A DNA stretch of 64,000 nucleotides from a virus (lineage: Duplodnaviria > Heunggongvirae > Uroviricota > Caudoviricetes): IMG/VR virus record IMGVR_UViG_3300028840_006985; one strand, 5' to 3'. The translations under genes and the position numbers were made by a program. The notes under the pieces are model-generated. The model made no database searches. It was not told the origin of the DNA and was given only the letters and a program-made list of their open reading frames with translations. This document shows positions 1 to 64,000 of the stretch, one piece after another. The first letter of the stretch is position 1, and the number at the start of each line of letters is the position of its first letter.

Positions 1-36
1 GAATTGCAAGAGCCATGGTATTATGAATTTGATTAA

Positions 37-324
37 ATGAATAGATTAACAGACATAAAAAATAAATTATTATTTATTGAGAAGAAGATATCCCAGTTGG
101 AAAAGATGGGTGGAAAAGGGGAGATTCAACAAAAAAATGATAAAACTTGGGATTTAACGTATTTAGGTCATTCGCATGGTTTTTCTAAGCCTGTTGGAAA
201 CTATAAGAAGAAATATTATGCTGTCTTGGCTGCAAGAAGACGTGGAATAAATGTTATTCGATTTCTTGATAGCAGGGGCAAAGAAATAAAAAAATCGAAA
301 GAGGACAAAAATGTCAGTACTTAA
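37..324 (+). CDS. hypothetical basic protein
   Basis: 95-aa ORF, co-oriented with and overlapping the next gene; no recognised motif. Confidence 0.5.
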   Translation: MNRLTDIKNKLLFIEKKISQLEKMGGKGEIQQKNDKTWDLTYLGHSHGFSKPVGNYKKKYYAVLAARRRGINVIRFLDSRGKEIKKSKEDKNVST

Positions 325-835
325 TAAGAATAACGATTTAACAAAAATGTTAAAAACACTAACAGACAGATCAAACAAGTCAAAAATAGAGGAAGGCATT
401 TTAGGAGATTTGTTAGCTGTATTTAAAAGCCCAGAAGCGCTAACTGATCAACATAGAAAAATTGTTACAAAGTTTTGGAGAAATAGAACAATACGGCAAA
501 TGAAAATTATCGAAAAAGAGTTAGCCGCTACTGCTCGAGTAACTAAAAAACTTAGAGACCCTGAGAAGAATCCCAGTTTGTATAAACAATTGTTAGAGAT
601 GACATATAATGCCATGTCTGAAATGAGATTGTTAATTACATTTATGAATAACTGGGAAAGAAGAAAGGTTCCTCAAAAAGTTACAGGATTAGAGCGATTG
701 GATATGCAAGATGCAGCCAGAGAAGCCAGGTATACTGGTGAGCCAGATGAAGAAGAAAAAAAGGATGACGATGATGATAAAGACAAGGAAGAGGTAGAGA
801 TTAGAGAAATTAGAAGAAGAAAAAGAAAAGCATAA
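311..835 (+). CDS. hypothetical protein, paralog of the N-terminal domain of 2437..3684
   Basis: Shares EGI..DL.A.F.S.EALTDQHRKIVTKFW...NNWE...VP with 2437..3684; acidic/basic tail. Confidence 0.75.
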   Translation: MSVLNKNNDLTKMLKTLTDRSNKSKIEEGILGDLLAVFKSPEALTDQHRKIVTKFWRNRTIRQMKIIEKELAATARVTKKLRDPEKNPSLYKQLLEMTYNAMSEMRLLITFMNNWERRKVPQKVTGLERLDMQDAAREARYTGEPDEEEKKDDDDDKDKEEVEIREIRRRKRKA

Positions 836-841
836 AATAAT

Positions 842-1372
842 TTGGCAATTTTAATGAGTAAATATATAAAAATTGATAATTATTTAACTGAGTTAAAGTC
901 CGATCTTAAAAATACTCCAACGCTTATAAAGCATTGCACGGTAGCGGTTAGCAAAAAAGGAAGTGGATTTAAAAAATGGAAAGGACAGAGTAGAGAATTT
1001 GGCGCTTTTAGCATGTGCCGACATGTTATGTCCCGACCTTACCATAAGGGTACTAAAAAAGGTGAACCACCTTTTTACAAGCATGGTTCTGCTGTTGGTA
1101 GGGTTAGTGATATAAAGCGGACTAAAAGGGGAGTTAATAGAGATTTAAAGCATACTCAAGAGAAAGGTGGCCGAGCAAAGACGGCCGCTTTTAATAGAAA
1201 GGCTAAAAAAATTGAAAAGGAATATTTGGATTTGCTAGATAAAGAAAAAAAAATCAAAGGATTAGTTAAGAACAAGATGTTACAAAAGCCGGCATGGAGC
1301 CGGGCTATTAAGGATAAAAAACGATTAGATATAAGAAAATGGTTAAAAACTAAACTGGATAAGCTATCTTAA
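842..1372 (+). CDS. hypothetical basic protein
   Basis: 176-aa ORF with TTG start, tightly packed in operon. Confidence 0.6.
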   Translation: MAILMSKYIKIDNYLTELKSDLKNTPTLIKHCTVAVSKKGSGFKKWKGQSREFGAFSMCRHVMSRPYHKGTKKGEPPFYKHGSAVGRVSDIKRTKRGVNRDLKHTQEKGGRAKTAAFNRKAKKIEKEYLDLLDKEKKIKGLVKNKMLQKPAWSRAIKDKKRLDIRKWLKTKLDKLS

Positions 1373-1426
1373 TAATAAGAAGATTTTTATTAAAAGGATC
1401 AATTAAACATTTGAACAGGAAAAATA

Positions 1427-1852
1427 ATGAAAGAAATTTCAGACATTTCAGACATGATGGATGAATTAGCTCAGATAGCAGGTATTGGAAATGGAACAAG
1501 AAATAAAGAAAATGCTTCATTTGGTATATTAGATTCAATTACCAAAAACAGTAGAGACGATGATAAGCCTGCTCTTAGCGAATGTAATTCAATTGCACCT
1601 AAAAAATATATTCCACCCAAGCTTCAAGATACTCCAGTTGAAGGGTTAATTATGAAATTTGGAGGCGGTTCTACCAATGATGAATTAGGTTTAGAAAAGA
1701 CAAATAGTTCATTTGTTAAAGTAGAAGGCGTTGATGACAATCCTGCTTTTGTTAACAACATAAGTGCCATGACAGAAATGGGAAACATAGAAGCAATAAA
1801 AAGTGCAGTTTCTAACCTAGTGACTTTACTAGGTGGAAAGGTAATTTGGTAA
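1427..1852 (+). CDS. hypothetical protein with ..DELAQIAGI N-terminal motif
   Basis: 141-aa ORF in operon; start resembles LxxLAGI-type starts I recall from large-phage virion proteins. Confidence 0.6.
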   Translation: MKEISDISDMMDELAQIAGIGNGTRNKENASFGILDSITKNSRDDDKPALSECNSIAPKKYIPPKLQDTPVEGLIMKFGGGSTNDELGLEKTNSSFVKVEGVDDNPAFVNNISAMTEMGNIEAIKSAVSNLVTLLGGKVIW

Positions 1853-1853
1853 A

Positions 1854-2426
1854 ATGACTTGTAGTTCAAGACCAAAATGTCTCGATACTGAAAAAACTTT
1901 TTTTAGAGACATTATAGATGAAATAGAAGCATTAAAAGGAACTACAAGTGACGGGTCCAATTGTGCCGGATTTGGCATGGGATTAAACGAAAAATTTATC
2001 GATCTGGATGAGATGGCAGGCGTAATTATAGGAAGATATTTAATTCTTAAAATAGATCAAAGCTCAAGAAATCCTCTTTATGACGAGCCGATCAATGACG
2101 CCTACCATGAAGAGGTACAGTATGGGTTTGAATTGGAATTTTTCTATGCATTTTTAAATACTGAAGTCGATGTAGATGGAGCAGGAAAACGGACCCAGAA
2201 GGCGACTAGAATTAAAATTATTCGAGATACTTGGAATGAAAAGATGATAGAGTTGTCGTTGGTAAACACTTATCCTAAGATAGGTGACGTAGTAAAAATT
2301 AATAATAATTATTTTAACGTAGTAGATGTTGGAAAAGATAAAGACACTGGAATAACCTCTGACACTTTTAATTTAGAATTAATCAAAAGAAGTAAATTTG
2401 TTCCAGAAAGAAAACTTAACACTTAA
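1854..2426 (+). CDS. putative neck/head-completion protein (T4 gp14-like)
   Basis: NPLYDEP and YPKIGDVV motifs, 190 aa, upstream of tail genes; recalled similarity only. Confidence 0.45.
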   Translation: MTCSSRPKCLDTEKTFFRDIIDEIEALKGTTSDGSNCAGFGMGLNEKFIDLDEMAGVIIGRYLILKIDQSSRNPLYDEPINDAYHEEVQYGFELEFFYAFLNTEVDVDGAGKRTQKATRIKIIRDTWNEKMIELSLVNTYPKIGDVVKINNNYFNVVDVGKDKDTGITSDTFNLELIKRSKFVPERKLNT

Positions 2427-2436
2427 GGAAGATAAA

Positions 2437-3684
2437 ATGAACAAAAGTATTATTAATGACTTAGAAAAGATATTACAAGAAAGTAATAATGATGTTATTG
2501 TTGAAGGCATTATTAGTGATTTAATAGCTAAATTTAGAAGTCATGAGGCATTAACGGATCAACATAGAAAAATTGTTACAAAGTTTTGGAAAAAAAGAGT
2601 TATTGCTCAGATGGAAATGCTTGGAAAGCATATTGAGTCTTCGACTAGGGTAGCAAGAAAATTAAATGATCCAAAAAAGAATGAAGATTTATACCGACAA
2701 ATATTAGATATGGTATATTCATTCATGTCTGAAGCAAAGTTGCTTACATCTCTTATGAATAATTGGGAAAAAACAAAAGTACCTAAAGAAATTACTGGAG
2801 ATGAACGAGCAGATATAAAAGATGCAGCTCAAGAGGTAAATTATAAAGGCGAAAAAGAACCAGAAAAAGAACCAGAAAAAGAACCAGAAAAAGAACCAGA
2901 AAAAGAACCAGAAAAAGAACCAGAAAAAGAACCAGAAAAAGAACAAAAATCAACATGGCAAAAAGCAAAAGAGACAGCAGCTGAACAAGTTAAAAAAATA
3001 CAAAAAGCAATAGAGCAACTTAAGAAAGATAAAGAAGAAAGAATAAAAAAGGAAAAAGAAATTAGAGAAAGAGTAAAAAAGGCAACACAAGAAATAATAA
3101 AACAGAAAAAGGAGAAAGGAAAAAAAGTAGTAAAACAAAAGAAAGAACCTGTTGATGCATTAAGGATGATTGGTAAGGAAAAAAGAGAGAAAGATCTTCT
3201 TGATTTGATAAACAGAGATAAGGAAAGAAAAAGAGCAGAATTAGAAAAGAAAAGGGAAGATGAACAAAAAAGAGCACGAGAAAAGATTAGAAGAATAGAA
3301 AAAGAAAAACAAGAAAGAAAAGATAGAGAGGAAGAAGAGAAAAAAAGACGACAAAAGGCAGAAAAAGATTTTCTTGATTTTTTAGATAAAGAAAGAAAAA
3401 AAGAACAGGAAGAAGAAAAAGAAAGAAAAAATAAGGAAATAAGAAGAAAAAAAGAAAGAGAAGAATTTTATAAATCTTTTAAGAAAAATGAAAAAGAAAG
3501 AGAAAAAATACAAAAGAAAGTAGCAAAAGATATAGACGATTTGTATAAAATATACAAAGAGACGACTAAAGGAAAAAAGATAGATCGTAGACATAAAAGA
3601 AGAGTGCCTCCACAAGAACGAAAGGCTCATTTAGCTAAACTGATAGCTGCCAGGAAAGAAGATCGCAAAAGGAGAACAAAATGA
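2437..3684 (+). CDS. EKEP-repeat, highly charged coiled-coil protein (paralog of 311..835)
   Basis: ATG 2437 follows AAGGAAG; shared N-domain, (EKEP)n linker, long K/E/R-rich tail. Confidence 0.75.
   Translation: MNKSIINDLEKILQESNNDVIVEGIISDLIAKFRSHEALTDQHRKIVTKFWKKRVIAQMEMLGKHIESSTRVARKLNDPKKNEDLYRQILDMVYSFMSEAKLLTSLMNNWEKTKVPKEITGDERADIKDAAQEVNYKGEKEPEKEPEKEPEKEPEKEPEKEPEKEPEKEQKSTWQKAKETAAEQVKKIQKAIEQLKKDKEERIKKEKEIRERVKKATQEIIKQKKEKGKKVVKQKKEPVDALRMIGKEKREKDLLDLINRDKERKRAELEKKREDEQKRAREKIRRIEKEKQERKDREEEEKKRRQKAEKDFLDFLDKERKKEQEEEKERKNKEIRRKKEREEFYKSFKKNEKEREKIQKKVAKDIDDLYKIYKETTKGKKIDRRHKRRVPPQERKAHLAKLIAARKEDRKRRTK
2851..2945 (+). repeat. 12-bp tandem repeat GAAAAAGAACCA, ~8 copies (EKEP)
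   Basis: Read directly: 7 perfect units plus GAAAAAGAACA. Confidence 0.95.
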
Positions 3685-4031
3685 GTATTCTATTAGAGAT
3701 GAAACAGATAGTAAGACAGTTTTTAGGCGAAGAAGAAGAGGAAGGAAAAGAAGATACTAATATTGATAAAGATGGAAATAGAATTGATCCTAAACCTGTT
3801 CTTAAAAAGGAAAAAGACAAAGAAGAACCGCAAAAAGACGAAAAAGACAAAGAAAAGCCTAAAAAAGTTTCTCAAGAAGATGCTAACTATATAGAAATAT
3901 CCACTGATCCAGATAAAATATGTAGTTTATGTATTAAATTTGTAACACCTTCTTCGTGTCATAAAGTAGAAGGTGAGGTTAGTCCGGACGGGCTTTGCAG
4001 GTTTTTTGAAAAAAAGACAAATAACGAGTAA
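3681..4031 (+). CDS. acidic-leader protein with C-terminal HiPIP-like 4-Cys domain
   Basis: ANY....DPDKICSLCIKFV....CHKVEGEVSPDGLCRFF fits the HiPIP pattern CxxC..F..C..V.G.I...G.C..aromatic. Confidence 0.6.
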   Translation: MSILLEMKQIVRQFLGEEEEEGKEDTNIDKDGNRIDPKPVLKKEKDKEEPQKDEKDKEKPKKVSQEDANYIEISTDPDKICSLCIKFVTPSSCHKVEGEVSPDGLCRFFEKKTNNE

Positions 4032-4035
4032 GAAA

Positions 4036-5388
4036 ATGAACATATTTCAAATAAATTATTGGTTATTGGAACAAATTAATTTACTAATTGAAGCTACGCC
4101 GGAACAGTTAAAACAAAAATATCCTAAATATGCTTCTATTATAGAGAAATTGCAAAAACATAAAGTTCATATTGGTAAATTTTTTCCTTATGTTCTTAAA
4201 AAAATTGAAAAAGGAGAAAATAAAGATTTAATTGTAGAATTAATTATTAAGTTTAGTAATTTTAGCAGTAGAGGTAAATTTAAAAAAGCATTCAAATCAG
4301 ATTTGATATCAAAAAAAGAATTTGATATTTTATATTGGACTAAAAAAGAAGTTAAAGAGTTTAAAGATTTTATAGAAGGTTTTGAAAAATATGAATTAAA
4401 GTCGCTTAAAGAGAAAAAAGCGCGTCATAAACAAGCTGATTTAATCGGTAAGGTAAAAAGATTTTCAATATATATGCCTCAAGATTCTAAATCTTGTAGA
4501 ACGATTGCGCCAGATACTAAATGGTGTATAGCCAGAAAAAAGAGAGGACAAAAATATTTTGATGATACTATAGAAAAAGGTGAAATTCCTTTTTTTATAA
4601 TTGATGAATTTTCAGATACTCGTACAAATGATATGGCTAAAGTAGGTTTTTCATACAATATAAATTATTATAGTGGTCATAAATATTTTAATGCAAAAGA
4701 TGTTTCTCTTTCTCAATCAGATTTAATAAAATATTATGGTGAATTATGGAATAAAATAGAATTAATAATAAGTGAAAAAGTATCAAAAGTTAAAGGAACT
4801 GTACAAAAAAGAATAGAACGTATAAAAAAAGAAAAGGAAGAAAGAAGAAAAAAAATAGAAAGTACACGTGAAGAAAATGAAGCACTTGCAGGTGATGTGG
4901 TAATAGTAGCAGACTATGCTGATGAAGAAATTGCGGATACTGGAGTAAGCAATTTGCTTCATAGCATGGAACAAGAAGGTGAACTTGATTCAACCTTAAG
5001 CGATCGTGATTATAATCATATTGCTAGTGAAGTAATATACAAAGTAACTCAATTAATAGGTAACTTGGTAGGCACTATAACTGAGCCATTAAGATGTATG
5101 CTGCATGAAATAGATTATTATGATCTTGAAATAGATTGGAATATAGATGAATTAAGACCGGAAGAATATTTAGACAAGGAACCTCCCAAAGAACCTAAAA
5201 ATCCTAGTAAGGACGAAAAAAAGCAATATAAAAAAGATAAAGAAATTTATGATATATCTGATTATATTATTAACAATATAATAGAACAAGGACCTGACAT
5301 TGCAGGTTTTTATATTCATCCTCAACATTTAAAAATTATTGACAAAGTAACTTACGATGAGGCATTAGAATTCCATGGAGGAGAATAA
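4036..5388 (+). CDS. PcfJ-like domain protein, paralog 1 of 3
   Basis: ATG 4036 just after upstream stop; IYMP...CRTI...TKWCIA...FFIIDE motif shared with 56535 and 60943. Confidence 0.65.
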   Translation: MNIFQINYWLLEQINLLIEATPEQLKQKYPKYASIIEKLQKHKVHIGKFFPYVLKKIEKGENKDLIVELIIKFSNFSSRGKFKKAFKSDLISKKEFDILYWTKKEVKEFKDFIEGFEKYELKSLKEKKARHKQADLIGKVKRFSIYMPQDSKSCRTIAPDTKWCIARKKRGQKYFDDTIEKGEIPFFIIDEFSDTRTNDMAKVGFSYNINYYSGHKYFNAKDVSLSQSDLIKYYGELWNKIELIISEKVSKVKGTVQKRIERIKKEKEERRKKIESTREENEALAGDVVIVADYADEEIADTGVSNLLHSMEQEGELDSTLSDRDYNHIASEVIYKVTQLIGNLVGTITEPLRCMLHEIDYYDLEIDWNIDELRPEEYLDKEPPKEPKNPSKDEKKQYKKDKEIYDISDYIINNIIEQGPDIAGFYIHPQHLKIIDKVTYDEALEFHGGE

Positions 5389-5391
5389 TAC

Positions 5392-5802
5392 ATGGATAAA
5401 GCATCCATTGAAATAAGAGTACATTATGATAATAATTTTCAAACAGTAATGGACGGCGAAATGATTACTGTCAAAATTCCATCCAGTTGGATACCTGAAC
5501 AATTTCATGTTATGACTGCTCCAATTTGTGGCATTTATAAGGATGGCAGTCTAGTACAACAAAAAGATTATACAACTGTTGATTCTGAAATTATAGAACC
5601 AATATATGCTAGATCGCATATGGCTAATCTTGGCAAGTTTCCTGAAGAAATAACAGAAAATATAATAAAGAATTTAGTTGACAAAGCCATGGAGGAATGT
5701 AAAAAAATAGGATTAACACATTTTTACACTATAGTGAAAAACCCCTACAATCAACATATAAGAATAAGGGGCGCTAAATGGAGCGCAAATGACACGAAAT
5801 GA
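5392..5802 (+). CDS. hypothetical protein
   Basis: 136-aa ORF, GGAG RBS, in operon. Confidence 0.6.
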   Translation: MDKASIEIRVHYDNNFQTVMDGEMITVKIPSSWIPEQFHVMTAPICGIYKDGSLVQQKDYTTVDSEIIEPIYARSHMANLGKFPEEITENIIKNLVDKAMEECKKIGLTHFYTIVKNPYNQHIRIRGAKWSANDTK

Positions 5803-6130
5803 TATTGTACGAGCTATGCAGTCTGGGTGGATTTTTGTTTGTGCAGCTTGTGACAGGTTGTGGGAGGGGAAAGAACTAAACCTTAAACAAGAGGATGGTA
5901 GCTTTCGATGTACGTCTAAGAAAGGATGCAAATCTCCTGCTAGTGGAGGAAATTTTTGTGATTATCAAGGCCCTATTACTAACTTTTCAAATTTCTGTTA
6001 TATTTGTGGCGGCAAGGCGGACTATGGCTTATATCCAGAGGAAATTAATGGATTATATCGAGTAAATGGTAGTAGAAAGGTAATTGGGGTTTGTGAAAAA
6101 CACAAAAATTTAATTAAAAGGAAAGTATAG
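5789..6130 (+). CDS. Cys-rich putative zinc-binding protein
   Basis: CAAC, C.SKKGC, CYIC, CEKH motifs. Confidence 0.6.
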   Translation: MTRNDIVRAMQSGWIFVCAACDRLWEGKELNLKQEDGSFRCTSKKGCKSPASGGNFCDYQGPITNFSNFCYICGGKADYGLYPEEINGLYRVNGSRKVIGVCEKHKNLIKRKV

Positions 6131-6370
6131 ATGCCATTAAGGAAGCGATGTTCTATAGATGCTTTTAACTATAATGTCAATTTGCATAAAAAGAAAGGAG
6201 ATCCACCTTCTAAACAAGATATTGCTATTGCTTATAGTGTTTTGAGAAAGGCGTGTGGAATTGAAAGCAAAAAGAAAATGACACCTTCCGAGATGATTAG
6301 AAGAAATAAAATCAAGAAAGTATCAGAAACATTGGAAATTTTGTTTAAAAAAGTAACAGAGAAGGATTAG
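6131..6370 (+). CDS. small basic hypothetical protein
   Basis: 79 aa, KQDIAIAYS motif, abuts previous stop. Confidence 0.55.
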   Translation: MPLRKRCSIDAFNYNVNLHKKKGDPPSKQDIAIAYSVLRKACGIESKKKMTPSEMIRRNKIKKVSETLEILFKKVTEKD

Positions 6371-6375
6371 AATAA

Positions 6376-7353
6376 TTATAAATATTCTTGAGTTATTTTT
6401 GTAGATATCGTTTCAGAATCAATCTTTTCTTTAATAATACCAATAATTCTATTAATTACTTGTCTAACCCGTTCTCGTGATAGGTTATGTTTTCGTCCAA
6501 TTTCTTTAAGAAGAAATACATCATCATATGGTGGAAGGCCAAACCTCATACAAAACATATCAAGATCACGTTTTTTTGATGTAAAAACTCCTAAAGATGG
6601 CAAAATATTTTTATATAAATAAGAAATATCAATTGCTTCAATGCCTGATGTGGTATTGCTAGGTATGCATTCGATCCATGGATCGCTAGAGCCAGGCAGG
6701 GTGGCGTCGAGTGACGCATCCCGATATCGGGTTATCTTTTTTTTGCCGCTAGTACAATCCATAGGAACTCTTACCATGTACAATTCATTGCTTACCAAGG
6801 CTTTTCTAATATGCGTATGAATCCATGGATATCCATAGGTGGAAAATCTAACATTATAAGATGGATCATAATGCTCGATTGCATTAAACAGTCCCAAATA
6901 TGCACATTGTTTAATATCTTTCCATTGGACAGTGTACCTCTGAAGGTAGGACATAAAATTTTTGGCTACTGTAAATGCTAATCCACTGTTTTGAACAATG
7001 ATTATGCTACGAAAATCAAGTAATTCCTTATTGATTTTTACAAGAGTAGGAGTACATTCTTCAGGGTGGTCAGTTACAAACCGATGAACAATATTACGAT
7101 TTTTCCCATCAAAATCATTTACATGAAGAGTATTTAAATCGCAATTACTATCTAAAAAAAGGGAATTTAAAAGAATAATGTTTTCTTTACTATTGTAAGA
7201 TATCTTCCAAAATTTTTTAACAAGTGCTCGAAAATGGACAAACACAGCCTTTTCTTCTTGAGGGCCATAAGGTGGTGTTCCAATACGGGGTGGCTTGCCT
7301 TTGTAAGTTTTTATAAAATTTTCAACTAATTGATTACTTGTTTTAGTATTCAT
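6376..7353 (-). CDS. sigma70-family RNA polymerase sigma factor
   Basis: Region 2 DIKQCAYLGLFNAIEHYDPSYNVRFSTYGYPWI; region 4 LKEIGRKHNLSRERVRQVINR. Confidence 0.9.
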   Translation of the reverse strand: MNTKTSNQLVENFIKTYKGKPPRIGTPPYGPQEEKAVFVHFRALVKKFWKISYNSKENIILLNSLFLDSNCDLNTLHVNDFDGKNRNIVHRFVTDHPEECTPTLVKINKELLDFRSIIIVQNSGLAFTVAKNFMSYLQRYTVQWKDIKQCAYLGLFNAIEHYDPSYNVRFSTYGYPWIHTHIRKALVSNELYMVRVPMDCTSGKKKITRYRDASLDATLPGSSDPWIECIPSNTTSGIEAIDISYLYKNILPSLGVFTSKKRDLDMFCMRFGLPPYDDVFLLKEIGRKHNLSRERVRQVINRIIGIIKEKIDSETISTKITQEYL

Positions 7354-8543
7354 TTTCGTTTATTTTTTTTTAACACATCCGTTGGACAATTAGGATTACT
7401 TGCTACTGTTATTCTAACATCCCAATCGCTGTCTTCGCTTAACGTTTCTAATATTTTTATTGGACAATTAGGATTCGATGCTATAGTTTCTCTAATAATC
7501 CAATAATCATCTTTACTTAACTTTTCTAAGGTTCCTATTGGACAATTGGGATTTTCTGCTACTGCCTTCCTGACATCACAATAATCATCTTCGCTTAACT
7601 TTTCTAAGATTCCTACCGGACAATTGGAATTTTCTGCTACCGCCTTCCTAATATTCCAACTGCCATTCTTGCTCAATTTTTCTAGAGTCTCTGTTGAACA
7701 GCTGAGATTTTCTGCTACTGCCCTCCTGACATCACTATCATTATCTTCACTTAACTTTTCTAAGATTCCTACCGGACAATTGGGATTTTTTGCTACTGCC
7801 CATCTAACATTCCAACTATCGTCTTTACTTAACTTTTTTAATATATTCGTTGAGCAATTAGAATTTTTTGCTACTATCCATCTAATATCATCATTATTAT
7901 TATCTTCACTTAACTTTTTTAATATATTCGTTGGGCAATTAGGATTATTTGCTATTGCCATTTTAAATTCATTATTATTATCTTCACTTAACTTTTTTAA
8001 TATATCCACCGGACAGCTAGGATTCCTTGCTATAGCTAACCTAACATCATAGTCGCTGTCTTCGTTTAATTTTTTTAATGTCTCTACCAGACAATTAGGA
8101 TTACCTGCTACCGCTCTCCTAATCTCCCAATGACTATCTTTGCTTAATTTTTCTAGTGTCTTTGCTGAACAATTAGGATTCCTTGCTACTGCCTTCCTAA
8201 CAATCCAATCATTGTTCAGGCTTAGCTCTTCTAATACATTAATAATATCTAATTCCTCTTTGATATATATTTCTGAACAGACAACTTTATCATTTTTCTT
8301 TTTTATTTCTCCTTCATTTTCATCTCTTTCTTTCATCTCTCCTCCCCCTTCTACCTTGCAACAATGATATGCCTCCTCTTTATAATATTGAAATGCATCT
8401 TCTAAATCTCTTGAAAAATGAAAGCCCGAATTACATAAAATTACCGGACCATCATGCTTATATCTCTCTCCTACCTTAAACTGAAAATCACCGTACTTTG
8501 CTTTGTAATCTTTTAAGAAAAATTTGTATCCTTCTATTATCAT
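7350..8543 (-). CDS. DUF7666-like N-domain plus leucine-rich-variant (LRV/HEAT-like) repeat protein, copy A
   Basis: Start 8543 after AAGGA; GYK..FHFS..DAF.YY N-domain; 11 repeats of about 26 aa (VR.AVA.NPNCP..ILEKLS.D). Confidence 0.8.
   Translation of the reverse strand: MIIEGYKFFLKDYKAKYGDFQFKVGERYKHDGPVILCNSGFHFSRDLEDAFQYYKEEAYHCCKVEGGGEMKERDENEGEIKKKNDKVVCSEIYIKEELDIINVLEELSLNNDWIVRKAVARNPNCSAKTLEKLSKDSHWEIRRAVAGNPNCLVETLKKLNEDSDYDVRLAIARNPSCPVDILKKLSEDNNNEFKMAIANNPNCPTNILKKLSEDNNNDDIRWIVAKNSNCSTNILKKLSKDDSWNVRWAVAKNPNCPVGILEKLSEDNDSDVRRAVAENLSCSTETLEKLSKNGSWNIRKAVAENSNCPVGILEKLSEDDYCDVRKAVAENPNCPIGTLEKLSKDDYWIIRETIASNPNCPIKILETLSEDSDWDVRITVASNPNCPTDVLKKNKRK
7370..8230 (-). repeat. 78-bp-period coding repeat array (LRV)
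   Basis: GGACAA anchors at 7384 and 7462 are 78 nt apart; 11 degenerate units. Confidence 0.85.
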
Positions 8544-8563
8544 GGTTTGATCCTTTTGTATTT

Positions 8564-8884
8564 TTAAATTAGTATTAGAATCATGAGAAGTATTATACTG
8601 ATGCAAACTGTTATAATAATTAATATGATTCCAAAACTTTTTATAAGAGTAGGTAAAACAATTTTTATATTAATTTCTAAGTTTTGGATGTTTGCTCCAA
8701 GTCTGTCTACTTTTTGTTCTATTTCATCAAGTCTGTCTACTTTTTGTTCTATTTTATCAAGTCTGTCTACTTTTTGTTCTATTTTTGCAACATCGTTAAG
8801 GATTTTTAAACCTATATCTCTTTCTAGATTTAATATATTTTTTAAACGATCAATATATATTGCAAGATTTTTGACATAATTCAT
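8564..8884 (-). CDS. coiled-coil protein with C-terminal transmembrane helix
   Basis: (IEQKVDRLD)x3 followed by hydrophobic FGIILIIITVCISIILLMILILI. Confidence 0.65.
   Translation of the reverse strand: MNYVKNLAIYIDRLKNILNLERDIGLKILNDVAKIEQKVDRLDKIEQKVDRLDEIEQKVDRLGANIQNLEINIKIVLPTLIKSFGIILIIITVCISIILLMILILI
8698..8785. repeat. 30-bp tandem repeat, 3 copies
   Basis: CAAGTCTGTCTACTTTTTGTTCTATTT core at 8698, 8728, 8758. Confidence 0.9.
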
Positions 8885-8908
8885 AGGTTACCATATTTAA
8901 ATGTGCGT

Positions 8909-9967
8909 TTAAATTGTTTTAACTTTGTTCAGGTACCAGTTCCGAGCGATTATTGAAACTTGTTTACTTACCTGTTTCCATGGTAGATCGTTTGTAGTAA
9001 GCTCATCGGTCGATTCTTTTAAAATATCATTATTAATCCATTTCAAAAAAGGACCCATCATTTTTATATCAATTCCATCTTGACACACTATCGATAATCC
9101 TTGCTCGCACCGTGCTTCGGTAACAAATTTTTCAGCAAATATTTGTGCATTTTTTATAATTTGAGGATCCATTTGTGCGGGTTTTTCCTGTTTAACAACT
9201 TGATGCTTTTTTCCTTTTGCTTTAAATATCAGTTCGGCAATTTCATCACGTGGGACAGATCTGTGACAAATTTGAGGATACATTACTATTCCTTCTCCAA
9301 TTCCTTCAACGCCAAATTGTTCAAAAACCCACGGATCTTTTTCTTCTACAGTATTTACTAATTCATTAATAAGGTCTACTTTTTTTCTTAAATCATCCTC
9401 ATTACCAAAGCTGAGAGCTATTGAATCGGTTGTTAACCATGGAATTACAAAGATATCATTAAAATTAATATCAATATTTTCATAATTTAACCATTTACTA
9501 TTAATATCTTCAGGATCTGTATAAAGGATGGAGTTTTCGTTAAAATTATTGTCATCTTCCTTACCTAATTGGATAGCAAAGATGGCGAAAATTTTTTTAC
9601 CTATTTTAGATATAGCTGTTCTTCGTTGAATTCCTTGGCCACACCATTCCCCGAAAATTACCAACTTGTAACCAGGTGGACGATTTAATATGGAAAAATA
9701 TGATTTATTTTTTGTAACCCAAGCACAAAATTCATAATTGTCCTTGCCGATAGATAGAATTCGTTCTCGTGATTGGGCGGTAACATTACCCTCTGAATCA
9801 ATCTGAACAATACCACACGTTCCATCCAGTTTGACTTTAGGACGGTATTTAATGGTAGGATAATCGTATTTTTGCCCTAATTCCTGTTCAATATATTTTT
9901 TTCGTTTTTTAATACTTCTTCTTAGATTGTGAAATTGTTCTATACTTATCCATTTTACTAGCTGCAT
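8909..9967 (-). CDS. RNA ligase (Rnl2-like adenylyltransferase family)
   Basis: Motif I KLDGT, FGEWCGQGIQ, EGIVMYP, FKAKG. Confidence 0.85.
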   Translation of the reverse strand: MQLVKWISIEQFHNLRRSIKKRKKYIEQELGQKYDYPTIKYRPKVKLDGTCGIVQIDSEGNVTAQSRERILSIGKDNYEFCAWVTKNKSYFSILNRPPGYKLVIFGEWCGQGIQRRTAISKIGKKIFAIFAIQLGKEDDNNFNENSILYTDPEDINSKWLNYENIDINFNDIFVIPWLTTDSIALSFGNEDDLRKKVDLINELVNTVEEKDPWVFEQFGVEGIGEGIVMYPQICHRSVPRDEIAELIFKAKGKKHQVVKQEKPAQMDPQIIKNAQIFAEKFVTEARCEQGLSIVCQDGIDIKMMGPFLKWINNDILKESTDELTTNDLPWKQVSKQVSIIARNWYLNKVKTI

Positions 9968-9970
9968 ATA

Positions 9971-10222
9971 TTACTCCACTATTTCTAACAGAAAGTCAAA
10001 CCTTAACTTTACCGGATATTCTTTGTCACAATTTTCGCAATAAATACCCGTTTTATATATTTTTCCCGATACAGGATACATAAGATATTCATCGTTAAAG
10101 TTTTTAATTAATTTAGCTTTACATTTCTCACACGTTTTATGAATTTCATAAGGTAAGTATTGTCTTTTTGGTCCTTCAATAGCGATTGGCAATTTTACAA
10201 GTTTCAATGTTTTTCCTTTCAA
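9971..10222 (-). CDS. small zinc-ribbon protein
   Basis: CEKC...CENC, 83 aa, first gene of leftward cluster. Confidence 0.6.
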   Translation of the reverse strand: MKGKTLKLVKLPIAIEGPKRQYLPYEIHKTCEKCKAKLIKNFNDEYLMYPVSGKIYKTGIYCENCDKEYPVKLRFDFLLEIVE

Positions 10223-10229
10223 AGTTTTT

Positions 10230-10259
10230 TTAATATCACATGTAAAATTTAAAAGTCAA
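10230..10259 (-). promoter_or_regulatory. sigma70-type promoter for leftward cluster
   Basis: Minus strand TTGACT, 17-18 nt, then ATATTA/TATTAA, just upstream of the 10222 start. Confidence 0.45.
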
Positions 10260-10298
10260 TTTTTTTTTAGAAGTAATATTAAAACAGCTATTTAACAA

Positions 10299-11141
10299 TT
10301 GTCCTATACTAATAGAATAGTGATCAAAGTTTCTAAGTCAAAAAAAAATAGTCAAAGTGCTAAAATTTTAAGAGAGTTTTCTAAACGACTTAAATATGCA
10401 ATGGATCGTTCATTAGATATTGTTGCTGATAATGGACATAATTATTTGTTAGGCAGAATACCAAATATTAAAGAAAATGATGATTATCGTGATAGCTTAA
10501 CAGTAAAAAAGGTTGACTTAGCTAATAAGGAAGAATCTGCTGTTACAATCATGGCAGACACTTCTATATTAGAGCAAAAAACAGTCCGAGATATTCACCA
10601 GCATGAAGATATCATCTATATACAGATTAAAGGTAAGAATCTTGAAAGGGATAGATGCTTAGACATGTTGGAGTCTCTTAGTCCGTGGACGTTAGATACT
10701 ATACCGTTTTTTCCAGACGAAAAAGATGCATTAATTATTTACAGAAGAGTGACAGAGAGAGAGATAGGATTAATTAAAAAAACAAAAATAGATCAATTGC
10801 CTTATATTAATAATATGCTTAAATTGTGTGGTATTACTCCAAATAGAACTTTTAAAGGTAAAAATTTGGATATGAAAGAAAATGAACGAAAAGTTATACC
10901 TGATTTTGCATTTAATGCGCTTAGGATGGAATTTGGGCTAGGGACAGAAGCAAAGCCACACTGGCGGCCGATGGTTATTAAGGCAAGGAATGATAAAAAA
11001 ATAATTGTTAAAGATAAAAAAATTAACAAAGCACTTACTAATCCAAAAAGTCAAGAATGGAAAAAAGGAAGTGTTTCACGAGATAATATAACAATAAACG
11101 ATTTATTGTTATTAACTAACTTTCAGGACAAGGTGAAATGA
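10299..11141 (+). CDS. hypothetical virion morphogenesis protein (possible neck/tail completion)
   Basis: 280 aa, first gene of rightward operon leading to sheath; position only. Confidence 0.5.
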   Translation: MSYTNRIVIKVSKSKKNSQSAKILREFSKRLKYAMDRSLDIVADNGHNYLLGRIPNIKENDDYRDSLTVKKVDLANKEESAVTIMADTSILEQKTVRDIHQHEDIIYIQIKGKNLERDRCLDMLESLSPWTLDTIPFFPDEKDALIIYRRVTEREIGLIKKTKIDQLPYINNMLKLCGITPNRTFKGKNLDMKENERKVIPDFAFNALRMEFGLGTEAKPHWRPMVIKARNDKKIIVKDKKINKALTNPKSQEWKKGSVSRDNITINDLLLLTNFQDKVK

Positions 11142-11542
11142 ATATTAATAGTATTAATAATTCACTACAAAAACAACTTATCAAGATTATTATTGAAAGT
11201 AATAATAGTGATAATGTTACAGTTGCTAAAGCTGTTTTAAATGACATAGCACATGAATTATGTAATCCGGTTTATAATATTGAAGGAATTGAAGGCGGGG
11301 CTATCGGTATTTTTGGTTTTGAGGAAATGAAAAGTGATTCTAGCGTTATTAAAGATAGCGTAAATGTAAAAATAAAAGTAACTGCAGAAGATCTTTTTAT
11401 TGATATTTTACAAAGTGGAAAAGTTTTAGATTCATTTGCTACATCAAGAGAGATAGGTAATTATAGTGCTTTAATTACAGATATTGTTAAATCTGTACAA
11501 AAAATCAAACCAGAAAGCAACAATTTGTTTCAAGTTGTATAA
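11138..11542 (+). CDS. hypothetical protein
   Basis: 134-aa ORF with ATGA overlap. Confidence 0.6.
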   Translation: MNINSINNSLQKQLIKIIIESNNSDNVTVAKAVLNDIAHELCNPVYNIEGIEGGAIGIFGFEEMKSDSSVIKDSVNVKIKVTAEDLFIDILQSGKVLDSFATSREIGNYSALITDIVKSVQKIKPESNNLFQVV

Positions 11543-11595
11543 AAAATAGAAGTACCCCACCGACGTTTTTATAAATAATATTCTATAATTATATT

Positions 11596-12324
11596 ATGAA
11601 CGACACTCCTACAGGGCAAGTGTGGATCGAAGATTTTGATCGCGGCGTCATTGTAACGATGGGCGGACAAATTTTAGATTGGTCATTAGATGGTAATGAT
11701 CAGTCTAATTATATAATTCCATTGGCCAATTTTAGCAATTTAACTAGTGCTGATATGCCAGTTGACCTTAATGGAATAAGTGCCCCAGGTGTGCCAATAA
11801 CATTTAATAATCCATCAGGGATTTATGAGGATCATGTTTTACCTTCAATAGAAGTATCTCGCAATGACGAATTTAGTGTTGCATTAAACAGATGGACACC
11901 TTGCACATTAGCTTATAGGGCACCAGCTACAGGAGCAGTAGCAAAACAGGTTACATTGCCATCAGGGACCGTAGTAGACGGTTATGATAAATATGAGACA
12001 CAACAAAGTGCTTGGCCATACGATGTTATTTATACGATAAATATTAAGGCTAAATATAGAAGGGTTGCACAAGAAATACTTTCTAAAATTGTAAGGATTT
12101 ATCAACCTTATAGTTTAATTAATGTTATAGATTCTTTGTCTGAAACTAGAACTTATAGTGCTTACAATGAAGGGTTTGTTGATACTAGTGAAATATTAGC
12201 AATTGACGATAGAATAATTTCCTGGTCTCTTACCTTACGTGTAGAAGCAGAAATTGATATGAATGATCCAGTTGAGCATAAAGCGGTATTTCAATTACCA
12301 GAAATTAATTTTATTCAAAAATAA
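11596..12324 (+). CDS. putative tail terminator / sheath stabiliser (T4 gp15-like)
   Basis: IEDFDRGV, VPITF, LPSIEVSR, PYDVIYTINI, SLTLRVEAEID; position before sheath. Confidence 0.6.
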   Translation: MNDTPTGQVWIEDFDRGVIVTMGGQILDWSLDGNDQSNYIIPLANFSNLTSADMPVDLNGISAPGVPITFNNPSGIYEDHVLPSIEVSRNDEFSVALNRWTPCTLAYRAPATGAVAKQVTLPSGTVVDGYDKYETQQSAWPYDVIYTINIKAKYRRVAQEILSKIVRIYQPYSLINVIDSLSETRTYSAYNEGFVDTSEILAIDDRIISWSLTLRVEAEIDMNDPVEHKAVFQLPEINFIQK

Positions 12325-12338
12325 TAGGATTTTTTAAA

Positions 12339-12875
12339 ATGAAGGTATTTGCTAATACAAGAAATTTTTCAATATCTATTTTACTTCCAGATATATCTAT
12401 ATCTCATATTCGTGCTCATTCTAAATTTGAATTGGATGAAAAATATCTTAACCATCCTAATGTGGTTAGAATGATTAATAATGGATGGATTAAGGAAATT
12501 CCACAAAAAATTATTGAAAAATTACCTGAACGAAAAAAATTAGAAATAAAACCTAAAAAAGAAAATAAACAGCCTCAAGATAAGGTGAAAGAACAACCTA
12601 TTAAACATGAGGAAAAAATAGAAGAAGAGTCTGTCAAGGTTGATACAATAATAATACATCCTATTCGAGAAATAGACGAAGAAATTATCCTAGGTATAGA
12701 CGAGCAAGATAAGATACCTGACAGTTTCAATTCTAATGAAAATGAGGTTTTGATAGAAACATCTTTTCCGAACTGTGATGAAAATATTGTTTTAGAGGAA
12801 ACATTTAAAGAACCGGAAAAGAAAAAATCTAAAAGAAAAAAGAGAAAATATAAATTAAACGAAGATAAAACTTAA
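12339..12875 (+). CDS. hypothetical protein, charged C-terminus
   Basis: 178-aa ORF between terminator and sheath. Confidence 0.55.
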   Translation: MKVFANTRNFSISILLPDISISHIRAHSKFELDEKYLNHPNVVRMINNGWIKEIPQKIIEKLPERKKLEIKPKKENKQPQDKVKEQPIKHEEKIEEESVKVDTIIIHPIREIDEEIILGIDEQDKIPDSFNSNENEVLIETSFPNCDENIVLEETFKEPEKKKSKRKKRKYKLNEDKT

Positions 12876-12887
12876 TGGAGGAATAAA

Positions 12888-15434
12888 ATGGCTTCTTATT
12901 CAAGTGCTGGAATTTATGTAGAAGAAAAAAGTGCAGGGCCAGGCGCAATTGGTCCTGTTTCTACAGCAAATATGGCCACGGTTGGATTTACCCCACGTGG
13001 GCCAGAAAATGAGGCTACATTAGTTACTAGTTTAGAAGAATATTTCCGGGTTTTCGGTAACCATTGGAATGAATCCTTAATTAGTTTCGGAGTAACAGCA
13101 TTTTTTAAAAACGGTGGAACTAGCGCATACATTGTTAGGGTAACCCCCAGCGACGCAGTTGCGTCTAGTTGCGGACATAATACCTCTGCAACAGCCGCAG
13201 AGGAAACATGCAGGTTACATTCTACTGCTACTGATGGAATAACTAATCTGGGTGCTAGCAATTATAATATTGCTGTATCAATTGATAATAGTGATCCTAA
13301 AGAAATAGATGTTACTGGAGATTTAGGCGCCTCTAGTCCTTATACTCTTTCTGATTTAGTATCTACTATTAATACAGAATGGAATAAGGCACAATTTCTT
13401 GGCGCTGCTGTAACAGATCCTATTCTTACCCTTGATGGAACCCATTATAATATCAATCTGGACATTGACGGCGGTGGAGCCGCCGATATTGATGTTACTG
13501 GCGATAATGGTGTAGCCGGCACTTATGCCTTATCGGCAATTGCAGGAAATATTAACACTGCAGTTGGATCGACTGTTTGTTATGTAACAGGAACTAAACT
13601 TCTCTTTAAAGCTGGAACCAGTATTGTTTTTGCTGCTCCATCCGCAAATGATTGTACTAATTTGCTTACTGGGCTTGACGAAGGAGCTTATCCTCACAGT
13701 TATGCAAGCAATACAGACACTATTTGTTCTATAGATACTGATGTTTCTTTTCAAGGAAGATTAGTTTTTACATCACCAACCACGGGATTAACTTCAGAGG
13801 TTGAATTTTCTGCACCGACAGTTAATGATTGTACTGAACTTTTACTTGGACTTGACGAAGCATCCTATCCTCATACTTACAAAGGTACGGACTTAAAAGA
13901 ATATTGGGACGTTGTCGCAAGCAGCAAAGGCGTATGGGGTGATGGTCTTCGTGCTGAAATCGAACCTAACGAGAATTATTTTGATGCTACAACTGGAGCT
14001 TATACCAAGTTTGATTATATTGTTTATGAAAAGGACTCAAGTGGTACTTATGTGGAAGAGGAAAGGTATGAATCAGTATCTATCTCTGATAATACTGACG
14101 CAAGGTATTTGCCAAGTGTAGTAAATGATGAATCGTCATTAATAGAATTAACTGTCGACACTGACGGTCCGGCCATTATGGAAGCTTTAGCTCCTATAAG
14201 TAAAAGTTTGTTTAGTATTGGTTATGGTACAGGTGCGTTAGCAGCTTTTACTGCTACATTGTCAGTTCCTACTGGTTATGAAGTTTTACCAGGATCACTA
14301 ACTGTCCATATTGACGGAGGGGCATCATTAGGTGCTGACACTGACGCTGGTGACGGAACTGGAACTATTGATGGAGGCACTATTGATAATACAGCTTCCA
14401 CTATAAATTATACAACTGGGGCTGTTACAGTAACTTTTGACGGTGGCAGCGAACCAGCAGCTGACGCAAATGTTCAAATCACATATATTCTAACTCCAAA
14501 TGGGACGGTTTATTGTGATTTGGCAAGTGGTTCAGATGGAACAACTAGTCTTATTACAAGAACTACCACGACTGCACCTGCGTTAGAGGCTACCAAGTCT
14601 GGAATGTATGCCTTAAACGATGTTGAAGACTCTTTTCAGTTAGCCATTCCGGATTTTTGCTACGATCCAACATCGTTGGACGATCAAATTAGTTATGCAG
14701 AAGGCCGAGAAGATGTATTTGTAATCGGATCGGTCCCAGAAAATAATTCAGCCACTAATGCGGCAAAATGGAATCGACAAACTTTAAATAAAAACACTAG
14801 TTATCTTGCTATTTATAGTCCGTGGATTAAAATTGCTGATCCTTTAAATGAAGGTCGAGCTAAGTTAATGCCTAGCTGTGGTCACGTAGCAGGGGTTTAT
14901 GCTAGGACAGATAATAATGTCAACGTTGGAAAAGCCCCAGCGGGTATTACTGATGGAGCTTTAAATTATTGTATTGGTCTCGAGTCACGGTTCAGCAAAG
15001 GTGAACGAGATGTATTATATCAAGCCCGCGTTAATCCATTGGTAGATTCTCCTTATACGGGACGAGCTGTATGGGGCGCCCGGACGGTATCATTAGATTC
15101 TGAATGGAGATATATTCAGGCTCGACGATTATTTATTTTCTGCAAGAAATCAACTTTTAATGATACTCATTGGGCAGTATTTGAAAATAATGATGAATTA
15201 CTTTGGTCTCGTATTAAATTACAACTTACAGGTTTCTTAAGTAATTTATATAATGACGGTTATTTTAAAGGAGCAACTCCATCAGAGGCTTTTGAAGTAA
15301 TTGTTGATTCAAGCAATAATACTCAGGCTCAAATTGATGCAGGTCTTGTAACAGTAGATGTTGGAATTGCACCTAATAAGCCAGGGGAATTTGTAAGATT
15401 TAGATTTAGCCAAAAAACAGCAAATGCAGTTTAA
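12888..15434 (+). CDS. tail sheath protein with inserted domains
   Basis: YSSAGIYVEE, VGFTPRGP, YSPWI, GHVAGVYARTD, KAPAG, VWGART, WRYIQARRL, PGEFVRFRFSQ. Confidence 0.95.
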   Translation: MASYSSAGIYVEEKSAGPGAIGPVSTANMATVGFTPRGPENEATLVTSLEEYFRVFGNHWNESLISFGVTAFFKNGGTSAYIVRVTPSDAVASSCGHNTSATAAEETCRLHSTATDGITNLGASNYNIAVSIDNSDPKEIDVTGDLGASSPYTLSDLVSTINTEWNKAQFLGAAVTDPILTLDGTHYNINLDIDGGGAADIDVTGDNGVAGTYALSAIAGNINTAVGSTVCYVTGTKLLFKAGTSIVFAAPSANDCTNLLTGLDEGAYPHSYASNTDTICSIDTDVSFQGRLVFTSPTTGLTSEVEFSAPTVNDCTELLLGLDEASYPHTYKGTDLKEYWDVVASSKGVWGDGLRAEIEPNENYFDATTGAYTKFDYIVYEKDSSGTYVEEERYESVSISDNTDARYLPSVVNDESSLIELTVDTDGPAIMEALAPISKSLFSIGYGTGALAAFTATLSVPTGYEVLPGSLTVHIDGGASLGADTDAGDGTGTIDGGTIDNTASTINYTTGAVTVTFDGGSEPAADANVQITYILTPNGTVYCDLASGSDGTTSLITRTTTTAPALEATKSGMYALNDVEDSFQLAIPDFCYDPTSLDDQISYAEGREDVFVIGSVPENNSATNAAKWNRQTLNKNTSYLAIYSPWIKIADPLNEGRAKLMPSCGHVAGVYARTDNNVNVGKAPAGITDGALNYCIGLESRFSKGERDVLYQARVNPLVDSPYTGRAVWGARTVSLDSEWRYIQARRLFIFCKKSTFNDTHWAVFENNDELLWSRIKLQLTGFLSNLYNDGYFKGATPSEAFEVIVDSSNNTQAQIDAGLVTVDVGIAPNKPGEFVRFRFSQKTANAV

Positions 15435-15446
15435 TTAAAAAATAGT

Positions 15447-15489
15447 AAAATATGGGTCTTGCAATAAAATATTGCAGGGCTCATATTTT
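15447..15489 (+). terminator. stem-loop downstream of sheath gene
   Basis: AAAATATGGGTCTTGCAATA / TATTGCAGGGCTCATATTTT inverted repeat with G-U pairs. Confidence 0.65.
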
Positions 15490-15515
15490 GATTTCTTCTA
15501 AAATTATGTTATTAT
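15488..15515 (+). promoter_or_regulatory. putative promoter TTGATT-16-TATTAT (extended -10)
   Basis: Same TTGATT...TTATGTTATT pattern as 42569; lies upstream of the tube gene. Confidence 0.4.
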
Positions 15516-15553
15516 TATATAAGTTTTCCATTTTAAATGGAGGAGGACATTAA

Positions 15554-16063
15554 ATGGCACGAGAAATGGCAAAAGACTATTTACAGTCTATGAAGTATCA
15601 TATTGTTGGTGTTCCTACTAATGGTAATACTTTTCCGATAACTTCAGCAGGATTTAGCGCAGTCACTATTCCTGAAATGACGGCTGAAGTTGCAGAATAC
15701 AGGGAAGGATTAACTAAATTTACAATCAAACAAGGCGGTATTCCGGCAGTTTCAGACGTTACCCTTTCGAAGGGTGTGGTAAAGGGTGAATCAGATTTTT
15801 GTAAATGGATGCTTGATTTTATAAGTGGTAACGAATATAGATACGATTTTACAATTCATCATTTACACAGAGATGATTTTGCAGAAGAAACACCTTTTGG
15901 AACTGTAAAGTATGAAATTAAAAATGCTATTCCTATTCGAGTAAAACCAGGAGGCGATCTAGATGCATCTACATCTGATATTAGTATTCGAGAAATGGAT
16001 ATTGCTTGCGAATGGTTTGATATAGAAAATACTTCAGCAGCTGATTACAAATTTGCTCCATAA
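15554..16063 (+). CDS. tail tube protein (T4 gp19 family)
   Basis: AGFSAVTIPEMTAEVAEYREG, VTLSKGV, GGDLDASTSDISIREMDI; GGAGG RBS. Confidence 0.92.
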   Translation: MAREMAKDYLQSMKYHIVGVPTNGNTFPITSAGFSAVTIPEMTAEVAEYREGLTKFTIKQGGIPAVSDVTLSKGVVKGESDFCKWMLDFISGNEYRYDFTIHHLHRDDFAEETPFGTVKYEIKNAIPIRVKPGGDLDASTSDISIREMDIACEWFDIENTSAADYKFAP

Positions 16064-16066
16064 TTA

Positions 16067-16111
16067 ATTAATGGCAAGACATTCCGCACTTGATATTTTA
16101 CCAGCGTTCAG
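16067..16111 (+). repeat. 45-bp direct repeat copy 1 (duplicated 5' end of tube gene 2; 17-codon stub 16071..16124)
   Basis: Matches 16839..16883 with one synonymous mismatch (TCC/TCT). Confidence 0.9.
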
Positions 16112-16162
16112 GTTGATACAGTAATCATTTCCTATATTTCTTCCGCGAGTAGGATTTAATTA

Positions 16163-16819
16163 ATGAATATTAGAAAAATAAATTATTGGTTATTAAAAAA
16201 AATCAACTTATTAAACGAAGATAGTGCATTACCTCCTGAATTTCAAGGATTCGGATTTGATATTGACGATGAACTGGTTAAATCATGGGATGATGATTTG
16301 GTTAAAAAATATGGATTACCTCGCTCGATTGATCCTTCTCAAGTTATAAAAAAGAAAATTAGCGGCATTAATTATATAAAATATTATGAAAAAAAGAAAG
16401 AGGCTACTATTGTAGACGCTGTTTGGGCATTTAGAGCGCCAGTATCTTCTGAGGAACAAGCAAAAAAAATAGGTATTAGAGCACAAAAAGCCTTAAAAGG
16501 AATAAGAACCTTACCTTCTACAATTCCTACTCTTCATACTAGAGCACTTTATGTTGGATGGAACGATGAAGATTCAATAAGTTTAGTAAAATTACCACCA
16601 ATAAAACAATCTAAAGAATATTTTGCATTTGAAAAGGATATGTCTAAAAAGGATGCGCTCAATTATCTGTTAAAAAAAAGAAAGATAAAAAAATCCATGA
16701 TAAATGCATTACAAATAAGCGAACTAGAATTTGAATGGCTAGACAGTTTATCCAACAAGGAGTATAATCAAAATATAGATAAATATATTGAAATGTATAC
16801 AAGAAAGTGGAAATATTAA
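16163..16819 (+). CDS. hypothetical protein with MNI..INYWLL..I.LL.E leader (inserted gene)
   Basis: Leader nearly identical to that of 4036..5388; lies between 45-bp direct repeats. Confidence 0.7.
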   Translation: MNIRKINYWLLKKINLLNEDSALPPEFQGFGFDIDDELVKSWDDDLVKKYGLPRSIDPSQVIKKKISGINYIKYYEKKKEATIVDAVWAFRAPVSSEEQAKKIGIRAQKALKGIRTLPSTIPTLHTRALYVGWNDEDSISLVKLPPIKQSKEYFAFEKDMSKKDALNYLLKKRKIKKSMINALQISELEFEWLDSLSNKEYNQNIDKYIEMYTRKWKY

Positions 16820-16838
16820 CTATATTTTATAACATGTG

Positions 16839-16883
16839 ATTAATGGCAAGACATTCTGCACTTGATATTTTACCAGCGTTCAG
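16839..16883 (+). repeat. 45-bp direct repeat copy 2
   Basis: Covers the start of the intact 16843 gene. Confidence 0.9.
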
Positions 16884-17505
16884 ATTTCATCTTGTTGACG
16901 TAGCAACAACGATTGCATTTCCTGTATTTCTTCCACAAGCAGGGTTTAGTGAGATTACAGCTCCAGAAATAACTGCAGATATAGAAGAAATAAAAGAAGG
17001 CAATGCAATAGTCAAACGAAAGGTGATTACTGGCGCTTCCATGTCAACAATGACGTTGTCTAGGGGTGTTACATTCTTTGACAGCGATTTTTGGAGATGG
17101 TTTAGTAATGCTATATTAGGTCCTGAGCCGTCTTTACTTTCTCACCGTGTTAGAAGAAACCTAATGCTTTTACAATTTATGCATATTGGTGCAAGCACAA
17201 CAGCAGGAATAGCCATATCGGCTGGAGCTACGGCTTTTCTTGGTGGAGTAGCCGGCGGAGCCGGCGGTATTGCTGCCTTAGGAATTGCGGCTGGGGCGGT
17301 AACGTTAGCAGGTGGTATGTGGAGAGTGCCGGCCAAGGCGTGGATGCTTTGGAATTGTTTACCGTCAAGATGGAAGTCAGGGACAGATTTTAGCGCTAAT
17401 GACACAGCGGTATCTATTGCTGAGCTAGATATTGAGCCAGAATTAGTTGAAGAGTATTCCCTTACAACAACATTAGGCAGTTTGGCCGGTGGAGTATTAG
17501 GATAA
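16843..17505 (+). CDS. second gp19-like tail tube protein with Gly/Ala-rich hydrophobic insert
   Basis: AGFSEITAPEIT..I.EIKEGN, MTLSRGV, W.SGTDFSANDTAVSIAELDI. Confidence 0.85.
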   Translation: MARHSALDILPAFRFHLVDVATTIAFPVFLPQAGFSEITAPEITADIEEIKEGNAIVKRKVITGASMSTMTLSRGVTFFDSDFWRWFSNAILGPEPSLLSHRVRRNLMLLQFMHIGASTTAGIAISAGATAFLGGVAGGAGGIAALGIAAGAVTLAGGMWRVPAKAWMLWNCLPSRWKSGTDFSANDTAVSIAELDIEPELVEEYSLTTTLGSLAGGVLG

Positions 17506-17547
17506 TAATTCTCTAGATTTTCGTTCTAATTTCAAAAGGTTAAAAAA

Positions 17548-18453
17548 ATGTGGGAAGGATTTGAATTACAAAATGGCAACATTGAATGGAAGTATTATGA
17601 ATTATTTTCTTCAGGGATCAAGAAATATTTACGTTATAAATTTGGAATAAGTAATAAAAATTGGTATGTTATTGAATTTGATGAAGATGGTGAATATATA
17701 AAAGATGATATGGGCAGTGCTAAAAATATAGATGATTCTTTTAAGAAGGCTACTCAATTTTTAAAAAAACTTTCTAAGAAAATAAAACCACCAAACAAAA
17801 ATGAATATAAAAAAATACGTACCCCAGAAGAAAAAGCTAAATTTATAGCAAAAATTCGTACTCAGCAGAAATTCGAGTTACCAGAGGAAGGATATTATCC
17901 AGAGGTATTATTACCTCCTGATAATAATGAAAAAGGCGAAGAAGTTTATAACGGTATTGCTCATTATGAATCATCTAATACTCATAGATTTGTTTACTAT
18001 GTAGATGGTGAGGCTGCATCTGGATTAATGCTTAAAATTATAATTGCTAGAAAAAGTGCAACAATAGATAGAGTATATACTAAACCTAAACATAGAAGAA
18101 AAGGTTATGCTAAAAAGTTATTCAAATATGCAAAAGAGATTTATCATAAAATATATCATTCAATAGACTTAACGGGTGTTGGTGAAAAATGGAAACGCAA
18201 CGTGGGTGAAATATTTACAATAGGAAAAGAGATGGCATTAATTGACGAATTAAAAAAAATAGCTGAAACAATTACAACGGCAAATGTGCCGGGAGTAATT
18301 GCTCCAATGGTAACTATTAAGCGAATGCCAATCTTAGAGCCATTGGAAATTACTAAGGAAAAAATAGATAAAGTTAAGAAAAGAAAAAAATATCATCATA
18401 CTGCTGAATTTATTGATATTGAAGATTTATTAGATGGTTGTAATTGTGATTAG
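17548..18453 (+). CDS. GNAT acetyltransferase-domain protein (possibly fused to a 73-aa gene starting at 18232)
   Basis: IDRVYTKPKHRRKGYAKKL acetyl-CoA motif A; internal AGGAAAAGAG-ATG MALIDELKKIAE. Confidence 0.7.
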   Translation: MWEGFELQNGNIEWKYYELFSSGIKKYLRYKFGISNKNWYVIEFDEDGEYIKDDMGSAKNIDDSFKKATQFLKKLSKKIKPPNKNEYKKIRTPEEKAKFIAKIRTQQKFELPEEGYYPEVLLPPDNNEKGEEVYNGIAHYESSNTHRFVYYVDGEAASGLMLKIIIARKSATIDRVYTKPKHRRKGYAKKLFKYAKEIYHKIYHSIDLTGVGEKWKRNVGEIFTIGKEMALIDELKKIAETITTANVPGVIAPMVTIKRMPILEPLEITKEKIDKVKKRKKYHHTAEFIDIEDLLDGCNCD

Positions 18454-18487
18454 TGCAATTTGATTGCATTAAAATAATAATCATGCT

Positions 18488-19381
18488 TTACTGTGTCAAA
18501 ATTTTATTACAGATTTTAGATATTTCTTCAATAGCAGTTCTTTCTATTTTTTCCATATGAATTACTTCATCAAGATTTCCAAAGTAACATTCTAGACATT
18601 CAATTAATAATTTTTTTATTTTATCTTCTTGTGGACCATATGGCAAATCTGATTTATGATACACATTCTTAAGTTGTTCTTCTTTTTGTTCAAAATATCG
18701 AGTAATTTTTTCCTCTGTCCATTCTCCCCTTCTAATGGCTTTTAAAATCTCTCTGTCACGTTCAAGATTTAAATTTTTTTCTGTTAAGATTTGTTCAACC
18801 TCATTAATAAGTCTAACGACATGATAAGCAAATTTACAATCAAATCCATATTGTTGAATGTCTTTATATCTTTTTGAGTCCTGTTGAGGTCTTTTTGTTT
18901 TAATTTTATGAAGTTGACTATAAGCGTAACCTTTGAATTTATGCCAACAACCTCTGTGTAAAAATATTTTTCTATTTTCTCTAACAAGTTGGCCGACAGG
19001 GGAACAATAAATTACGCAACGTTGAGGAACAAAAAGAGCATCTACCATGTTGGGGTTATTTTCCATGCATAGTTGAAAGAACTTTACGATACTATATATT
19101 TGAAAATCATATTCTTTACCTTTTTTTTCATCTTTTACATGATGTTGTTGCCATTGTTCAAAACGATTAATTTGCTTTCCAAAGCCTAAAATTTCTCCTC
19201 TCAAATGAGGAAAAATCATATCTTTTTTAGGAATACAAAATCCATAGATGTCTGCATCGCTATCATCGGCGGCAACACCATAAGCAACTGATCCCATTAG
19301 GCAAAGATATTGCGTTGATTGAGGTAACCAAGGGGGTGGATTGATTAGTCGATCTCTAACAAGGTTTTTTAAAAGAAACAT
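18488..19381 (-). CDS. predicted nucleotidyltransferase (DNA pol-beta superfamily, RNA-repair type)
   Basis: GSVAYG...DSDADIYG, NPNMVDALF, FKGYAYSQL, KFAYHVVRL. Confidence 0.85.
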   Translation of the reverse strand: MFLLKNLVRDRLINPPPWLPQSTQYLCLMGSVAYGVAADDSDADIYGFCIPKKDMIFPHLRGEILGFGKQINRFEQWQQHHVKDEKKGKEYDFQIYSIVKFFQLCMENNPNMVDALFVPQRCVIYCSPVGQLVRENRKIFLHRGCWHKFKGYAYSQLHKIKTKRPQQDSKRYKDIQQYGFDCKFAYHVVRLINEVEQILTEKNLNLERDREILKAIRRGEWTEEKITRYFEQKEEQLKNVYHKSDLPYGPQEDKIKKLLIECLECYFGNLDEVIHMEKIERTAIEEISKICNKILTQ

Positions 19382-19398
19382 TATAAAAATACTATTTT

Positions 19399-19794
19399 TT
19401 AAGTTAATTCGGCAATTTTTCGATCAAGTTCTTCCAGTGACATTTCACGATCTTTTTCACGTCTTTTTTCGTCTTTTAACGCCAATAGTTCTTCTCGACG
19501 AGATTTGCGCGCCATTTCATTCTCATTTTCTTTAATTTCTTTTAGTTTAACATCTATAACATGTTTAACTATATCCAACTTGAGTTGTAATATTGCTGTT
19601 TCAGGATTAACTTTATGCACAAAAGATTCGGTTGCGCATTCTTTTAATTGTGCATTTATTGTTATAGCAATCATATCTAGATTAGGTCTAGTGTTACTGG
19701 TTAATGGCAAATCCCACAAGTCTTCAACGCTTGCCATTCCAACAGGCGTATTAAATCTTAATTTAATGCGCGCCGCTTTTTCAAATAAATTCAT
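19399..19794 (-). CDS. conserved phage protein (NLFEKA.R.KLRF...VEDLWDLPL family)
   Basis: Motif recalled from large phages, usually next to a 21175-like gene. Confidence 0.7.
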   Translation of the reverse strand: MNLFEKAARIKLRFNTPVGMASVEDLWDLPLTSNTRPNLDMIAITINAQLKECATESFVHKVNPETAILQLKLDIVKHVIDVKLKEIKENENEMARKSRREELLALKDEKRREKDREMSLEELDRKIAELT

Positions 19795-19854
19795 TTTAAT
19801 AACTCCTTTTTTGCTAATTTTACTTGTTGATGTTTGGTTTTTTAATATACCTTA

Positions 19855-21123
19855 CTAAGTAATATTGTTTATTATTGCTTTTCTAATATCATCGTCATCC
19901 TCACTTAATTTTTCTAGGGTTTCTGTTGGACAATTGGGATTTTCTGCTACCGCTAGTTTAATATACCAGCAATTGTTTTTACTTAATTCTTTTAGTGTCT
20001 CTATTGGACAGTTAGGATTTTTTGCTACTGCCCATTTAATATCATTATGATTTTCTTTACTTAATTCTTTTAGTGTCTCTATTGGACAGTTAGGACTTTC
20101 TGCTACTGCTTTTCTAATACCCCAATTGTCATACTTACTTAATTTTTCTAGGGTTTCTGTTGGACAGTTGAGATTATTTATTACTTCACATCTAACATCA
20201 CTATCATCATCCTTGCTTAACTTTTCCAGGGTTTCTGTTGGACAATTGGGATTGCTTACTACTGCTCTTCTGACACTCCAATAATCATCCATACTTAATT
20301 TTTTTAATATTTCAACTGAACAATTAGAATTTAATACTACTTCCCTCCTAACATCCCAATCATTATCATTACTTAATTTGTCCAATATATTTACTAAGCA
20401 ATTAGGATTTTTTGCTACTGCCCATCTAACATTCCAACTATCGTCTTTGCTTAGCTTTTCCAGGGTTTCTGTTGGACAATTGGAATTTTTTGCTACTGCT
20501 TTTTTAACATTCCAATTATTATCTTTACTTAGTTCTTTTAATATATCCACTGAACAGTTAGGATTCTTTGCTACCGCTTCTTTAATATTATAATTACTAT
20601 CTTCGCTTAATTTTTTTAACACATTTATTGGACAGTTAGAATTATTTACTATTGCCCATTTAGTATACCAATTATCATCCTTGCATAATTTGTCTAATAT
20701 TTCAACTGGACAGTTAGGATTTCTTACTACTATCTCTTTAATATTATTATCTTCACTTAATTTTTTTAATGTATTGATTGAACAGTTAGGATTTGCTGCT
20801 ACTGCTCTCCTAACATCATTATTACTATCTTCACTTAATTTTTCTAATACTTCAGCAATATTTAATTCTTCTTTGATGTGTATTTCTGAGCAGACAATCT
20901 TGTCTTTCCCCTCTTTTATTTTTCCATCTCCCTTCACCTTGCAACAATGATGTGCCTCCTCTTTATAATATTCAAATGCATCACTTAATTTTTTAGAAAA
21001 ATGAAAACCTGATTGACAAAGTATTACTGGACCATCATGTTTATATTGTTCTCCTACCTTGAATTGAAAATCACCGTACTTTGCTTTGTAATCTTTTAAA
21101 AAAAACTTATATCCTTCTATCAT
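19855..21123 (-). CDS. DUF7666-like N-domain plus LRV repeat protein, copy B
   Basis: N-terminus nearly identical in DNA to copy A; 12 NPNC-type repeats. Confidence 0.8.
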   Translation of the reverse strand: MIEGYKFFLKDYKAKYGDFQFKVGEQYKHDGPVILCQSGFHFSKKLSDAFEYYKEEAHHCCKVKGDGKIKEGKDKIVCSEIHIKEELNIAEVLEKLSEDSNNDVRRAVAANPNCSINTLKKLSEDNNIKEIVVRNPNCPVEILDKLCKDDNWYTKWAIVNNSNCPINVLKKLSEDSNYNIKEAVAKNPNCSVDILKELSKDNNWNVKKAVAKNSNCPTETLEKLSKDDSWNVRWAVAKNPNCLVNILDKLSNDNDWDVRREVVLNSNCSVEILKKLSMDDYWSVRRAVVSNPNCPTETLEKLSKDDDSDVRCEVINNLNCPTETLEKLSKYDNWGIRKAVAESPNCPIETLKELSKENHNDIKWAVAKNPNCPIETLKELSKNNCWYIKLAVAENPNCPTETLEKLSEDDDDIRKAIINNIT

Positions 21124-21174
21124 TGCTTTTCTTCCTTGATTTTTTAATATTACAGTATAATTAAATTTTATTTT

Positions 21175-23247
21175 TTAAAATATAATCTTTAAAGTTCTAT
21201 TTATATCTTCAGATATTTTAACAATAACTGAATTACGTTTGGTAGATGAAAAGCCTAATCCACTTATTTGGTTTGTATTTTTTTCGCATTTCATCTTTTC
21301 GCCTAGTACTTCGAATACTTTCCTATGTATATTTAGTTCATTTTTGATAAATTCATTATAGAATCCACGAGCCTTATCTTCATTTTTACAACCATCTATC
21401 ATGAAAAAGTAGTGTCGATTACCGACACCTATATTATTCCAATGATTAGGTGAATACATGATAGCATTGACCTTGTGAAATTTTTCTGTTTTTATGCCCC
21501 AAATTTCTTTGGAGGTTTTATCATGAGGCAATGATTCTATAATTTTTAATCCATTTTCTCGTGAATATAAAATATTTGCGACTGTTACTTCATGGCCGTC
21601 TGCTAGATTTTTATCAAAAGAAAATTTATAAATTATTCCATCGAATTCTATTTCTGCTCGAAAGCCAGATCTTCCACCCCGATGTGTATAGTTATGTACA
21701 AAAAATCTATATTTACCTTCTGGCATTTTAGCAGGATTTGTATATGTTATATTTTCTACTGCAACATTTTTGATAGGTTCAACAATATCAACATCTAAAT
21801 GTCCAGATGACGGATGCTTTAAACCTTTGTTAGGATAATAAATATGATTACTATTCGGTTCGAACACATGGGCGTCAAAATCATTATGATTATCGCCATC
21901 CTCATTCCACTGAATAGAAAATCTTAGATAAGCGTCAATATTTCCACCTGCTGATTTAACTCTTCTCTTCATTAAAGAGTCAGTAATATTTCCATTATAA
22001 GTCCAGCTGAAGTTATTATTCCATTTAAAGAGTAAGGGGGCATCAATGTGTACAGGAGCAATTAGCGATACTAGATTGTTTTCATGATTGTTGGTAAATT
22101 GTATTTTAATACTGTTACATTTTGGTACTATTTTACTAATAAATTCCTCAATAGAAACTTCTTCTATACCGTCAAACTGTTTAGGATTTTCTTTAACTTC
22201 ATTGCTTAATATTTTCACTAAATTATCTTGCATTAATTCAGACGCAGATCTATCAGCAAAAATAACATTATTTATACTAACATCCTCTAGTTGAGCATAA
22301 CGACGTTCTAACGAATCTCGTAAGCCTAGTTCATCAATTTTTAAGATAGCTTTCTCTATCATATGTTTCGTAATAGGAGCCGAGGTTCTTTTGTAATTTT
22401 CAGGAGCAACCTTCTTTTCGTAGGAGTTAACGGCGTTATTTAGCTCTATACCATTTGATAAATCTAAAAGCAATGTACCAATTGCGGTTCCTCGAATTTT
22501 AGCAGCCCAACTTTTATAGTTAAGCCAAGTATAATATTCTTTTTTTTCATTTTTGAGATTTGAATATATTTCTTTATGTGAGCGAAACTCTTCAATCATT
22601 GATCGAAATTCTTCTCCACGATAAATGGAATTACTATCAATAAGATCTAAAACCAATTCAATAGCAACTATGTTAATTTCTTCAAGTCCGCGTTCAAATA
22701 CTCCTTGCGCAGATGAGGCATCTCCAATTAAGGTTCCTTTATTTGAGGATAAAAATCTGTCAGGAACTATACAATTAAAATGATGCCATGTAATATGATC
22801 AATATTTGGTGGATCTTTAGAATGATCATGGCCCGATCTAAGCACAGTCAGATCTTCAATATTAGATTCTACACTTATGTAAGCATCTTCAGGATCTATT
22901 AGAAAAATTTGATCAATTTTACATTTCTTGATCAGAGTATCCATCTTTTTAGCAACAATTTGATACTTTATGTCTAGAGGTCCCTCTAAATGATCGATAT
23001 TCCAAACAGTTATCAATTCATTGTTTACGATTTTAACAACACGTCCTATTCTAAAAATGAATTTATTGCAATTATCACAATCATATTTTTGTCTTTCGCG
23101 AAAGATTTTATTAGTGCCTGGCGGAAATGCTTCTTGATAAGACTGAAAAAGTTCATCTTTATTAATATCTACTATGAATAATGGACCTTCTTCCGCCATT
23201 GAATAAAATTGTTTTCTTACTTTATTTGCAAAATTTTTAAAACTCAT
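21175..23247 (-). CDS. conserved large phage protein with YfaP/DUF2135-like domain
   Basis: LRFSIQWN...DFDAH..EP, HLDVDI...AVENI, YSPNHW....GNRHYFF. Confidence 0.7.
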   Translation of the reverse strand: MSFKNFANKVRKQFYSMAEEGPLFIVDINKDELFQSYQEAFPPGTNKIFRERQKYDCDNCNKFIFRIGRVVKIVNNELITVWNIDHLEGPLDIKYQIVAKKMDTLIKKCKIDQIFLIDPEDAYISVESNIEDLTVLRSGHDHSKDPPNIDHITWHHFNCIVPDRFLSSNKGTLIGDASSAQGVFERGLEEINIVAIELVLDLIDSNSIYRGEEFRSMIEEFRSHKEIYSNLKNEKKEYYTWLNYKSWAAKIRGTAIGTLLLDLSNGIELNNAVNSYEKKVAPENYKRTSAPITKHMIEKAILKIDELGLRDSLERRYAQLEDVSINNVIFADRSASELMQDNLVKILSNEVKENPKQFDGIEEVSIEEFISKIVPKCNSIKIQFTNNHENNLVSLIAPVHIDAPLLFKWNNNFSWTYNGNITDSLMKRRVKSAGGNIDAYLRFSIQWNEDGDNHNDFDAHVFEPNSNHIYYPNKGLKHPSSGHLDVDIVEPIKNVAVENITYTNPAKMPEGKYRFFVHNYTHRGGRSGFRAEIEFDGIIYKFSFDKNLADGHEVTVANILYSRENGLKIIESLPHDKTSKEIWGIKTEKFHKVNAIMYSPNHWNNIGVGNRHYFFMIDGCKNEDKARGFYNEFIKNELNIHRKVFEVLGEKMKCEKNTNQISGLGFSSTKRNSVIVKISEDINRTLKIIF

Positions 23248-23285
23248 TTTTTGTTCTCGTTTTTTTAACTAGTCATCAACAATGA

Positions 23286-23338
23286 ACAATGAAACACCTC
23301 TTAAGATATGTCAATTAAAAAGTGCTATCTTAAAGATA
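23286..23338 (-). promoter_or_regulatory. leftward promoter TTGACA-17-CATTGT with upstream palindrome TATCTTAAAGATA
   Basis: Read directly; homologous to 25620..25671. Confidence 0.6.
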
Positions 23339-23451
23339 TTTATTGATATTCTGAAAATAGTAATTTTATTTTTTTAATCTTAAAGCCTTGACTTTTTATA
23401 TTTTTCATGTAATTGTTCTAACAAAATGTTTTACTCTTAGTTTATAAGTGA

Positions 23452-23715
23452 TTGATTTTTATATTAACTAGATTAGACGATGGAGAGATTTTGAATTGCG
23501 TTAAGTACGAAAAAAAATTAGGTATAAATATAGGCAGGAACAGAAAAGGTTATGAAAATTTTGCGGGCAAACGAAAGGTGCGTCTTAACGTATGGATGGA
23601 AAGATCTCGATATGTTGAACTTAAAGAATTAGCACATTATGAAGATAAAACAGTTAGTGATATTGTTAGGGAATTAATTGATAAATTGTTACTTGTAGAC
23701 ACTATAGAAGATTAA
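23452..23715 (+). CDS. ribbon-helix-helix (CopG-like) DNA-binding protein
   Basis: RLNVWM....ELKELA....TVSDIVRELID; TTG start uncertain. Confidence 0.6.
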   Translation: MIFILTRLDDGEILNCVKYEKKLGINIGRNRKGYENFAGKRKVRLNVWMERSRYVELKELAHYEDKTVSDIVRELIDKLLLVDTIED

Positions 23716-23729
23716 AAGAAGGTGATTAG

Positions 23730-24509
23730 ATGGATGATCCAAAAAGTTCTAAAGGATATTTTGAATTGCCGGGAGGCGTTTTGTATGAGCAAAACGGCTC
23801 TACTTTTCCTCTAAAAAATGTATATATGAGAGAAATGACGGGGGAAGAAGAGGATCTTTTAATGAATAGGAAAATTAGCTATGAAGATCGAATGATTTTT
23901 TTAATTGCTAATTGTATTACTAGCATTGACGATGGAGATCAGATTTCGGTAACGGACAAAAGTCAAATACTTAAATTAGTTAAAGATATGATGATAGTGG
24001 ATTTGAGTTATAGCATTTTGGGTGCGCGAAAGGTTAGTATTGGCAATCAGTATTCTTTCAAAGTAACTTGTCCTGAGAATGAATGTAAAAAAAGTTTTTT
24101 TCAAACATATGATTTGGACAATGTACCGATAATCAAGCCTATTGAGCCTGAAAACATCATTTGGGATGTTGATCTACCCGGATCGGGTAGTACGGTTAAA
24201 ATGAAGGTAATGCAAGCTAAAGATCAAAAAAAGGCACGGCAATTGCTTAATGCTGGTGATCAAAGTCTTATGACAACTGCTTTAATGACGAGAGTGATTG
24301 AAATAGATGGAAAACCACCTACTCAAGCAGATTTAAAAAAATTACCATTAAAGGACCGGAATAAAATAAGAAATTCGTATCAGATAAAAGAGGGCAAAAT
24401 TGAGACTGATATAGATGTTGTTTGTAACGCTTGTGATCATAGATTTACTGTTAGTATAGAGCCACAGGGTATTGATTTTTTCTTCCCTTCGGAGACCCAG
24501 GAGTTTTAG
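23730..24509 (+). CDS. tail/baseplate assembly chaperone (T4 gp26-like)
   Basis: REMTGEEEDLL, CPENEC..CNAC zinc pair, LPGSG..V.MK, LPLKDRN.IR. Confidence 0.75.
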   Translation: MDDPKSSKGYFELPGGVLYEQNGSTFPLKNVYMREMTGEEEDLLMNRKISYEDRMIFLIANCITSIDDGDQISVTDKSQILKLVKDMMIVDLSYSILGARKVSIGNQYSFKVTCPENECKKSFFQTYDLDNVPIIKPIEPENIIWDVDLPGSGSTVKMKVMQAKDQKKARQLLNAGDQSLMTTALMTRVIEIDGKPPTQADLKKLPLKDRNKIRNSYQIKEGKIETDIDVVCNACDHRFTVSIEPQGIDFFFPSETQEF

Positions 24510-24652
24510 AGGATCAGGTATTTTATTTAATGGAAATGATGAAAATGCCTTATTCTGAAGTAATGAAAATGCCAAGCTCGAGACGGGTACGATTTATTGA
24601 AAAAAAAGACAAACTAGAGAGAGAACGACAAGAGCAACTAAAAAGGAAATAA
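24476..24652 (+). CDS. -1-frame extension, T4 gp51-like (LEDQVFYLMEMMKMPYSEVMKMPSSRRVRFIE)
   Basis: Frame open from the T6C run at 24476 to TAA 24650-52; motif begins upstream of the first ATG (24530). Confidence 0.65.
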   Translation, partial: FFLPFGDPGVLEDQVFYLMEMMKMPYSEVMKMPSSRRVRFIEKKDKLERERQEQLKRK

Positions 24653-24743
24653 AAAATGAATATATTTAGAAATATTCCAAAAAAAAGATGGACACTTCAG
24701 CCAGTAAGACTGTGTAAGAGAGGGTGTATATTCTGACAGTTTT

Positions 24744-24968
24744 TTAATATTTTGTCAAAAAAAAGATAATTTCTTTTTCTTTTTTTGAATTATCGTTTCG
24801 CATGACAAGAGTATAATTTTCTTTTTGATAATCTACAATAAAATTTAATAAATTTACTGCCTTTCTAAATACTTCTGTTTTTGATTCAGCATTTATGTCT
24901 TTTTTTATTCTTTCCAATTGGGCATGTTCGTTAGGTGTTAAATCTATAGTAAAACGACGTTTAGTCAT
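24744..24968 (-). CDS. ribbon-helix-helix DNA-binding protein
   Basis: RFTIDL....LERIK....SKTEVFRKAVNLL; GGAG RBS. Confidence 0.65.
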   Translation of the reverse strand: MTKRRFTIDLTPNEHAQLERIKKDINAESKTEVFRKAVNLLNFIVDYQKENYTLVMRNDNSKKEKEIIFFLTKY

Positions 24969-24996
24969 TTTAATTTACTCCTTTTATTTAATAGTA

Positions 24997-25180
24997 TTAA
25001 TTTGATTTGATAAATTCATCTAAAGCATTTCTAAGTTTTTCTGCTTGCTTAATAGTTAAATGAATACTTTCTTCTCTTTTTTTTAGTAAAAATCCAACAA
25101 CAATATTCATCAGTTGCTGAAGATTCTTGGACTTTAATTATATTTCCATATTGGTCTTTGAATTCATGTCTTTGTTTAAA
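24997..25180 (-). pseudogene. degraded small phage gene (FKDQYG...VQESSA..CCWI...IHLT..QA family)
   Basis: No in-frame start; 8-A run on minus strand (25077..25084) shifts the frame between the two halves. Confidence 0.5.
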
Positions 25181-25439
25181 TCAGTGGAAAAGGACCAGTA
25201 TATTCAGCAATAAAAATTATATGTCGTCGATTAATAATTATTTTTTGCAATGGAGCAAAGGGATTAATTTCTATAAATTCTCCATTAAGTAAGGTTTTAG
25301 TAATATTTCCAGAGTCGAGAATTAATACAGCTTGTGAAATTATCAATGAATGGTTCTGAACGGCTATAAGATTACCAACAAAATCGTATTCATTAGTGCA
25401 AATAAAATATTGACGATTACAAATAAATGTTTCTTTCAT
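25176..25439 (-). CDS. small conserved phage protein (DUF6948/Sm-like?)
   Basis: YFIC...FVG.L......I..AVLILDSG...L..GEF.EI.P; AAGGAG RBS. Confidence 0.55.
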   Translation of the reverse strand: MKETFICNRQYFICTNEYDFVGNLIAVQNHSLIISQAVLILDSGNITKTLLNGEFIEINPFAPLQKIIINRRHIIFIAEYTGPFPLI

Positions 25440-25619
25440 AGTAAAACTCCTTTATTTGTTATGGGAAAAATACGGTTTGTAGCTGGGTTAGCTAGGTCCC
25501 AAACCGTTTAAGGACCACCGGAGAAAAAATTCCTTGGTGGAGAGTGTAAAAAAAGTACCAAGGTAAGCACTGCACCCAGCTCTAACAGTGCTTTTTTTGT
25601 TAACCAATCTGCTGATTAA

Positions 25620-25671
25620 ACTATGATACACCTTTTCTTACATGTCAAATAATAGTTCTATCTTTAAGATA
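25620..25671 (-). promoter_or_regulatory. leftward promoter TTGACA-17-CATAGT with upstream palindrome TATCTTTAAGATA
   Basis: Read directly; homologous to 23286..23338. Confidence 0.6.
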
Positions 25672-25970
25672 TATTTAAAGTATTTTATATAGAAATATAA
25701 CTGTATTAGTGTTTTTGTATAATATTTTTTAATATCTTTTATATGGCAAGTATCAACTGAAAGATGGTTGTTAATATTCTAAAGATATTAATAATTGTAA
25801 ATTATGCAAAAAGAGTAAAAATCATATAGTAAAAAAGTGAACAATATCATATTTTTATAATTGGTTGAGTGGGAAAACAAATAATATCATACCTTTACAA
25901 CATATGGATCAATAAAACAAATAACCAAACAGTGATTTTAGACAATTAAGGGCATAGGTAGATATTTGGT

Positions 25971-26210
25971 TCAAATATTTGTAGCGTATCTTACATAAAA
26001 TAGTTCAAATAAAGTTTAGTCCACTTACTTAGTCCACTATAAAAAATAAATAATATCATAAAGTTTTTCATTTTTATCACCGATTAGGTGATTTATCCAT
26101 AATAAGAATGCAAATAGCTATTTTATATAAATATTTTGTAGCATATCTTACATAAAATAGTTTAAATAAAGTTTGGTCCACCACTTAGTCCACCTATAAA
26201 AGATAAATTA
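25971..26210. repeat. ~80-bp imperfect direct repeat pair with (T)AGTCCAC iteron-like units
   Basis: 25971..26050 vs ~26127..26210 share TATCTTACATAAAATAGTT and paired GTCCAC. Confidence 0.8.
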
Positions 26211-26258
26211 TATTCTATATTTCTGGATAGTAAACTATTTTTATTAAAAACAGTATTT

Positions 26259-26537
26259 AATGATTTCATATATTTAATCATTGTTTTTTAAAAAAACATT
26301 GTTAAGTGTATATAATTATTCAATAAGTTTTTTCGACTTTTTGTCAAATGACATAATTGTGACAATTTTATAAATATGTGAAATTGTTGAATATATTTTA
26401 CTTAATCAGTAAAGATAGTTGACCAAAAGTCGAAAAAACTTATTTAATGATTTTATATATTTAACATTTGTTGTTTTAAAAAACATTGTTAAGTGTATAT
26501 AATTATTCAATAAGTTTTTTCGACTTTTTGTCAATTG
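26259..26537. repeat. ~90-bp direct repeat pair plus inverted copy of AATAAGTTTTTTCGACTTTTTGTCAA
   Basis: 26259..26350 vs 26446..26537; inverted TTGACCAAAAGTCGAAAAAACTTATT at ~26419..26444. Confidence 0.85.
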
Positions 26538-27141
26538 TATTTACTAATTTATTCCCATGTAAGTATGTGTAAGTATATAAATAATTTTAATTAGTTATAA
26601 AATTGGCACAAAACTTGCTCTTATAATTATTTTTATATATTAATATATATTAATATTATTTTTTTTTTTTTTTTTTAATTTATTGTGTTTCGCTCACTTC
26701 GTTCGCGAAAACCCTATTCTTGACCGTTGATTTGAATTTGAGGGGAATCGCAACTCTAGACAAGGGAAGGAAGAGAAGAACCTACATGTAGGTAATATAT
26801 AGGATATGATAGCCTGGGGATAGAGATCCGGAAAAAACACTCTCGCAAAATTGTATGTTAGATTACAAAAAATATATAGCAGTAATCAGAAGTGTTTAAT
26901 TGGGTTTTTTAGGCTTTGAGAGGGTGAAAACATAGTTTTGTACCAGAAAAGGGGGTTGCGTCGATTCTGGGCAGGCTGAGAGGTATTGACGGGCCATCTT
27001 CTCAGTTCTGCCATAGTGGATTTCAGGATGGCTGAGGACCTGGAAGTTAGTTTCTGAATGAAATACTTGATTTTGTTGAGAAAACATGGGATTATTGTAA
27101 TAATATGTGCCGTGTTTTAACTTAACCGATAGGAAAGATTC

Positions 27142-30100
27142 ATGAATTTTGCCGGCTTAGGATTTGTATTCGGCGCCAAGGACGAGGGTGCTTCGAAAGT
27201 AGCTGAAAAGACTGAAAAATCTATGGCTGCTTTAAATTCAACGTTTGAAAATCTTGAAGAAACGGCAGCTCAGTCTCGTTTTAACGATGTGATATCGTCT
27301 TGGTCGTTATCCAGGCTAGATGAGATATCCGACAAGGTTGCAAATATCGCTGGTGAAATGGGATCTTTGCAAATGACGACGGGTATTGAACAAGAGATGT
27401 TTGAGTTGGAAAAAGCGTTTAAGCCTGTTGCGGCAAGCATGGGGATGACTGCAGAGCAATCGAGACAAGCACGGAAAGAAATTTATGCGACGGTTACTGC
27501 GTTGAATGTTTCGGCGGATGTTGGCATCGAGACAGCTAAGGAGTTTAATAAAGTTGGCAAGAGCATGTTGAATGCTTTTAGCACGGGTAAGGATGCCTTT
27601 AAAGACACGGTTCGAATAATGAAGGCATTTGATTGGCAGGCAAGCGAGACAAAGAGTATTTTAGAATCGTTTATTGATGCGCAAGGGAGGGTTGGAGTTA
27701 GCGCAGATAAGGCAAAATCGAAGTTTCGTGGTTTTGCAGATTTTTATGCGGCTTATGGACAAGCTACTGGAGACGCTATGGTAATGATGAAGGCGTTTCC
27801 ACAAATTATTAATACTGTTTCGGCGTCGGCTGGTGTGTTAAGTAAGCAATTTGGTTTAACCAATGAACAACAGAATAACATAGTTCTTGGTATGCCAAAA
27901 TTAATTACACGATTAAAAATGATGGGCGACGAAACACCTATTGATACCGCAAAATCGCTTGTTGATGTTATGATTAAGTCGCGAGACGAGATGCAGGCTC
28001 TTGTTACGGAGGGTGGAAATTTAGAAATATTAAATAAAATTTTACCTGGAATAGGTAACAATTTTGATGAAGCTTTAAAAACATTTGTTCAGACTCCGGA
28101 TAAATTCGTTGAATTTGTGCATGAGATACGCAAGTCTGGCGGTGCCATGAGTACAGATTTATTTAAACGATTCAGAGATACTCTTGGTGAGAAAGTAGTT
28201 AGGTTAATGGATCAACCTCCGGAGGCATGGGCAAAGGCGACAAAGAAGATAAATGAAGGTACGCAAAAAGCTACCAAAAATATAGCTGGAGCGATGTCTA
28301 AACTTGCCAAAGACATGCATTCATCGTCGCGAACATTTGAAGATATTATGGGCCGCATGGAGGATTCGTATGAAATGCAGATGCGGCAATTGTCGGGGCT
28401 AAAAAAGAGCAAGATCTTAGATATACATCGAAAAAGATATAATAGAATTTTGGACATTACAGAAACGTTGACCACTGGTGACGGACCTTTAAGTAAGATG
28501 ACAAAGTTTTTCTTACAATGGAAACAGGCAGGAGTGCATACTGCATTGGGTCCTATTGGTGGTGAGTTGGCAGAAATGACAGAGGCGGCGTTACCTGCTA
28601 TTACGGCTGCTGGGTCGCTAGGATTACAATTTTCAGATATTGGAAAATATGCTAAAGTGCCTTTGGCTCCGTTATCGGCACTTAATAAAATGTTTTTTGG
28701 AATGCCTAAAATATTATTAGCCGTGTTAGGTCCTATAGGTCTTGCCACGACGGGTATTGGTATTTTAGCGAAGAAGTTACAAAAGTCGACGGTAGATGTT
28801 TATTCATGGCATGAGAAGTTAGCTAATGAGTTATTTAATATTTCAAAGAGATATTTATCATTTGTTCCATGGATTGAAGGACATTTAAAAGATATGAAGC
28901 CGTGGAAGCGGATTAGTGTTGTTTTAAGCATAGGACTTACTAAAGCGTGGGAATGGGCAGTCGAGCACTATGAATTTGGTAAGCAGACCATTAATAATAT
29001 GTTTGATTTTTTTACGGAGAAGATAGAAAAAGCTCCATGGGGTAGAGTATCAGTCCGTATTGCTGAGTTTTTAACAAAGTCAATGATAGATGTTGTTGAT
29101 GCAGTGGGGTTATTTTTTGCGGAATTATTTTCAGGGAATTTAATTAAGAGTATTCAAAAGCAAGAGGTACCAGTAGCTAGTGCTATTGGAAGATTTTTTG
29201 TTGCTATTGGTAAAGCAGTTAAAACTAGTGTTACTGCAGTATGGGGAAGATTTATTGATTACTGGAAAGATAGTACAAAGAGTAACGCCGATAAAATAAT
29301 TGAAACCGGGAAGGTGGTTGGTGGGTATTTAGCATTAGGAATGGTGTTATCTACCAAGATGAGACAGGTAGGGTTTACTCTGGCGACGAGTTTTTTAAAT
29401 AGTTTTCGGGTCGGGTTTTTAGGGAAGGTTTTTAAAATTTTAGGACCCATCGGGTTAGCTATTGGATCTTTAGCTTTAATTAGGAAAGGGTTTGAGAAGT
29501 TAAGTATTAATTCTATTGAGACTTTTACTGATGCTATAAAAAACAGATTGCCTACGGCGTTATTAGAGGTAGCTAAGAAAATAATGCCGGAGTCTACAGC
29601 AAATATAATAGATGAGATTGCTAAGGGTGCAGAAGATAAGACTCCATGGGAAAGGTTGGGTCGTGTATTTTTATATTTTATGAAGGAGGCATTTACTAAA
29701 AGTGTTAGACTAACTCAATTTGGATTGGGGTTTGTTGAAGATTTTATCAAATCAATTGATCCTAAGGCGTTCAGAGAGAAGGTGTCTAATTTCTCTTTGA
29801 CGGGTTTTATAGATGGATTAAAGAAATCCAAGAATCCGATAATAGTTAGTATGAGAGATATTTTTGGATCTGTTTGGAATATTGCTTTAAAGGGTATTGC
29901 TTTTTTAAAGCCTATATTTAGAAAATTTTCTGAACTAGATTTTAAGAAAATTTTTGGTCAAATTGGGGATAAGATTAGAAAAGTTGATTTAGGTAAAACT
30001 TGGTCAGATATTAAAAAAATTGGGGGCGATTTTTTCAGAGGGATAGCCAATGCGATTAGAGCGTTTCCATGGTTTGATATAGTAAGGTCTGTAGTTGGAT

Positions 30101-33100
30101 TTATTGGAAGTGTTTTTACTTCATTGATAGTGGGATTAATTTCAGGTGGAGAAAAATCTGTTGCGGACAGTGAAGAACCTTTAAAAGCTGGGTTTAATGA
30201 TGTTTTTAAATCTTTGGGTCATTCTGTTAAGGAGATAGTTAAAGGGTTTATAGTTGGTATTGGGGACATTTTTGTAAATATTTGGCATGATGAATCATCT
30301 AGTTGGTTTGAAAAATTAACTGCGACTTTTATTACTGGGGCGATTGGTATTTTTGCTATTAAGAAGGTTATTAATCGTGTAAAAGGTTTTTTCAAACAAC
30401 CTATTCCTACATTTTGCCTTGATCCTTCCTGTCTTGAGACTGGACTGATTAATATAAAAGGCAAAATTGGAGACATGAATATAGCCTTTGAAAAATCTGA
30501 GGAAAAGCACAAGGGGTTTTTAGCTAGAACAAGGGATCGATTTAGTAGAGTGGGGGAGTGGGTTAAGAAGATTCGTTATAAAACACCTGATTTAATTAGT
30601 ACTGCAGACATGGCTAATCAGTTAAACAATGTTGAGAGACAGTCAGATGGTTTTATAGCCAGGATGCGTCAGAAGTTTAGAGAGAGGATAGTAAAGATTA
30701 AGTCAATTATTAATGCTGCAGAGACATCTCAACAATTTAATGTAGTTGAAAAGAGATCGGATAGTTTTTTTAATAAGTTTAAAGCTAAAGCGGGCAGTGT
30801 TTTTAGCAGATTTAAAGTTAAGGCAGGTGCAAGTTTAACTAAGGTTGGGTTTGCTTTTAAAAAAGCATCACAGGTTTCAATTAATGCATTAAATAGGATG
30901 AAGGTTGGTGCGCAAAAGGCGTTACTTTCAGTAAAGAGTGCTGGGGTAGGGATGGCTAATGCAGTTAAGACACATGCGGGGAAAATTGCTAGCGGGGCTG
31001 CAATGGCGTTTGGGGCTTTTACCATGATTGCGGAAACTGTACCTATGGAGAAGATAAAAGCATTCAGAGAGGAGGCGCAGAGGACGGGGGGGATTTTAGG
31101 CTGGGTGAAGGACAAAGCCGGGGGACTAATGGAGTCTTATAAAAATTTGGATGAGGTTACAAGAATACTTGTATCGACGGGGGGAATGATTGCAACTACG
31201 ATGGCTCCTACAATAATTATGGCTATTCCTAAGATAGTAAAATCTATAAAGGGTATAGGGTTAGCATTTGCTGGTGCTACAGCTGGGATAATTGCAGGTG
31301 TTGCATTGATTGCGTATGGAATAAAGAAGTTTATAGATGAATTACATGATGCAAGATTGACTATGATTAAAATAAGGGCAGGATGGGCAAAAGATAAAAA
31401 AGAAAGGCAAGAATCTTTTAAGGCGGTAAAAGAGGAAGTTAAAGCGATTAGTAAGGTTACAGATGTTGGAGAGCTTATAGAAAGAACCAGGAGGTTGCAA
31501 AAAGCGAAGCTTGTTAAGGAGGGTGGAATTTTAGAATATGGAAGAGTGGAAGGAGAGAAGGGAGAGAAGATAGATACTGCTTTATTTAGAAGGGTTGCAA
31601 AAGCACGTTTTGAATTTTTTAAAAAACAGGGCAAAATTGCAGCAGGGATGGAATTTAATGATTTCTTAAAGATGGTAGCTCAAAGGAAGGATACAGTTAA
31701 AAATGTTTTTGATATGTTTGGTGATAGTGCGAATACAATAAAAGGTTATATAAAAAGTGGTGGAGATGCTACCAAGATAATGGCCAGTTTGGGTAGTGCA
31801 ATTAGTAAAACAAGTGATAAGACAGTTAAAGCTGGAGAACAAGCTGCAGGCACAGCTAATTTATATTCACAAAGTGAAAAGTTTTTAAAAGAAAAAGGCA
31901 AAGAGACGAAGGAAGTACGAAGAAAAAAAGGTATTGCAGAGCTGGCTAAGACATTTCGTGCCGACGAGTTTAGAGGGAAAACTTTTGAAGAGTTGGTTGG
32001 TCTTCCTAGAATAAAGGGGTTACAGATTGATTTTGAATTAAAATATAATGATTTGGTGACTACTTTTATTGGAAGTGTTACTGGTGCAGTTAAAAGAGGT
32101 GAAATAACTGTTGAAAAAGGTAGACAATTATTAAGCAAGATAGCTCCGCGGATTAAACTATGGCGAAAGCATTCAGGTGAGTTAGCGGCTAAAGTTGGAG
32201 CTAACATTGATAATGTTATTAGAGCAGATGTTGAACGACAAAAAGAAAAGTGGCAAGAGAGGATAAGAGCGCAAAAACAAGCGGTACTTAATGCAGTTAG
32301 TGCAAAGCAGGTTAAAAAAGAGGAAAGGAAGTTAGCAAGACTTGAACAGGAAGCCAGAAAGGAAGAGGAAAAAATAGACAAAAAGACTAATGCTCTCAGA
32401 AAGAAAATGGGGATGGAGACCAAGAAAAAGAAGAGGAGAGGAGTTGGTGGAGGTGGAGCACGTTCAGAGTCAGAGAGAAAAAAGCAAGAATATAAGATTG
32501 CAGAAGAGAGACATAAGGAACTTATGAGACAGGTAAAAGGCGAAACGGCGGCTGGACGGGCACAGAAAAAGCAATCTGAATATGAGTTTTTAAGGGAACG
32601 AATGGAATTGGGCCTTGGTCCTGAATTAACTCGCAAGAGATATGATGATCTTATGAAGGCTGGAGGGCGTTTAGATGAAGGGATTACTGAACGGTGGAAG
32701 GCGGAAGATATTTTAAAAAGACAACAAGGGATAGAAGAATTCAATAGAATGGTATCAGGCATAAAAGCGGGCCCTGAGATGGGACCTTTACCTAAAGGAG
32801 TAAAGAGTATTGGTGATATTCTTGGTGAAAAACAGGTTGCAACTGCTAACATTGGTGAACGGGCAGAAAAAGATCGACAAATAAAAGAAGGTATGATAGT
32901 TAAACAGCAAGAGGCGACCAATGCTACCCTGGTATTAGCTAGTAAAGTTTCTCAATTGACTGACAAGGTGGAGAAGCTAGTGCAACAAGGTCCTCCTAAG
33001 GTTGTTGTTACTGGAAATGCAAGAACAATGGGGTTGGAAGTTAAAAAAGTACTTGGGAGATTGTCGGACGCTTCCGGTGATCATAGAATTGGGGCAGGGT

Positions 33101-33102
33101 AA
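27142..33102 (+). CDS. tail tape measure protein
   Basis: 1986 aa, Ala/Gly-rich amphipathic repeats (LGPIGLA, PW.R), N-terminal LGFVFGAKD, precedes tail X/hub/spike. Confidence 0.88.
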   Translation: MNFAGLGFVFGAKDEGASKVAEKTEKSMAALNSTFENLEETAAQSRFNDVISSWSLSRLDEISDKVANIAGEMGSLQMTTGIEQEMFELEKAFKPVAASMGMTAEQSRQARKEIYATVTALNVSADVGIETAKEFNKVGKSMLNAFSTGKDAFKDTVRIMKAFDWQASETKSILESFIDAQGRVGVSADKAKSKFRGFADFYAAYGQATGDAMVMMKAFPQIINTVSASAGVLSKQFGLTNEQQNNIVLGMPKLITRLKMMGDETPIDTAKSLVDVMIKSRDEMQALVTEGGNLEILNKILPGIGNNFDEALKTFVQTPDKFVEFVHEIRKSGGAMSTDLFKRFRDTLGEKVVRLMDQPPEAWAKATKKINEGTQKATKNIAGAMSKLAKDMHSSSRTFEDIMGRMEDSYEMQMRQLSGLKKSKILDIHRKRYNRILDITETLTTGDGPLSKMTKFFLQWKQAGVHTALGPIGGELAEMTEAALPAITAAGSLGLQFSDIGKYAKVPLAPLSALNKMFFGMPKILLAVLGPIGLATTGIGILAKKLQKSTVDVYSWHEKLANELFNISKRYLSFVPWIEGHLKDMKPWKRISVVLSIGLTKAWEWAVEHYEFGKQTINNMFDFFTEKIEKAPWGRVSVRIAEFLTKSMIDVVDAVGLFFAELFSGNLIKSIQKQEVPVASAIGRFFVAIGKAVKTSVTAVWGRFIDYWKDSTKSNADKIIETGKVVGGYLALGMVLSTKMRQVGFTLATSFLNSFRVGFLGKVFKILGPIGLAIGSLALIRKGFEKLSINSIETFTDAIKNRLPTALLEVAKKIMPESTANIIDEIAKGAEDKTPWERLGRVFLYFMKEAFTKSVRLTQFGLGFVEDFIKSIDPKAFREKVSNFSLTGFIDGLKKSKNPIIVSMRDIFGSVWNIALKGIAFLKPIFRKFSELDFKKIFGQIGDKIRKVDLGKTWSDIKKIGGDFFRGIANAIRAFPWFDIVRSVVGFIGSVFTSLIVGLISGGEKSVADSEEPLKAGFNDVFKSLGHSVKEIVKGFIVGIGDIFVNIWHDESSSWFEKLTATFITGAIGIFAIKKVINRVKGFFKQPIPTFCLDPSCLETGLINIKGKIGDMNIAFEKSEEKHKGFLARTRDRFSRVGEWVKKIRYKTPDLISTADMANQLNNVERQSDGFIARMRQKFRERIVKIKSIINAAETSQQFNVVEKRSDSFFNKFKAKAGSVFSRFKVKAGASLTKVGFAFKKASQVSINALNRMKVGAQKALLSVKSAGVGMANAVKTHAGKIASGAAMAFGAFTMIAETVPMEKIKAFREEAQRTGGILGWVKDKAGGLMESYKNLDEVTRILVSTGGMIATTMAPTIIMAIPKIVKSIKGIGLAFAGATAGIIAGVALIAYGIKKFIDELHDARLTMIKIRAGWAKDKKERQESFKAVKEEVKAISKVTDVGELIERTRRLQKAKLVKEGGILEYGRVEGEKGEKIDTALFRRVAKARFEFFKKQGKIAAGMEFNDFLKMVAQRKDTVKNVFDMFGDSANTIKGYIKSGGDATKIMASLGSAISKTSDKTVKAGEQAAGTANLYSQSEKFLKEKGKETKEVRRKKGIAELAKTFRADEFRGKTFEELVGLPRIKGLQIDFELKYNDLVTTFIGSVTGAVKRGEITVEKGRQLLSKIAPRIKLWRKHSGELAAKVGANIDNVIRADVERQKEKWQERIRAQKQAVLNAVSAKQVKKEERKLARLEQEARKEEEKIDKKTNALRKKMGMETKKKKRRGVGGGGARSESERKKQEYKIAEERHKELMRQVKGETAAGRAQKKQSEYEFLRERMELGLGPELTRKRYDDLMKAGGRLDEGITERWKAEDILKRQQGIEEFNRMVSGIKAGPEMGPLPKGVKSIGDILGEKQVATANIGERAEKDRQIKEGMIVKQQEATNATLVLASKVSQLTDKVEKLVQQGPPKVVVTGNARTMGLEVKKVLGRLSDASGDHRIGAG

Positions 33103-33107
33103 TAAAA

Positions 33108-33431
33108 ATGGCAGTAAGTGTTAGAACAAATAGTAGATTAAATTTTTATGATTTAATAATAGTAGATAGTACTGAATTTTTTGAACATGCTATTGCTCCT
33201 GATTTTGAAGAACAAGATGATGATATTTTGGTTACTGTTGAGGATGGTATGAGGTTGGACTTATTAGCATATCAGTATTATGGCGATGCTGAGCTTATGT
33301 GGGTTATTTTACAGGCTAATGATATTTTCTGTTATCCGTACGGTGTGTATGTTGGAAAACAGATCAGATTGCCACATAGAGATAGGGTAGTTGGAAAAAC
33401 GTTAGAGGCTAAAACATCGGTTGTTATATAA
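33108..33431 (+). CDS. LysM/tail-X baseplate protein
   Basis: RLDLLAYQYYGDAELMWVILQAN...GKQIRLP. Confidence 0.85.
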   Translation: MAVSVRTNSRLNFYDLIIVDSTEFFEHAIAPDFEEQDDDILVTVEDGMRLDLLAYQYYGDAELMWVILQANDIFCYPYGVYVGKQIRLPHRDRVVGKTLEAKTSVVI

Positions 33432-33452
33432 TAATAAGTATGGAAAAAATAA

Positions 33453-34835
33453 ATGGCAACACCTTATGATTTTTTGGGGCCTTTTTTTGAAGCAAAGATT
33501 AGAGCAGAAGACGGATCTGTATTAACTTTAAATCCTAATGGTAAACAGCCTAATTTGCCGATTGCAGAAAGTCTTGAGGTAATAACTACGCAGACTGAAG
33601 TAAAAATGTCGGTTAGTTTAAAGCCTCATACTAGAGAGATTGGTTTTGCGTTGTTAGGGGATCCGAGGATAGATGAAAATATCGAGGGTGCTATACAGGA
33701 ATATAAAGATCTAGGTAAGTATGTAAGATATGGTAATATTTTATTGGTTAGATTTGGGTATTTATCAGATTCAGAGCATATGTCTGATTGGTTGCCCGGA
33801 TTTATTTTAAAACCTGATATTACTATTGGGACAACTATTTCAATTACAATTCCTGCCGAATCTCCCAGTGTATGGTTAGCAAGGAGGACTTACTATCCTG
33901 GATATATTGGAGAGGCTAGTGAAAGTGGATTACATCAACCAATTACTCCGTTGGATGCGGTTAAAAAGATTTGTAGAAAACAGAATTATAGTGGTCCATA
34001 TTTTACTGATACTCAATCTACTTCTGTTCCTGGCGAATTGTCTGCTATGGAGACGGACAAAAGGATGGATTTGCATCAACGTGCTGGAATGAACCATGAA
34101 GATTTTTTAAAGTGGATATGCCGGGAATACGGGGCTGATGTTATATTTTTACCAAATGAGACAAGAGATATAGTTATAAAGACTTTGTCGGTCAGCGAGG
34201 TACCTGTTGCTAAGTTTGTTTATGGGTCTGATGTTTATGGTGATAACGTATTTCCTATTTTAGGTGACATATCTGCTCCTAATATGGCTATGTTTATGTC
34301 GCGGAGAGGGTCATGGGGAATGCATATGATTAATCTTTTAAAAGAGGCAGTAGATGAAGAATATTCTCATCTTGAAAAGAGAACATTTACAGTAGATGAT
34401 GCGGTTGTGGCTAATGCAGAGTCGAATGATTATGACAAAAATTCACAGGCAAAGGCCGGGGAGGGACAAACAAGTGGTGATATTCCTAATCCGCCGAGAG
34501 CTGATCCGAATCGTGCAAAAGACAGGGCGCAAAATGAGCTTATGAAAGATTCGGGGACGATGATAGAATTTGACAGTGTTGGAATACCTTTACTTGCTAG
34601 GCCAAAGGCGGTAATTCAGGTTGAAGTTGGAAAGACGTGGTTAAGTGGAAATTATACAATTATAAGTAGCGATCATCGAATAGATTCTAGCGGATACAAG
34701 ATGCATATAAGAGCAAAGGCGTATGGGATAAGAGCTGTTTTATTGGCTGATAATTTAAAAAAACAGGTGGAATCTAAGGTGGAGGAGAAAAAAGATACTA
34801 CAAAAAACCAAAAAAGTCCTATCAACAAAGGTTAG
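33453..34835 (+). CDS. baseplate hub / late-control D-like protein
   Basis: VRFGY, VGIPLL.P..VI.V...WLSGNY.I..SDHRID.SGY. Confidence 0.75.
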   Translation: MATPYDFLGPFFEAKIRAEDGSVLTLNPNGKQPNLPIAESLEVITTQTEVKMSVSLKPHTREIGFALLGDPRIDENIEGAIQEYKDLGKYVRYGNILLVRFGYLSDSEHMSDWLPGFILKPDITIGTTISITIPAESPSVWLARRTYYPGYIGEASESGLHQPITPLDAVKKICRKQNYSGPYFTDTQSTSVPGELSAMETDKRMDLHQRAGMNHEDFLKWICREYGADVIFLPNETRDIVIKTLSVSEVPVAKFVYGSDVYGDNVFPILGDISAPNMAMFMSRRGSWGMHMINLLKEAVDEEYSHLEKRTFTVDDAVVANAESNDYDKNSQAKAGEGQTSGDIPNPPRADPNRAKDRAQNELMKDSGTMIEFDSVGIPLLARPKAVIQVEVGKTWLSGNYTIISSDHRIDSSGYKMHIRAKAYGIRAVLLADNLKKQVESKVEEKKDTTKNQKSPINKG

Positions 34836-34838
34836 TAA

Positions 34839-35837
34839 ATGTTTAACTCAATAAGTAGGTTTTTAGATATTTTAATAGATTATGGCTTGGAATATTTTGG
34901 TAGATTTTATGGGATTTATTTAGGGAAGGTGATTAAGACGGCTGATCCTGGTGGTCAAGGTAGAATTATAGTTCAAGTGCCAGCTGTGATGGGAAAGGAT
35001 CCTATTGGTACCCCAGCTATGCCAACAGCCATATATGCCGGCAATGATCATGGTGTATATTTTCCTCCTGAGGAGGGTGAGACCGTTTTAGTATGGTTTG
35101 AAAACGGAGATCCTAGGTTTCCGTGGTATATTGGTGGATTCTGGTCTAATTCTGATGTTACGAGTCAAGATCAGAACACGTCGGAGTTGCCTGAGGAATT
35201 TAAAGCTACTGAACCTCCGGCCACTGATTGGTCAAGCGACCCTCCTATGGTGAGGGGGATAAAAGTATTAAATATTGCTAAAGATAAATCGTTTTTACTT
35301 TTATTTAATAAAAAATCTGGGGAGGAATCTATTAGGTTGGTTCATCCTGAGTTGTCAGAACTTAAGATGGATCAAGATGGATCTGTAGAGATAAAGGATA
35401 ATAATGAGAATAAGATATTTTTAGATACTCCAAATAAGGAAATTGTCATTACAAATAATGCGGATAATGTAAACACAATAACGATGAAGGGTGATTCAAT
35501 TGAGATATCTCACACTGGTGGGAGTACTGTTAGAATGGAAGGTGGCAACATTACAATAGAAAGTAATGATAACATTAATATTACTTGCAATTCTAACATT
35601 GACGTGACATGTTCTAACGCGACTGTAAATGCGGACAGGATAGAATTAGGAGAAGGGGCTTCAGAAAAGGCGATTTTAGGGGATTCATGGAACACATATT
35701 TTTCTCAACAATTTATTAATAGTGGGTATAACGTGCATACTCATAATTGCCCTGTAGGTCCTACCACGCCGCCATTGGTGCCAGCACAGCCTCCAACGCC
35801 GTCGGTTTATTCTAGTAGGGTTTTTGTAAAGGGGTAA
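34839..35837 (+). CDS. baseplate spike (Gp5/VgrG OB-fold)
   Basis: DPGGQGRIIVQVP, FPPEEGETVLVWFENGDPRFP, beta-helix repeats, HTH(N) metal-tip motif. Confidence 0.9.
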   Translation: MFNSISRFLDILIDYGLEYFGRFYGIYLGKVIKTADPGGQGRIIVQVPAVMGKDPIGTPAMPTAIYAGNDHGVYFPPEEGETVLVWFENGDPRFPWYIGGFWSNSDVTSQDQNTSELPEEFKATEPPATDWSSDPPMVRGIKVLNIAKDKSFLLLFNKKSGEESIRLVHPELSELKMDQDGSVEIKDNNENKIFLDTPNKEIVITNNADNVNTITMKGDSIEISHTGGSTVRMEGGNITIESNDNINITCNSNIDVTCSNATVNADRIELGEGASEKAILGDSWNTYFSQQFINSGYNVHTHNCPVGPTTPPLVPAQPPTPSVYSSRVFVKG

Positions 35838-35987
35838 AAAGGAAGAGAAGGATAATGGATAAGATTAAACCAAGATGTGATAGAGAAAAACTAATCATAA
35901 GAAGAAAAAGGGATATAAGAAGTCTAAAAAGATTGGGTCATCGATTGATTACCTTTGGCATTTGATGAGTATATCAGAGGATTGATA

Positions 35988-36320
35988 ATGGACAAAGGTG
36001 AAATAATTAAAAAAGGCAAAATTAAGATTAAGTCAAAATCTGATCGTGATGTATTTGAAAAGTTAATGAGATCGGACAAGGTGATAAATATAGAGATTAC
36101 TAAAGAAGATTTAGAGAAAGTAAAAGATATAAAAGATAAAGATTTAGCTTATTTGGGGTTAAAAAATATCTTAACTGGAAGAATGGTTCGTGAACGAAGA
36201 GCAATTATTGAGGAAGAAACAGAAAAAGATATATTAAAGCAGTTGAGAAATCTTGATTTTGATTTGTTAACTTATGGAGATTGTTTTGACGGATTCGATC
36301 AAGAGGAGGATAAAAAATAA
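35988..36320 (+). CDS. hypothetical protein
   Basis: ATG after AGAGGA; coupled to the next gene. Confidence 0.5.
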   Translation: MDKGEIIKKGKIKIKSKSDRDVFEKLMRSDKVINIEITKEDLEKVKDIKDKDLAYLGLKNILTGRMVRERRAIIEEETEKDILKQLRNLDFDLLTYGDCFDGFDQEEDKK

Positions 36321-36583
36321 TGGGAATGGGATGTGGTAGAAATGGTTGTGATAGTATCATGTATGATGTGTCAATATTTGGTAGATATATTTGCGGGGAT
36401 TGCCTAAATGAACTTAGGGAGGCGATTAAACATAAATTTTCTGAAAAAACAAAAAAGGGCAAGGTAAAAAGGTTTGTAGAAGCCTTTATGGAGTCAAAAC
36501 CGGGCGATTTTTCTGTGGAAGAGGTTGATGCAGAGGAAATATTAGAGGATCTTCTTGATTATGGGGATAACTGGGACGAATAG
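36320..36583 (+). CDS. small Cys-motif protein
   Basis: CGRNGC...CGDC; TAATG coupling. Confidence 0.55.
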   Translation: MGMGCGRNGCDSIMYDVSIFGRYICGDCLNELREAIKHKFSEKTKKGKVKRFVEAFMESKPGDFSVEEVDAEEILEDLLDYGDNWDE

Positions 36584-36585
36584 GG

Positions 36586-37089
36586 ATGTTAAGGATTAGA
36601 ATGTCTAGTGAGCTTATTAAATGGATGGAACAAGTAATTAACCAGGCGGGTAATTCTGCTGATTTTATTTGTCCTCAATGCAAAGATGGATGGCATATAG
36701 ATGGTTTAAAAGGGGAGGATATTAAATGTCCGGGGTGTGGTTATATAATATCGAGAGAGAATTACACTAAGATTGTGAAGGGGTTAAAGGATTATATTAA
36801 AGAAGTGGAGAAGGTTGTTAAAATATTAGATAAGCCAGATGATATTCCAAAACAATTAGAACAGGTTGATCTGGAGGCAATAACAGACACATGTGAGAAT
36901 TATCTTCAGTGGATAATTAGTGATAATTACCATGAGGATAAAGACAGAGATCATGAACATATAATATATGAGACTGTATTAGAAGCCGTATATGGCGAGG
37001 ATATTTGGGAGTGGGTTAATAAACAAATTGATGAAAAGCAGGATATTTGGGAACGGGTTAATAGACAAATTGATAAAAAGAAGGAGTAA
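36586..37089 (+). CDS. zinc-ribbon-containing hypothetical protein
   Basis: CPQC...CPGC, then acidic domain. Confidence 0.55.
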   Translation: MLRIRMSSELIKWMEQVINQAGNSADFICPQCKDGWHIDGLKGEDIKCPGCGYIISRENYTKIVKGLKDYIKEVEKVVKILDKPDDIPKQLEQVDLEAITDTCENYLQWIISDNYHEDKDRDHEHIIYETVLEAVYGEDIWEWVNKQIDEKQDIWERVNRQIDKKKE

Positions 37090-37092
37090 AAT

Positions 37093-38682
37093 ATGAGTTT
37101 AGATAATATGGCTGATTTTTTATTAAAATCATGGGAATCATTGGAAGGTTTAAAAGATATTAAGAATTTTATTGCAAACCATTGTGATAATGATGAATTG
37201 CAACAGACGCAAGCACAAATGCAAGTATATGTTCAAGAGTTAACCAATGGGATGTTGTTAATGGTATTAAAAAAGGTAACAGAAGAGTTGTTTACTGAAC
37301 CTACTGAACCTACTGAACCTACTGAACCTACTGAACCTACCGAACCTACTGAACCTACTGAACCTACTGAACCTACCGAACCTACTGAACCTACCGAACC
37401 TACTGAACCTACTGAACCTACCGAACCTACTGAACCTACCGAACCTATCGAACCTACTGAACCTGGACCTTCAATTGAGCCTATTGAACCTATGTTTTCA
37501 TTGTTAAATAATGAAATTATTAAATCTAGAACAAAAACATCATTGGATTTTGAAAGTTTTCCAACGATGCCACCAACGGATCTGTCTGGGAATACAATAT
37601 TTATAGATGCGGGTGGTGATATTCAACGGGCTGTGAACAATGCTCCATTGTTTAGTAAGTTAGTTTTAAGAGGTGGAGTGCATCAAATAAGCAATTTATC
37701 AATTAATAAACCTCTTACGCTAATAGGATATCCAGGGGAGGAGGCTGTATTAGTGCCAAGTGGACAAGGGAGGGGAATAGGAGTTACAGCTAATGATATT
37801 AGTTTAATTAATTTGGATATGAGGAATTACGAAGAATTTTGCGTGATCATGGGCCATGATATTCATAATTTAAAAATGGTTAATATGAAAATGGATAATA
37901 TGAGGGAAGGGGTAACTCTTTGGGGTGAACGAGGTTGTGGGGCGGTTGTTACCGGATTGTTAATGTATGCTTGTAGCGTAACAAATTTTGGTGAAATTGG
38001 ATTGCACTCAGGAGTTGGAAAAGGTGTAAATTGGCGAATTGAGAATTGCCGATTTATTGGAATTGGTGGAGGGGAGGGGTCAGGTGCTGATGCGTTGGCG
38101 ACGGAAGATTGTCACAATGTATTATTGGTAAATAATGAAATGGCCAATGCAACGGCAGATGGAATTGATTTAAAAGGTACTAATGTTGTAGTTTATAAAT
38201 GTAATATACATGATATCCTTCGAAATGGTGTGAAGCTATGGAATGGGGGGGATATTATTGATTCTCATATAATGAGGACGGGAGCTGATGGGCAAATAGT
38301 AGTTAGAGGTGGTAATTTATTTATTGATAATTCTGTCTGTATCTATCATGGCAGATCGGCGCCAAATGTTTACGATCCACCTTCTTATCATTCAACATTT
38401 GGGTATAATGAAGCGGGCGAGGGGGAAGCCGGGATGAATAGTGTTGAGCTAAGGAATTCTGTGTTTGCCTATTCTTATGGGGCGGTTTGGGTTAACGCAG
38501 GATGTAGTCAAATTACACTTAGCAATAATAAATTTTTCACTGGATGTTCAAATCATACTGTATTTCAACATGGTAGTTATGAGGTTATCTTAGGAGGTGA
38601 TGATGCGCAATTTGACAGATATGGTTCTTCAACGATTGAAGACCCTGGGTTGGCCTACGCAACATTGGCGGTAGGATGGTAA
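37093..38682 (+). CDS. right-handed parallel beta-helix (pectate-lyase-like) protein with TEP linker
   Basis: GDIQRAVNNA, LVLRGG.H, TLIGYPGE, DGIDLKG, GVKLW repeats; AAGGAG RBS. Confidence 0.8.
   Translation: MSLDNMADFLLKSWESLEGLKDIKNFIANHCDNDELQQTQAQMQVYVQELTNGMLLMVLKKVTEELFTEPTEPTEPTEPTEPTEPTEPTEPTEPTEPTEPTEPTEPTEPTEPTEPTEPIEPTEPGPSIEPIEPMFSLLNNEIIKSRTKTSLDFESFPTMPPTDLSGNTIFIDAGGDIQRAVNNAPLFSKLVLRGGVHQISNLSINKPLTLIGYPGEEAVLVPSGQGRGIGVTANDISLINLDMRNYEEFCVIMGHDIHNLKMVNMKMDNMREGVTLWGERGCGAVVTGLLMYACSVTNFGEIGLHSGVGKGVNWRIENCRFIGIGGGEGSGADALATEDCHNVLLVNNEMANATADGIDLKGTNVVVYKCNIHDILRNGVKLWNGGDIIDSHIMRTGADGQIVVRGGNLFIDNSVCIYHGRSAPNVYDPPSYHSTFGYNEAGEGEAGMNSVELRNSVFAYSYGAVWVNAGCSQITLSNNKFFTGCSNHTVFQHGSYEVILGGDDAQFDRYGSSTIEDPGLAYATLAVGW
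37294..37464 (+). repeat. 9-bp tandem repeat AC(T/C)GAACCT, 19 units (TEP)
   Basis: Read directly; one ATC unit. Confidence 0.95.
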
Positions 38683-38683
38683 T

Positions 38684-39052
38684 GTGAAGACTTTATGTGT
38701 TGATTTTGATGGCGTTATTAATTTGTATACTAGTGGTTGGACTTGGTTGAGTCATATTGGTGATATTCCAGATCGACCAGTTGAAGGTGCTTTTGATTGG
38801 TTAGAGGAAATGGTAAAACATTTTAAGGTGTATATTTATTCTAGTCGTTCTAAATTTGAAGGTGGTATTTATTTTATGAAAAAATGGTTTATAAAGCATG
38901 GATTTTCATCTGAAGTTCTTAATAAGTTAGAGTTTCCAACACAAAAGCCTCCTGCTCATCTTATAATAGATGATCGTGCTTATCTTTTTAAAGGACCTTC
39001 ATCTTTTCCTTCTGTAGAATTTATTCAAAATTTTAAACCTTGGAATAAGTAA
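38684..39052 (+). CDS. HAD-superfamily phosphatase/nucleotidase
   Basis: Motif I VDFDGV, SSR, KP...IIDDR. Confidence 0.8.
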   Translation: MKTLCVDFDGVINLYTSGWTWLSHIGDIPDRPVEGAFDWLEEMVKHFKVYIYSSRSKFEGGIYFMKKWFIKHGFSSEVLNKLEFPTQKPPAHLIIDDRAYLFKGPSSFPSVEFIQNFKPWNK

Positions 39053-39070
39053 GAGTGAAAAGTATTTTTT

Positions 39071-39113
39071 AAAAACATAAGGCTAGGTAGTAATTATCTA
39101 GCCTTATGTTTTT
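39071..39113. terminator. bidirectional intrinsic terminator
   Basis: AAAAACATAAGGCTAG...CTAGCCTTATGTTTTT. Confidence 0.8.
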
Positions 39114-39143
39114 ATCATGTATCAGAAAAGGATATTGTGTTAA

Positions 39144-39596
39144 ATGAAAGTTTTTTTTAAAGCCGAGTGTGTTGTTAACATAGAGACTACATTAGATTTT
39201 GATGATACTTATTATAATAGAATAATGATGAAGTATGCTTGTTTACAAAATTATTACGAGAGCATGTTTCGGAATAGTTACGACAGTAACCATAGTGATT
39301 TGGTTAAAATGATTAATGAAAAAGTACATAATGGGGGTCTATCTCTTAACAAAGTTGGCAGAGTTCAAAAAATAGAATTAATAGAATCAGAGGATGAGTT
39401 TAAAAACTTAAAAGTGGGTGAATGGTTTAAGTTGTTGCCAGATCAGGCAGGATATGATTATATTGCAGATCACAATTCAGTGTTTATGAAAATTGATGTT
39501 TGTGGAAACATAAATACGACAGTAGTTAAAGGTGAAGATGTTGGAAAATTTCGTTATTTTAATCCCAATATAGTCGTGATAAGGATTAGAGAATAA
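39144..39596 (+). CDS. tandem paralog family X, member 1
   Basis: MK.FFK...NIET.L; F.NLK.GE.F.L; FMK; V.GE.VG. Confidence 0.7.
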   Translation: MKVFFKAECVVNIETTLDFDDTYYNRIMMKYACLQNYYESMFRNSYDSNHSDLVKMINEKVHNGGLSLNKVGRVQKIELIESEDEFKNLKVGEWFKLLPDQAGYDYIADHNSVFMKIDVCGNINTTVVKGEDVGKFRYFNPNIVVIRIRE

Positions 39597-39620
39597 TAAA
39601 AAAATCAAGGAAGAAAAACA

Positions 39621-39755
39621 ATGATAGAAGGATATAAGTTTTTTTTAAAAGATTACAAAGCAAAGTACGGTGATTTTCAGTTTAAGGTAGGAGAACGATA
39701 TAAACATGATGGTCCAGTAATGATGCAAATCGAGATGTTCGGAACAGGGCGGTAG
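39621..39755 (+). pseudogene. 5' stub of LRV-repeat gene (copy C)
   Basis: First 33 codons and upstream AAAATCAAGGAAGAAAA nearly identical to copy B, then unrelated sequence and TAG. Confidence 0.85.
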
Positions 39756-39786
39756 ACGTTTTAAGACTAAGATTAAAGGAAGAAAA

Positions 39787-40227
39787 ATGAAGAAGATTTT
39801 TTTCAAAGGCAAAGGCAGAGTAATTATCAATATGGAGACCTTGTTAGAGATCTCCGATCCTGATTTTCAGAGGGCAACATTTAAACATGGTGGTTTACAG
39901 GATTATTTCAATGAAAGGCGTGATGAATTGCTTTCATTGATTAATGAAAAGAGGTGGGAACTAGCGTCAGACGATAGAGTTATGGAAATTGTTTCAATAG
40001 ATTTATTAGAGGAGGTGGATGTATTTATCAATTTAAAAATAGGTGAACGGTTTAGGCAATTTTCACAATTAGGTGTTATTGATGAATCAATATTTATGAG
40101 AACCATTAACGAGTATTGTGGCACTACTGGTAAGGTAACATTGAGGGCAGTAAAGATTGAGGGTGGTGAGGGTGTTGGAAATATTATTTCTTTAGGGGAT
40201 GATTGTCTCGTAATAAGGATCGACTAA
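39787..40227 (+). CDS. tandem paralog family X, member 2
   Basis: MKKIFFKG..INMETLL; FINLKIGERF; AVKIEGGEGVG. Confidence 0.7.
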   Translation: MKKIFFKGKGRVIINMETLLEISDPDFQRATFKHGGLQDYFNERRDELLSLINEKRWELASDDRVMEIVSIDLLEEVDVFINLKIGERFRQFSQLGVIDESIFMRTINEYCGTTGKVTLRAVKIEGGEGVGNIISLGDDCLVIRID

Positions 40228-40240
40228 GAGAGGATAAACA

Positions 40241-40414
40241 ATGTCAAGAGATATTAAATGGGATCATGGTTACCTTAGAGAATATGAAAGATCTGATGAG
40301 GATTTTAACGGAAAGAGCCTTAAACAGGCAGTGTTAGATCTTCAGAAGCAAATTTGCGATTTAGAGAGAGTGATTGATTTTATAAAAAAGAAGGGAGAAG
40401 GGGAGAATGGGTGA
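40241..40414 (+). CDS. small hypothetical protein (57 aa)
   Basis: AGAGGA RBS, overlaps next start; below the ORF-track cutoff. Confidence 0.4.
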   Translation: MSRDIKWDHGYLREYERSDEDFNGKSLKQAVLDLQKQICDLERVIDFIKKKGEGENG

Positions 40415-40862
40415 GGTAAGGAAGATTTTTTTTAAAGGTAAATGTAAAATAGCTGCCAATATAGAAACTGTATTAGAATGGTCAAAGGATGAATTTGATG
40501 AGATATTGGCAGAATATGGACATCTGAAGGATTTTTTCACAAGTAATTATAACTTGTTATCTGAAATGATTAACGAGCAAAGTTGTAAAGGAGAATTATC
40601 GATTAGTCAAATTGGCGTGGGTAAGCAGTCTGTCGAGGATATCTCAATAGAGTCATTAGGGGTGATGTATATTTTTGATGATTTAAAACAAGGTGAACGA
40701 TTTAAACTCTTACCAGATAATGGAAAATCGGTTTTTGTCAAGACTGAAGAGAAATGTGATAAGTATGGGCGGGTAACAATAAATGCAGTGGCAGTTGAAG
40801 GAAGAAATGTCGGATGTTTATATTGTTTTGATTTCAATCGGAATGTGGAAAAGGTGAAATAA
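40407..40862 (+). CDS. tandem paralog family X, member 3
   Basis: KIFFKG..ANIETVL; FDDLKQGERFKL; NAVAVEGRNVG. Confidence 0.7.
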   Translation: MGEVRKIFFKGKCKIAANIETVLEWSKDEFDEILAEYGHLKDFFTSNYNLLSEMINEQSCKGELSISQIGVGKQSVEDISIESLGVMYIFDDLKQGERFKLLPDNGKSVFVKTEEKCDKYGRVTINAVAVEGRNVGCLYCFDFNRNVEKVK

Positions 40863-41261
40863 ATGAAAAAAGTTTTTCTTGAATGTAGATGTGTTTTAAA
40901 AATAAAGAGTGTATTGGATGTGCCTGATAATTATGTAAACAATAACGATGAAGTGGTTAGAATAATTAAGGGAGAAATATCTGGAGGAGGCATTAGGGTT
41001 CATGGTGATCTTATAGAGAATGTTCAAATAGATTTACTTGAAGTTGGAAATGTATTTTACAATTTGAAGACAGGTAGTCAGTTTAAGTTAGCACCAGATA
41101 GTTTGGGGTATAGTGAACATTCAATATTTGTTAAGATTGATAAACATAGTAATAGCAATGATGAAGAATTCAATGCGGTAAGGGTTAAAGGCATTGAAAA
41201 TGTTGGAAAATTGTGTTATTTTATTCCCATGCAACCTGTAGTAAAAATTAATAATTCTTAA
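40863..41261 (+). CDS. tandem paralog family X, member 4
   Basis: MKKVFLEC; FYNLKTGSQFKL; NAVRVKGIENVG. Confidence 0.7.
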   Translation: MKKVFLECRCVLKIKSVLDVPDNYVNNNDEVVRIIKGEISGGGIRVHGDLIENVQIDLLEVGNVFYNLKTGSQFKLAPDSLGYSEHSIFVKIDKHSNSNDEEFNAVRVKGIENVGKLCYFIPMQPVVKINNS

Positions 41262-41279
41262 CTTAACGGGAACTAAAAA

Positions 41280-41672
41280 ATGAGTCAAACAAAGGTTATT
41301 AAAGATTTATACAATAGAATCGTGGAGCAACGAGAGCATAATAAAGGGATATTTATTTATGATGATATTTTGAGTAATATTAATCGAAATGGTGAAGTAT
41401 TTGTTGAGCCTGACGGAACTAGTGGTAATTTAAATTTGTATGGAAGTGATAATAATGGAAGGGTGATTCGTAGGCGGTTTGCGTGGATTTCGGTTCAGAG
41501 CGTGGATAAATTATGGTCTTTTTTAAAAGAACATGGATTTGTAAAAAAGTTTAGGGTGCATTCCAAGTTGGATTTGTCGGAATTTGAAGGAGGGGAGGGT
41601 TGGGTTTCCATTTCGCCAAGAAGTGTGGAAGAGATAGGAATTAATTATGGGGGAGACAGGAGGCAAAAATGA
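41280..41672 (+). CDS. hypothetical protein
   Basis: 130-aa ORF in island. Confidence 0.55.
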   Translation: MSQTKVIKDLYNRIVEQREHNKGIFIYDDILSNINRNGEVFVEPDGTSGNLNLYGSDNNGRVIRRRFAWISVQSVDKLWSFLKEHGFVKKFRVHSKLDLSEFEGGEGWVSISPRSVEEIGINYGGDRRQK

Positions 41673-41719
41673 GTGTAAGTACTGATGCTATATTATTTTA
41701 TGGATTTTTTTTAGAATAA
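41669..41719 (+). pseudogene. 16-codon gene stub MSVSTDAILFYGFFLE
   Basis: AGGAGG RBS, ATGA coupling; start resembles a phage protein family start but stops at once. Confidence 0.35.
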
Positions 41720-41792
41720 ATCTAATCTTCCATATGGTGTAGGATGATAAAAACTATTAATTAATGTAAATTAAAAAGATGGAACTGTCAAA

Positions 41793-42296
41793 ATGCCGTT
41801 AGTAGTTGTTGATCTGTTTAACTCAATTAAGTCTGTTTTTGAGGATGTTTCTCAAAATCAGAAGACATCCTTAGATGCAGCCAAAGGATTGGCCGGGGCA
41901 TATAATAGTTATGCGTCAACGGCGATGGCTGGGGTTGCAACTCCAATTTTTACGGGGGCTGAGGAGGCAATTATGACGGGGACGTTGGCGGCGGTTTTAA
42001 CTCCGATGGGTGCGGCGGCCACCTTTGCGATGGCATTACAGAATGCAATATTGAGTTATTGGCTTGCGCCTCCTGTAAATTTTATTGGCACTCATCCTGG
42101 AATGGTAACTGTGGCGCCGGGGGTACTTACGCTAGGTGCTTCTTTAACGTCGGTATTGTCTAATCCGATGAACACTATTGAATCAGCTGCTCAACAGATG
42201 GCAACATTGATTGACGTAGCGACTAAAACGGTAATTGTTACGTTTTTTCCTCCACCGCCTATACCTCCGCCTCCACCGCCTATGCCAATTGTTTAA
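41793..42296 (+). CDS. spike-associated conserved baseplate protein (putative)
   Basis: Ala-rich, AAQQMATLIDVATKTVIV, Pro-rich end; type I recall following Gp5 genes. Confidence 0.55.
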   Translation: MPLVVVDLFNSIKSVFEDVSQNQKTSLDAAKGLAGAYNSYASTAMAGVATPIFTGAEEAIMTGTLAAVLTPMGAAATFAMALQNAILSYWLAPPVNFIGTHPGMVTVAPGVLTLGASLTSVLSNPMNTIESAAQQMATLIDVATKTVIVTFFPPPPIPPPPPPMPIV

Positions 42297-42331
42297 TTTT
42301 TTTGAAAATATATTGTCAAATTAAGGAGTTT

Positions 42332-42509
42332 ATGACAGCAATGATTAGTCCGCAAACTTTATTAAGATTGCTCTAATATTATAATTGCTGTTCCTGGTGG
42401 TTATGAAGAAGAGTTAAGATCGGGTACATGGTCAACAATTCGATATGCGAAAAAAATAAAAACATCATATAAAATAATTTATCCCGACGGGTCTATTGGG
42501 GATGAATAA
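42332..42509 (+). pseudogene. SLOG/DprA-like gene remnant
   Basis: AAGGAG-ATG in one frame, then out-of-frame C-terminal IIIAVP..EEELRSGTWSTIRYAKK..IIYPDGS. Confidence 0.5.
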
Positions 42510-42540
42510 CAAATTGTCATTTCTTTAGTTTTTTCTTTCT

Positions 42541-42594
42541 CTAAAAAACAAATATCCAAGCAATCTAGTTGATTTTCTTATTATTTTATGTTAT
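42541..42594 (+). repeat. ~54-bp direct repeat copy 1 containing promoter TTGATT-17-TATTCC
   Basis: 38-bp identical core AAAAACAAATATCCAAGCAATCTAGTTGATTTTCTTAT shared with 43221..43258. Confidence 0.9.
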
Positions 42595-42619
42595 TCCTTA
42601 TTAAGAAGAGGGAGAAAAA

Positions 42620-43207
42620 ATGAGTTTTATATCTGATTTGAGACAGATTTGTGAAGTAAAAAGTAGTGAATTATTTCATACTACTTCATTTGAGGGTTTA
42701 TTGGGTATATTAAAAGATAAAAAGCTTAAATCTAGAAATATTAATAATTCGTTTATATCTTTTTCTGAAGTTCCATATCTGGGTGATATAAGTGGTAATG
42801 ATATAGTTTTGGTGTTTAATCGAAATAAATTAAGAAATCAATTAATCAAAGTTGAATATACAAAGAAATGGTATGAACAATATACAGATCAAGCGGCTTA
42901 TATTGCTGGTGAAGGTTGGTTAGCCCAATTTGATATAGATGATTGGATTGATTCAGATGATATTGATATTGAGACAGGGGAAGTTGATTCAGATGTAGAA
43001 AATGAAGTTTATGCACAGGCTGAGATGCAGGCTTTTTTAGATAAGAGTAGCGAAAAGGAATGGATAACAAGGCAAGAGATGCAGCCGGTTAGCTTTGATT
43101 ATGATGATATTTACGTTATTCTGGTGCCTGATAGGACAAAAATTGATATGGTTAAGAGCTGGTTAGATGATTTGGGAATTAATATTAAAATAAAATCATT
43201 AAGATAG
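42620..43207 (+). CDS. putative ADP-ribosyltransferase-fold protein with ISDLRQICE leader
   Basis: LFHTT..GL.GIL....LKS, FISFSE, late EKEW (ExE-like). Confidence 0.55.
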   Translation: MSFISDLRQICEVKSSELFHTTSFEGLLGILKDKKLKSRNINNSFISFSEVPYLGDISGNDIVLVFNRNKLRNQLIKVEYTKKWYEQYTDQAAYIAGEGWLAQFDIDDWIDSDDIDIETGEVDSDVENEVYAQAEMQAFLDKSSEKEWITRQEMQPVSFDYDDIYVILVPDRTKIDMVKSWLDDLGINIKIKSLR

Positions 43208-43218
43208 ATCTTTTTTTT

Positions 43219-43271
43219 CTAAAAACAAATATCCAAGCAATCTAGTTGATTTTCTTATCATTTTATGCTAT
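43219..43271 (+). repeat. ~54-bp direct repeat copy 2 containing promoter TTGATT-17-TATCGT
   Basis: See copy 1; lies upstream of the gp25 gene. Confidence 0.9.
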
Positions 43272-43319
43272 CGTCTATTAGAATGTGTGTAAAAATCTAA
43301 ATATTTTAAGGGTTTCTCA

Positions 43320-43685
43320 ATGGGTTTATATGGGATTTCTTTTCCATGGCGCAAAGGGGATGATGGTATACCCTCGGCAGATTATGATCGAAACGTAGTC
43401 AAAGGTTCTATAATTCAGATAATCAAGACTAGGATGGGCGAGAGGATAAGGGAGCCAACTTACGGAAGTTTGATTTATAGACTATTATTTGATAATAATA
43501 ACGAGCTGACAATAGTAAAAATAAAAGAGGAAGTGTACAGGGCTATTAGTGCATGGGAAAAGAGGGTGGATATTTTAAAGATAGATGTTGTCATTGACGA
43601 ATCAACTATTACTATTGATGTGTTTTATGAGTATTTAAACGAAGCTGATGACGTAAAAATTGAGATAGATAAAATTGTTGTTTAG
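43320..43685 (+). CDS. baseplate wedge protein gp25/GpW family
   Basis: GISFPW, SIIQII.T..GERI.EP.YGS....LFD, AI..WE.RV. Confidence 0.92.
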   Translation: MGLYGISFPWRKGDDGIPSADYDRNVVKGSIIQIIKTRMGERIREPTYGSLIYRLLFDNNNELTIVKIKEEVYRAISAWEKRVDILKIDVVIDESTITIDVFYEYLNEADDVKIEIDKIVV

Positions 43686-43694
43686 GGAAATAAG

Positions 43695-46442
43695 ATGATT
43701 TTAGGCATTCCTGAATTAACCGCTCATCCATCCAGTGTTGATCAGTATTATATTTATTACAACACTTCAGATGATAAAATTTACATACGAACTAATGCCG
43801 TTGATCCTGCAACGTGGGAGGAAATTGACACGGGGGCATCAATAAGGGAGGCAACGCGTATTGGGCATACATTGGCTCGTGTTAAGTATGCTGGAAGAGA
43901 TTATGGAACATTTCAAGATGAGATTTTAGCTTTTATCAAAGAGCAGTATGGGGATAGTTTTAATGATTTTGCCATTTCTCAATTGGCAATTATGATAGTG
44001 CAGTATGTGTCATTTGGGTTGGACACACTGTCTTGGTATTTAGATAAGCAAGTTGAAGAAAATTTTATTACGACGGCCCGTCTAAGATCTAGCGTAAATC
44101 GATTTGCAAAATTGTTAGGATACAAGCCTGGACCGATGGTTAATGCGTCGGTTGATTTGGAAATTATTTTAGACAAGAATTATGGTTTTGATATTACCAT
44201 TCCGGCCGGTGAAAAATTAAATGCACCTAATGGGTTAATTTACGAATTAAATCAAGATGTAACATTTACTGCGGCAGAGCAGGCTGGGGCTTCTTATCCG
44301 TATACAAAAACAACTTTTTTATTGGGTCAAAATATATCGGCGTACGAGGGCGAGACAAAGACAGAGTTTTTTACTTCTGATGGAACAGCCAACCAGATAT
44401 TTAAATTAACGACAGTGCCGGACGACAAATATATAGCGATGGAGTCTGTAACGGTAACGGTTGACGGTGCGGAGTGGACGGAAAATGATTTTTTAGAATT
44501 TGATCAAACAGATCAATATATGGTGGATTATGCCGCGGATCCTCAAACTATTGTTTTTGGAAATGGGGCCATAGGTAATATACCGTCGGACGGTGCTGAA
44601 ATAAAGGTAACCTATATTGCTGGGAGTGGAATTAACGGAAGTGTTGCAGCGGAGACAATAACATCGTTTAAGAATTCGATAACAGTTAATCTTCAGACGA
44701 TTGGTTTAACGACCAATAATCCTTTAGCCTCATCGGGGGCATCGGCGGAAGAATCGTTGGCATCGATTAAGGCTAATGCTCCTAAATATTTCGCAACAGC
44801 GGACAGGGCGGTATCAAGAAGCGATTATATTACGTTATCAGAAAAATATAGCCATGGAGTTTATGGTGCGATTGAGAAGGCCAACGCAACGAGGCTTTTA
44901 GGGGTTGAAAACGAGGCAGGCATTCAGTCGGGGTTAGCAGCAATTAATCAGGCGACGGCGAATTTAAGCAATTTTTTAAGCATTATTAATACCCAAAATA
45001 CAAATATAAGAAGTTATTCGAGTGCTATTAATACCGAAACGGCTGATTCAAAGATTAAAACTGCTGCAATAAGGACTCTTTTAACTACCATCTCTGCAGA
45101 TGTTACAAATATTAAAAATCATTTAGCAGATGCTAAATTAGATCTTGATGAGGCTGAGATTGTAGCTAATGCAATTCCGTTTCAGGAGATATTAGGCCAG
45201 GGGGATGGGACGACAGTAGCATTTTCAAAAACGTTAACCTTTGCTCCGGTTGCTAAATCACTTTTTATTACGGTTAATCCGTCTGTGATAAAAACATCCA
45301 ATATTGGCGATTGCGACACGTCGGCAGGTTATTTAATAGTGGCTACAGCTGGATTTTTTACATCTGGCCATGTGAGCAATGCTGTAAAAATTGGTGGAGT
45401 AAAGCGTAAGATAGTAGAATATATTGACGAAAATACAATTAGATATTCAGGAACTCGTATTTTTGGAGATGATTTAATTATTGAGATATACGGTGACGCG
45501 GTTTATGGAGCTGACAATGGGGCGGGGGCTATAACTGGTCCAGGAGTAAGTACGGGATCGATTAATTATACAACGGCGGCGTTGGCAATTACTTTTAATA
45601 TAGCTCCGGAAGGAATCAGCTCTGCCTATGGGGAGAATATTTATATTAATTATCAATATATAAATCAGTCAATAATTACTGCAATGGCAGATGCAGAGTT
45701 GGATTTAGATGAAGCTGAAACAGACGCGGATCAGGTTGTAACTGACAGTGGGAGTATTAGTACTGAGTTGGACAATATAGATATAAATATGGATGATATA
45801 GATACTAACTGTACAGGAATAACAACAGCTAGTAATACGAGTGATACTTATGTTACTTATGCTTTAGTTATTCCGACCAATGTTGCAACAGCAGTAACTA
45901 GCCTGGAAGATTACTTAGATGAAGTTATTAGTGATCAATGCAAAGTTAACATAATAAAAATTCTTATTTTGGCTGTCGATGTTTCAGGTTTTTATACTGC
46001 ACCTTCAAACGGATTAATATCTGCATTAAAGGATCATTTAGATACAAGAGCAACAGCGACAGTTACGGTTTCAGTGGTAAGCGGAATAAGCAGTTTACTT
46101 AATGTTGACGTTGCTGTCAAGGTAAAAGTAAAGGAAGCTTTTACAGCAGCGACTGTTTTAAACGAGGTGAGTACTCAGGTAGATAATGTTTTAAAGGGTA
46201 GAGATTTTGGAGATGCACTTAGGTTGGACGAATTTAATCAAGCAATAAGAGACAATGTTGTTACGTTGGCTGGAGAGACTAAATATGAATATGTAAATGT
46301 TAGCATTGCCAATGTTGAATTTGCAGATTCATATGTGACAGATACACCGCCAAGTGTTAATAGTGATGGAGATTTGGAGATATTAGAAGAACAAATAGTT
46401 ACAAAAGGGTCTGGAACTTCGGTAACCTTAGTTGTAGATTAA
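43695..46442 (+). CDS. baseplate J / gp6-like wedge protein with coiled-coil insertion
   Basis: GRDY..F, TARLRSSV..AKLLGY, SDG.ANQ.F, FGNG..G.IP, ESLASIKANAP, RAVSRSDY. Confidence 0.9.
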   Translation: MILGIPELTAHPSSVDQYYIYYNTSDDKIYIRTNAVDPATWEEIDTGASIREATRIGHTLARVKYAGRDYGTFQDEILAFIKEQYGDSFNDFAISQLAIMIVQYVSFGLDTLSWYLDKQVEENFITTARLRSSVNRFAKLLGYKPGPMVNASVDLEIILDKNYGFDITIPAGEKLNAPNGLIYELNQDVTFTAAEQAGASYPYTKTTFLLGQNISAYEGETKTEFFTSDGTANQIFKLTTVPDDKYIAMESVTVTVDGAEWTENDFLEFDQTDQYMVDYAADPQTIVFGNGAIGNIPSDGAEIKVTYIAGSGINGSVAAETITSFKNSITVNLQTIGLTTNNPLASSGASAEESLASIKANAPKYFATADRAVSRSDYITLSEKYSHGVYGAIEKANATRLLGVENEAGIQSGLAAINQATANLSNFLSIINTQNTNIRSYSSAINTETADSKIKTAAIRTLLTTISADVTNIKNHLADAKLDLDEAEIVANAIPFQEILGQGDGTTVAFSKTLTFAPVAKSLFITVNPSVIKTSNIGDCDTSAGYLIVATAGFFTSGHVSNAVKIGGVKRKIVEYIDENTIRYSGTRIFGDDLIIEIYGDAVYGADNGAGAITGPGVSTGSINYTTAALAITFNIAPEGISSAYGENIYINYQYINQSIITAMADAELDLDEAETDADQVVTDSGSISTELDNIDINMDDIDTNCTGITTASNTSDTYVTYALVIPTNVATAVTSLEDYLDEVISDQCKVNIIKILILAVDVSGFYTAPSNGLISALKDHLDTRATATVTVSVVSGISSLLNVDVAVKVKVKEAFTAATVLNEVSTQVDNVLKGRDFGDALRLDEFNQAIRDNVVTLAGETKYEYVNVSIANVEFADSYVTDTPPSVNSDGDLEILEEQIVTKGSGTSVTLVVD

Positions 46443-46460
46443 AAAGGGGAAAAATAAAAT

Positions 46461-46889
46461 ATGCCTTTTACAAGCAAAATGAGTTTTCAATATCCTTCGG
46501 AGCATCAAGAGCCGTATAATGATATTTTTACAGGATTAATGAATTCGATTGATTCTTCTGTTTACGCGTTAAGGGAAGATGCACATATTACATTGTTGGG
46601 TGGTGGGACATTAGCTTTAACGCTTGCTACTAATACGTTTTCTTGGAGTGCTGATTTAATTGTTGTTAGTTCATTAAATGGAGCAAGTAGAACGATTACG
46701 ACTGACAGTTTAGTAGTAACGGAAGGACAATCTGTTTATGCCGTTATTAGTAGGCCGATAACAGGGACGGGGACATTAACATTGCAAGCAGCGTCTGGAG
46801 TAGGAACAGATCATGATAAGCTGTTTTTAGGTGTTCGGGTAAACGATGACTTATATCTTAAAGATGGTACAAAAATAACTGGTACATAA
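46461..46889 (+). CDS. putative baseplate/tail-associated protein
   Basis: 142 aa, beta-rich, between J and I-like genes. Confidence 0.6.
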   Translation: MPFTSKMSFQYPSEHQEPYNDIFTGLMNSIDSSVYALREDAHITLLGGGTLALTLATNTFSWSADLIVVSSLNGASRTITTDSLVVTEGQSVYAVISRPITGTGTLTLQAASGVGTDHDKLFLGVRVNDDLYLKDGTKITGT

Positions 46890-46890
46890 C

Positions 46891-47376
46891 ATGACTTTAA
46901 CATCGCATGGATTTGGACACCAACCATTTGGTGATCGTCCTTTTGGTCACGATGATTGGGCTTATATGGTGTTGTATGAGTCTCTTCCTGAGCATTATAT
47001 AGAGGAAGATGCTAACAATGATTACTTGTATCAGAAGTTTATCACAGCCATATCTCAGTCCTTTAATGAGATGCAAGCGTTAATTCAAAGATATACAACA
47101 TTATCTAATCCTGATGAGATCAGGACTGATTTAATAAAGCACTTAGCTGATAATTTTGGGGTGGAGATAGATGATTATAATCCTGATGATTATCAAAGGA
47201 TGGCTATAAAAATAGCAACAAGATTTAATATTATCAAAGGAACAGTTAAATCGTTTGAAACATTAGCGGCAATTTATGGATTCGATGTTGAAGTGACAGA
47301 ACTTTGGTGGGATGGGACAGATTACACGTCAGAAGAACCGTGGATTCTAAATGAATATGTCGGAACTATTGGGTAA
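46891..47376 (+). CDS. baseplate protein I/gp7-like
   Basis: SLPE.Y, LIKHLA.NFG, KGT.KSFE.LA.IYG. Confidence 0.75.
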   Translation: MTLTSHGFGHQPFGDRPFGHDDWAYMVLYESLPEHYIEEDANNDYLYQKFITAISQSFNEMQALIQRYTTLSNPDEIRTDLIKHLADNFGVEIDDYNPDDYQRMAIKIATRFNIIKGTVKSFETLAAIYGFDVEVTELWWDGTDYTSEEPWILNEYVGTIG

Positions 47377-47425
47377 GTTGATTAGTCAGTTTTTTTCATA
47401 GTATCGTGTTGGCGGAGGATGAAAA

Positions 47426-47767
47426 ATGAAAGATTTGATTAAGCATTTTAATTTTGAAAACAATAGTTTAACTGTGATTGAGATTGATGGACAACCCTGG
47501 TTTATAGCTCGCGAGATAGGTCGAATTCTGGAATATTCAGAGGATGGGAAAAGGCTCTTGAAAAATATTTTTGACGAGTGGAAGGATGAATTCGATGATG
47601 ATATGATTTGTAAACTTGAAGGTGAAAAACTAAAGCAATTTAAAGAATTTTTACGAGTACCGAATTCCGGCACTCGTCAAGATACTGATTTTACTAGAGT
47701 AAATAGTTTGCTTCTCCTTTCAGAGCAAGGCGAAGATTTTGAGTATTATGGAATGAAAAAGAGTTAA
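47426..47767 (+). CDS. Bro-N domain protein, C-terminally truncated
   Basis: FNFENNSL.VI.IDGQPWFIAREIG.ILEY...LLLLSEQG. Confidence 0.75.
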   Translation: MKDLIKHFNFENNSLTVIEIDGQPWFIAREIGRILEYSEDGKRLLKNIFDEWKDEFDDDMICKLEGEKLKQFKEFLRVPNSGTRQDTDFTRVNSLLLLSEQGEDFEYYGMKKS

Positions 47768-47786
47768 GGTAAGGACAGGGAACAGT

Positions 47787-50357
47787 ATGTATAAAGGCAA
47801 AGGTATTTTAGGAGTTTCAGGAGCTTTTAGAGTTGTCAACTTGGATGCTCGAGGGATAAAGGGAACTGGGAAAAATGGTGCAATTGAATTGCATGATTTG
47901 ATGGAGAAGGATAAGAGGGGAAATTATATTCCTAAAGATTCGAATCGGGTTGTAGCGGATAAAAGGTTTAAGAATAAATTCACGAAGCGTGGATTATCCA
48001 GAATGCTTCATGAGTTATTAAAAGGTCATCCAGGCGGTCCTTATGTGCCTTCTGATATTACTTATGGACAAACGAGGAATCCTTTTCAAGCATTTTTTGT
48101 TGCGGCGGATAGTCCTACAACGGATGGAAAGCTTGGTGATAAAAAGGTCCTTTTTAATGAAAGTGACAATCAATATAACGATCGAATCTCATCGGATAAT
48201 ACGACTCCAGGTGAGGGGAGGCGGGCGGTACTATTAAGCGACGCAACTGGTGAGTTAAAAACTATTTCAAAAGAGTATCGTAGTACTAATCCATATGGAG
48301 AGGCCGAGTTCATATTTTATGCTCAGCCAACAACTACTTATGCATCGTCTACAGGAACCATTAATGTTGTAGATGGGGCATCATTATTAGATACGGATTA
48401 TTTTACAATTGATGATGGTTTTCATAATTCATTAGATTTTGAATTTGACAGTGATGGATCATGGACTGAACGTAAAAGGCCAGTATCTTACACTGGGGCT
48501 GACACGGTTGATGATGTTAAGGATTCTATAATAGCTGAAATCAATGGAAGCGAGTTATATATAACTGCGTCTGATGGCGGGGTAGGGGTAGTAAACCTTA
48601 CGCATGATATACCAGGCACAGTTCATCAAAGGACTATAACTGAGAATGTTGCTAACGTTGGTTTTACAGTTAGTGGAATGAGTGCTGGGGTGGCAAACGA
48701 GGCAGGAAATAATAAATATATAGATAATTTTCCTATTACTGGTGTTGGATTAGCTTATGGCGTAAATTGCGGGAATGGGGAGGCGGACAATCAGACAGGT
48801 GTTCGGTCTATTGTTGGGTTGGCAGGAACTTTTCAAGGAATTTCGGATAGAGTTTATCAACATGAGGCTCAGGCTCAAGGGGTTGATTTAGATGAATATA
48901 CGTATCCTGATTTGGTTACAACTATTACTAATGATGGATATGTTTCGAATAGTAAATTAGCAGAGGTACAGGTTGATTCAGATATTTCTGGCGATGCCAA
49001 TGACAATATTAATGCTACAACTAGAATAATTACATTTAAGCGTAGTAACGTTATAGCGGCATTAACAACTACTTATGGTTTTAACAAAGATGCCCATCTT
49101 AGAAAAACTTTAAGGATTAGTAATTCAACTGATCCAAACAATAATAGAGATTATACAATTGAAGCAATCTTGAGCGAGTGGATGGTAAAGGTTTTTGAAA
49201 CCCCTAATTCCACAGTAACTGAAAATTTTATGGCTGCTGGGGATGGAGTTTATACAGTATATAATGCTTCGAAAATGTTTGATGGGAGGGTAGAAAATGA
49301 GGGAAGGACAAAAGGGGTGGACGCCGGATTTGGTAATGGAACAACGGATAATTTTTCGGTAGCTGGCAATTTAGTTACATTAACGATTGGGGGCGCCAGT
49401 TGGACCTCCAGCATAATAGGAAGTTTTATTACAATAACTGGATTTACTAAAGATGATAATGATGATGGGACTATATCATCTGGGAATAATGGGACATTTT
49501 TAATAGAGGCAGTACCAAGTGGTACTACTTTACAATATCGAAATAATTATGCAGTGTCAGAGCTTTATGGTGGAGGATACAATATTAACGATGCAGACGA
49601 GCCTGGGGATGTTGTGTTGGGTGAATATTTTGCTTCAACAGATGGGGCGGGTCCTCATATGTGTGGCAGGGTTTGGAGTGCTCAAAAGAATTTAACGGGA
49701 ATTAGGGTAGTTTTTCCGTCGGGTCAAAATAAAATTTTCTGTCCGGATCTGTTTAAGATTGATGTTTTGACAGGGACGAAACCGGGCGATGATAGCGATT
49801 GGACAGAAGTAGCGGATTACAGTGCATCGTCTCAATCTAGCAATATTTACAATGGTGGGGCATACGGGTACGAATATACGTTTTCACAAATTGCTTGTTA
49901 TGGAGTGAGGCTGTCGGCAGTGACAGCTAATGATCCTTCCAGGGGGATAAAAGTTTCGGCATTGATGGCTTTTGAACAAATGAGTAGTGTTTCTTTTTCT
50001 GGTGATACTTTAAGGTTTGCTACTGATGGTGTCCCAACTTATTATGACTATGATTTACCCAATATGGTTGCTACTACTGATGTGAATGATATTGTTGATG
50101 CAATTAATCAGGCAGTAAGGGCGTACGGAGTAGAAGCCTACAGATCAACTATGGGGTATTTATGGTTTAGGGCTACGGTGGCCGGCAAAAGAAGTTTTAT
50201 AGATCTTGATAATGGTGCGGGGATTAATACAAAACTTGGGCTAACCAACGACTCAAAAAGGGGAGTAACACAAGAAATAAGGAAGTCACCTCATGAAGCG
50301 TTAGTAATAATATATAGAATAGATTTAACTGGCAACGTTCCAGGTGGATGGGTTTAA
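47787..50357 (+). CDS. large tail collar/fibre-attachment protein with discoidin-like insert
   Basis: N-terminal KNKFTKRGL..MLHELL and C-terminal IRKSPHEALVIIYRI bracket beta-rich modules incl. GIRVVF..WTEV..YGVRL. Confidence 0.65.
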   Translation: MYKGKGILGVSGAFRVVNLDARGIKGTGKNGAIELHDLMEKDKRGNYIPKDSNRVVADKRFKNKFTKRGLSRMLHELLKGHPGGPYVPSDITYGQTRNPFQAFFVAADSPTTDGKLGDKKVLFNESDNQYNDRISSDNTTPGEGRRAVLLSDATGELKTISKEYRSTNPYGEAEFIFYAQPTTTYASSTGTINVVDGASLLDTDYFTIDDGFHNSLDFEFDSDGSWTERKRPVSYTGADTVDDVKDSIIAEINGSELYITASDGGVGVVNLTHDIPGTVHQRTITENVANVGFTVSGMSAGVANEAGNNKYIDNFPITGVGLAYGVNCGNGEADNQTGVRSIVGLAGTFQGISDRVYQHEAQAQGVDLDEYTYPDLVTTITNDGYVSNSKLAEVQVDSDISGDANDNINATTRIITFKRSNVIAALTTTYGFNKDAHLRKTLRISNSTDPNNNRDYTIEAILSEWMVKVFETPNSTVTENFMAAGDGVYTVYNASKMFDGRVENEGRTKGVDAGFGNGTTDNFSVAGNLVTLTIGGASWTSSIIGSFITITGFTKDDNDDGTISSGNNGTFLIEAVPSGTTLQYRNNYAVSELYGGGYNINDADEPGDVVLGEYFASTDGAGPHMCGRVWSAQKNLTGIRVVFPSGQNKIFCPDLFKIDVLTGTKPGDDSDWTEVADYSASSQSSNIYNGGAYGYEYTFSQIACYGVRLSAVTANDPSRGIKVSALMAFEQMSSVSFSGDTLRFATDGVPTYYDYDLPNMVATTDVNDIVDAINQAVRAYGVEAYRSTMGYLWFRATVAGKRSFIDLDNGAGINTKLGLTNDSKRGVTQEIRKSPHEALVIIYRIDLTGNVPGGWV

Positions 50358-50427
50358 TATGTTGGCTTATTTTTTAGGATTTTTGTTTATTATATTATTG
50401 GCAATATTGATTTGGGTATAGATATTA

Positions 50428-51090
50428 ATGAATGGTTTTTTTGATATAAAACTTATCGATGTAAACGGTATGAGCGATGTTGAAGTTGTTAACTATGTTA
50501 GTAAATTTGGCGCAGATGCTTTATGTAAAAATTTTAAATTAAAACAATATTATGCATGTAGGAATCGGATTTTTCATATGGTTCCTGCTTTATTATTAAA
50601 ACATATGTTTGGTTTAGGTGATTTAGGGAATAATTGGGATCAACAAATTACTGAGCACAGTTCTCATGTTGCTGGAATGTGTTTTATTAATTTAAGCTCT
50701 CATACTTCTGATACAACATCTTATACTGAAACTTATCATCAGGCTAAAAACACAAGTATTCATTCGGTAGAAAGTAGTGTAAATACTAGTAATGGTAGCA
50801 AGTATTTTATGTCAAATGTGATCGAAGATTATAGACTGTATGCGGATATTGATTCAGATAGGATAGTTTTTAAGGATAAGTTTTTATATGTGCCTTCGCA
50901 GAGCAATTCAGGAAGTATTAGAAATATTAGTATCTACTTTCGTGGAGTATACGCCACATTGGGGTGGACATGGAATAAAAGAATTGGGAGGGCCAGAATA
51001 AAGGATGAAGATGGTAATTTGACTCAAATTGTAAAGAATGATGGGGAAGCCCTATTATTCGAGTATACTTTTACATTAGTAAGTATTTAA
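50428..51090 (+). CDS. tail-collar-type paralog 1
   Basis: NRIF..LL..MFG, FINLS, IVFKDKFLY, RIGRARIKD..GN, FEYTFTLVSI. Confidence 0.7.
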   Translation: MNGFFDIKLIDVNGMSDVEVVNYVSKFGADALCKNFKLKQYYACRNRIFHMVPALLLKHMFGLGDLGNNWDQQITEHSSHVAGMCFINLSSHTSDTTSYTETYHQAKNTSIHSVESSVNTSNGSKYFMSNVIEDYRLYADIDSDRIVFKDKFLYVPSQSNSGSIRNISIYFRGVYATLGWTWNKRIGRARIKDEDGNLTQIVKNDGEALLFEYTFTLVSI

Positions 51091-51238
51091 AAATGGAAGA
51101 ATTTAAAAAATATTTTGATGATTTTATCGATGAATATTATCAATTGCAGGATGTTAATAGGATAGTTGTTAAAAAAATTGGTGAAATAAATAAAATATTG
51201 GATAATTTTTTGGATGATTTGAACGAGAGGGAAGATTA

Positions 51239-51913
51239 ATGAACGGGGTTGTGGAAGTTAAGAAATATGATAGCGGTGGTTTTTCTGATGAGCATTTCGA
51301 GAAAACCATTAAGGATGGAACATTTGGACAGTTGCTTAAAGGGCTTGAACTTAAACAGGAAATAGTTTGTAAAAATCGAATTTTTGATAATGTTGCCGGG
51401 TATTTGTTGGATTTTTTGTTTGGGTTAGGCAATTGCGCATATCCATATTATGATGCTCCTTCTTCGCATTCGATGTTGACTTATATTAATCTTTCCACTT
51501 TAGATACTGATACAACGACTTATACTGAAGATTGGTATTCAGACTGGAATACAACCAACAATGGTGTTGCAGGTTCTGCTAGTACTAGTTCTGCTTCTAA
51601 ATTTTTTATTAGAGAAGCGACTGATGGTGCATATAATACTTCAATAAAGTCAGATGTTCGCAGGGAATCTATTATTTTTAGGAGTAGTTTTGTATATTTA
51701 TCAAGAGAATGCATATCTGATAATATAAATGGATTTTGTATTTTATTTCATAATGATACTGACTCTTATAATCATACTGCTTCATCATATAATAAGCGTG
51801 GCAGGATTGGCAGGGTAAGATTTAAGGACGATGATGGTAATAATGTAACCTTAACTAAGAATTCAGAAGAAATAATAACTTTTGACTATATTTTTACATT
51901 AGTTAGTTTTTGA
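51239..51913 (+). CDS. tail-collar-type paralog 2
   Basis: Same motifs as paralog 1. Confidence 0.7.
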   Translation: MNGVVEVKKYDSGGFSDEHFEKTIKDGTFGQLLKGLELKQEIVCKNRIFDNVAGYLLDFLFGLGNCAYPYYDAPSSHSMLTYINLSTLDTDTTTYTEDWYSDWNTTNNGVAGSASTSSASKFFIREATDGAYNTSIKSDVRRESIIFRSSFVYLSRECISDNINGFCILFHNDTDSYNHTASSYNKRGRIGRVRFKDDDGNNVTLTKNSEEIITFDYIFTLVSF

Positions 51914-52431
51914 AAATTATGATTTTTGACAATATGGCCGGATATATATTTGATAATTTATTTGGATTGTCTGCATGTGATAGTCCTTATAATGATACAG
52001 GAGGGGGAGTTGCGGCGTTAGGTTTTATTTGTTTATTAAGTACTGTTGATGAGTCTTTTTATACGGAAAATTGGACAGGGACGGCTAGTCCAAACATTCA
52101 CAGTGTTAGTGATTCGGTGGATAATACTTATGGTGCTAAAAGGTTTATAGAGGATAGCTTAGGAAATTATGACATTTGGTTTGATGGGGATAGGGAAGAA
52201 ATAAGTTTTAAAGATTCGTTTTTATATTCTTCAGAAGAGTGTATCTCTAGTTCTATAGAGAGTATTGGTATTTTTTTTAGCGCTAATGCTGATGCTACAA
52301 CAGGAGGACATGATATAGCTCGAATAGGAAGAGTAAAAAACAAAGATGGCGGTGGAATTCCTATAACGAGTGAAAAAATAAGTGGTCAAGTGGTTTTGGT
52401 TGATTACGTTTTTAGCTTGGTAACATTCTAA
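51910..52431 (+). CDS. tail-collar-type paralog 3 (N-terminally shorter)
   Basis: IFDNMAGY..LFG, ISFKDSFLY, RIGRVK, DYVFSLVTF. Confidence 0.7.
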   Translation: MKIMIFDNMAGYIFDNLFGLSACDSPYNDTGGGVAALGFICLLSTVDESFYTENWTGTASPNIHSVSDSVDNTYGAKRFIEDSLGNYDIWFDGDREEISFKDSFLYSSEECISSSIESIGIFFSANADATTGGHDIARIGRVKNKDGGGIPITSEKISGQVVLVDYVFSLVTF

Positions 52432-53120
52432 TGAGTGGTTTTTTTATTATAAAATTATTAAATGTTGGCAATTTAACGGATGAGGATTTTCTTGTAGTTG
52501 AAAAGCAAGGAAATTTAAAAAAGTTAATTGATAGTTTTGAAATAGAAAAAGAGATTTCTATTCAAAATAGAATATTTGATGGGGCGGCGGCCTACTTGTT
52601 GCAGGAATTATTTGTAAAAGCTACATCTAAATTTCCTTGGTCCGATCACTATGGTAATAGTGCTATGGCGTTATTGGGGTTTATTTGTATGTTAAATATT
52701 GATTCCGAACCAGCAAGTTATACTGTAGAGTGGACAGGGAGTTTACCGTTTGATACTGGATACATTCACGATGTTGCCAATTCGGTAAATACTAATAATA
52801 CAAATGGTGCTGCAAAAAGGTTTATAGAAGATCAGATGTTTGATTATGAAGTTATATCGTCAGACATTCGTGAAGAAATTTCATTTAGAAATGCTTTTAT
52901 GTATACAACTGATCAATGTAATGGAAGTAACATTAGGAGTATTGGAGTTTTTGGCAATGCTACAGATGCAGATGCCTTATTTTCTCCTTGGCCTAACTAT
53001 ATGGATGTGGAAAGGAGTGCTAGGGTAAGATTGAAGGAGAATGGGTCACCGATAACATTTGATAAAACTAATAATCAAATGTTGTTTGTTCAGTATGAAT
53101 TGAAAATTGTTAATATGTGA
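52431..53120 (+). CDS. tail-collar-type paralog 4
   Basis: NRIFDGAAAYLL, ISFRNAFMY, ARVRLKE, QYELKIV. Confidence 0.7.
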   Translation: MSGFFIIKLLNVGNLTDEDFLVVEKQGNLKKLIDSFEIEKEISIQNRIFDGAAAYLLQELFVKATSKFPWSDHYGNSAMALLGFICMLNIDSEPASYTVEWTGSLPFDTGYIHDVANSVNTNNTNGAAKRFIEDQMFDYEVISSDIREEISFRNAFMYTTDQCNGSNIRSIGVFGNATDADALFSPWPNYMDVERSARVRLKENGSPITFDKTNNQMLFVQYELKIVNM

Positions 53121-53127
53121 GATATCT

Positions 53128-54024
53128 ATGAATTCACCGATAAGATGGCTTGGTGGCAAAGGTAACATAAAGAAGCAGATATTACCATTTTTTACAGAAC
53201 ATGTAACATATGTAGAGCCTTTTGGAGGTGGAGCAAGTTTATTACTTGCGAAAACGCCTTCAAGGGTAGAAGTTTACAATGATATAGATAGCGGGTTAAT
53301 TAATTTTTTTAGAGTTTTAAGAGACAGGGATAAATTTAAAGAGTTTTATAGGCAAGTTCAACTGATACCCTATTCTAGGGAGGAATTTAATTATTGCAGA
53401 GATGTGTGGGAGGATGACGAAGATGAAGTTGGCAGAGCTGTTAAGTGGTTTGTGGTGGCTAGACAGTCATTTGGTGGTGGTGTTGTACAAAGAATATTAG
53501 AAAATGGTAAAACTCATAAAAAGGGTTGGGGTAATGCAATAACTAGTTCATGTAGAAATATGGCTGACACAGTTTCAACATGGTTATCATGTATAGAGAT
53601 GTTACCAGAAATACATAAGAGGTTGAGGGTAGTGCAAATTGAACATAAAGATTTTAGAGAAGTTATAAAGCAGTACGACACGGAGAATACTCTATTTTAT
53701 TGTGATCCTCCTTATGTTGCAGATACTAGACAGGCTGTAACTTATAAGCATGAGTTAGACAATCAAGATCATAAAGATTTGATAGACATGTTATTACAAG
53801 TAGAGGGTAAAGTTATTTTAAGCTGTTATTATAGTAATATTTATAAACCGTTAGTAGATAATAAATGGGTAAGACATGATATAAAAACAGCTTGTTATGT
53901 AGTAGCTAGAACAAAGCAGACAGGTCTATTAGGAAAGGGTGTTCTGTTAAAAAATCAGTCAAGGACTGAGACTATATTGATAAATAATAATCATAAAGAA
54001 GAAACATTATTTGATTTAGTTTAA
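53128..54024 (+). CDS. dam: DNA adenine methyltransferase (Dam/D12 class)
   Basis: SPIRWLGGK, YVEPFGGGASL, YNDID, FYCDPPY. Confidence 0.9.
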   Translation: MNSPIRWLGGKGNIKKQILPFFTEHVTYVEPFGGGASLLLAKTPSRVEVYNDIDSGLINFFRVLRDRDKFKEFYRQVQLIPYSREEFNYCRDVWEDDEDEVGRAVKWFVVARQSFGGGVVQRILENGKTHKKGWGNAITSSCRNMADTVSTWLSCIEMLPEIHKRLRVVQIEHKDFREVIKQYDTENTLFYCDPPYVADTRQAVTYKHELDNQDHKDLIDMLLQVEGKVILSCYYSNIYKPLVDNKWVRHDIKTACYVVARTKQTGLLGKGVLLKNQSRTETILINNNHKEETLFDLV

Positions 54025-54026
54025 GT

Positions 54027-56492
54027 ATGAGTTACGATAGAATTATAGTCGATTATTTATCGACCTCTAATCCTCCAACGGTAACAAGTAATCCATTATT
54101 TGTTTATTGGTTTGATAGTACAGCGTTTTCGTTGTTGGATAGAACGGGACAAGGGAGAGATTTAACTGTAGAATCTGGATCGGCGAGTTATGAGACGGAA
54201 ATATATAGTGGGCTTGTAGGGATTGATTTAAGCGGGTGCAATTTAATTGCACCTAGTGAAGAGGCATTACGCATTGCGAAAGATAGTGGTGGAGGAGGTG
54301 ATGCATCGTTAACTGTCGAATTAGTTTTTATAAAACATGATACTTTACCGATAATTAGGTGTTATAGTTCTGGAGAATCTCTTGAGACTAATGTGTTATA
54401 TGGATTAGGTCAACATTCTGGTAGTAGTTATTTTACACAAAGTGAATATGGGGCTGGTCTAGATACGGATATTACGTTTACTTCTGATGTGATATTTGAT
54501 GAAATGATTTATCTAGCTATGACGGTTAGTTCGGATGGTCAGACGAGGAGGCTTTATTTAAATGGTAGTTTGATTGATACAATAACAACTCAGGAAGCAG
54601 AGAAAGCCACAAGTGGAAATACTCAAAGGCTTAGGTTTGACACGACAGATACTGTGCTTTTTTCGGCACGGTTAACTGCTGAAACTTTTGGTGATAGTGC
54701 TATTTATGATGCTTATGAAGATTTATTAGGGGAAGGGTCGATAGTATTACAAAAGAGTGATAATGCGGCTTGGGAGGATTATGAAGAGTTTATTAGCAGC
54801 GGAGGGGAACCTAAATATCAAGGATTTTCTTATCCAGGTGTTGGAATTGGAGTTACTCAGGAAGTTAAAAAAGGGGCTTGGGAGGATAGGGTTGAAAAAG
54901 GCGGGGGTGGAATAAGAAAACATTATCATCATTCTGATTGGGCGGCTGGGGAGATTATCCCTGGTGGTATAAGAACAAAATCTAGACAAGGAGATCGGCA
55001 GGAATTAAAAGGGGGGATAGAGGATAGAGTAGATTTTTTAAATTCAGGAGGCAATAGAAGATATAATTATCCACGCGAGACAAGCGGGGCCTTATTTAGT
55101 AGTACTTATAATAATGTGAGAAAGGATAGTGCTGCATTTGAGGACGTAGGCACTGCTCTTATTAGTAATGTTACAGATATTAATAGAACGACTAACGATA
55201 TTCATGGTTATGCACATTTTCTTTCTTCGTATAGGCCAATTGCAGCGTATATATATGATACTACTAATGAACCGTGGACTAAGCCGACTGAAAATAATTT
55301 TTCTGGTTATTCAATTGAAGGATATAAATATACAAGTGGTGTTCAAGACGCGGGGCCAGTAGAGGCACCATGGAGAACGGAGGGGGCTTCGGATTATAGG
55401 GGTCCAGATTCGGAATTTCCGAGTAAATCACTTATTATTGTTGCCAATAAAGAATTGATTATTTTTGATTTGGATAGTTATGATGGGACGGCTGCTAATC
55501 TAACTATGTGGATGAGATTTATGTTCGATGATGATAGTAATTTTAAAGCCCTTGGGCGCGGGGAGGCCAGTGTTAGATCTGTAAAAATGGTTAATGGGGT
55601 GTTGGTGGTAGGAACAGAAACTGTCATTGCAAATGGTGGAGTAATAACGATTGATTTTAAAGCTACAGGTCAAAATGTTTTTAGTTTAGTTAGAAGTGAC
55701 GGTCATTGGCAAGCGATATCTGGAAAAACAATAGCCAATAGAAATGATACAGGTGGGGTTTATACACAAACGGGTGTTAGTCCTTCGTTGAGAATAGGTC
55801 CAGAATATGTAAAAACCGTTGATGCTATTTTTGACGAGACGGATATTACTCAAATGTGGGTTGTGCTTGTTGGTGAAGATATTAGTCCTGGGGTGGTTAT
55901 GTATGTAGATAATATTGGTCAGACTTCTAATTCGGTAGTTGGTGACGATGTTGGCGAGCACAATGTTATGACTGATGGATATAGGAATTTACATTTTGAT
56001 CAGAGTGGCTGGTTATGGTTTTCTAGAGAAAATAAGATCTGGCGGAATGTTTTTGATTATAAATATGGTAGATTAACACAAAATTCATCGAGTAAAAGCA
56101 TTGATAAGATGATTGTATTTCCTTATAATGTAAGGGGATTTTTTTCTGGGAGAGATTATATTTTTGTAGTTACTGAGGGTGGGGTTTATATGTTGAACAG
56201 GGGAACAATGGATTATTGGTTGGCTTATTCGTTGACGGATTTAGGGGGTGGTGGCAATGATAATACTCCTCCAGATGGAGAAATATTAATTGGACAGTCT
56301 TTATCCTTTAGAGATGTAATGGTGTTATCAACATCGGTAACTGATTATCTTTTTATCGCTTCATGGTTATATGAAAGTTATGGAGGAAATGTTAACATTG
56401 TAAGGATGTTAGATGATAATTTGGTTAATTCTTATACTTATCCTAACTTAGATGAGGATGGATGTTTTTGGATTGTGGGGTTACCTTATTGA
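54027..56492 (+). CDS. tail fibre / receptor-binding protein with LamG-like N-domain
   Basis: LTVELVF..YLAMT...RRLYLNG; EFP...IFD.D..MWMRF C-domain shared with 57784. Confidence 0.7.
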   Translation: MSYDRIIVDYLSTSNPPTVTSNPLFVYWFDSTAFSLLDRTGQGRDLTVESGSASYETEIYSGLVGIDLSGCNLIAPSEEALRIAKDSGGGGDASLTVELVFIKHDTLPIIRCYSSGESLETNVLYGLGQHSGSSYFTQSEYGAGLDTDITFTSDVIFDEMIYLAMTVSSDGQTRRLYLNGSLIDTITTQEAEKATSGNTQRLRFDTTDTVLFSARLTAETFGDSAIYDAYEDLLGEGSIVLQKSDNAAWEDYEEFISSGGEPKYQGFSYPGVGIGVTQEVKKGAWEDRVEKGGGGIRKHYHHSDWAAGEIIPGGIRTKSRQGDRQELKGGIEDRVDFLNSGGNRRYNYPRETSGALFSSTYNNVRKDSAAFEDVGTALISNVTDINRTTNDIHGYAHFLSSYRPIAAYIYDTTNEPWTKPTENNFSGYSIEGYKYTSGVQDAGPVEAPWRTEGASDYRGPDSEFPSKSLIIVANKELIIFDLDSYDGTAANLTMWMRFMFDDDSNFKALGRGEASVRSVKMVNGVLVVGTETVIANGGVITIDFKATGQNVFSLVRSDGHWQAISGKTIANRNDTGGVYTQTGVSPSLRIGPEYVKTVDAIFDETDITQMWVVLVGEDISPGVVMYVDNIGQTSNSVVGDDVGEHNVMTDGYRNLHFDQSGWLWFSRENKIWRNVFDYKYGRLTQNSSSKSIDKMIVFPYNVRGFFSGRDYIFVVTEGGVYMLNRGTMDYWLAYSLTDLGGGGNDNTPPDGEILIGQSLSFRDVMVLSTSVTDYLFIASWLYESYGGNVNIVRMLDDNLVNSYTYPNLDEDGCFWIVGLPY

Positions 56493-56534
56493 TGGTTGGT
56501 TAATTAATTTTGTTTAGAAATTAGGCGCAAAAGA

Positions 56535-57752
56535 ATGAATATATTACAGGCAAATAGATTATTTAAATCTTATCTTATTGAAGTTAACGTAAAACAATTA
56601 AAAATAAATAATCCGGAATATGTGGATTTTTTAGATAATTTACAAAAGTGGTCAATAGCTATACCTAATAAGTATTTTCAATGGGCATTAATTAAGAAGA
56701 AAAAAGAAAATATTGATATTAAAGAAGTAGTTGAGTTAATATTTAGATTTGAAAAATATGGTACTGATGGCTTAATGAAAGCCTCAATAGTTGGGCTAAT
56801 TGATAAAAAAGAAGTTAATATTGACTATTGGAACAAAAAGACTGTAAAAGATTTTAAGGAATTTCTTGACAGATTAGATTCATATAATGTTGATTTTAAT
56901 TCTTTAAGAACGAAGAAGTTTGAACGTAGGGTTTATAATGATGCTGACTTAGTGTATGAAGATGAACGAGTTATTATATGGCGGCCATTAGAATTTGATT
57001 CGTCATGTAAAATAGGCCAATCAAGATGGTGCGTAGCTGTTCCGGACAGAAGTGATTATAGAGATAGATCTATTGAAGGTGAGATTTTCTTTTATGTTAT
57101 TGATAAATTTATAAATCCAAATAACAATTCTCTTGCTTTTTCTGTTGTTATATTTAGCAAAGAAATTGATAAAATTAATGAATTATGGGATTATGATAAC
57201 GATCTTAGAGATGATAAGGAATATTTAAAGTATTATGGGCCTCAATTATGGAAAAAGATAATCAGTAAGATAAACGGATATGGAATAACTGCTGACATAC
57301 GTATTGATAGAGAGGAAGATGAAATATGGTATGGGGATGAGGTGTTATATGATGGCGATCCTCAAAAATTTATTGATGATTATTTTGTGGGCTACAATTT
57401 TACTTATTACGATTGGTCTGTATATAAAGATTTTATGCATGAATTTATTTCTAAATTATCAGGAGAGGTTACAGATCCGCTAGTTGCATCTTTTTCAGAT
57501 GATATTGAAGTAACCTGGATAGCTGATAATAAAGTAAAACTTGATTTTGATGATTATTATAATAATTTAGTTAATGGATTAAATAAAGACAGTAAAGAAT
57601 ACAAAGAGGTTACTGACTTGTATCATATGATATTGGATGAGCCTTTAAAATATATCATTGATGGTGAATTTGTTACAGAAGATATCGAGGCTAAAAATCT
57701 ATCTATAACAAGAAAAAATGATCCTAATAATGCTATTGGTTTTCAATTTTGA
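56535..57752 (+). CDS. PcfJ-like domain protein, paralog 2 of 3
   Basis: IWRP...SCKIG.SRWCVA, FFYVIDK; leader MNI...YLIE. Confidence 0.65.
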   Translation: MNILQANRLFKSYLIEVNVKQLKINNPEYVDFLDNLQKWSIAIPNKYFQWALIKKKKENIDIKEVVELIFRFEKYGTDGLMKASIVGLIDKKEVNIDYWNKKTVKDFKEFLDRLDSYNVDFNSLRTKKFERRVYNDADLVYEDERVIIWRPLEFDSSCKIGQSRWCVAVPDRSDYRDRSIEGEIFFYVIDKFINPNNNSLAFSVVIFSKEIDKINELWDYDNDLRDDKEYLKYYGPQLWKKIISKINGYGITADIRIDREEDEIWYGDEVLYDGDPQKFIDDYFVGYNFTYYDWSVYKDFMHEFISKLSGEVTDPLVASFSDDIEVTWIADNKVKLDFDDYYNNLVNGLNKDSKEYKEVTDLYHMILDEPLKYIIDGEFVTEDIEAKNLSITRKNDPNNAIGFQF

Positions 57753-57783
57753 GGTATAATTAATATAATGCGAATTGTTGTAA

Positions 57784-60700
57784 ATGTTAATTAAACGATT
57801 TGAATATAACTTTACCGGTACCATTGTAGAGATTGAGAAAAGTTTACCATATTATGGTAGGCTTACTCAGTCTGGTGATGGTAATTTGTTAATATCTATT
57901 TCGGATGGAATTGATTGTTCGTGGTGGAGTGGTTCAGCAAAGGCTCCTCATGCAATTGTTAGGGATGTAGCGCCGCTATATGGTGGCGATGAAGATAATA
58001 ATAGGATTTCTGGAAGAATTAACATAATTGAGACGAGGGTAGTGGATGTTGCCAGCTCAAGTAGTGAATGCATGGCAGGACTTGTGTTGTTTAATGATAA
58101 TCAGAATGCGATTTTTCTTGGCTATTCTAAAGATGATGATAAAATTCATGCTCAAAAAGGTTATAATGATTCTTTTTCTACTATTTGTAGCAGTGCAACA
58201 ACAGTAACTAGTCCTTTAGTTACTGCGCACAGATACAGAATTGCGTGGAATTCTAGTTCCTATCCAGTATCTTATGATGGTTTTGGGGATTTAATAAATG
58301 CTAATACTGTTGTTTTTTATTATAGCGATGATGATGGTTTTTCTTGGACGAATATCGGATGTACCTATACTTTTCAATTTTCAACTGATAAGTTAAGCGT
58401 TGGATTATATACAAGAAATTGGTCCCCATATCCTGCAGTAAGTGCAAAGTTTGATTATTTTATCGGCTATAATGCAAGTAATGAGCAACAGAGATACAAA
58501 AGAGATGCAGTAGCTTTTGAAGATTATTTTACCATTATGCCGATAGGGGGGAAGGCAAAACACAAGAGTCCAATTGGGGAGCGGGAAGGGTTAATTATTC
58601 CCGGACATAAAAATTCTACATATGGACAAAGGGAAAGAATTACTTCTGCAATAGAAGATGATTATCAATTTTTACCTGCAGGAGATAAGAGAAAATATAT
58701 AAATGTAGGACAAGATGAAAAGAATGCTCCATTGCTTCCAGGAGAGACAAAGCAGGAAGCTGCTGTATTTGAAGATTCTGGAAGTGGTTTCTTTGAGGAT
58801 ATTACCAATGGATCAATTCATTATAATACTGTAAAGCCAGCTGGAACATTTATTCCTGGACAGGTTACCACTTATAATCCTGACATAACAAATAACAGAG
58901 AGTGTGGCGCATGGGAGGATAGAGCTTTTTTTGAAATATCAGATATTGATTATGTGCAAGGTAAAGATGATATCCATGGAAACGAGTTTTTAAGCGGAAG
59001 GAATATTTTGCATCTTTTTTATTATGATGCTTCTAATGATATATGGAATAGCGGACTAACAGGTACTGGATATTATGGGGCCAAAAGGGATGGGACATTT
59101 GTTTATGATGGTTATGATTGTAGCCCTGGCGGATTTGGGACATTAGCTAGCGGGTTGAACAATACGGCGTGGGCTTTTGACGGCATAGAGCCGTTGTCGT
59201 CGGGTAATAATCCTGATATTAATTTGTCATTAATTGCAGATGATAAGATAAGGATTTCTTTAAGTTCTCCTTTTGCTGGTTGGAAAAGTAAACAAATAGT
59301 ATCTTATGGTAGGTGGTGTTTATCTGACGATTTTGATGTTGAATTTTCTTGGGAGAATTTTTCAGCTAGTGTAAGTGATGGCGGTATTTCGTTTAGAGTG
59401 ATAATTGATTCTAATAATTATTTTTACATAAGAAGGACTCCGGGAGGCGGGGGTAGGATCGATAGTAATGTACGCATAAATAATTCATGGGTTAGTTATG
59501 TTCAACATGGATCTAGCGCTACATCTGGAAAGTTTAGGATAACCAGATCTGGAAACACTTTAAGTGCGTATTATGATACAGGTGGAGGCTGGGTGTTTTT
59601 AAGAAGCTATTCTAACGATGTTTTAGCGAATGAGGTATTTGCTTGGATCAATGCAGGATTAAAAGATCCGACAAGTTATACTGTTGATGTGTTTGGATTT
59701 ACAATTAATAGTGGAATATATACTAATAAAGCGGGATGGTGGAGAGAAGGGTTTAATACTAATAGAGGTTTAAATGCAGAGTTTCCTCTTCATTCATTAG
59801 TGGTATGCACTGAGTCAACGGTAGAAATTATTGATGTGGATAATGATTTATTATGGATGAGATTTGTTAGGGGAGGAACATCGACAAGCGATGCAAATGC
59901 ATTGCATAATTTTAGTGGATATTTGCCCAAACCGAGAAGGGCATTTATAAAAAATGGAATGCTTTTAATTAGTTATGCCGTTGATGATTCTGCAAGCACG
60001 GAAGGTGGACTAATTGTAGTAGATTTTTCAATAGATGATATACGGATATGTCGTGATACGGCTAGTGCGATTACGGGAGGATCTTTGAGGGGTTGGAGCG
60101 ACGTGTATTGGGCGGCCACGGGGGCGTTGGGGACGACGGTATCTAATGGTTTAATAGCGGCCAGAAATGAGGGTGGAGGATATTATAGTGATAGGAATAA
60201 TTGGCAGATTAAAGGGTATAGGGGAAGAGACGCTGTATTTTACGAGAGTAGTGGATATATTTATAAAGCAATAGCTACAAAGGATGGATTGACTGTTCAA
60301 AAATGGAAGAGATGGTATTTGTTTGGGGATTCTGTAAATGCTGAAAATATAACTAGTATTCATTATGGCCATTGGAATATGAGTCATGATGTGACCTGGT
60401 GTTGGTTTGACGATTTAAGTGGTGATTTATTTTTTATTGCTACTAATGCTGGGACAGATACTTTTTATTATGTTTCAAAAACAACATGGGAGGGCGCTAT
60501 TTCTGATAGTGGAGGAACTTTTCCATATGATGAATCTTATACGATTTTAGGAACGAGAAATTATAAACAACAAAAGCATGCTGTATATTATTCAGAGGCA
60601 TTTTATGTTCCTTCCAATGATGGTGTATATAAAATATCATGGCCAAGCGGAGGTCCTCATGGTGGAATGGTTTTATTCTATGGTCAGCCAGGATCAGTAG

Positions 60701-60912
60701 CAACTCATGATATTTTAAATTCTGAATACGCTAAAGTGTTAATAGTAAACAAGTTGATGGATGGGGTGACTCCATATTTGGCAGTAGGTGTTGAGCATGG
60801 GGACAGAAAACAAACTTCTGGAGTTCTAATGGCGGTTAATTTAATAACAAATGAATTATTTGCTAAAAGTCCAATTGAATATGGTAGACCAGTTGTAATG
60901 GTATCGGGATGA
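57784..60912 (+). CDS. large tail fibre / receptor-binding protein (lectin-like plus propeller-like domains)
   Basis: Beta-rich; DFDVEFSW..KFRITRSGN.L.AYY lectin-like module; EFP..LVV..IID.D..LWMRF. Confidence 0.7.
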   Translation: MLIKRFEYNFTGTIVEIEKSLPYYGRLTQSGDGNLLISISDGIDCSWWSGSAKAPHAIVRDVAPLYGGDEDNNRISGRINIIETRVVDVASSSSECMAGLVLFNDNQNAIFLGYSKDDDKIHAQKGYNDSFSTICSSATTVTSPLVTAHRYRIAWNSSSYPVSYDGFGDLINANTVVFYYSDDDGFSWTNIGCTYTFQFSTDKLSVGLYTRNWSPYPAVSAKFDYFIGYNASNEQQRYKRDAVAFEDYFTIMPIGGKAKHKSPIGEREGLIIPGHKNSTYGQRERITSAIEDDYQFLPAGDKRKYINVGQDEKNAPLLPGETKQEAAVFEDSGSGFFEDITNGSIHYNTVKPAGTFIPGQVTTYNPDITNNRECGAWEDRAFFEISDIDYVQGKDDIHGNEFLSGRNILHLFYYDASNDIWNSGLTGTGYYGAKRDGTFVYDGYDCSPGGFGTLASGLNNTAWAFDGIEPLSSGNNPDINLSLIADDKIRISLSSPFAGWKSKQIVSYGRWCLSDDFDVEFSWENFSASVSDGGISFRVIIDSNNYFYIRRTPGGGGRIDSNVRINNSWVSYVQHGSSATSGKFRITRSGNTLSAYYDTGGGWVFLRSYSNDVLANEVFAWINAGLKDPTSYTVDVFGFTINSGIYTNKAGWWREGFNTNRGLNAEFPLHSLVVCTESTVEIIDVDNDLLWMRFVRGGTSTSDANALHNFSGYLPKPRRAFIKNGMLLISYAVDDSASTEGGLIVVDFSIDDIRICRDTASAITGGSLRGWSDVYWAATGALGTTVSNGLIAARNEGGGYYSDRNNWQIKGYRGRDAVFYESSGYIYKAIATKDGLTVQKWKRWYLFGDSVNAENITSIHYGHWNMSHDVTWCWFDDLSGDLFFIATNAGTDTFYYVSKTTWEGAISDSGGTFPYDESYTILGTRNYKQQKHAVYYSEAFYVPSNDGVYKISWPSGGPHGGMVLFYGQPGSVATHDILNSEYAKVLIVNKLMDGVTPYLAVGVEHGDRKQTSGVLMAVNLITNELFAKSPIEYGRPVVMVSG

Positions 60913-60942
60913 ATCTATTAATAACATATTAAGGTAATTTTA

Positions 60943-62145
60943 ATGAAAATCATTAATTATAATACGCAATTAAAAGAACTTTATTTTATTTTAACTGAAG
61001 TTAGTGTTAGACAGTTAAAAAAGCAAAATCCAGAATTAGAAATCTTTATTGATAAGTTAATTAGATTAGGATTGGATAATAAATATTTACAGTGGGCTGT
61101 TTTTCAAGTAAAAAATAAAAAAAATCATTGGAGATTTAAACCTTATGATAGCATTGCATTAAATCTGGTAGAGTATGCAAAAAGGTTTGATGTTTTTGCA
61201 AAATCGGGCAAGCTTAAAAAAGCTGTTGAGATGAATTTAATTAATCAAGCGCAAACAGATATTCAATATTGGCATAGGAAAAATATGTCTGAATTTGAAA
61301 TATTTATTAATAATATGGATTCATATGATTTAAAATCACGTAAGGAAGTTAAAATTAGCGGATCTATTCGTTTATATGAAGACGATAATGTTTTTGTTTA
61401 TGGCATTAAAAATCATAAGGCTGCAACTATTCTTGGAAGAAATACGCATTGGTGTATAACAGAAGATGATGGGGAATGGTGGGATAAATATGTTAATCAT
61501 CATGGATATGGTTTTGCATTTATTATTGATAAAAATGGGAATTCTAGAAAAAATAAGTTAGCAAAGATTGCTGTTCAGTATGATCTTGTTTTGGGAAAAG
61601 TTGAGAATTACTGGGACAGTGAAGATGAGATTGTTTCTAAGTCTGAAGTTGGTAAATATTATAAAAATTTTAGTAGAATCTTAAGCAAAATAGAATCATA
61701 CATGTCTATGTTGGAGCCAAAACTTAAAAAATATTATGAAGATGAGATATGGTATGGTGATATAGTATCTATGGACGGCGAGATAATTAAAGATAAAGCT
61801 ATTGAATGGGCTAATGGTGATTCGGAAATACAAGATTTGTTGGAACAATTTTATTTTAGAATTTCAGGAGTTGTTACATCTCCAATGATTACTGATCTGG
61901 ATGAGGATCTAAATCAGAAAATTATTATTTATTGGAACTTTGATGTTGATCGGTTTTGGACTTATGATTCAAAAGAATACAATGAAGAAGTTATAGAAAA
62001 ATTTGAAGATATTATATCTGAAATAGAGGATGATCTAGATGAAGAATCGTCAGAGTTAAATCTTAGTGATATTAGAGTAATATTTGACACAGATGATTTT
62101 GAAGAATTGATAAATACTTTTAGGGGAAGAAACTCGAGAAAATAA
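60943..62145 (+). CDS. PcfJ-like domain protein, paralog 3 of 3
   Basis: VYGI...ATILG.NTHWCIT, FAFIIDK..NKLAK; leader ending ILTE. Confidence 0.65.
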   Translation: MKIINYNTQLKELYFILTEVSVRQLKKQNPELEIFIDKLIRLGLDNKYLQWAVFQVKNKKNHWRFKPYDSIALNLVEYAKRFDVFAKSGKLKKAVEMNLINQAQTDIQYWHRKNMSEFEIFINNMDSYDLKSRKEVKISGSIRLYEDDNVFVYGIKNHKAATILGRNTHWCITEDDGEWWDKYVNHHGYGFAFIIDKNGNSRKNKLAKIAVQYDLVLGKVENYWDSEDEIVSKSEVGKYYKNFSRILSKIESYMSMLEPKLKKYYEDEIWYGDIVSMDGEIIKDKAIEWANGDSEIQDLLEQFYFRISGVVTSPMITDLDEDLNQKIIIYWNFDVDRFWTYDSKEYNEEVIEKFEDIISEIEDDLDEESSELNLSDIRVIFDTDDFEELINTFRGRNSRK

Positions 62146-62156
62146 TAACGAATGAG

Positions 62157-63302
62157 TTGAAATTATTTATTATGAGTTTATTTTTTTATAGTGGATCTAA
62201 AATAGGAATTGAGAAAAAGACACTTTCTAGTGGTGATGGGATAGTTTCACCTTTTTTACAACAAGTTCAAGCTGTTAACTATGATAGAATAAGATTTACA
62301 TTTAATAGAGAGATGAATTTTGGTGGGTTTATTGGTGGAGATCTGGTTGATATTTTAAATCCTGCCTATTTTATAGTTAAAGAACAGTTAACATCTAATA
62401 ATGTTAATATAGTTCGTGTTTATAAAAGAAGTGATACAGAAGTTGAAGCTATTTGTGAGAATTTATTAAATCTTCAGTATACTGCTGAAGTATCATCAGA
62501 CATAGAAGATATTTATGGTGTTAAAATAGGTAGTAATAATACGGCGACATTTACAGGATTGGTACCAACTTTTCCAGAGATTAATAATTTATATGGATTT
62601 TTTGGATTACAGACAGGGATACAACTGGTTGATATTCCTGGAATTGCTCCTGATGCGGAAGGGCCGATTGTATCCAATAAAGATCCCGATTCTGGTGATA
62701 CGGTTCATATAATACATAGAGTTTCGTTTGACATTACAGATGAAAACGGTGTAAATGCTGACAGTATTGTGGTTAGGATAAACGATAATGTTGCTTGGCA
62801 AAACAACACAGAGCAGGATGGTTTTACAGTAACAAAAACGACAATAATTGATGGTTATCATTTCGACATAGATAGCAATGAGCCATTTCCATCTTATTCG
62901 GCAATACCAGTAAGAATTCAGGCGTCGGATCTGTGGCCTATTCCTAATTCTTCTGATACTCAGTGGTCATTTAATACTGGCGCAAGGGGGCCATATGCCA
63001 TCTATCAATATCCGTCGCCGGACGGGACGGGGACTTCCAATTCTTTAATTACGGTAAAAGTGATTGCTGATTCAACGTTAAGAAAGGAATCAGTGAAAAT
63101 TTGGGTCAAACCTGGAGATGATGAAAGATATGAATTAGCGTTTGAATTTGATGCGGATCCTAAATTTACGACTTTATATAACGGTGTTGAAAGCATATGG
63201 GAGCCGATTGAAAAGGGAATAAAAGTTATTCTTGATCGAACGGAAGAGTACAAAGTAGGTGAAGATATTGATATAATTATACATGCGGCAGAGACAGCTT
63301 AA
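62157..63302 (+). CDS. Ig-like domain virion protein
   Basis: RIRFTFNREM, YTAEVS.DIED..G, GPIVSNKDPDSG, WSFNT; start uncertain. Confidence 0.7.
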   Translation: MKLFIMSLFFYSGSKIGIEKKTLSSGDGIVSPFLQQVQAVNYDRIRFTFNREMNFGGFIGGDLVDILNPAYFIVKEQLTSNNVNIVRVYKRSDTEVEAICENLLNLQYTAEVSSDIEDIYGVKIGSNNTATFTGLVPTFPEINNLYGFFGLQTGIQLVDIPGIAPDAEGPIVSNKDPDSGDTVHIIHRVSFDITDENGVNADSIVVRINDNVAWQNNTEQDGFTVTKTTIIDGYHFDIDSNEPFPSYSAIPVRIQASDLWPIPNSSDTQWSFNTGARGPYAIYQYPSPDGTGTSNSLITVKVIADSTLRKESVKIWVKPGDDERYELAFEFDADPKFTTLYNGVESIWEPIEKGIKVILDRTEEYKVGEDIDIIIHAAETA

Positions 63303-63375
63303 TGAATATTAGGATTTTAAATAATAAAGTCTTTTTTATTTTAAAACTGTATAATTTATATGTGGAATTTATAAA

Positions 63376-64000
63376 ATGCTTATAAGTGATTTGAAAAAAA
63401 TTAGCGAATCAGACGGTAAATATCAGATGCCAGACGAAGAGCATATTGACAAAATGCGTAAAGGATGGGAAAAACTATTATTTCAGTATAAATCAATTAG
63501 AAGTTATAATGACGCTGTATTATATCTTAACAATATGGAAGCATATATAGATAGATTGACGGAAGATGTTTTGATAAATTTTGGATTTTGGACAGCAGAT
63601 ATAAAAAAAGAGGAAACAATTGTTCAAAAACGGCTAAAACAAGCTAAAGATATAGTTAATAATGGTCAAAAATATGTTTATTATACGCCAAGAACAAATG
63701 ATGTTGATTGGAAAGAAGTAGTACTAGAACAGGTTGTACGAAAAATAGGTCCATATATGGGAAGTCCCGGCTTGAGATCTTTTGACATATTTAATATTCT
63801 TAAGAAGAATATTTCTGAAATTCAAAAAAGGTATAAAACAGGTATATCTGATTTTTCAATAGGAAAAATGAAAATAACATGGTGGCCAAGTATAGGTAGA
63901 GATTTGCATACCATAAAAGGTAAAATAATTTCTACATATAAAAACCCGGAATTTTATCGTGATTACGGTGTCAGAGAGATCCTTAGAGGGCCAGACTTAA
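63376..64000 (+). CDS. hypothetical protein with MLISDLKKISE leader (runs off window)
   Basis: ATG 63376, open to window end. Confidence 0.6.
   Translation, partial: MLISDLKKISESDGKYQMPDEEHIDKMRKGWEKLLFQYKSIRSYNDAVLYLNNMEAYIDRLTEDVLINFGFWTADIKKEETIVQKRLKQAKDIVNNGQKYVYYTPRTNDVDWKEVVLEQVVRKIGPYMGSPGLRSFDIFNILKKNISEIQKRYKTGISDFSIGKMKITWWPSIGRDLHTIKGKIISTYKNPEFYRDYGVREILRGPDL

Follow-up and report, generated by a model that had tools for sequence, protein, structure and literature searches.

Leu/Ile-x-Glu leaders on accessory proteins of an uncultured T4-like phage: a candidate capsid-targeting system

Introduction

In phage T4 the prohead protease gp21 cleaves behind L/I-x-E, and the propeptides that it takes off are 7–65 residues long (PMC9026906). 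The targeting sequences of the internal proteins IPII and IPIII are identical, and that of IPI is similar. Alt of T4 is a packaged ADP-ribosyltransferase (ART) with a 7-residue propeptide. In the giant phages phiKZ, 201phi2-1 and SPN3US, gp21-related proteases remove the propeptides of ejection or inner-body proteins after x-x-Glu (PMC9026906).

In the present study we analysed a stretch of 64,000 nucleotides from a virus of the Caudoviricetes (IMG/VR record IMGVR_UViG_3300028840_006985), hereafter the window. It comprises the end of the head module and the tail/baseplate module of a deep-branching, uncultured T4-like myovirus with a genome of ∼176 kb, whose capsid protein is only ∼30% identical to that of any cultured isolate. 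An earlier note on this DNA had proposed that about ten unrelated, dispersed genes share portable N-terminal leaders of two types ending in (I/L)-x-E, by which enzymatic cargo is packaged into the head and injected. All ten peptides listed there were found in the sequence at the positions given, and the list contains roughly six independent bearers. Coordinates below are those of the window unless a contig is named, and the window features described lie on the plus strand.

Results

A gp21-type protease and a conserved capsid L-x-E

The first 2,884 bases of the window are identical to a contig, L001, which carries a gene for a Peptidase_S77 (gp21-type) protein 3.6 kb upstream of the window (L001 4523–6061; PF03420, E 4.5e-14, 52.8 bits against a cut-off of 27). 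The prohead protease is fused to a scaffold-like coiled coil. The Gp23 capsid protein is encoded 2.1 kb upstream of the window on the same contig (Pfam match E 3.5e-66); its Gp23 match starts at residue 73, and L62-K63-E64 stands ahead of the mature part. An L-x-E is kept at this column in 6 of 6 relatives, and an L-x-E is likewise conserved at the N-terminus of the protease. G001, a complete relative, also encodes an S77 protease. Judged from these sequences, the S77 protease of this lineage likely cuts after L/I-x-E, and a protease of the phage's own together with the conserved capsid site would fit a portable-leader system of the T4 type.

The type-1 leader on a paralogous family

Four genes had been grouped by a type-1 leader and their products taken to be unrelated. 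Three of these are not unrelated, because g4036 (4036–5388; 450 aa), g56535 (56535–57752; 405 aa) and g60943 (60943–62145; 400 aa) are full-length paralogs, with 25–30% identity over 345–402 aligned residues. The leader spans residues 1–19 of g4036 (4036–4092) and residues 1–16 of g56535, ending in L-I-E in both, and residues 1–19 of g60943, where it ends in L-T-E. The family has at least 60 cluster representatives (50% identity, metagenomes). g4036 occupies the head module's hypervariable slot, and the relative L010 also has a family gene in its head module (gene 5729). g56535 and g60943 are situated among fibre genes, and one family member sits in the replication gene region of another phage.

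Family leaders differ in length and sequence, and members keep the L-x-E although the leader DNA diverges freely. The site stands ∼5 residues ahead of a conserved LKxxYP motif in ∼25 of 29 anchored members. In alignment A3, E19 is invariant and L17 more than 90% conserved, both being among the most conserved columns; the family also has a G-x-G-T-K-W-C-I-S motif with an invariant Cys. The AlphaFold model of g4036 shows a helix at residues 3–16 (pLDDT 60–74), coil at 17–21, and the fold from residue 22 onwards (pLDDT >90). A leader profile built from family members outside the window had no detecting power.

A PcfJ-like identity, which the earlier note gave to one cargo, was not supported. The N-terminal domain of g4036 has weak fold similarity to AFDB entries named PcfJ-like (E 0.02–0.1), and an Atlas search returned a cluster with 26% PcfJ at rank 46. 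None of 22 family members matched PcfJ (PF14284) in Pfam, and a structure search of the PDB with g4036 gave no match.

The same leader on a different protein

The fourth type-1 gene, g16163 (16163–16819; 218 aa), is located between two tube genes, and a homolog search recovered only g16163 itself. Its leader (residues 1–19; 16163–16219) is identical to that of g4036 at 15 of 19 residues, with no similarity further on, and here the claim of one leader on unrelated proteins stands. The N-terminal pair scores 66, where 0.1 pairs at ≥50 are expected. Similarity at the DNA level begins exactly at the ATG, fades within ∼20 codons and includes a 19-nt exact core; the upstream non-coding DNA is not in common. 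At six of the 15 identical residues the codons differ, and seven base changes fall in the other four positions; together these point to selection acting on the leader peptide. The cassette is flanked by a direct repeat whose left copy (16067–16114) duplicates the start of the second tube gene and whose right copy (16839–16886) is 96% identical; a second repeat pair of 33 nt lies at 16126 and 16916.

An ADP-ribosyltransferase fold behind a leader

The proposed ART-like cargo was borne out for g42620 (42620–43207; 195 aa), which has a 12-residue leader (42620–42655) ending in I-C-E. Foldseek matched its model to DarT (7omw, E 7e-6, probability 1.0) and Tpt1 (E 2e-3) in the PDB and to DarT, DUF4433 and DUF2971 proteins in AFDB, with TM-scores of 0.44–0.52. 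In the AlphaFold model residues 3–13 have pLDDT <50, and the ART fold begins at residue ∼15–17. The family conserves [HR]-T-T, F-x-S-F-x-E (S-F-S-E) and E-x-E-W motifs, which may represent the ART catalytic positions. The protein is thus like the DarT/DUF4433/Tpt1 branch in fold and motif positions; it differs in having an N-terminal leader, no antitoxin partner, no match in Pfam or PHROG, and modest TM-scores. It resembles T4 Alt in combining a predicted ART fold with a disordered N-terminal leader.

The [IL]xE site is missing from two homologs of g42620, P0004 being leaderless and P0005 carrying a leader that lacks it. A locus found through the leaderless homolog (L003) holds four adjacent genes with a common leader ending in L-I-K-E, among them a GNAT and an ART-PolyVal. 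In the window, g42620 is bracketed by direct repeats of 88 nt (left copy 42544–42631, right copy 43221–43308; 78% identical).

Further candidate bearers and rejected members

The 415-aa product of g2437 (2437–3684) is K/E-rich with EKEP repeats, has a mature pI of 9.7 and begins with a leader of 15 residues ending in L-Q-E. The gene lies in the hypervariable slot and has a paralog, g311 (311–835; 55% identity over 137 aa), with L-T-D at the position of the Glu site. g3681 (3681–4031; 116 aa) has the short start M-S-I-L-L-E, an acidic spacer and a Cys-rich C-terminal part. Its homologs retain S-[IV]-L-x-E; the copy in G001 bears that phage's own leader, and the copy in L010 has a leader in common with a g4036-family gene. 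A HiPIP-like identity of g3681 was not upheld: no Pfam family, HiPIP included, matched at E ≤0.01, and the G001 homolog has lost the fourth Cys. The 11-residue leader of g63376 (63376–63999), a gene cut by the window end, finishes in I-S-E; a search with this gene found no homologs.

One candidate bearer had not been listed before. g842 has a likely ATG start at 854 (854–1372), as placed by the gene call on the variant contig. Its product is very basic, with a mature pI of 10.6 when reckoned from the 842 start, and has an N-terminal L-T-E where the G001 homolog has L-A-E. In g1854 (1854–2426), a head-module core gene, an I-x-E at residues 21–23 is conserved in L010 and G001.

Two listed members were dropped. 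The supposed leader MMDELAQIAG of g1427 (1427–1852) begins at residue 10 and ends in Gly, without a Glu; its IAG is kept in the L010 homolog and is different in that of L011. The peptide MALIDELKKIAE at 18232 starts at residue 229 of a 301-aa GNAT acetyltransferase reading frame (17548–18453; Pfam GNAT match at aa 138–201). Its Met is internal, with AGGAAAAGAG directly before it and no prior stop codon.

Motif frequency and the type-2 grouping

Across 78 proteins, a bare [IL]xE in the first 22 residues is about as frequent as chance would give, barely above background (26 of 78, against 23% of internal windows). Enrichment was seen in the head module of G001 (13 of 21 genes against 52 of 207 others, p 0.0014), with 11 of 21 against 16 of 57 in the present phage (p 0.06); outside the head module the motif is at background level.

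The type-2 leaders could not be sustained as a significant family. Their pairs score 27–29, where ∼25 pairs at ≥25 are expected, and the triangle has p ∼0.05, which is only borderline significance. The extended pattern occurs at six places in 22,900 residues, four of them N-terminal, three of the four having defined the pattern. An independent genome has two matches, one of them N-terminal.

Leader families in relatives and the inserted genes

The relatives carry putative leader families of their own; the genes concerned are unrelated to one another and occupy the same hypervariable slot. In G001, a leader is found on non-homologous genes of the slot with scores of 42–48 (0.43 pairs at ≥40 expected); one member of this family is dispersed. 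Four small genes of L009 carry MNLRxRGYLxE, and L007 and L010 have one leader-sharing pair each. A leader common to non-homologous proteins within one phage is accordingly seen in g4036/g16163 and in G001, L009 and L007. Similarity between the window leaders and those of G001 is at chance level.

The dispersed genes do appear to have been inserted singly, as proposed. Homologs of g2437, g4036, g16163, g42620, g56535, g60943 and g63376 were not found in G001, where the core genes on either side of g42620, g56535 and g60943 directly adjoin each other; the neighbours of g56535 are two fibre-region genes. Between its two tube genes, G001 has a different gene of 118 aa. Direct repeats enclose two of the cassettes, g16163 and g42620.

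Discussion

We lean, if not strongly, towards a reading of the T4 type, in which L/I-x-E leaders on a subset of accessory proteins load them into the head and are cut by the protease. An N-terminal helical leader of 6–20 residues ending in Leu/Ile-x-Glu would take the accessory protein to the prohead's scaffold core. After cleavage behind the leader Glu by the S77 protease, the mature protein would remain inside the head and later pass into the host together with the DNA. Leaders are specific to each lineage and move between cargos; the cargo genes occupy the hypervariable slot that follows the capsid and neck genes, or stand singly as cassettes among conserved tail genes. Seen in the data are shared leaders, a conserved L/I-x-E site, an S77 protease of likely matching specificity, bearer genes that are accessory and inserted, and an ART fold in g42620; from these we infer that the proteins are targeted, cleaved, packaged and injected, and any role against the host. 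The firmest bearers are g4036, g56535, g60943, g16163 and g42620; g2437, g3681 and g842 probably belong to the subset, and g63376 possibly does. For g4036 and g42620, models and fold alignments place the leader outside the fold; g16163, g56535, g60943, g2437, g3681 and g63376 have an L/I-x-E leader by sequence. Several observations count against this reading: the background-level motif outside the head module, the borderline type 2, window and G001 leaders that match no better than chance, the leader profile that detected nothing, dissimilar leaders where those of the T4 internal proteins are identical or similar, g4036-family genes among fibre or replication genes, and two g42620 homologs without the site. 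The portable-leader idea of the earlier note is supported in part, by the protease, the conserved site, the leaders outside the fold, the leader families of relatives, the insertions and the ART fold; its gene count, its type 2, its 1427 and 18232 members and its HiPIP and PcfJ cargos are not supported.

The same N-termini could be explained by chance and paralogy, [IL]xE being common in an AT-rich, I/L/K/N/E-rich proteome, with type 1 a duplicated family and the rest picked patterns. The proteome-wide motif count, the paralogy of three of the four type-1 genes, the type-2 pair scores, the chance-level leader matches between two genomes and the outright failure of two listed members all agree with this. 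We nevertheless hold it improbable, given a g4036–g16163 score far beyond chance with similarity bounded by the leader, the very high conservation of L17 and E19 within a large family, the head-module enrichment, and independent leader families in G001, L009 and L007. The leaders might instead be N-terminal helices that dock to a tail, baseplate or fibre part or a chaperone, or that self-associate, with the Leu and Glu structural and neither proteolysis nor packaging involved. Tail fibres and tailspikes are well known to join a conserved N-terminal anchor to C-termini that vary. The positions of g56535 and g60943 next to fibre-region genes and of g16163 between tube genes also favour docking, as does the distance of only ∼5 residues from L17 and E19 to the fold; that these two conserved residues could be structural also counts against packaging. 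Yet g56535, g60943 and g16163 are not parts of the tail machine, because they are absent from G001, whose flanking tail genes are intact and adjacent. The g4036 family also occurs in the head module, here and in L010; a coil divides the low-pLDDT leader from the fold; and the conserved Leu and Glu match the gp21 consensus exactly, in S77-encoding phages. Docking thus seems unlikely to us.

Selection might instead maintain the shared 5' coding segments as DNA or RNA, where they would provide homology patches for cassette exchange or serve in translation initiation; the 19-nt core and the repeats flanking the cassettes speak for this. Against this stand the six synonymous differences and seven base changes in the leader, the L-x-E that outlasts free divergence of the DNA, and the unshared upstream DNA of g4036 and g16163, which make such an origin very unlikely. 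We give least credence to a RiPP-like recognition tag for a modifying enzyme. An unusual GNAT is encoded nearby, at 17548, but no modifying enzyme of such a kind was seen among the window genes scanned, and G001 has no radical-SAM gene, although it encodes an S77 protease and a leader family of its own.

Returning to the T4-type reading, the mechanism itself is already known as the T4 capsid targeting sequence, and the list of bearers here is shorter and less uniform than had been claimed. The two systems have in common an S77 protease, short N-terminal leaders outside the fold with an L/I-x-E end, diverse and fast-evolving cargos that include an ART-fold protein, and hypervariable host loci (PMC9026906, PMC3012670). 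The present phage would differ in using a minimum of three dissimilar leaders in place of a single one; it has leaders of up to 19–20 residues, several cargo genes as single cassettes in tail and fibre operons with flanking repeats, and a protease fused to a scaffold-like region. The three g4036 paralogs also resemble the ejection proteins of giant phages, which are paralogous head-packaged families with propeptides. No sequence relation of the leader proteins to giant-phage ejection or inner-body proteins was found, and the phage is T4-like and, at ∼176 kb, differs from those phages. The giant-phage cleavage motif is S/A/G-x-E, unlike the L/I-x-E of T4.

It is possible, if doubtful, that the g4036 family, with its near-universal L-x-E site, is a widespread, undescribed class of head-packaged and injected proteins, and that tagged cargo cassettes spread into any late operon via short flanking duplications. 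If so, several leader dialects could co-exist in one phage, with a single protease–scaffold fusion recognising them.

Identity of the phage and its prohead protease

The ORF list and family scans revealed a contractile-tail module in the window, with a sheath gene (12888-15434), a gp19-type tube gene (15554-16063), a paralog of the tube gene starting at 16843, a tape-measure-sized gene (1,986 aa), a baseplate hub with a Phage_base_V domain, and a wedge subunit, after which come large genes of the fibre region. A tandem array of four paralogs, 132-151 aa long (g39144, g39787, g40407 and g40863, named by their start positions; 39144-41261), separates the baseplate hub region from a gp25-like gene and is absent from G001, a complete relative of 177,890 bp. 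No match came from megablast of the window against phage records or from exact-pattern scans across viral and metagenome contigs. The 174-aa protein encoded at 311-835, used for an exact-protein look-up, led to a 175.5-kb metagenome contig (L001) that matches the first 2,884 bases of the window exactly before diverging in the repeat region of g2437. This gene, with its EKEP repeat tract (window 2884-3684; L001 12574-13314), encodes 415 aa in the window and 395 aa in L001.

Genes upstream on L001 encode a T4-type portal, two unassigned products, a Peptidase_S77 protein (512 aa, E 4.5e-14), a Gp23 capsid protein (E 3.5e-66) and a gp13-like neck protein, and because of the portal, protease, capsid and neck genes the phage is considered T4-like. 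As judged from sequence, the kinship to T4 is only distant; against any cultured phage, capsid protein and sheath reach ∼30-35% identity. The T4 late-promoter motif TATAAATA was not enriched (18 matches vs. 14.8 expected). The portal is 578 aa in this phage, and the portal ORFs of relatives are far longer, with 1,906 aa in G001 (148255-153975; L020), 937 aa in L008 (3341-6154) and 915 aa in L009 (2156-4903). Homology in the G001 portal falls in two blocks far apart, which suggests a large insertion, for example an intein or an added domain.

The T4 protease gp21 cleaves behind L/I-x-E, taking off propeptides that are 7 to 65 residues long (PMC9026906), and the 10-19-residue propeptides of T4 internal proteins serve as capsid targeting sequences (PMC9026906; PMC3012670). 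In the L001 capsid protein, L62-K63-E64 lies directly ahead of the segment aligned to mature Gp23 (Pfam match from residue 73), and this L-x-E column is kept in 6/6 clade relatives found via the capsid protein. An N-terminal L-x-E is also kept in the protease and in u3697, an upstream gene of the unassigned pair. These conserved sites agree with the published gp21 rule. The protease itself (L001 4523-6061) matches S77 over residues 31-172, fused to a ∼300-residue E/K-rich coiled coil; since the whole 512-aa protein holds 18 [IL]xE sites, it looks like a protease-scaffold fusion.

A reduced set of leader-bearing genes

The earlier note proposed that about ten unrelated genes share two types of N-terminal leader ending in [IL]xE. 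Every peptide that it quoted is present where it was placed, but the set of unrelated bearers shrinks. Of the type 1 genes, g4036, g56535 and g60943 are paralogous along their full length (25-30% identity over 345-402 aligned residues); g2437 and g311 form another paralog pair. Two type 2 assignments were wrong. The peptide at 1427 starts at residue 10 of its protein and ends in Gly, not Glu, and homologs have I-A-G or differ altogether. The peptide at 18232 is internal, starting at residue 229 of a 301-aa GNAT ORF (17548-18453; Pfam match at residues 138-201). This ORF extends 73 residues beyond its domain, and the tail begins with a Met after AGGAAAAGAG and a leader-like peptide ending in I-A-E; either internal initiation or processing of a C-terminal segment may account for it, and T4 Alt is an example of a protein trimmed at both termini.

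Bare [IL]xE occurs in the first 22 residues of 26/78 proteins vs. 23% of internal windows, about the chance level, and the motif alone carries no weight. An all-against-all comparison of N-termini left g4036-g16163 (score 66) as the sole non-paralog pair far above chance. Type 2 did not hold together as a group: its pairs score 27-29, in the chance range, and a mutual triangle arose in ∼5% of control sets. Four of six matches to an extended type 2 pattern were N-terminal, but three of these had been used to define it; an independent genome gave two matches, one of them N-terminal.

Evidence for selection on the type 1 leader

DNA similarity between g4036 and g16163 begins exactly at the ATG and is gone within ∼20 codons, and the DNA upstream of the two genes is unrelated. 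Different codons are used at 6 of the 15 identical residues, which argues that the leader peptide itself is kept by selection. No homolog of g16163 was found among 5.8 billion proteins, and 60 relatives of g4036 emerged when 1.8 billion cluster representatives were scanned in full. Leaders in the g4036 family are ∼13 to 45 residues long and have no conserved sequence, and an HMM of leaders taken from members outside the window lacked detection power. Nevertheless, L-x-E lies ∼5 residues ahead of a conserved LKxxYP motif in ∼25 of 29 anchorable members, and an alignment of 22 sequences has only three invariant columns, E19 among them, with L17 more than 90% conserved.

The AlphaFold model of g4036 (mean pLDDT 85.6) shows a lower-confidence helix at residues 3-16, a coil at residues 17-21 (L-I-E-A-T) and, from residue 22 on, a confidently predicted fold, for which the PDB offered no match. 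The proposed PcfJ-like identity retains a weak fold likeness to PcfJ-like entries, but no Pfam family was matched.

Other candidate cargo proteins and their insertion

The ART-like assignment of g42620 was upheld: its model (pLDDT 84) matches DarT (E 7e-6) and Tpt1 structures in alignments from about residue 15, and the leader is disordered (residues 3-13 below 50). A DarT-like fold behind a disordered leader parallels T4 Alt. The conserved core of g42620 and its five homologs starts L-F-H-T-T, and [ILV]xE stands a few residues before it in four of these six sequences; one homolog (P0004) lacks the leader, and another (P0005) has a leader without the site. Beside the leaderless homolog, four adjacent genes of locus L003 (2047-4611), coding for a GNAT, a 152-aa protein, an ART-PolyVal and a 178-aa protein, share a leader ending L-I-K-E. 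L003 is an unrelated 10-kb contig with a SNF2 helicase and an M10 peptidase nearby, and its gene set resembles polyvalent-protein domains.

Without their leaders, g2437 and g842 are predicted to be very basic (pI 9.7 and 10.6). In g311, Asp stands in the place of Glu. g3681 gave no HiPIP match. Exact-protein look-ups to extend the sequence past the window end returned nothing, which leaves g63376 truncated there; it yielded no homologs and no Atlas lead. Sequence makes the leader assignment firm for the g4036 family, g16163 and g42620; it is plausible for g2437, g3681 and g842, and weak for g63376.

No homolog of g311, g2437, g4036, g16163, g42620, g56535, g60943 or g63376 was found in G001, a genome in which the core genes bordering g42620, g56535 and g60943 are conserved as direct neighbours. 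g16163 is flanked by direct repeats of 48 nt (96% identical) and 33 nt that duplicate the start of the second tube gene, and g42620 by an 88-nt repeat. Absence from G001 and flanking repeats thus support the proposal that cargo genes were inserted singly in late operons. At the junction of the two tube genes, G001 carries an unrelated 118-aa gene (G128042m, start M-S-K-G-M-L-E-E); this junction (16067-16948 in the window) looks like an insertion hot spot.

Lineage-specific leader families in relatives

In relatives, the region bounded by the g1854 and g5789 homologs is hypervariable and holds genes that are alike in lineage-specific leaders alone. Four adjacent genes in G001 and L011, one of them a g3681 homolog, carry leaders of the IL-x-x-GL-x-FIR type terminating in [IL]xE. 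MNLRxRGYLxE starts four small genes of L009, L007 has one leader pair (score 41), and in L010 MSVL-x-ELK-x-I is common to a g3681 homolog and a g4036-family gene (score 32, p ∼0.05). The highest-scoring non-paralog N-terminal pairs in an assumption-free scan of the 228 G001 ORFs were exactly those of the G001 leader family (scores 42-48; 0.43 pairs at ≥40 expected), which has one more member ∼70 kb away. Head-module genes of G001 carry N-terminal [IL]xE more often than genes elsewhere in that genome (13/21 vs. 52/207, p 0.0014); the window and L001 together gave 11/21 vs. 16/57 (p 0.06).

Similarity between window and G001 leaders is at chance level, indicating that leaders are lineage-specific, and a 30-aa leader query against G001 matched itself only. 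The leaders of G68778m (type 2-like) and G135065m (type 1-like), both in G001, were discounted as evidence, their resemblance also being at chance level. G68778m (G001 68778-69515; L016 8778-9515, minus strand) is a Zeta-toxin/AAA_33 P-loop kinase that starts MDLLEELRMIAE, with its domain from residue 24. Loose type 2 forms also occur within ∼20 residues of the C-termini of head proteins (the portal of both phages, the protease-scaffold and two G001 leader-bearing proteins), and may or may not be meaningful.

Interpretation

A T4-type capsid-targeting or propeptide system with several lineage-specific leaders is, at slightly better than an even chance, the most likely reading; the leaders would be cleaved, and the proteins packaged and injected. 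A helix shared for a different role, such as docking, is unlikely. That the whole pattern results from chance and paralogy is rather improbable: it fits the three paralogs and the type 2 scores, and is set against the g4036-g16163 pair and the G001 family.

A recombination or expression cassette acting at the DNA level is less probable still; direct repeats flanking two cargo genes fit it, and the differing codons of the type 1 leader speak against it. Least credible is a tag recognised by a modifying enzyme, and its radical-SAM version was rejected, as G001 has no radical-SAM gene.

The capsid-targeting principle has been known in T4 since the 1990s. The kind of system favoured here is already known, and the gain therefore lies in breadth and a cargo catalogue, with no new mechanism. 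Should the leaders act as they do in T4, they would mark accessory proteins delivered into the host with the DNA in an uncultured lineage. Among the delivered proteins would be a DarT-like ADP-ribosyltransferase, members of a PcfJ-like family and basic proteins of DNA-binding-like character; proteins delivered in this way are leading candidates for roles in host take-over and counter-defence, and the leader would provide a simple sequence handle for cargo discovery in metagenomes.

Follow-up and report, generated by a model that had tools for sequence, protein, structure and literature searches.

The DNA analysed here, a 64,000-nt stretch of a tailed-phage genome (hereafter the window), carries a gene flanked by two copies of a short repeat in the midst of its tail genes, which raises the question of how this gene came to lie there and what its product does. 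The first-pass annotation, made by eye, had taken it for cargo with a product resembling ADP-ribosyltransferases (ARTs), bracketed by a duplicated promoter. The reading frame (42620-43207, plus strand) is open, encodes 195 aa and is preceded by a ribosome-binding site (AGAGGGAG, 42607-42614, plus strand) 5 nt before the ATG. Within the protein, an N-terminal extension (residues 1-16, 42620-42667), which contains I10-C11-E12, is set apart by its low confidence in the structural models and by its position outside the conserved domain, the family domain beginning at about residue 15-17. The remainder (residues 17-195 plus the stop codon, 42668-43207) forms the ART-fold domain, assigned from fold searches, a profile search of the PDB and residue conservation.

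To the left of the locus lies a tail or baseplate gene (41793-42296, plus strand) encoding 167 aa with a poly-Pro C-terminus, and to the right a gp25-like baseplate wedge gene (43320-43685, plus strand; PF04965, E 5e-13; phrog_261/43). The latter is followed by gp6-like and P2-I-like genes, and sheath, tube and baseplate-V-like genes lie further 5'; by these neighbours, the region is the tail module of a large phage with a contractile tail. Relatives were retrieved with the gp6-like protein by an alignment-based search, a single-sequence search of IMG/VR with the same protein having returned none. The closest relative, L029 (177,890 bp, CheckV 100% complete), has a gp6-like protein that is 61% identical and a homologue of the 41793 gene that is 56% identical. 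In L029 this homologue stops at 8613 and the ATG of gp25 is located at 8622, leaving a gap of 8 nt. The same direct adjacency was observed by tblastn synteny in L020, L021, L023, L024, L026/27, L008 and L011. Thus, the empty-site search, which the first-pass annotation had named as a check, revealed that the upstream tail gene abuts gp25 in L029 and in no fewer than seven relatives that are more distant, and that a segment of 1,023 nt (42297-43319, plus strand) is missing from them. Five relatives, of which three have records at least 93% complete, were searched over their full records with a profile of the protein family, which detected no homologue; as a positive control, the same profile recovered 3 of 3 records with a known homologue. 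The empty site and the lack of a homologue in the five records agree with the description of the gene as cargo, and the comparison supports its arrival as part of a 1-kb insertion of moron type between contiguous genes of the baseplate operon.

Within the insertion, a direct repeat of 51 nt is present as copy 1 (42544-42594, plus strand), 5' of the 195-aa reading frame, and copy 2 (43221-43271, plus strand), 5' of the gp25-like gene and 49 nt from its ATG. The copies are identical at 49 of 51 positions (2 mismatches), and weaker similarity flanks both, bringing the total to about 70-88 nt. The 51-nt repeat has only these two copies in the 64 kb; a 25-mer taken from it is present at two sites of the window and no more, whereas 0 occurrences are expected from 100 shuffles. 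Both copies contain a promoter-like core. In copy 1, TTGATT (42569-42574) is separated by a 17-nt spacer ending in TGT from TATTCC (42592-42597), with T-rich and then A-rich DNA upstream; in copy 2, TTGATT (43246-43251) is followed by a 17-nt spacer ending in TGC and by TATCGT (43269-43274), all on the plus strand. Hence the elements described by eye on both sides of the gene, TTGATT-17-TAT(TCC/CGT), were recovered with the hexamers as given. The -10 hexamers of both copies are poor, that of copy 1 lacking the final T, and for this reason neither core was listed by a consensus promoter scan of the window. No terminator was found by scan at the insert.

The supposed duplication of a promoter held in one respect, in that both genes have a copy of the repeat on their 5' side. 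Copy 2, however, is no pre-existing promoter of gp25: that reading was rejected because the relatives have no intergenic space at this position. Moreover, a 20-mer of the repeat was absent from L029 at up to 3 mismatches, and this, together with the missing intergenic space, indicates that both copies are part of the inserted DNA. An exact 22-mer was likewise absent from IMG/VR and the JGI metagenomes. That the two copies are so alike although their flanks have diverged points to selection or to a recent exchange. When the halves of the repeat were searched separately, neither proved to be a general motif of the window. The A-rich upstream half has a 15/18 match at 25915-25932, at the edge of a region free of open reading frames and rich in repeats (25.7-26.7 kb); an 18-mer of this half, at up to 3 mismatches, was found three times in the window (this site and the two exact repeat copies) against 0.28 expected. 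A structured RNA or a stem-loop of the PeSL type was ruled out as the nature of the repeat, as it has no match in Rfam and no significant RNA fold.

The arrangement is nevertheless akin to the PeSL cassettes of T4-type phages, in which PeSL flank ORFans; when the flanking copies recombine, the gene is lost or a mini-circle able to reinsert is freed (Arbiol et al. 2010, PMC2839356). As in PeSL cassettes and morons, an ORFan missing from relatives lies between two copies of a sigma70-like element. In contrast to the PeSL cassettes, there is no stem-loop terminator here, the element has only two copies in 64 kb and is a putative promoter, and the site is a core baseplate operon rather than a hyperplastic region.

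The insert also contains a gene remnant of ~43 codons (42372-42509, plus strand), recognised by homology as the C-terminal end of a SLOG/DprA-like gene that would have encoded about 140 aa. Its frame has stops upstream, the remainder of the gene having been deleted or having decayed. Proteins of 130-165 aa match the remnant at 60-70% identity over their residues ~99-138; they carry an N-terminal GFTGT...HHGDCIGAD motif and give weak matches to DprA and cpYpsA-SLOG profiles. Its presence implies that the insert was once larger or was built from several promoter-gene units. SLOG domains are predicted to handle ADP-ribose derivatives, and the decayed SLOG-like gene (42297-42509) may be a former partner of the ART-like gene.

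Other parts of the window also differ from L029. The interval 35838-41792, bounded by the baseplate-V-like gene and the 41793 gene, spans about 5.9 kb and holds nine open reading frames, including four tandem paralogs (39144-41261). Its counterpart in L029 contains a single HNH-like frame of 225 aa (7426-8103), and in other relatives it is shorter than 0.7 kb; by this comparison, the operon has received a further lineage-specific insertion here, larger than the first. Between two tube-gene paralogs, a frame of 218 aa without any family match (16163-16819) is flanked by a 48-nt repeat, 96% identical (region 16067-16886), the right copy of which is the 5' end of the tube gene at 16843. The tube genes of L029 are 428 nt apart and lack a homologue of this frame, so that 16067-16886 is another repeat-flanked insertion. 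Finally, the stretch 17548-23247, with an acetyltransferase-like gene and reverse-strand genes, has no counterpart in L029, where the gap between the second tube gene and the homologue of the 23730 gene is about 0.6 kb.

To which family does the product belong? Neither the protein nor five close homologues gave a meaningful match in Pfam, PHROGs, PADLOC or NCBIfam, and tblastn of the protein against 50,697 GenBank phage records returned no match. Two AlphaFold models were therefore built, from alignments of 6 and 46 sequences, with pLDDT of 84 and 92.8. The comparison with ART folds by Foldseek, also named beforehand as a check, placed DarT structures first (E 7e-6 and 5e-5, probability 1.0), and after these came M. 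tuberculosis DarT, Tpt1/KptA and E. coli DarT1. VIA-align, which compares 48,161 chains independently of Foldseek, gave Z of 9.7, 9.0, 8.7 and 8.1 for DarT and 8.8 for Tpt1 with the six-sequence model, and 8.0-8.6 for DarT and Tpt1 with the 46-sequence model, Z of 8-9.7 being near the range that VIA calls 'middling'. The next ~20 rows were almost all ART toxins (Scabin, pertussis, LT, CteC, TreTu, PltA and others). With both models and both aligners, DarT and Tpt1 thus led the lists, of which the best ~25 entries were ARTs with few exceptions. DUF2971 and DarT were the nearest clusters to the protein's own model in the ESM Atlas, and BFVD yielded only uncharacterised viral proteins at a TM of about 0.4.

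At the level of sequence, a profile of the six sequences found no match in the PDB. A profile of 46 solo members found eight at E < 1, all of them RNA 2'-phosphotransferases (Tpt1; E 0.023-0.8); the alignment, at borderline E, covers only ~60 N-terminal residues and sets LYHtT...FVSfS over LYHGT...YVHVS, with H20 and S47 aligned to the two His of Tpt1. By fold, and weakly by sequence, these results support membership of the ART superfamily, nearest to the DarT/Tpt1 branch. The ART fold of DarT type proposed in the first-pass annotation is thus borne out by both structural searches, with DarT at the head and ART toxins behind it. DarT membership did not hold, as the protein is not DarT by sequence, charge or catalytic residues.

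To gain more insight into the likely active site, conservation was counted over 83 full family domains. The motifs picked by eye, LFHTT (residues 18-22), ISFSE (46-50) and EKEW (145-148), hold some of the most conserved positions of the family: H20 (77/83), S47 (78/83), S49 (75/83), E145 and E147 (78/83 each), the H, SxS and ExE residues thus being kept in 75-78 of 83. Their codons are located at 42677-42679 (H20), 42758-42760 (S47), 42764-42766 (S49), 43052-43054 (E145) and 43058-43060 (E147) on the plus strand. Y80 (42857-42859) is invariant (83/83), and L18 (77/83), T22 (78/83), P52 (76/83), V78 (81/83), W84 (80/83), Y94 (77/83) and W148 (75/83) are similarly well kept; an IAGEGW block (residues 95-100) is retained in 57-74 of the 83. 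All of these positions, the block included, occur in the 195-aa protein. In the models, the predicted strands 17-22, 47-49 and 147-150, corresponding to the first, second and fifth core strands, hold or adjoin H20, S47/S49 and E145/E147, respectively. The His / Ser-x-Ser / Glu-x-Glu set is, as modelled, the classical arrangement of an ART triad.

No Arg is conserved anywhere in the 83 domains, which excludes both the catalytic Arg of DarT (R51) and the Arg-rich site of Tpt1; R51 of DarT is essential for catalysis (PMC9967889). The domain is also strongly acidic. Its net charge is -15, close to the family median of -16, and a stretch between the central strands and the ExE strand (residues 105-131, 42932-43012, plus strand) has a net charge of -13; an acidic substrate face would speak against nucleic acid as the target. 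In ARTs, the ExE motif is associated with arginine-directed modification of proteins. Taken together, the marked acidity, the ExE motif and the absence of a conserved Arg make a basic protein or an arginine the probable target and DNA or RNA an improbable one.

An exhaustive profile search gathered 138 clusters at 50% identity, and this family (about 138 clusters) has no Pfam, PHROG, NCBIfam or PADLOC model. Its members occur solo or as a domain of polyvalent proteins of about 300 to 5,285 aa, together with ART-PolyVal, PARP, anthrax-lethal-factor-like metallopeptidase, SprT-like, topoisomerase I, acid phosphatase, GNAT, 2H phosphoesterase and nucleotidyltransferase domains. Direct fusions, with the ART domain N-terminal and the NUDIX box intact, were found in five cluster representatives (P0015, P0016, P0065, P0081 and P0083), and a sixth has NUDIX elsewhere in the same polypeptide. 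Furthermore, P0052 combines the family domain with GNAT and 2H phosphoesterase domains and P0014 with a PARP catalytic domain, and at locus L003 the gene adjoining the homologue encodes a NUDIX domain. The recurrence of NUDIX and 2H partners lends independent support, at the level of domain architecture, to a chemistry of NAD or ADP-ribose, although the partners fused within polyvalent proteins are often unrelated in function.

In IMG/VR, the homologues reside on phage contigs of 147-331 kb as well as on smaller ones (about 40 kb); their neighbourhoods vary, and none of the homologues adjoins baseplate genes. Two family peptide patterns found no relative among the GTDB species genomes. On the 331-kb contig (L001), a 328-aa protein encoded two genes downstream of the homologue (9292-10278) has an N-terminus, LYHGT...GL(I)P, that resembles an ART-type strand-helix motif, and has no match in Pfam or PHROG.

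Among the modifying domains of polyvalent proteins, ARTs are the most frequent; such proteins are predicted to be carried by the virion, and genes of the T4 Alt family adjoin baseplate genes (Iyer et al. 2017, PMC5512222). The present family is akin to ART-PolyVal (PF18760) and T4 Alt in that all are phage ARTs, solo or within giant multi-enzyme proteins predicted to travel in the virion. However, the PF18760 profile gave no match at E up to 10 in six members, and where PF18760 and the family domain share a polypeptide (P0027, P0043), they are distinct domains. The active-site patterns differ as well, being H/SxS/ExE here, H-Y-D in ART-PolyVal and R-S-E in Alt. By the defining features of DarT, Tpt1, ART-PolyVal and Alt, the protein belongs to none of them and is a member of a separate, unnamed ART clade.

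The N-terminal extension bears on delivery. A [LIV]-x-E motif occurs in 22 of 33 leaders of solo members (8-30 residues), against 9.3 +/- 2.3 in composition-preserving shuffles, none of 2000 of which reached 22, the sequences compared being related to one another. The Glu mostly lies 4-6 residues before the first strand, as part of I10-C11-E12 in the present protein, and several multidomain members have the same motif before the domain. Proteases of the gp21 type cleave on the C-terminal side of Glu and trim short propeptides from the N-terminus of packaged proteins, Alt among them (PMC9026906). L029 has a gene for a prohead protease of the T4 gp21 type (PF03420, E 4.5e-18); no such gene was found inside the 64-kb window. 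The motif and the protease would be compatible with packaging into the head. Among related sequences, though, the spacing between motif and domain does not vary, so that the motif may have a structural role instead of marking a site of cleavage. The first-pass annotation had assigned the extension to a class of leaders (type 2) shared with other reading frames of the window. This was not upheld, as the only similar N-terminus in the window, that of the frame at 3681, is not significant given the number of comparisons. Delivery with the virion, for which the first-pass annotation had named the packaged ART Alt of T4 as a precedent, is plausible, on the grounds that the gene lies in a late structural operon, that the family occurs in polyvalent proteins and that a hydrophobic-x-Glu motif precedes the domain.

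Could the enzyme instead make or consume soluble ADP-ribose derivatives, as a Tpt1/KptA-like or NADase-type activity in RNA-end repair or in making or removing a nucleotide signal? If so, the fused relatives would work with their NUDIX or 2H partners, and the NUDIX fusions and the single 2H fusion indeed mirror the KptA-Nudix and KptA-2H associations (PMC9503650). Tpt1 is also the only family matched in the PDB at the sequence level, with its LYH(G/T)T and (Y/F)V(H/S)(V/F)S strands aligned and Z of 8.3-8.8, and the SLOG-like scrap adjoins the ART gene. The likeness does not extend to the catalytic apparatus, however. The N-terminal winged-helix domain is absent, the domain here starting at about residue 15, and so are the phosphate-binding Arg residues and the Arg-His-Arg-Arg catalytic set; the second His of H-H-h is replaced by Ser. 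ExE is present, and its combination with SxS is typical of transferases to protein. Finally, the present protein is a solo member, and its gene has neither an RNA ligase nor a 2H gene nearby in the window. We consider a Tpt1- or NADase-type activity unlikely.

A DarT-like enzyme that ADP-ribosylates bases of DNA (or RNA), modifying host or phage nucleic acid, is quite improbable. What recommends it is the fold: DarT (PF14487; Thermus sp. 2.9, 7OMV/7OMW; M. tuberculosis, 7YK3) is the best structural match, over almost the whole domain, and the next best, Tpt1/KptA, act on nucleic-acid phosphates. DarT and the present protein share a His-x-Thr in strand 1 followed by a helix, a length of ~200 aa and a role in phage-host conflict. 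Yet the PF14487 profile gave no match at E up to 10, neither in six members of the family nor in two jumbo-phage records with homologues. DarT is basic and presents a basic DNA groove where the acidic stretch lies in this domain, and the family, which has SxS and ExE, offers no invariant Arg to play the part of R51. No DarG partner is present, the neighbours being the SLOG-like scrap and gp25, nor does any macrodomain or NADAR partner adjoin, and the gene is phage-encoded rather than part of a host toxin-antitoxin pair. That the protein is an inactive ART fold with a structural, decoy or binding role (e.g., as an acidic mimic), and the repeat a by-product of the inserting recombination, is very improbable: the acidic composition resembles that of DNA-mimic proteins and the promoter consensus is weak, but the expected NAD+-binding and catalytic residues are the best conserved over 83 diverged domains, unlike those of a pseudo-enzyme, and the selection or recent exchange to which the near-identical repeat copies (49/51) point, given their diverged flanks, also speaks against it.

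The reading that we favour, and regard as fairly probable, is that the gene is an intact solo member of the ART clade, carried by a moron-type insert of 1 kb with a doubled promoter-like element, and that its product catalyses NAD+-dependent transfer of ADP-ribose. The enzyme would bind NAD+ and move ADP-ribose onto a host macromolecule, and this modification would serve host take-over or counter-defence. Copy 2 of the repeat would re-supply transcription from gp25 onward after the insertion had broken the tight coupling that the two genes show in relatives, and recombination between the copies could excise or move the ART gene.

A wider scheme for the clade can be drawn, although as a whole it is rather improbable. 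Here, phages would deliver members of the clade (H / SxS / Y / ExE, acidic) with the virion, either solo or cut from polyvalent proteins at hydrophobic-x-Glu, and a basic host protein would be ADP-ribosylated. The NUDIX-fused forms would trim the mark to phosphoribose, which would then resist erasure by host macrodomains, and the promoter repeat would provide a handle for hopping between phage genomes.

Phage-borne ARTs are increasingly recognised in host take-over and counter-defence, but few of them have known targets. As predicted from sequence and models, the gene described here is a compact (195 aa), intact and solo representative of a family without a profile, tied by structure to the nucleic-acid ARTs DarT and Tpt1 and seemingly protein-directed in its chemistry. 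With L029 lacking both the gene and the repeat, the borders of the insertion are known to the base, making the locus a clean natural experiment. It would thus offer a convenient entry to the biochemistry of the family and to the study of how effector genes move into conserved structural operons.
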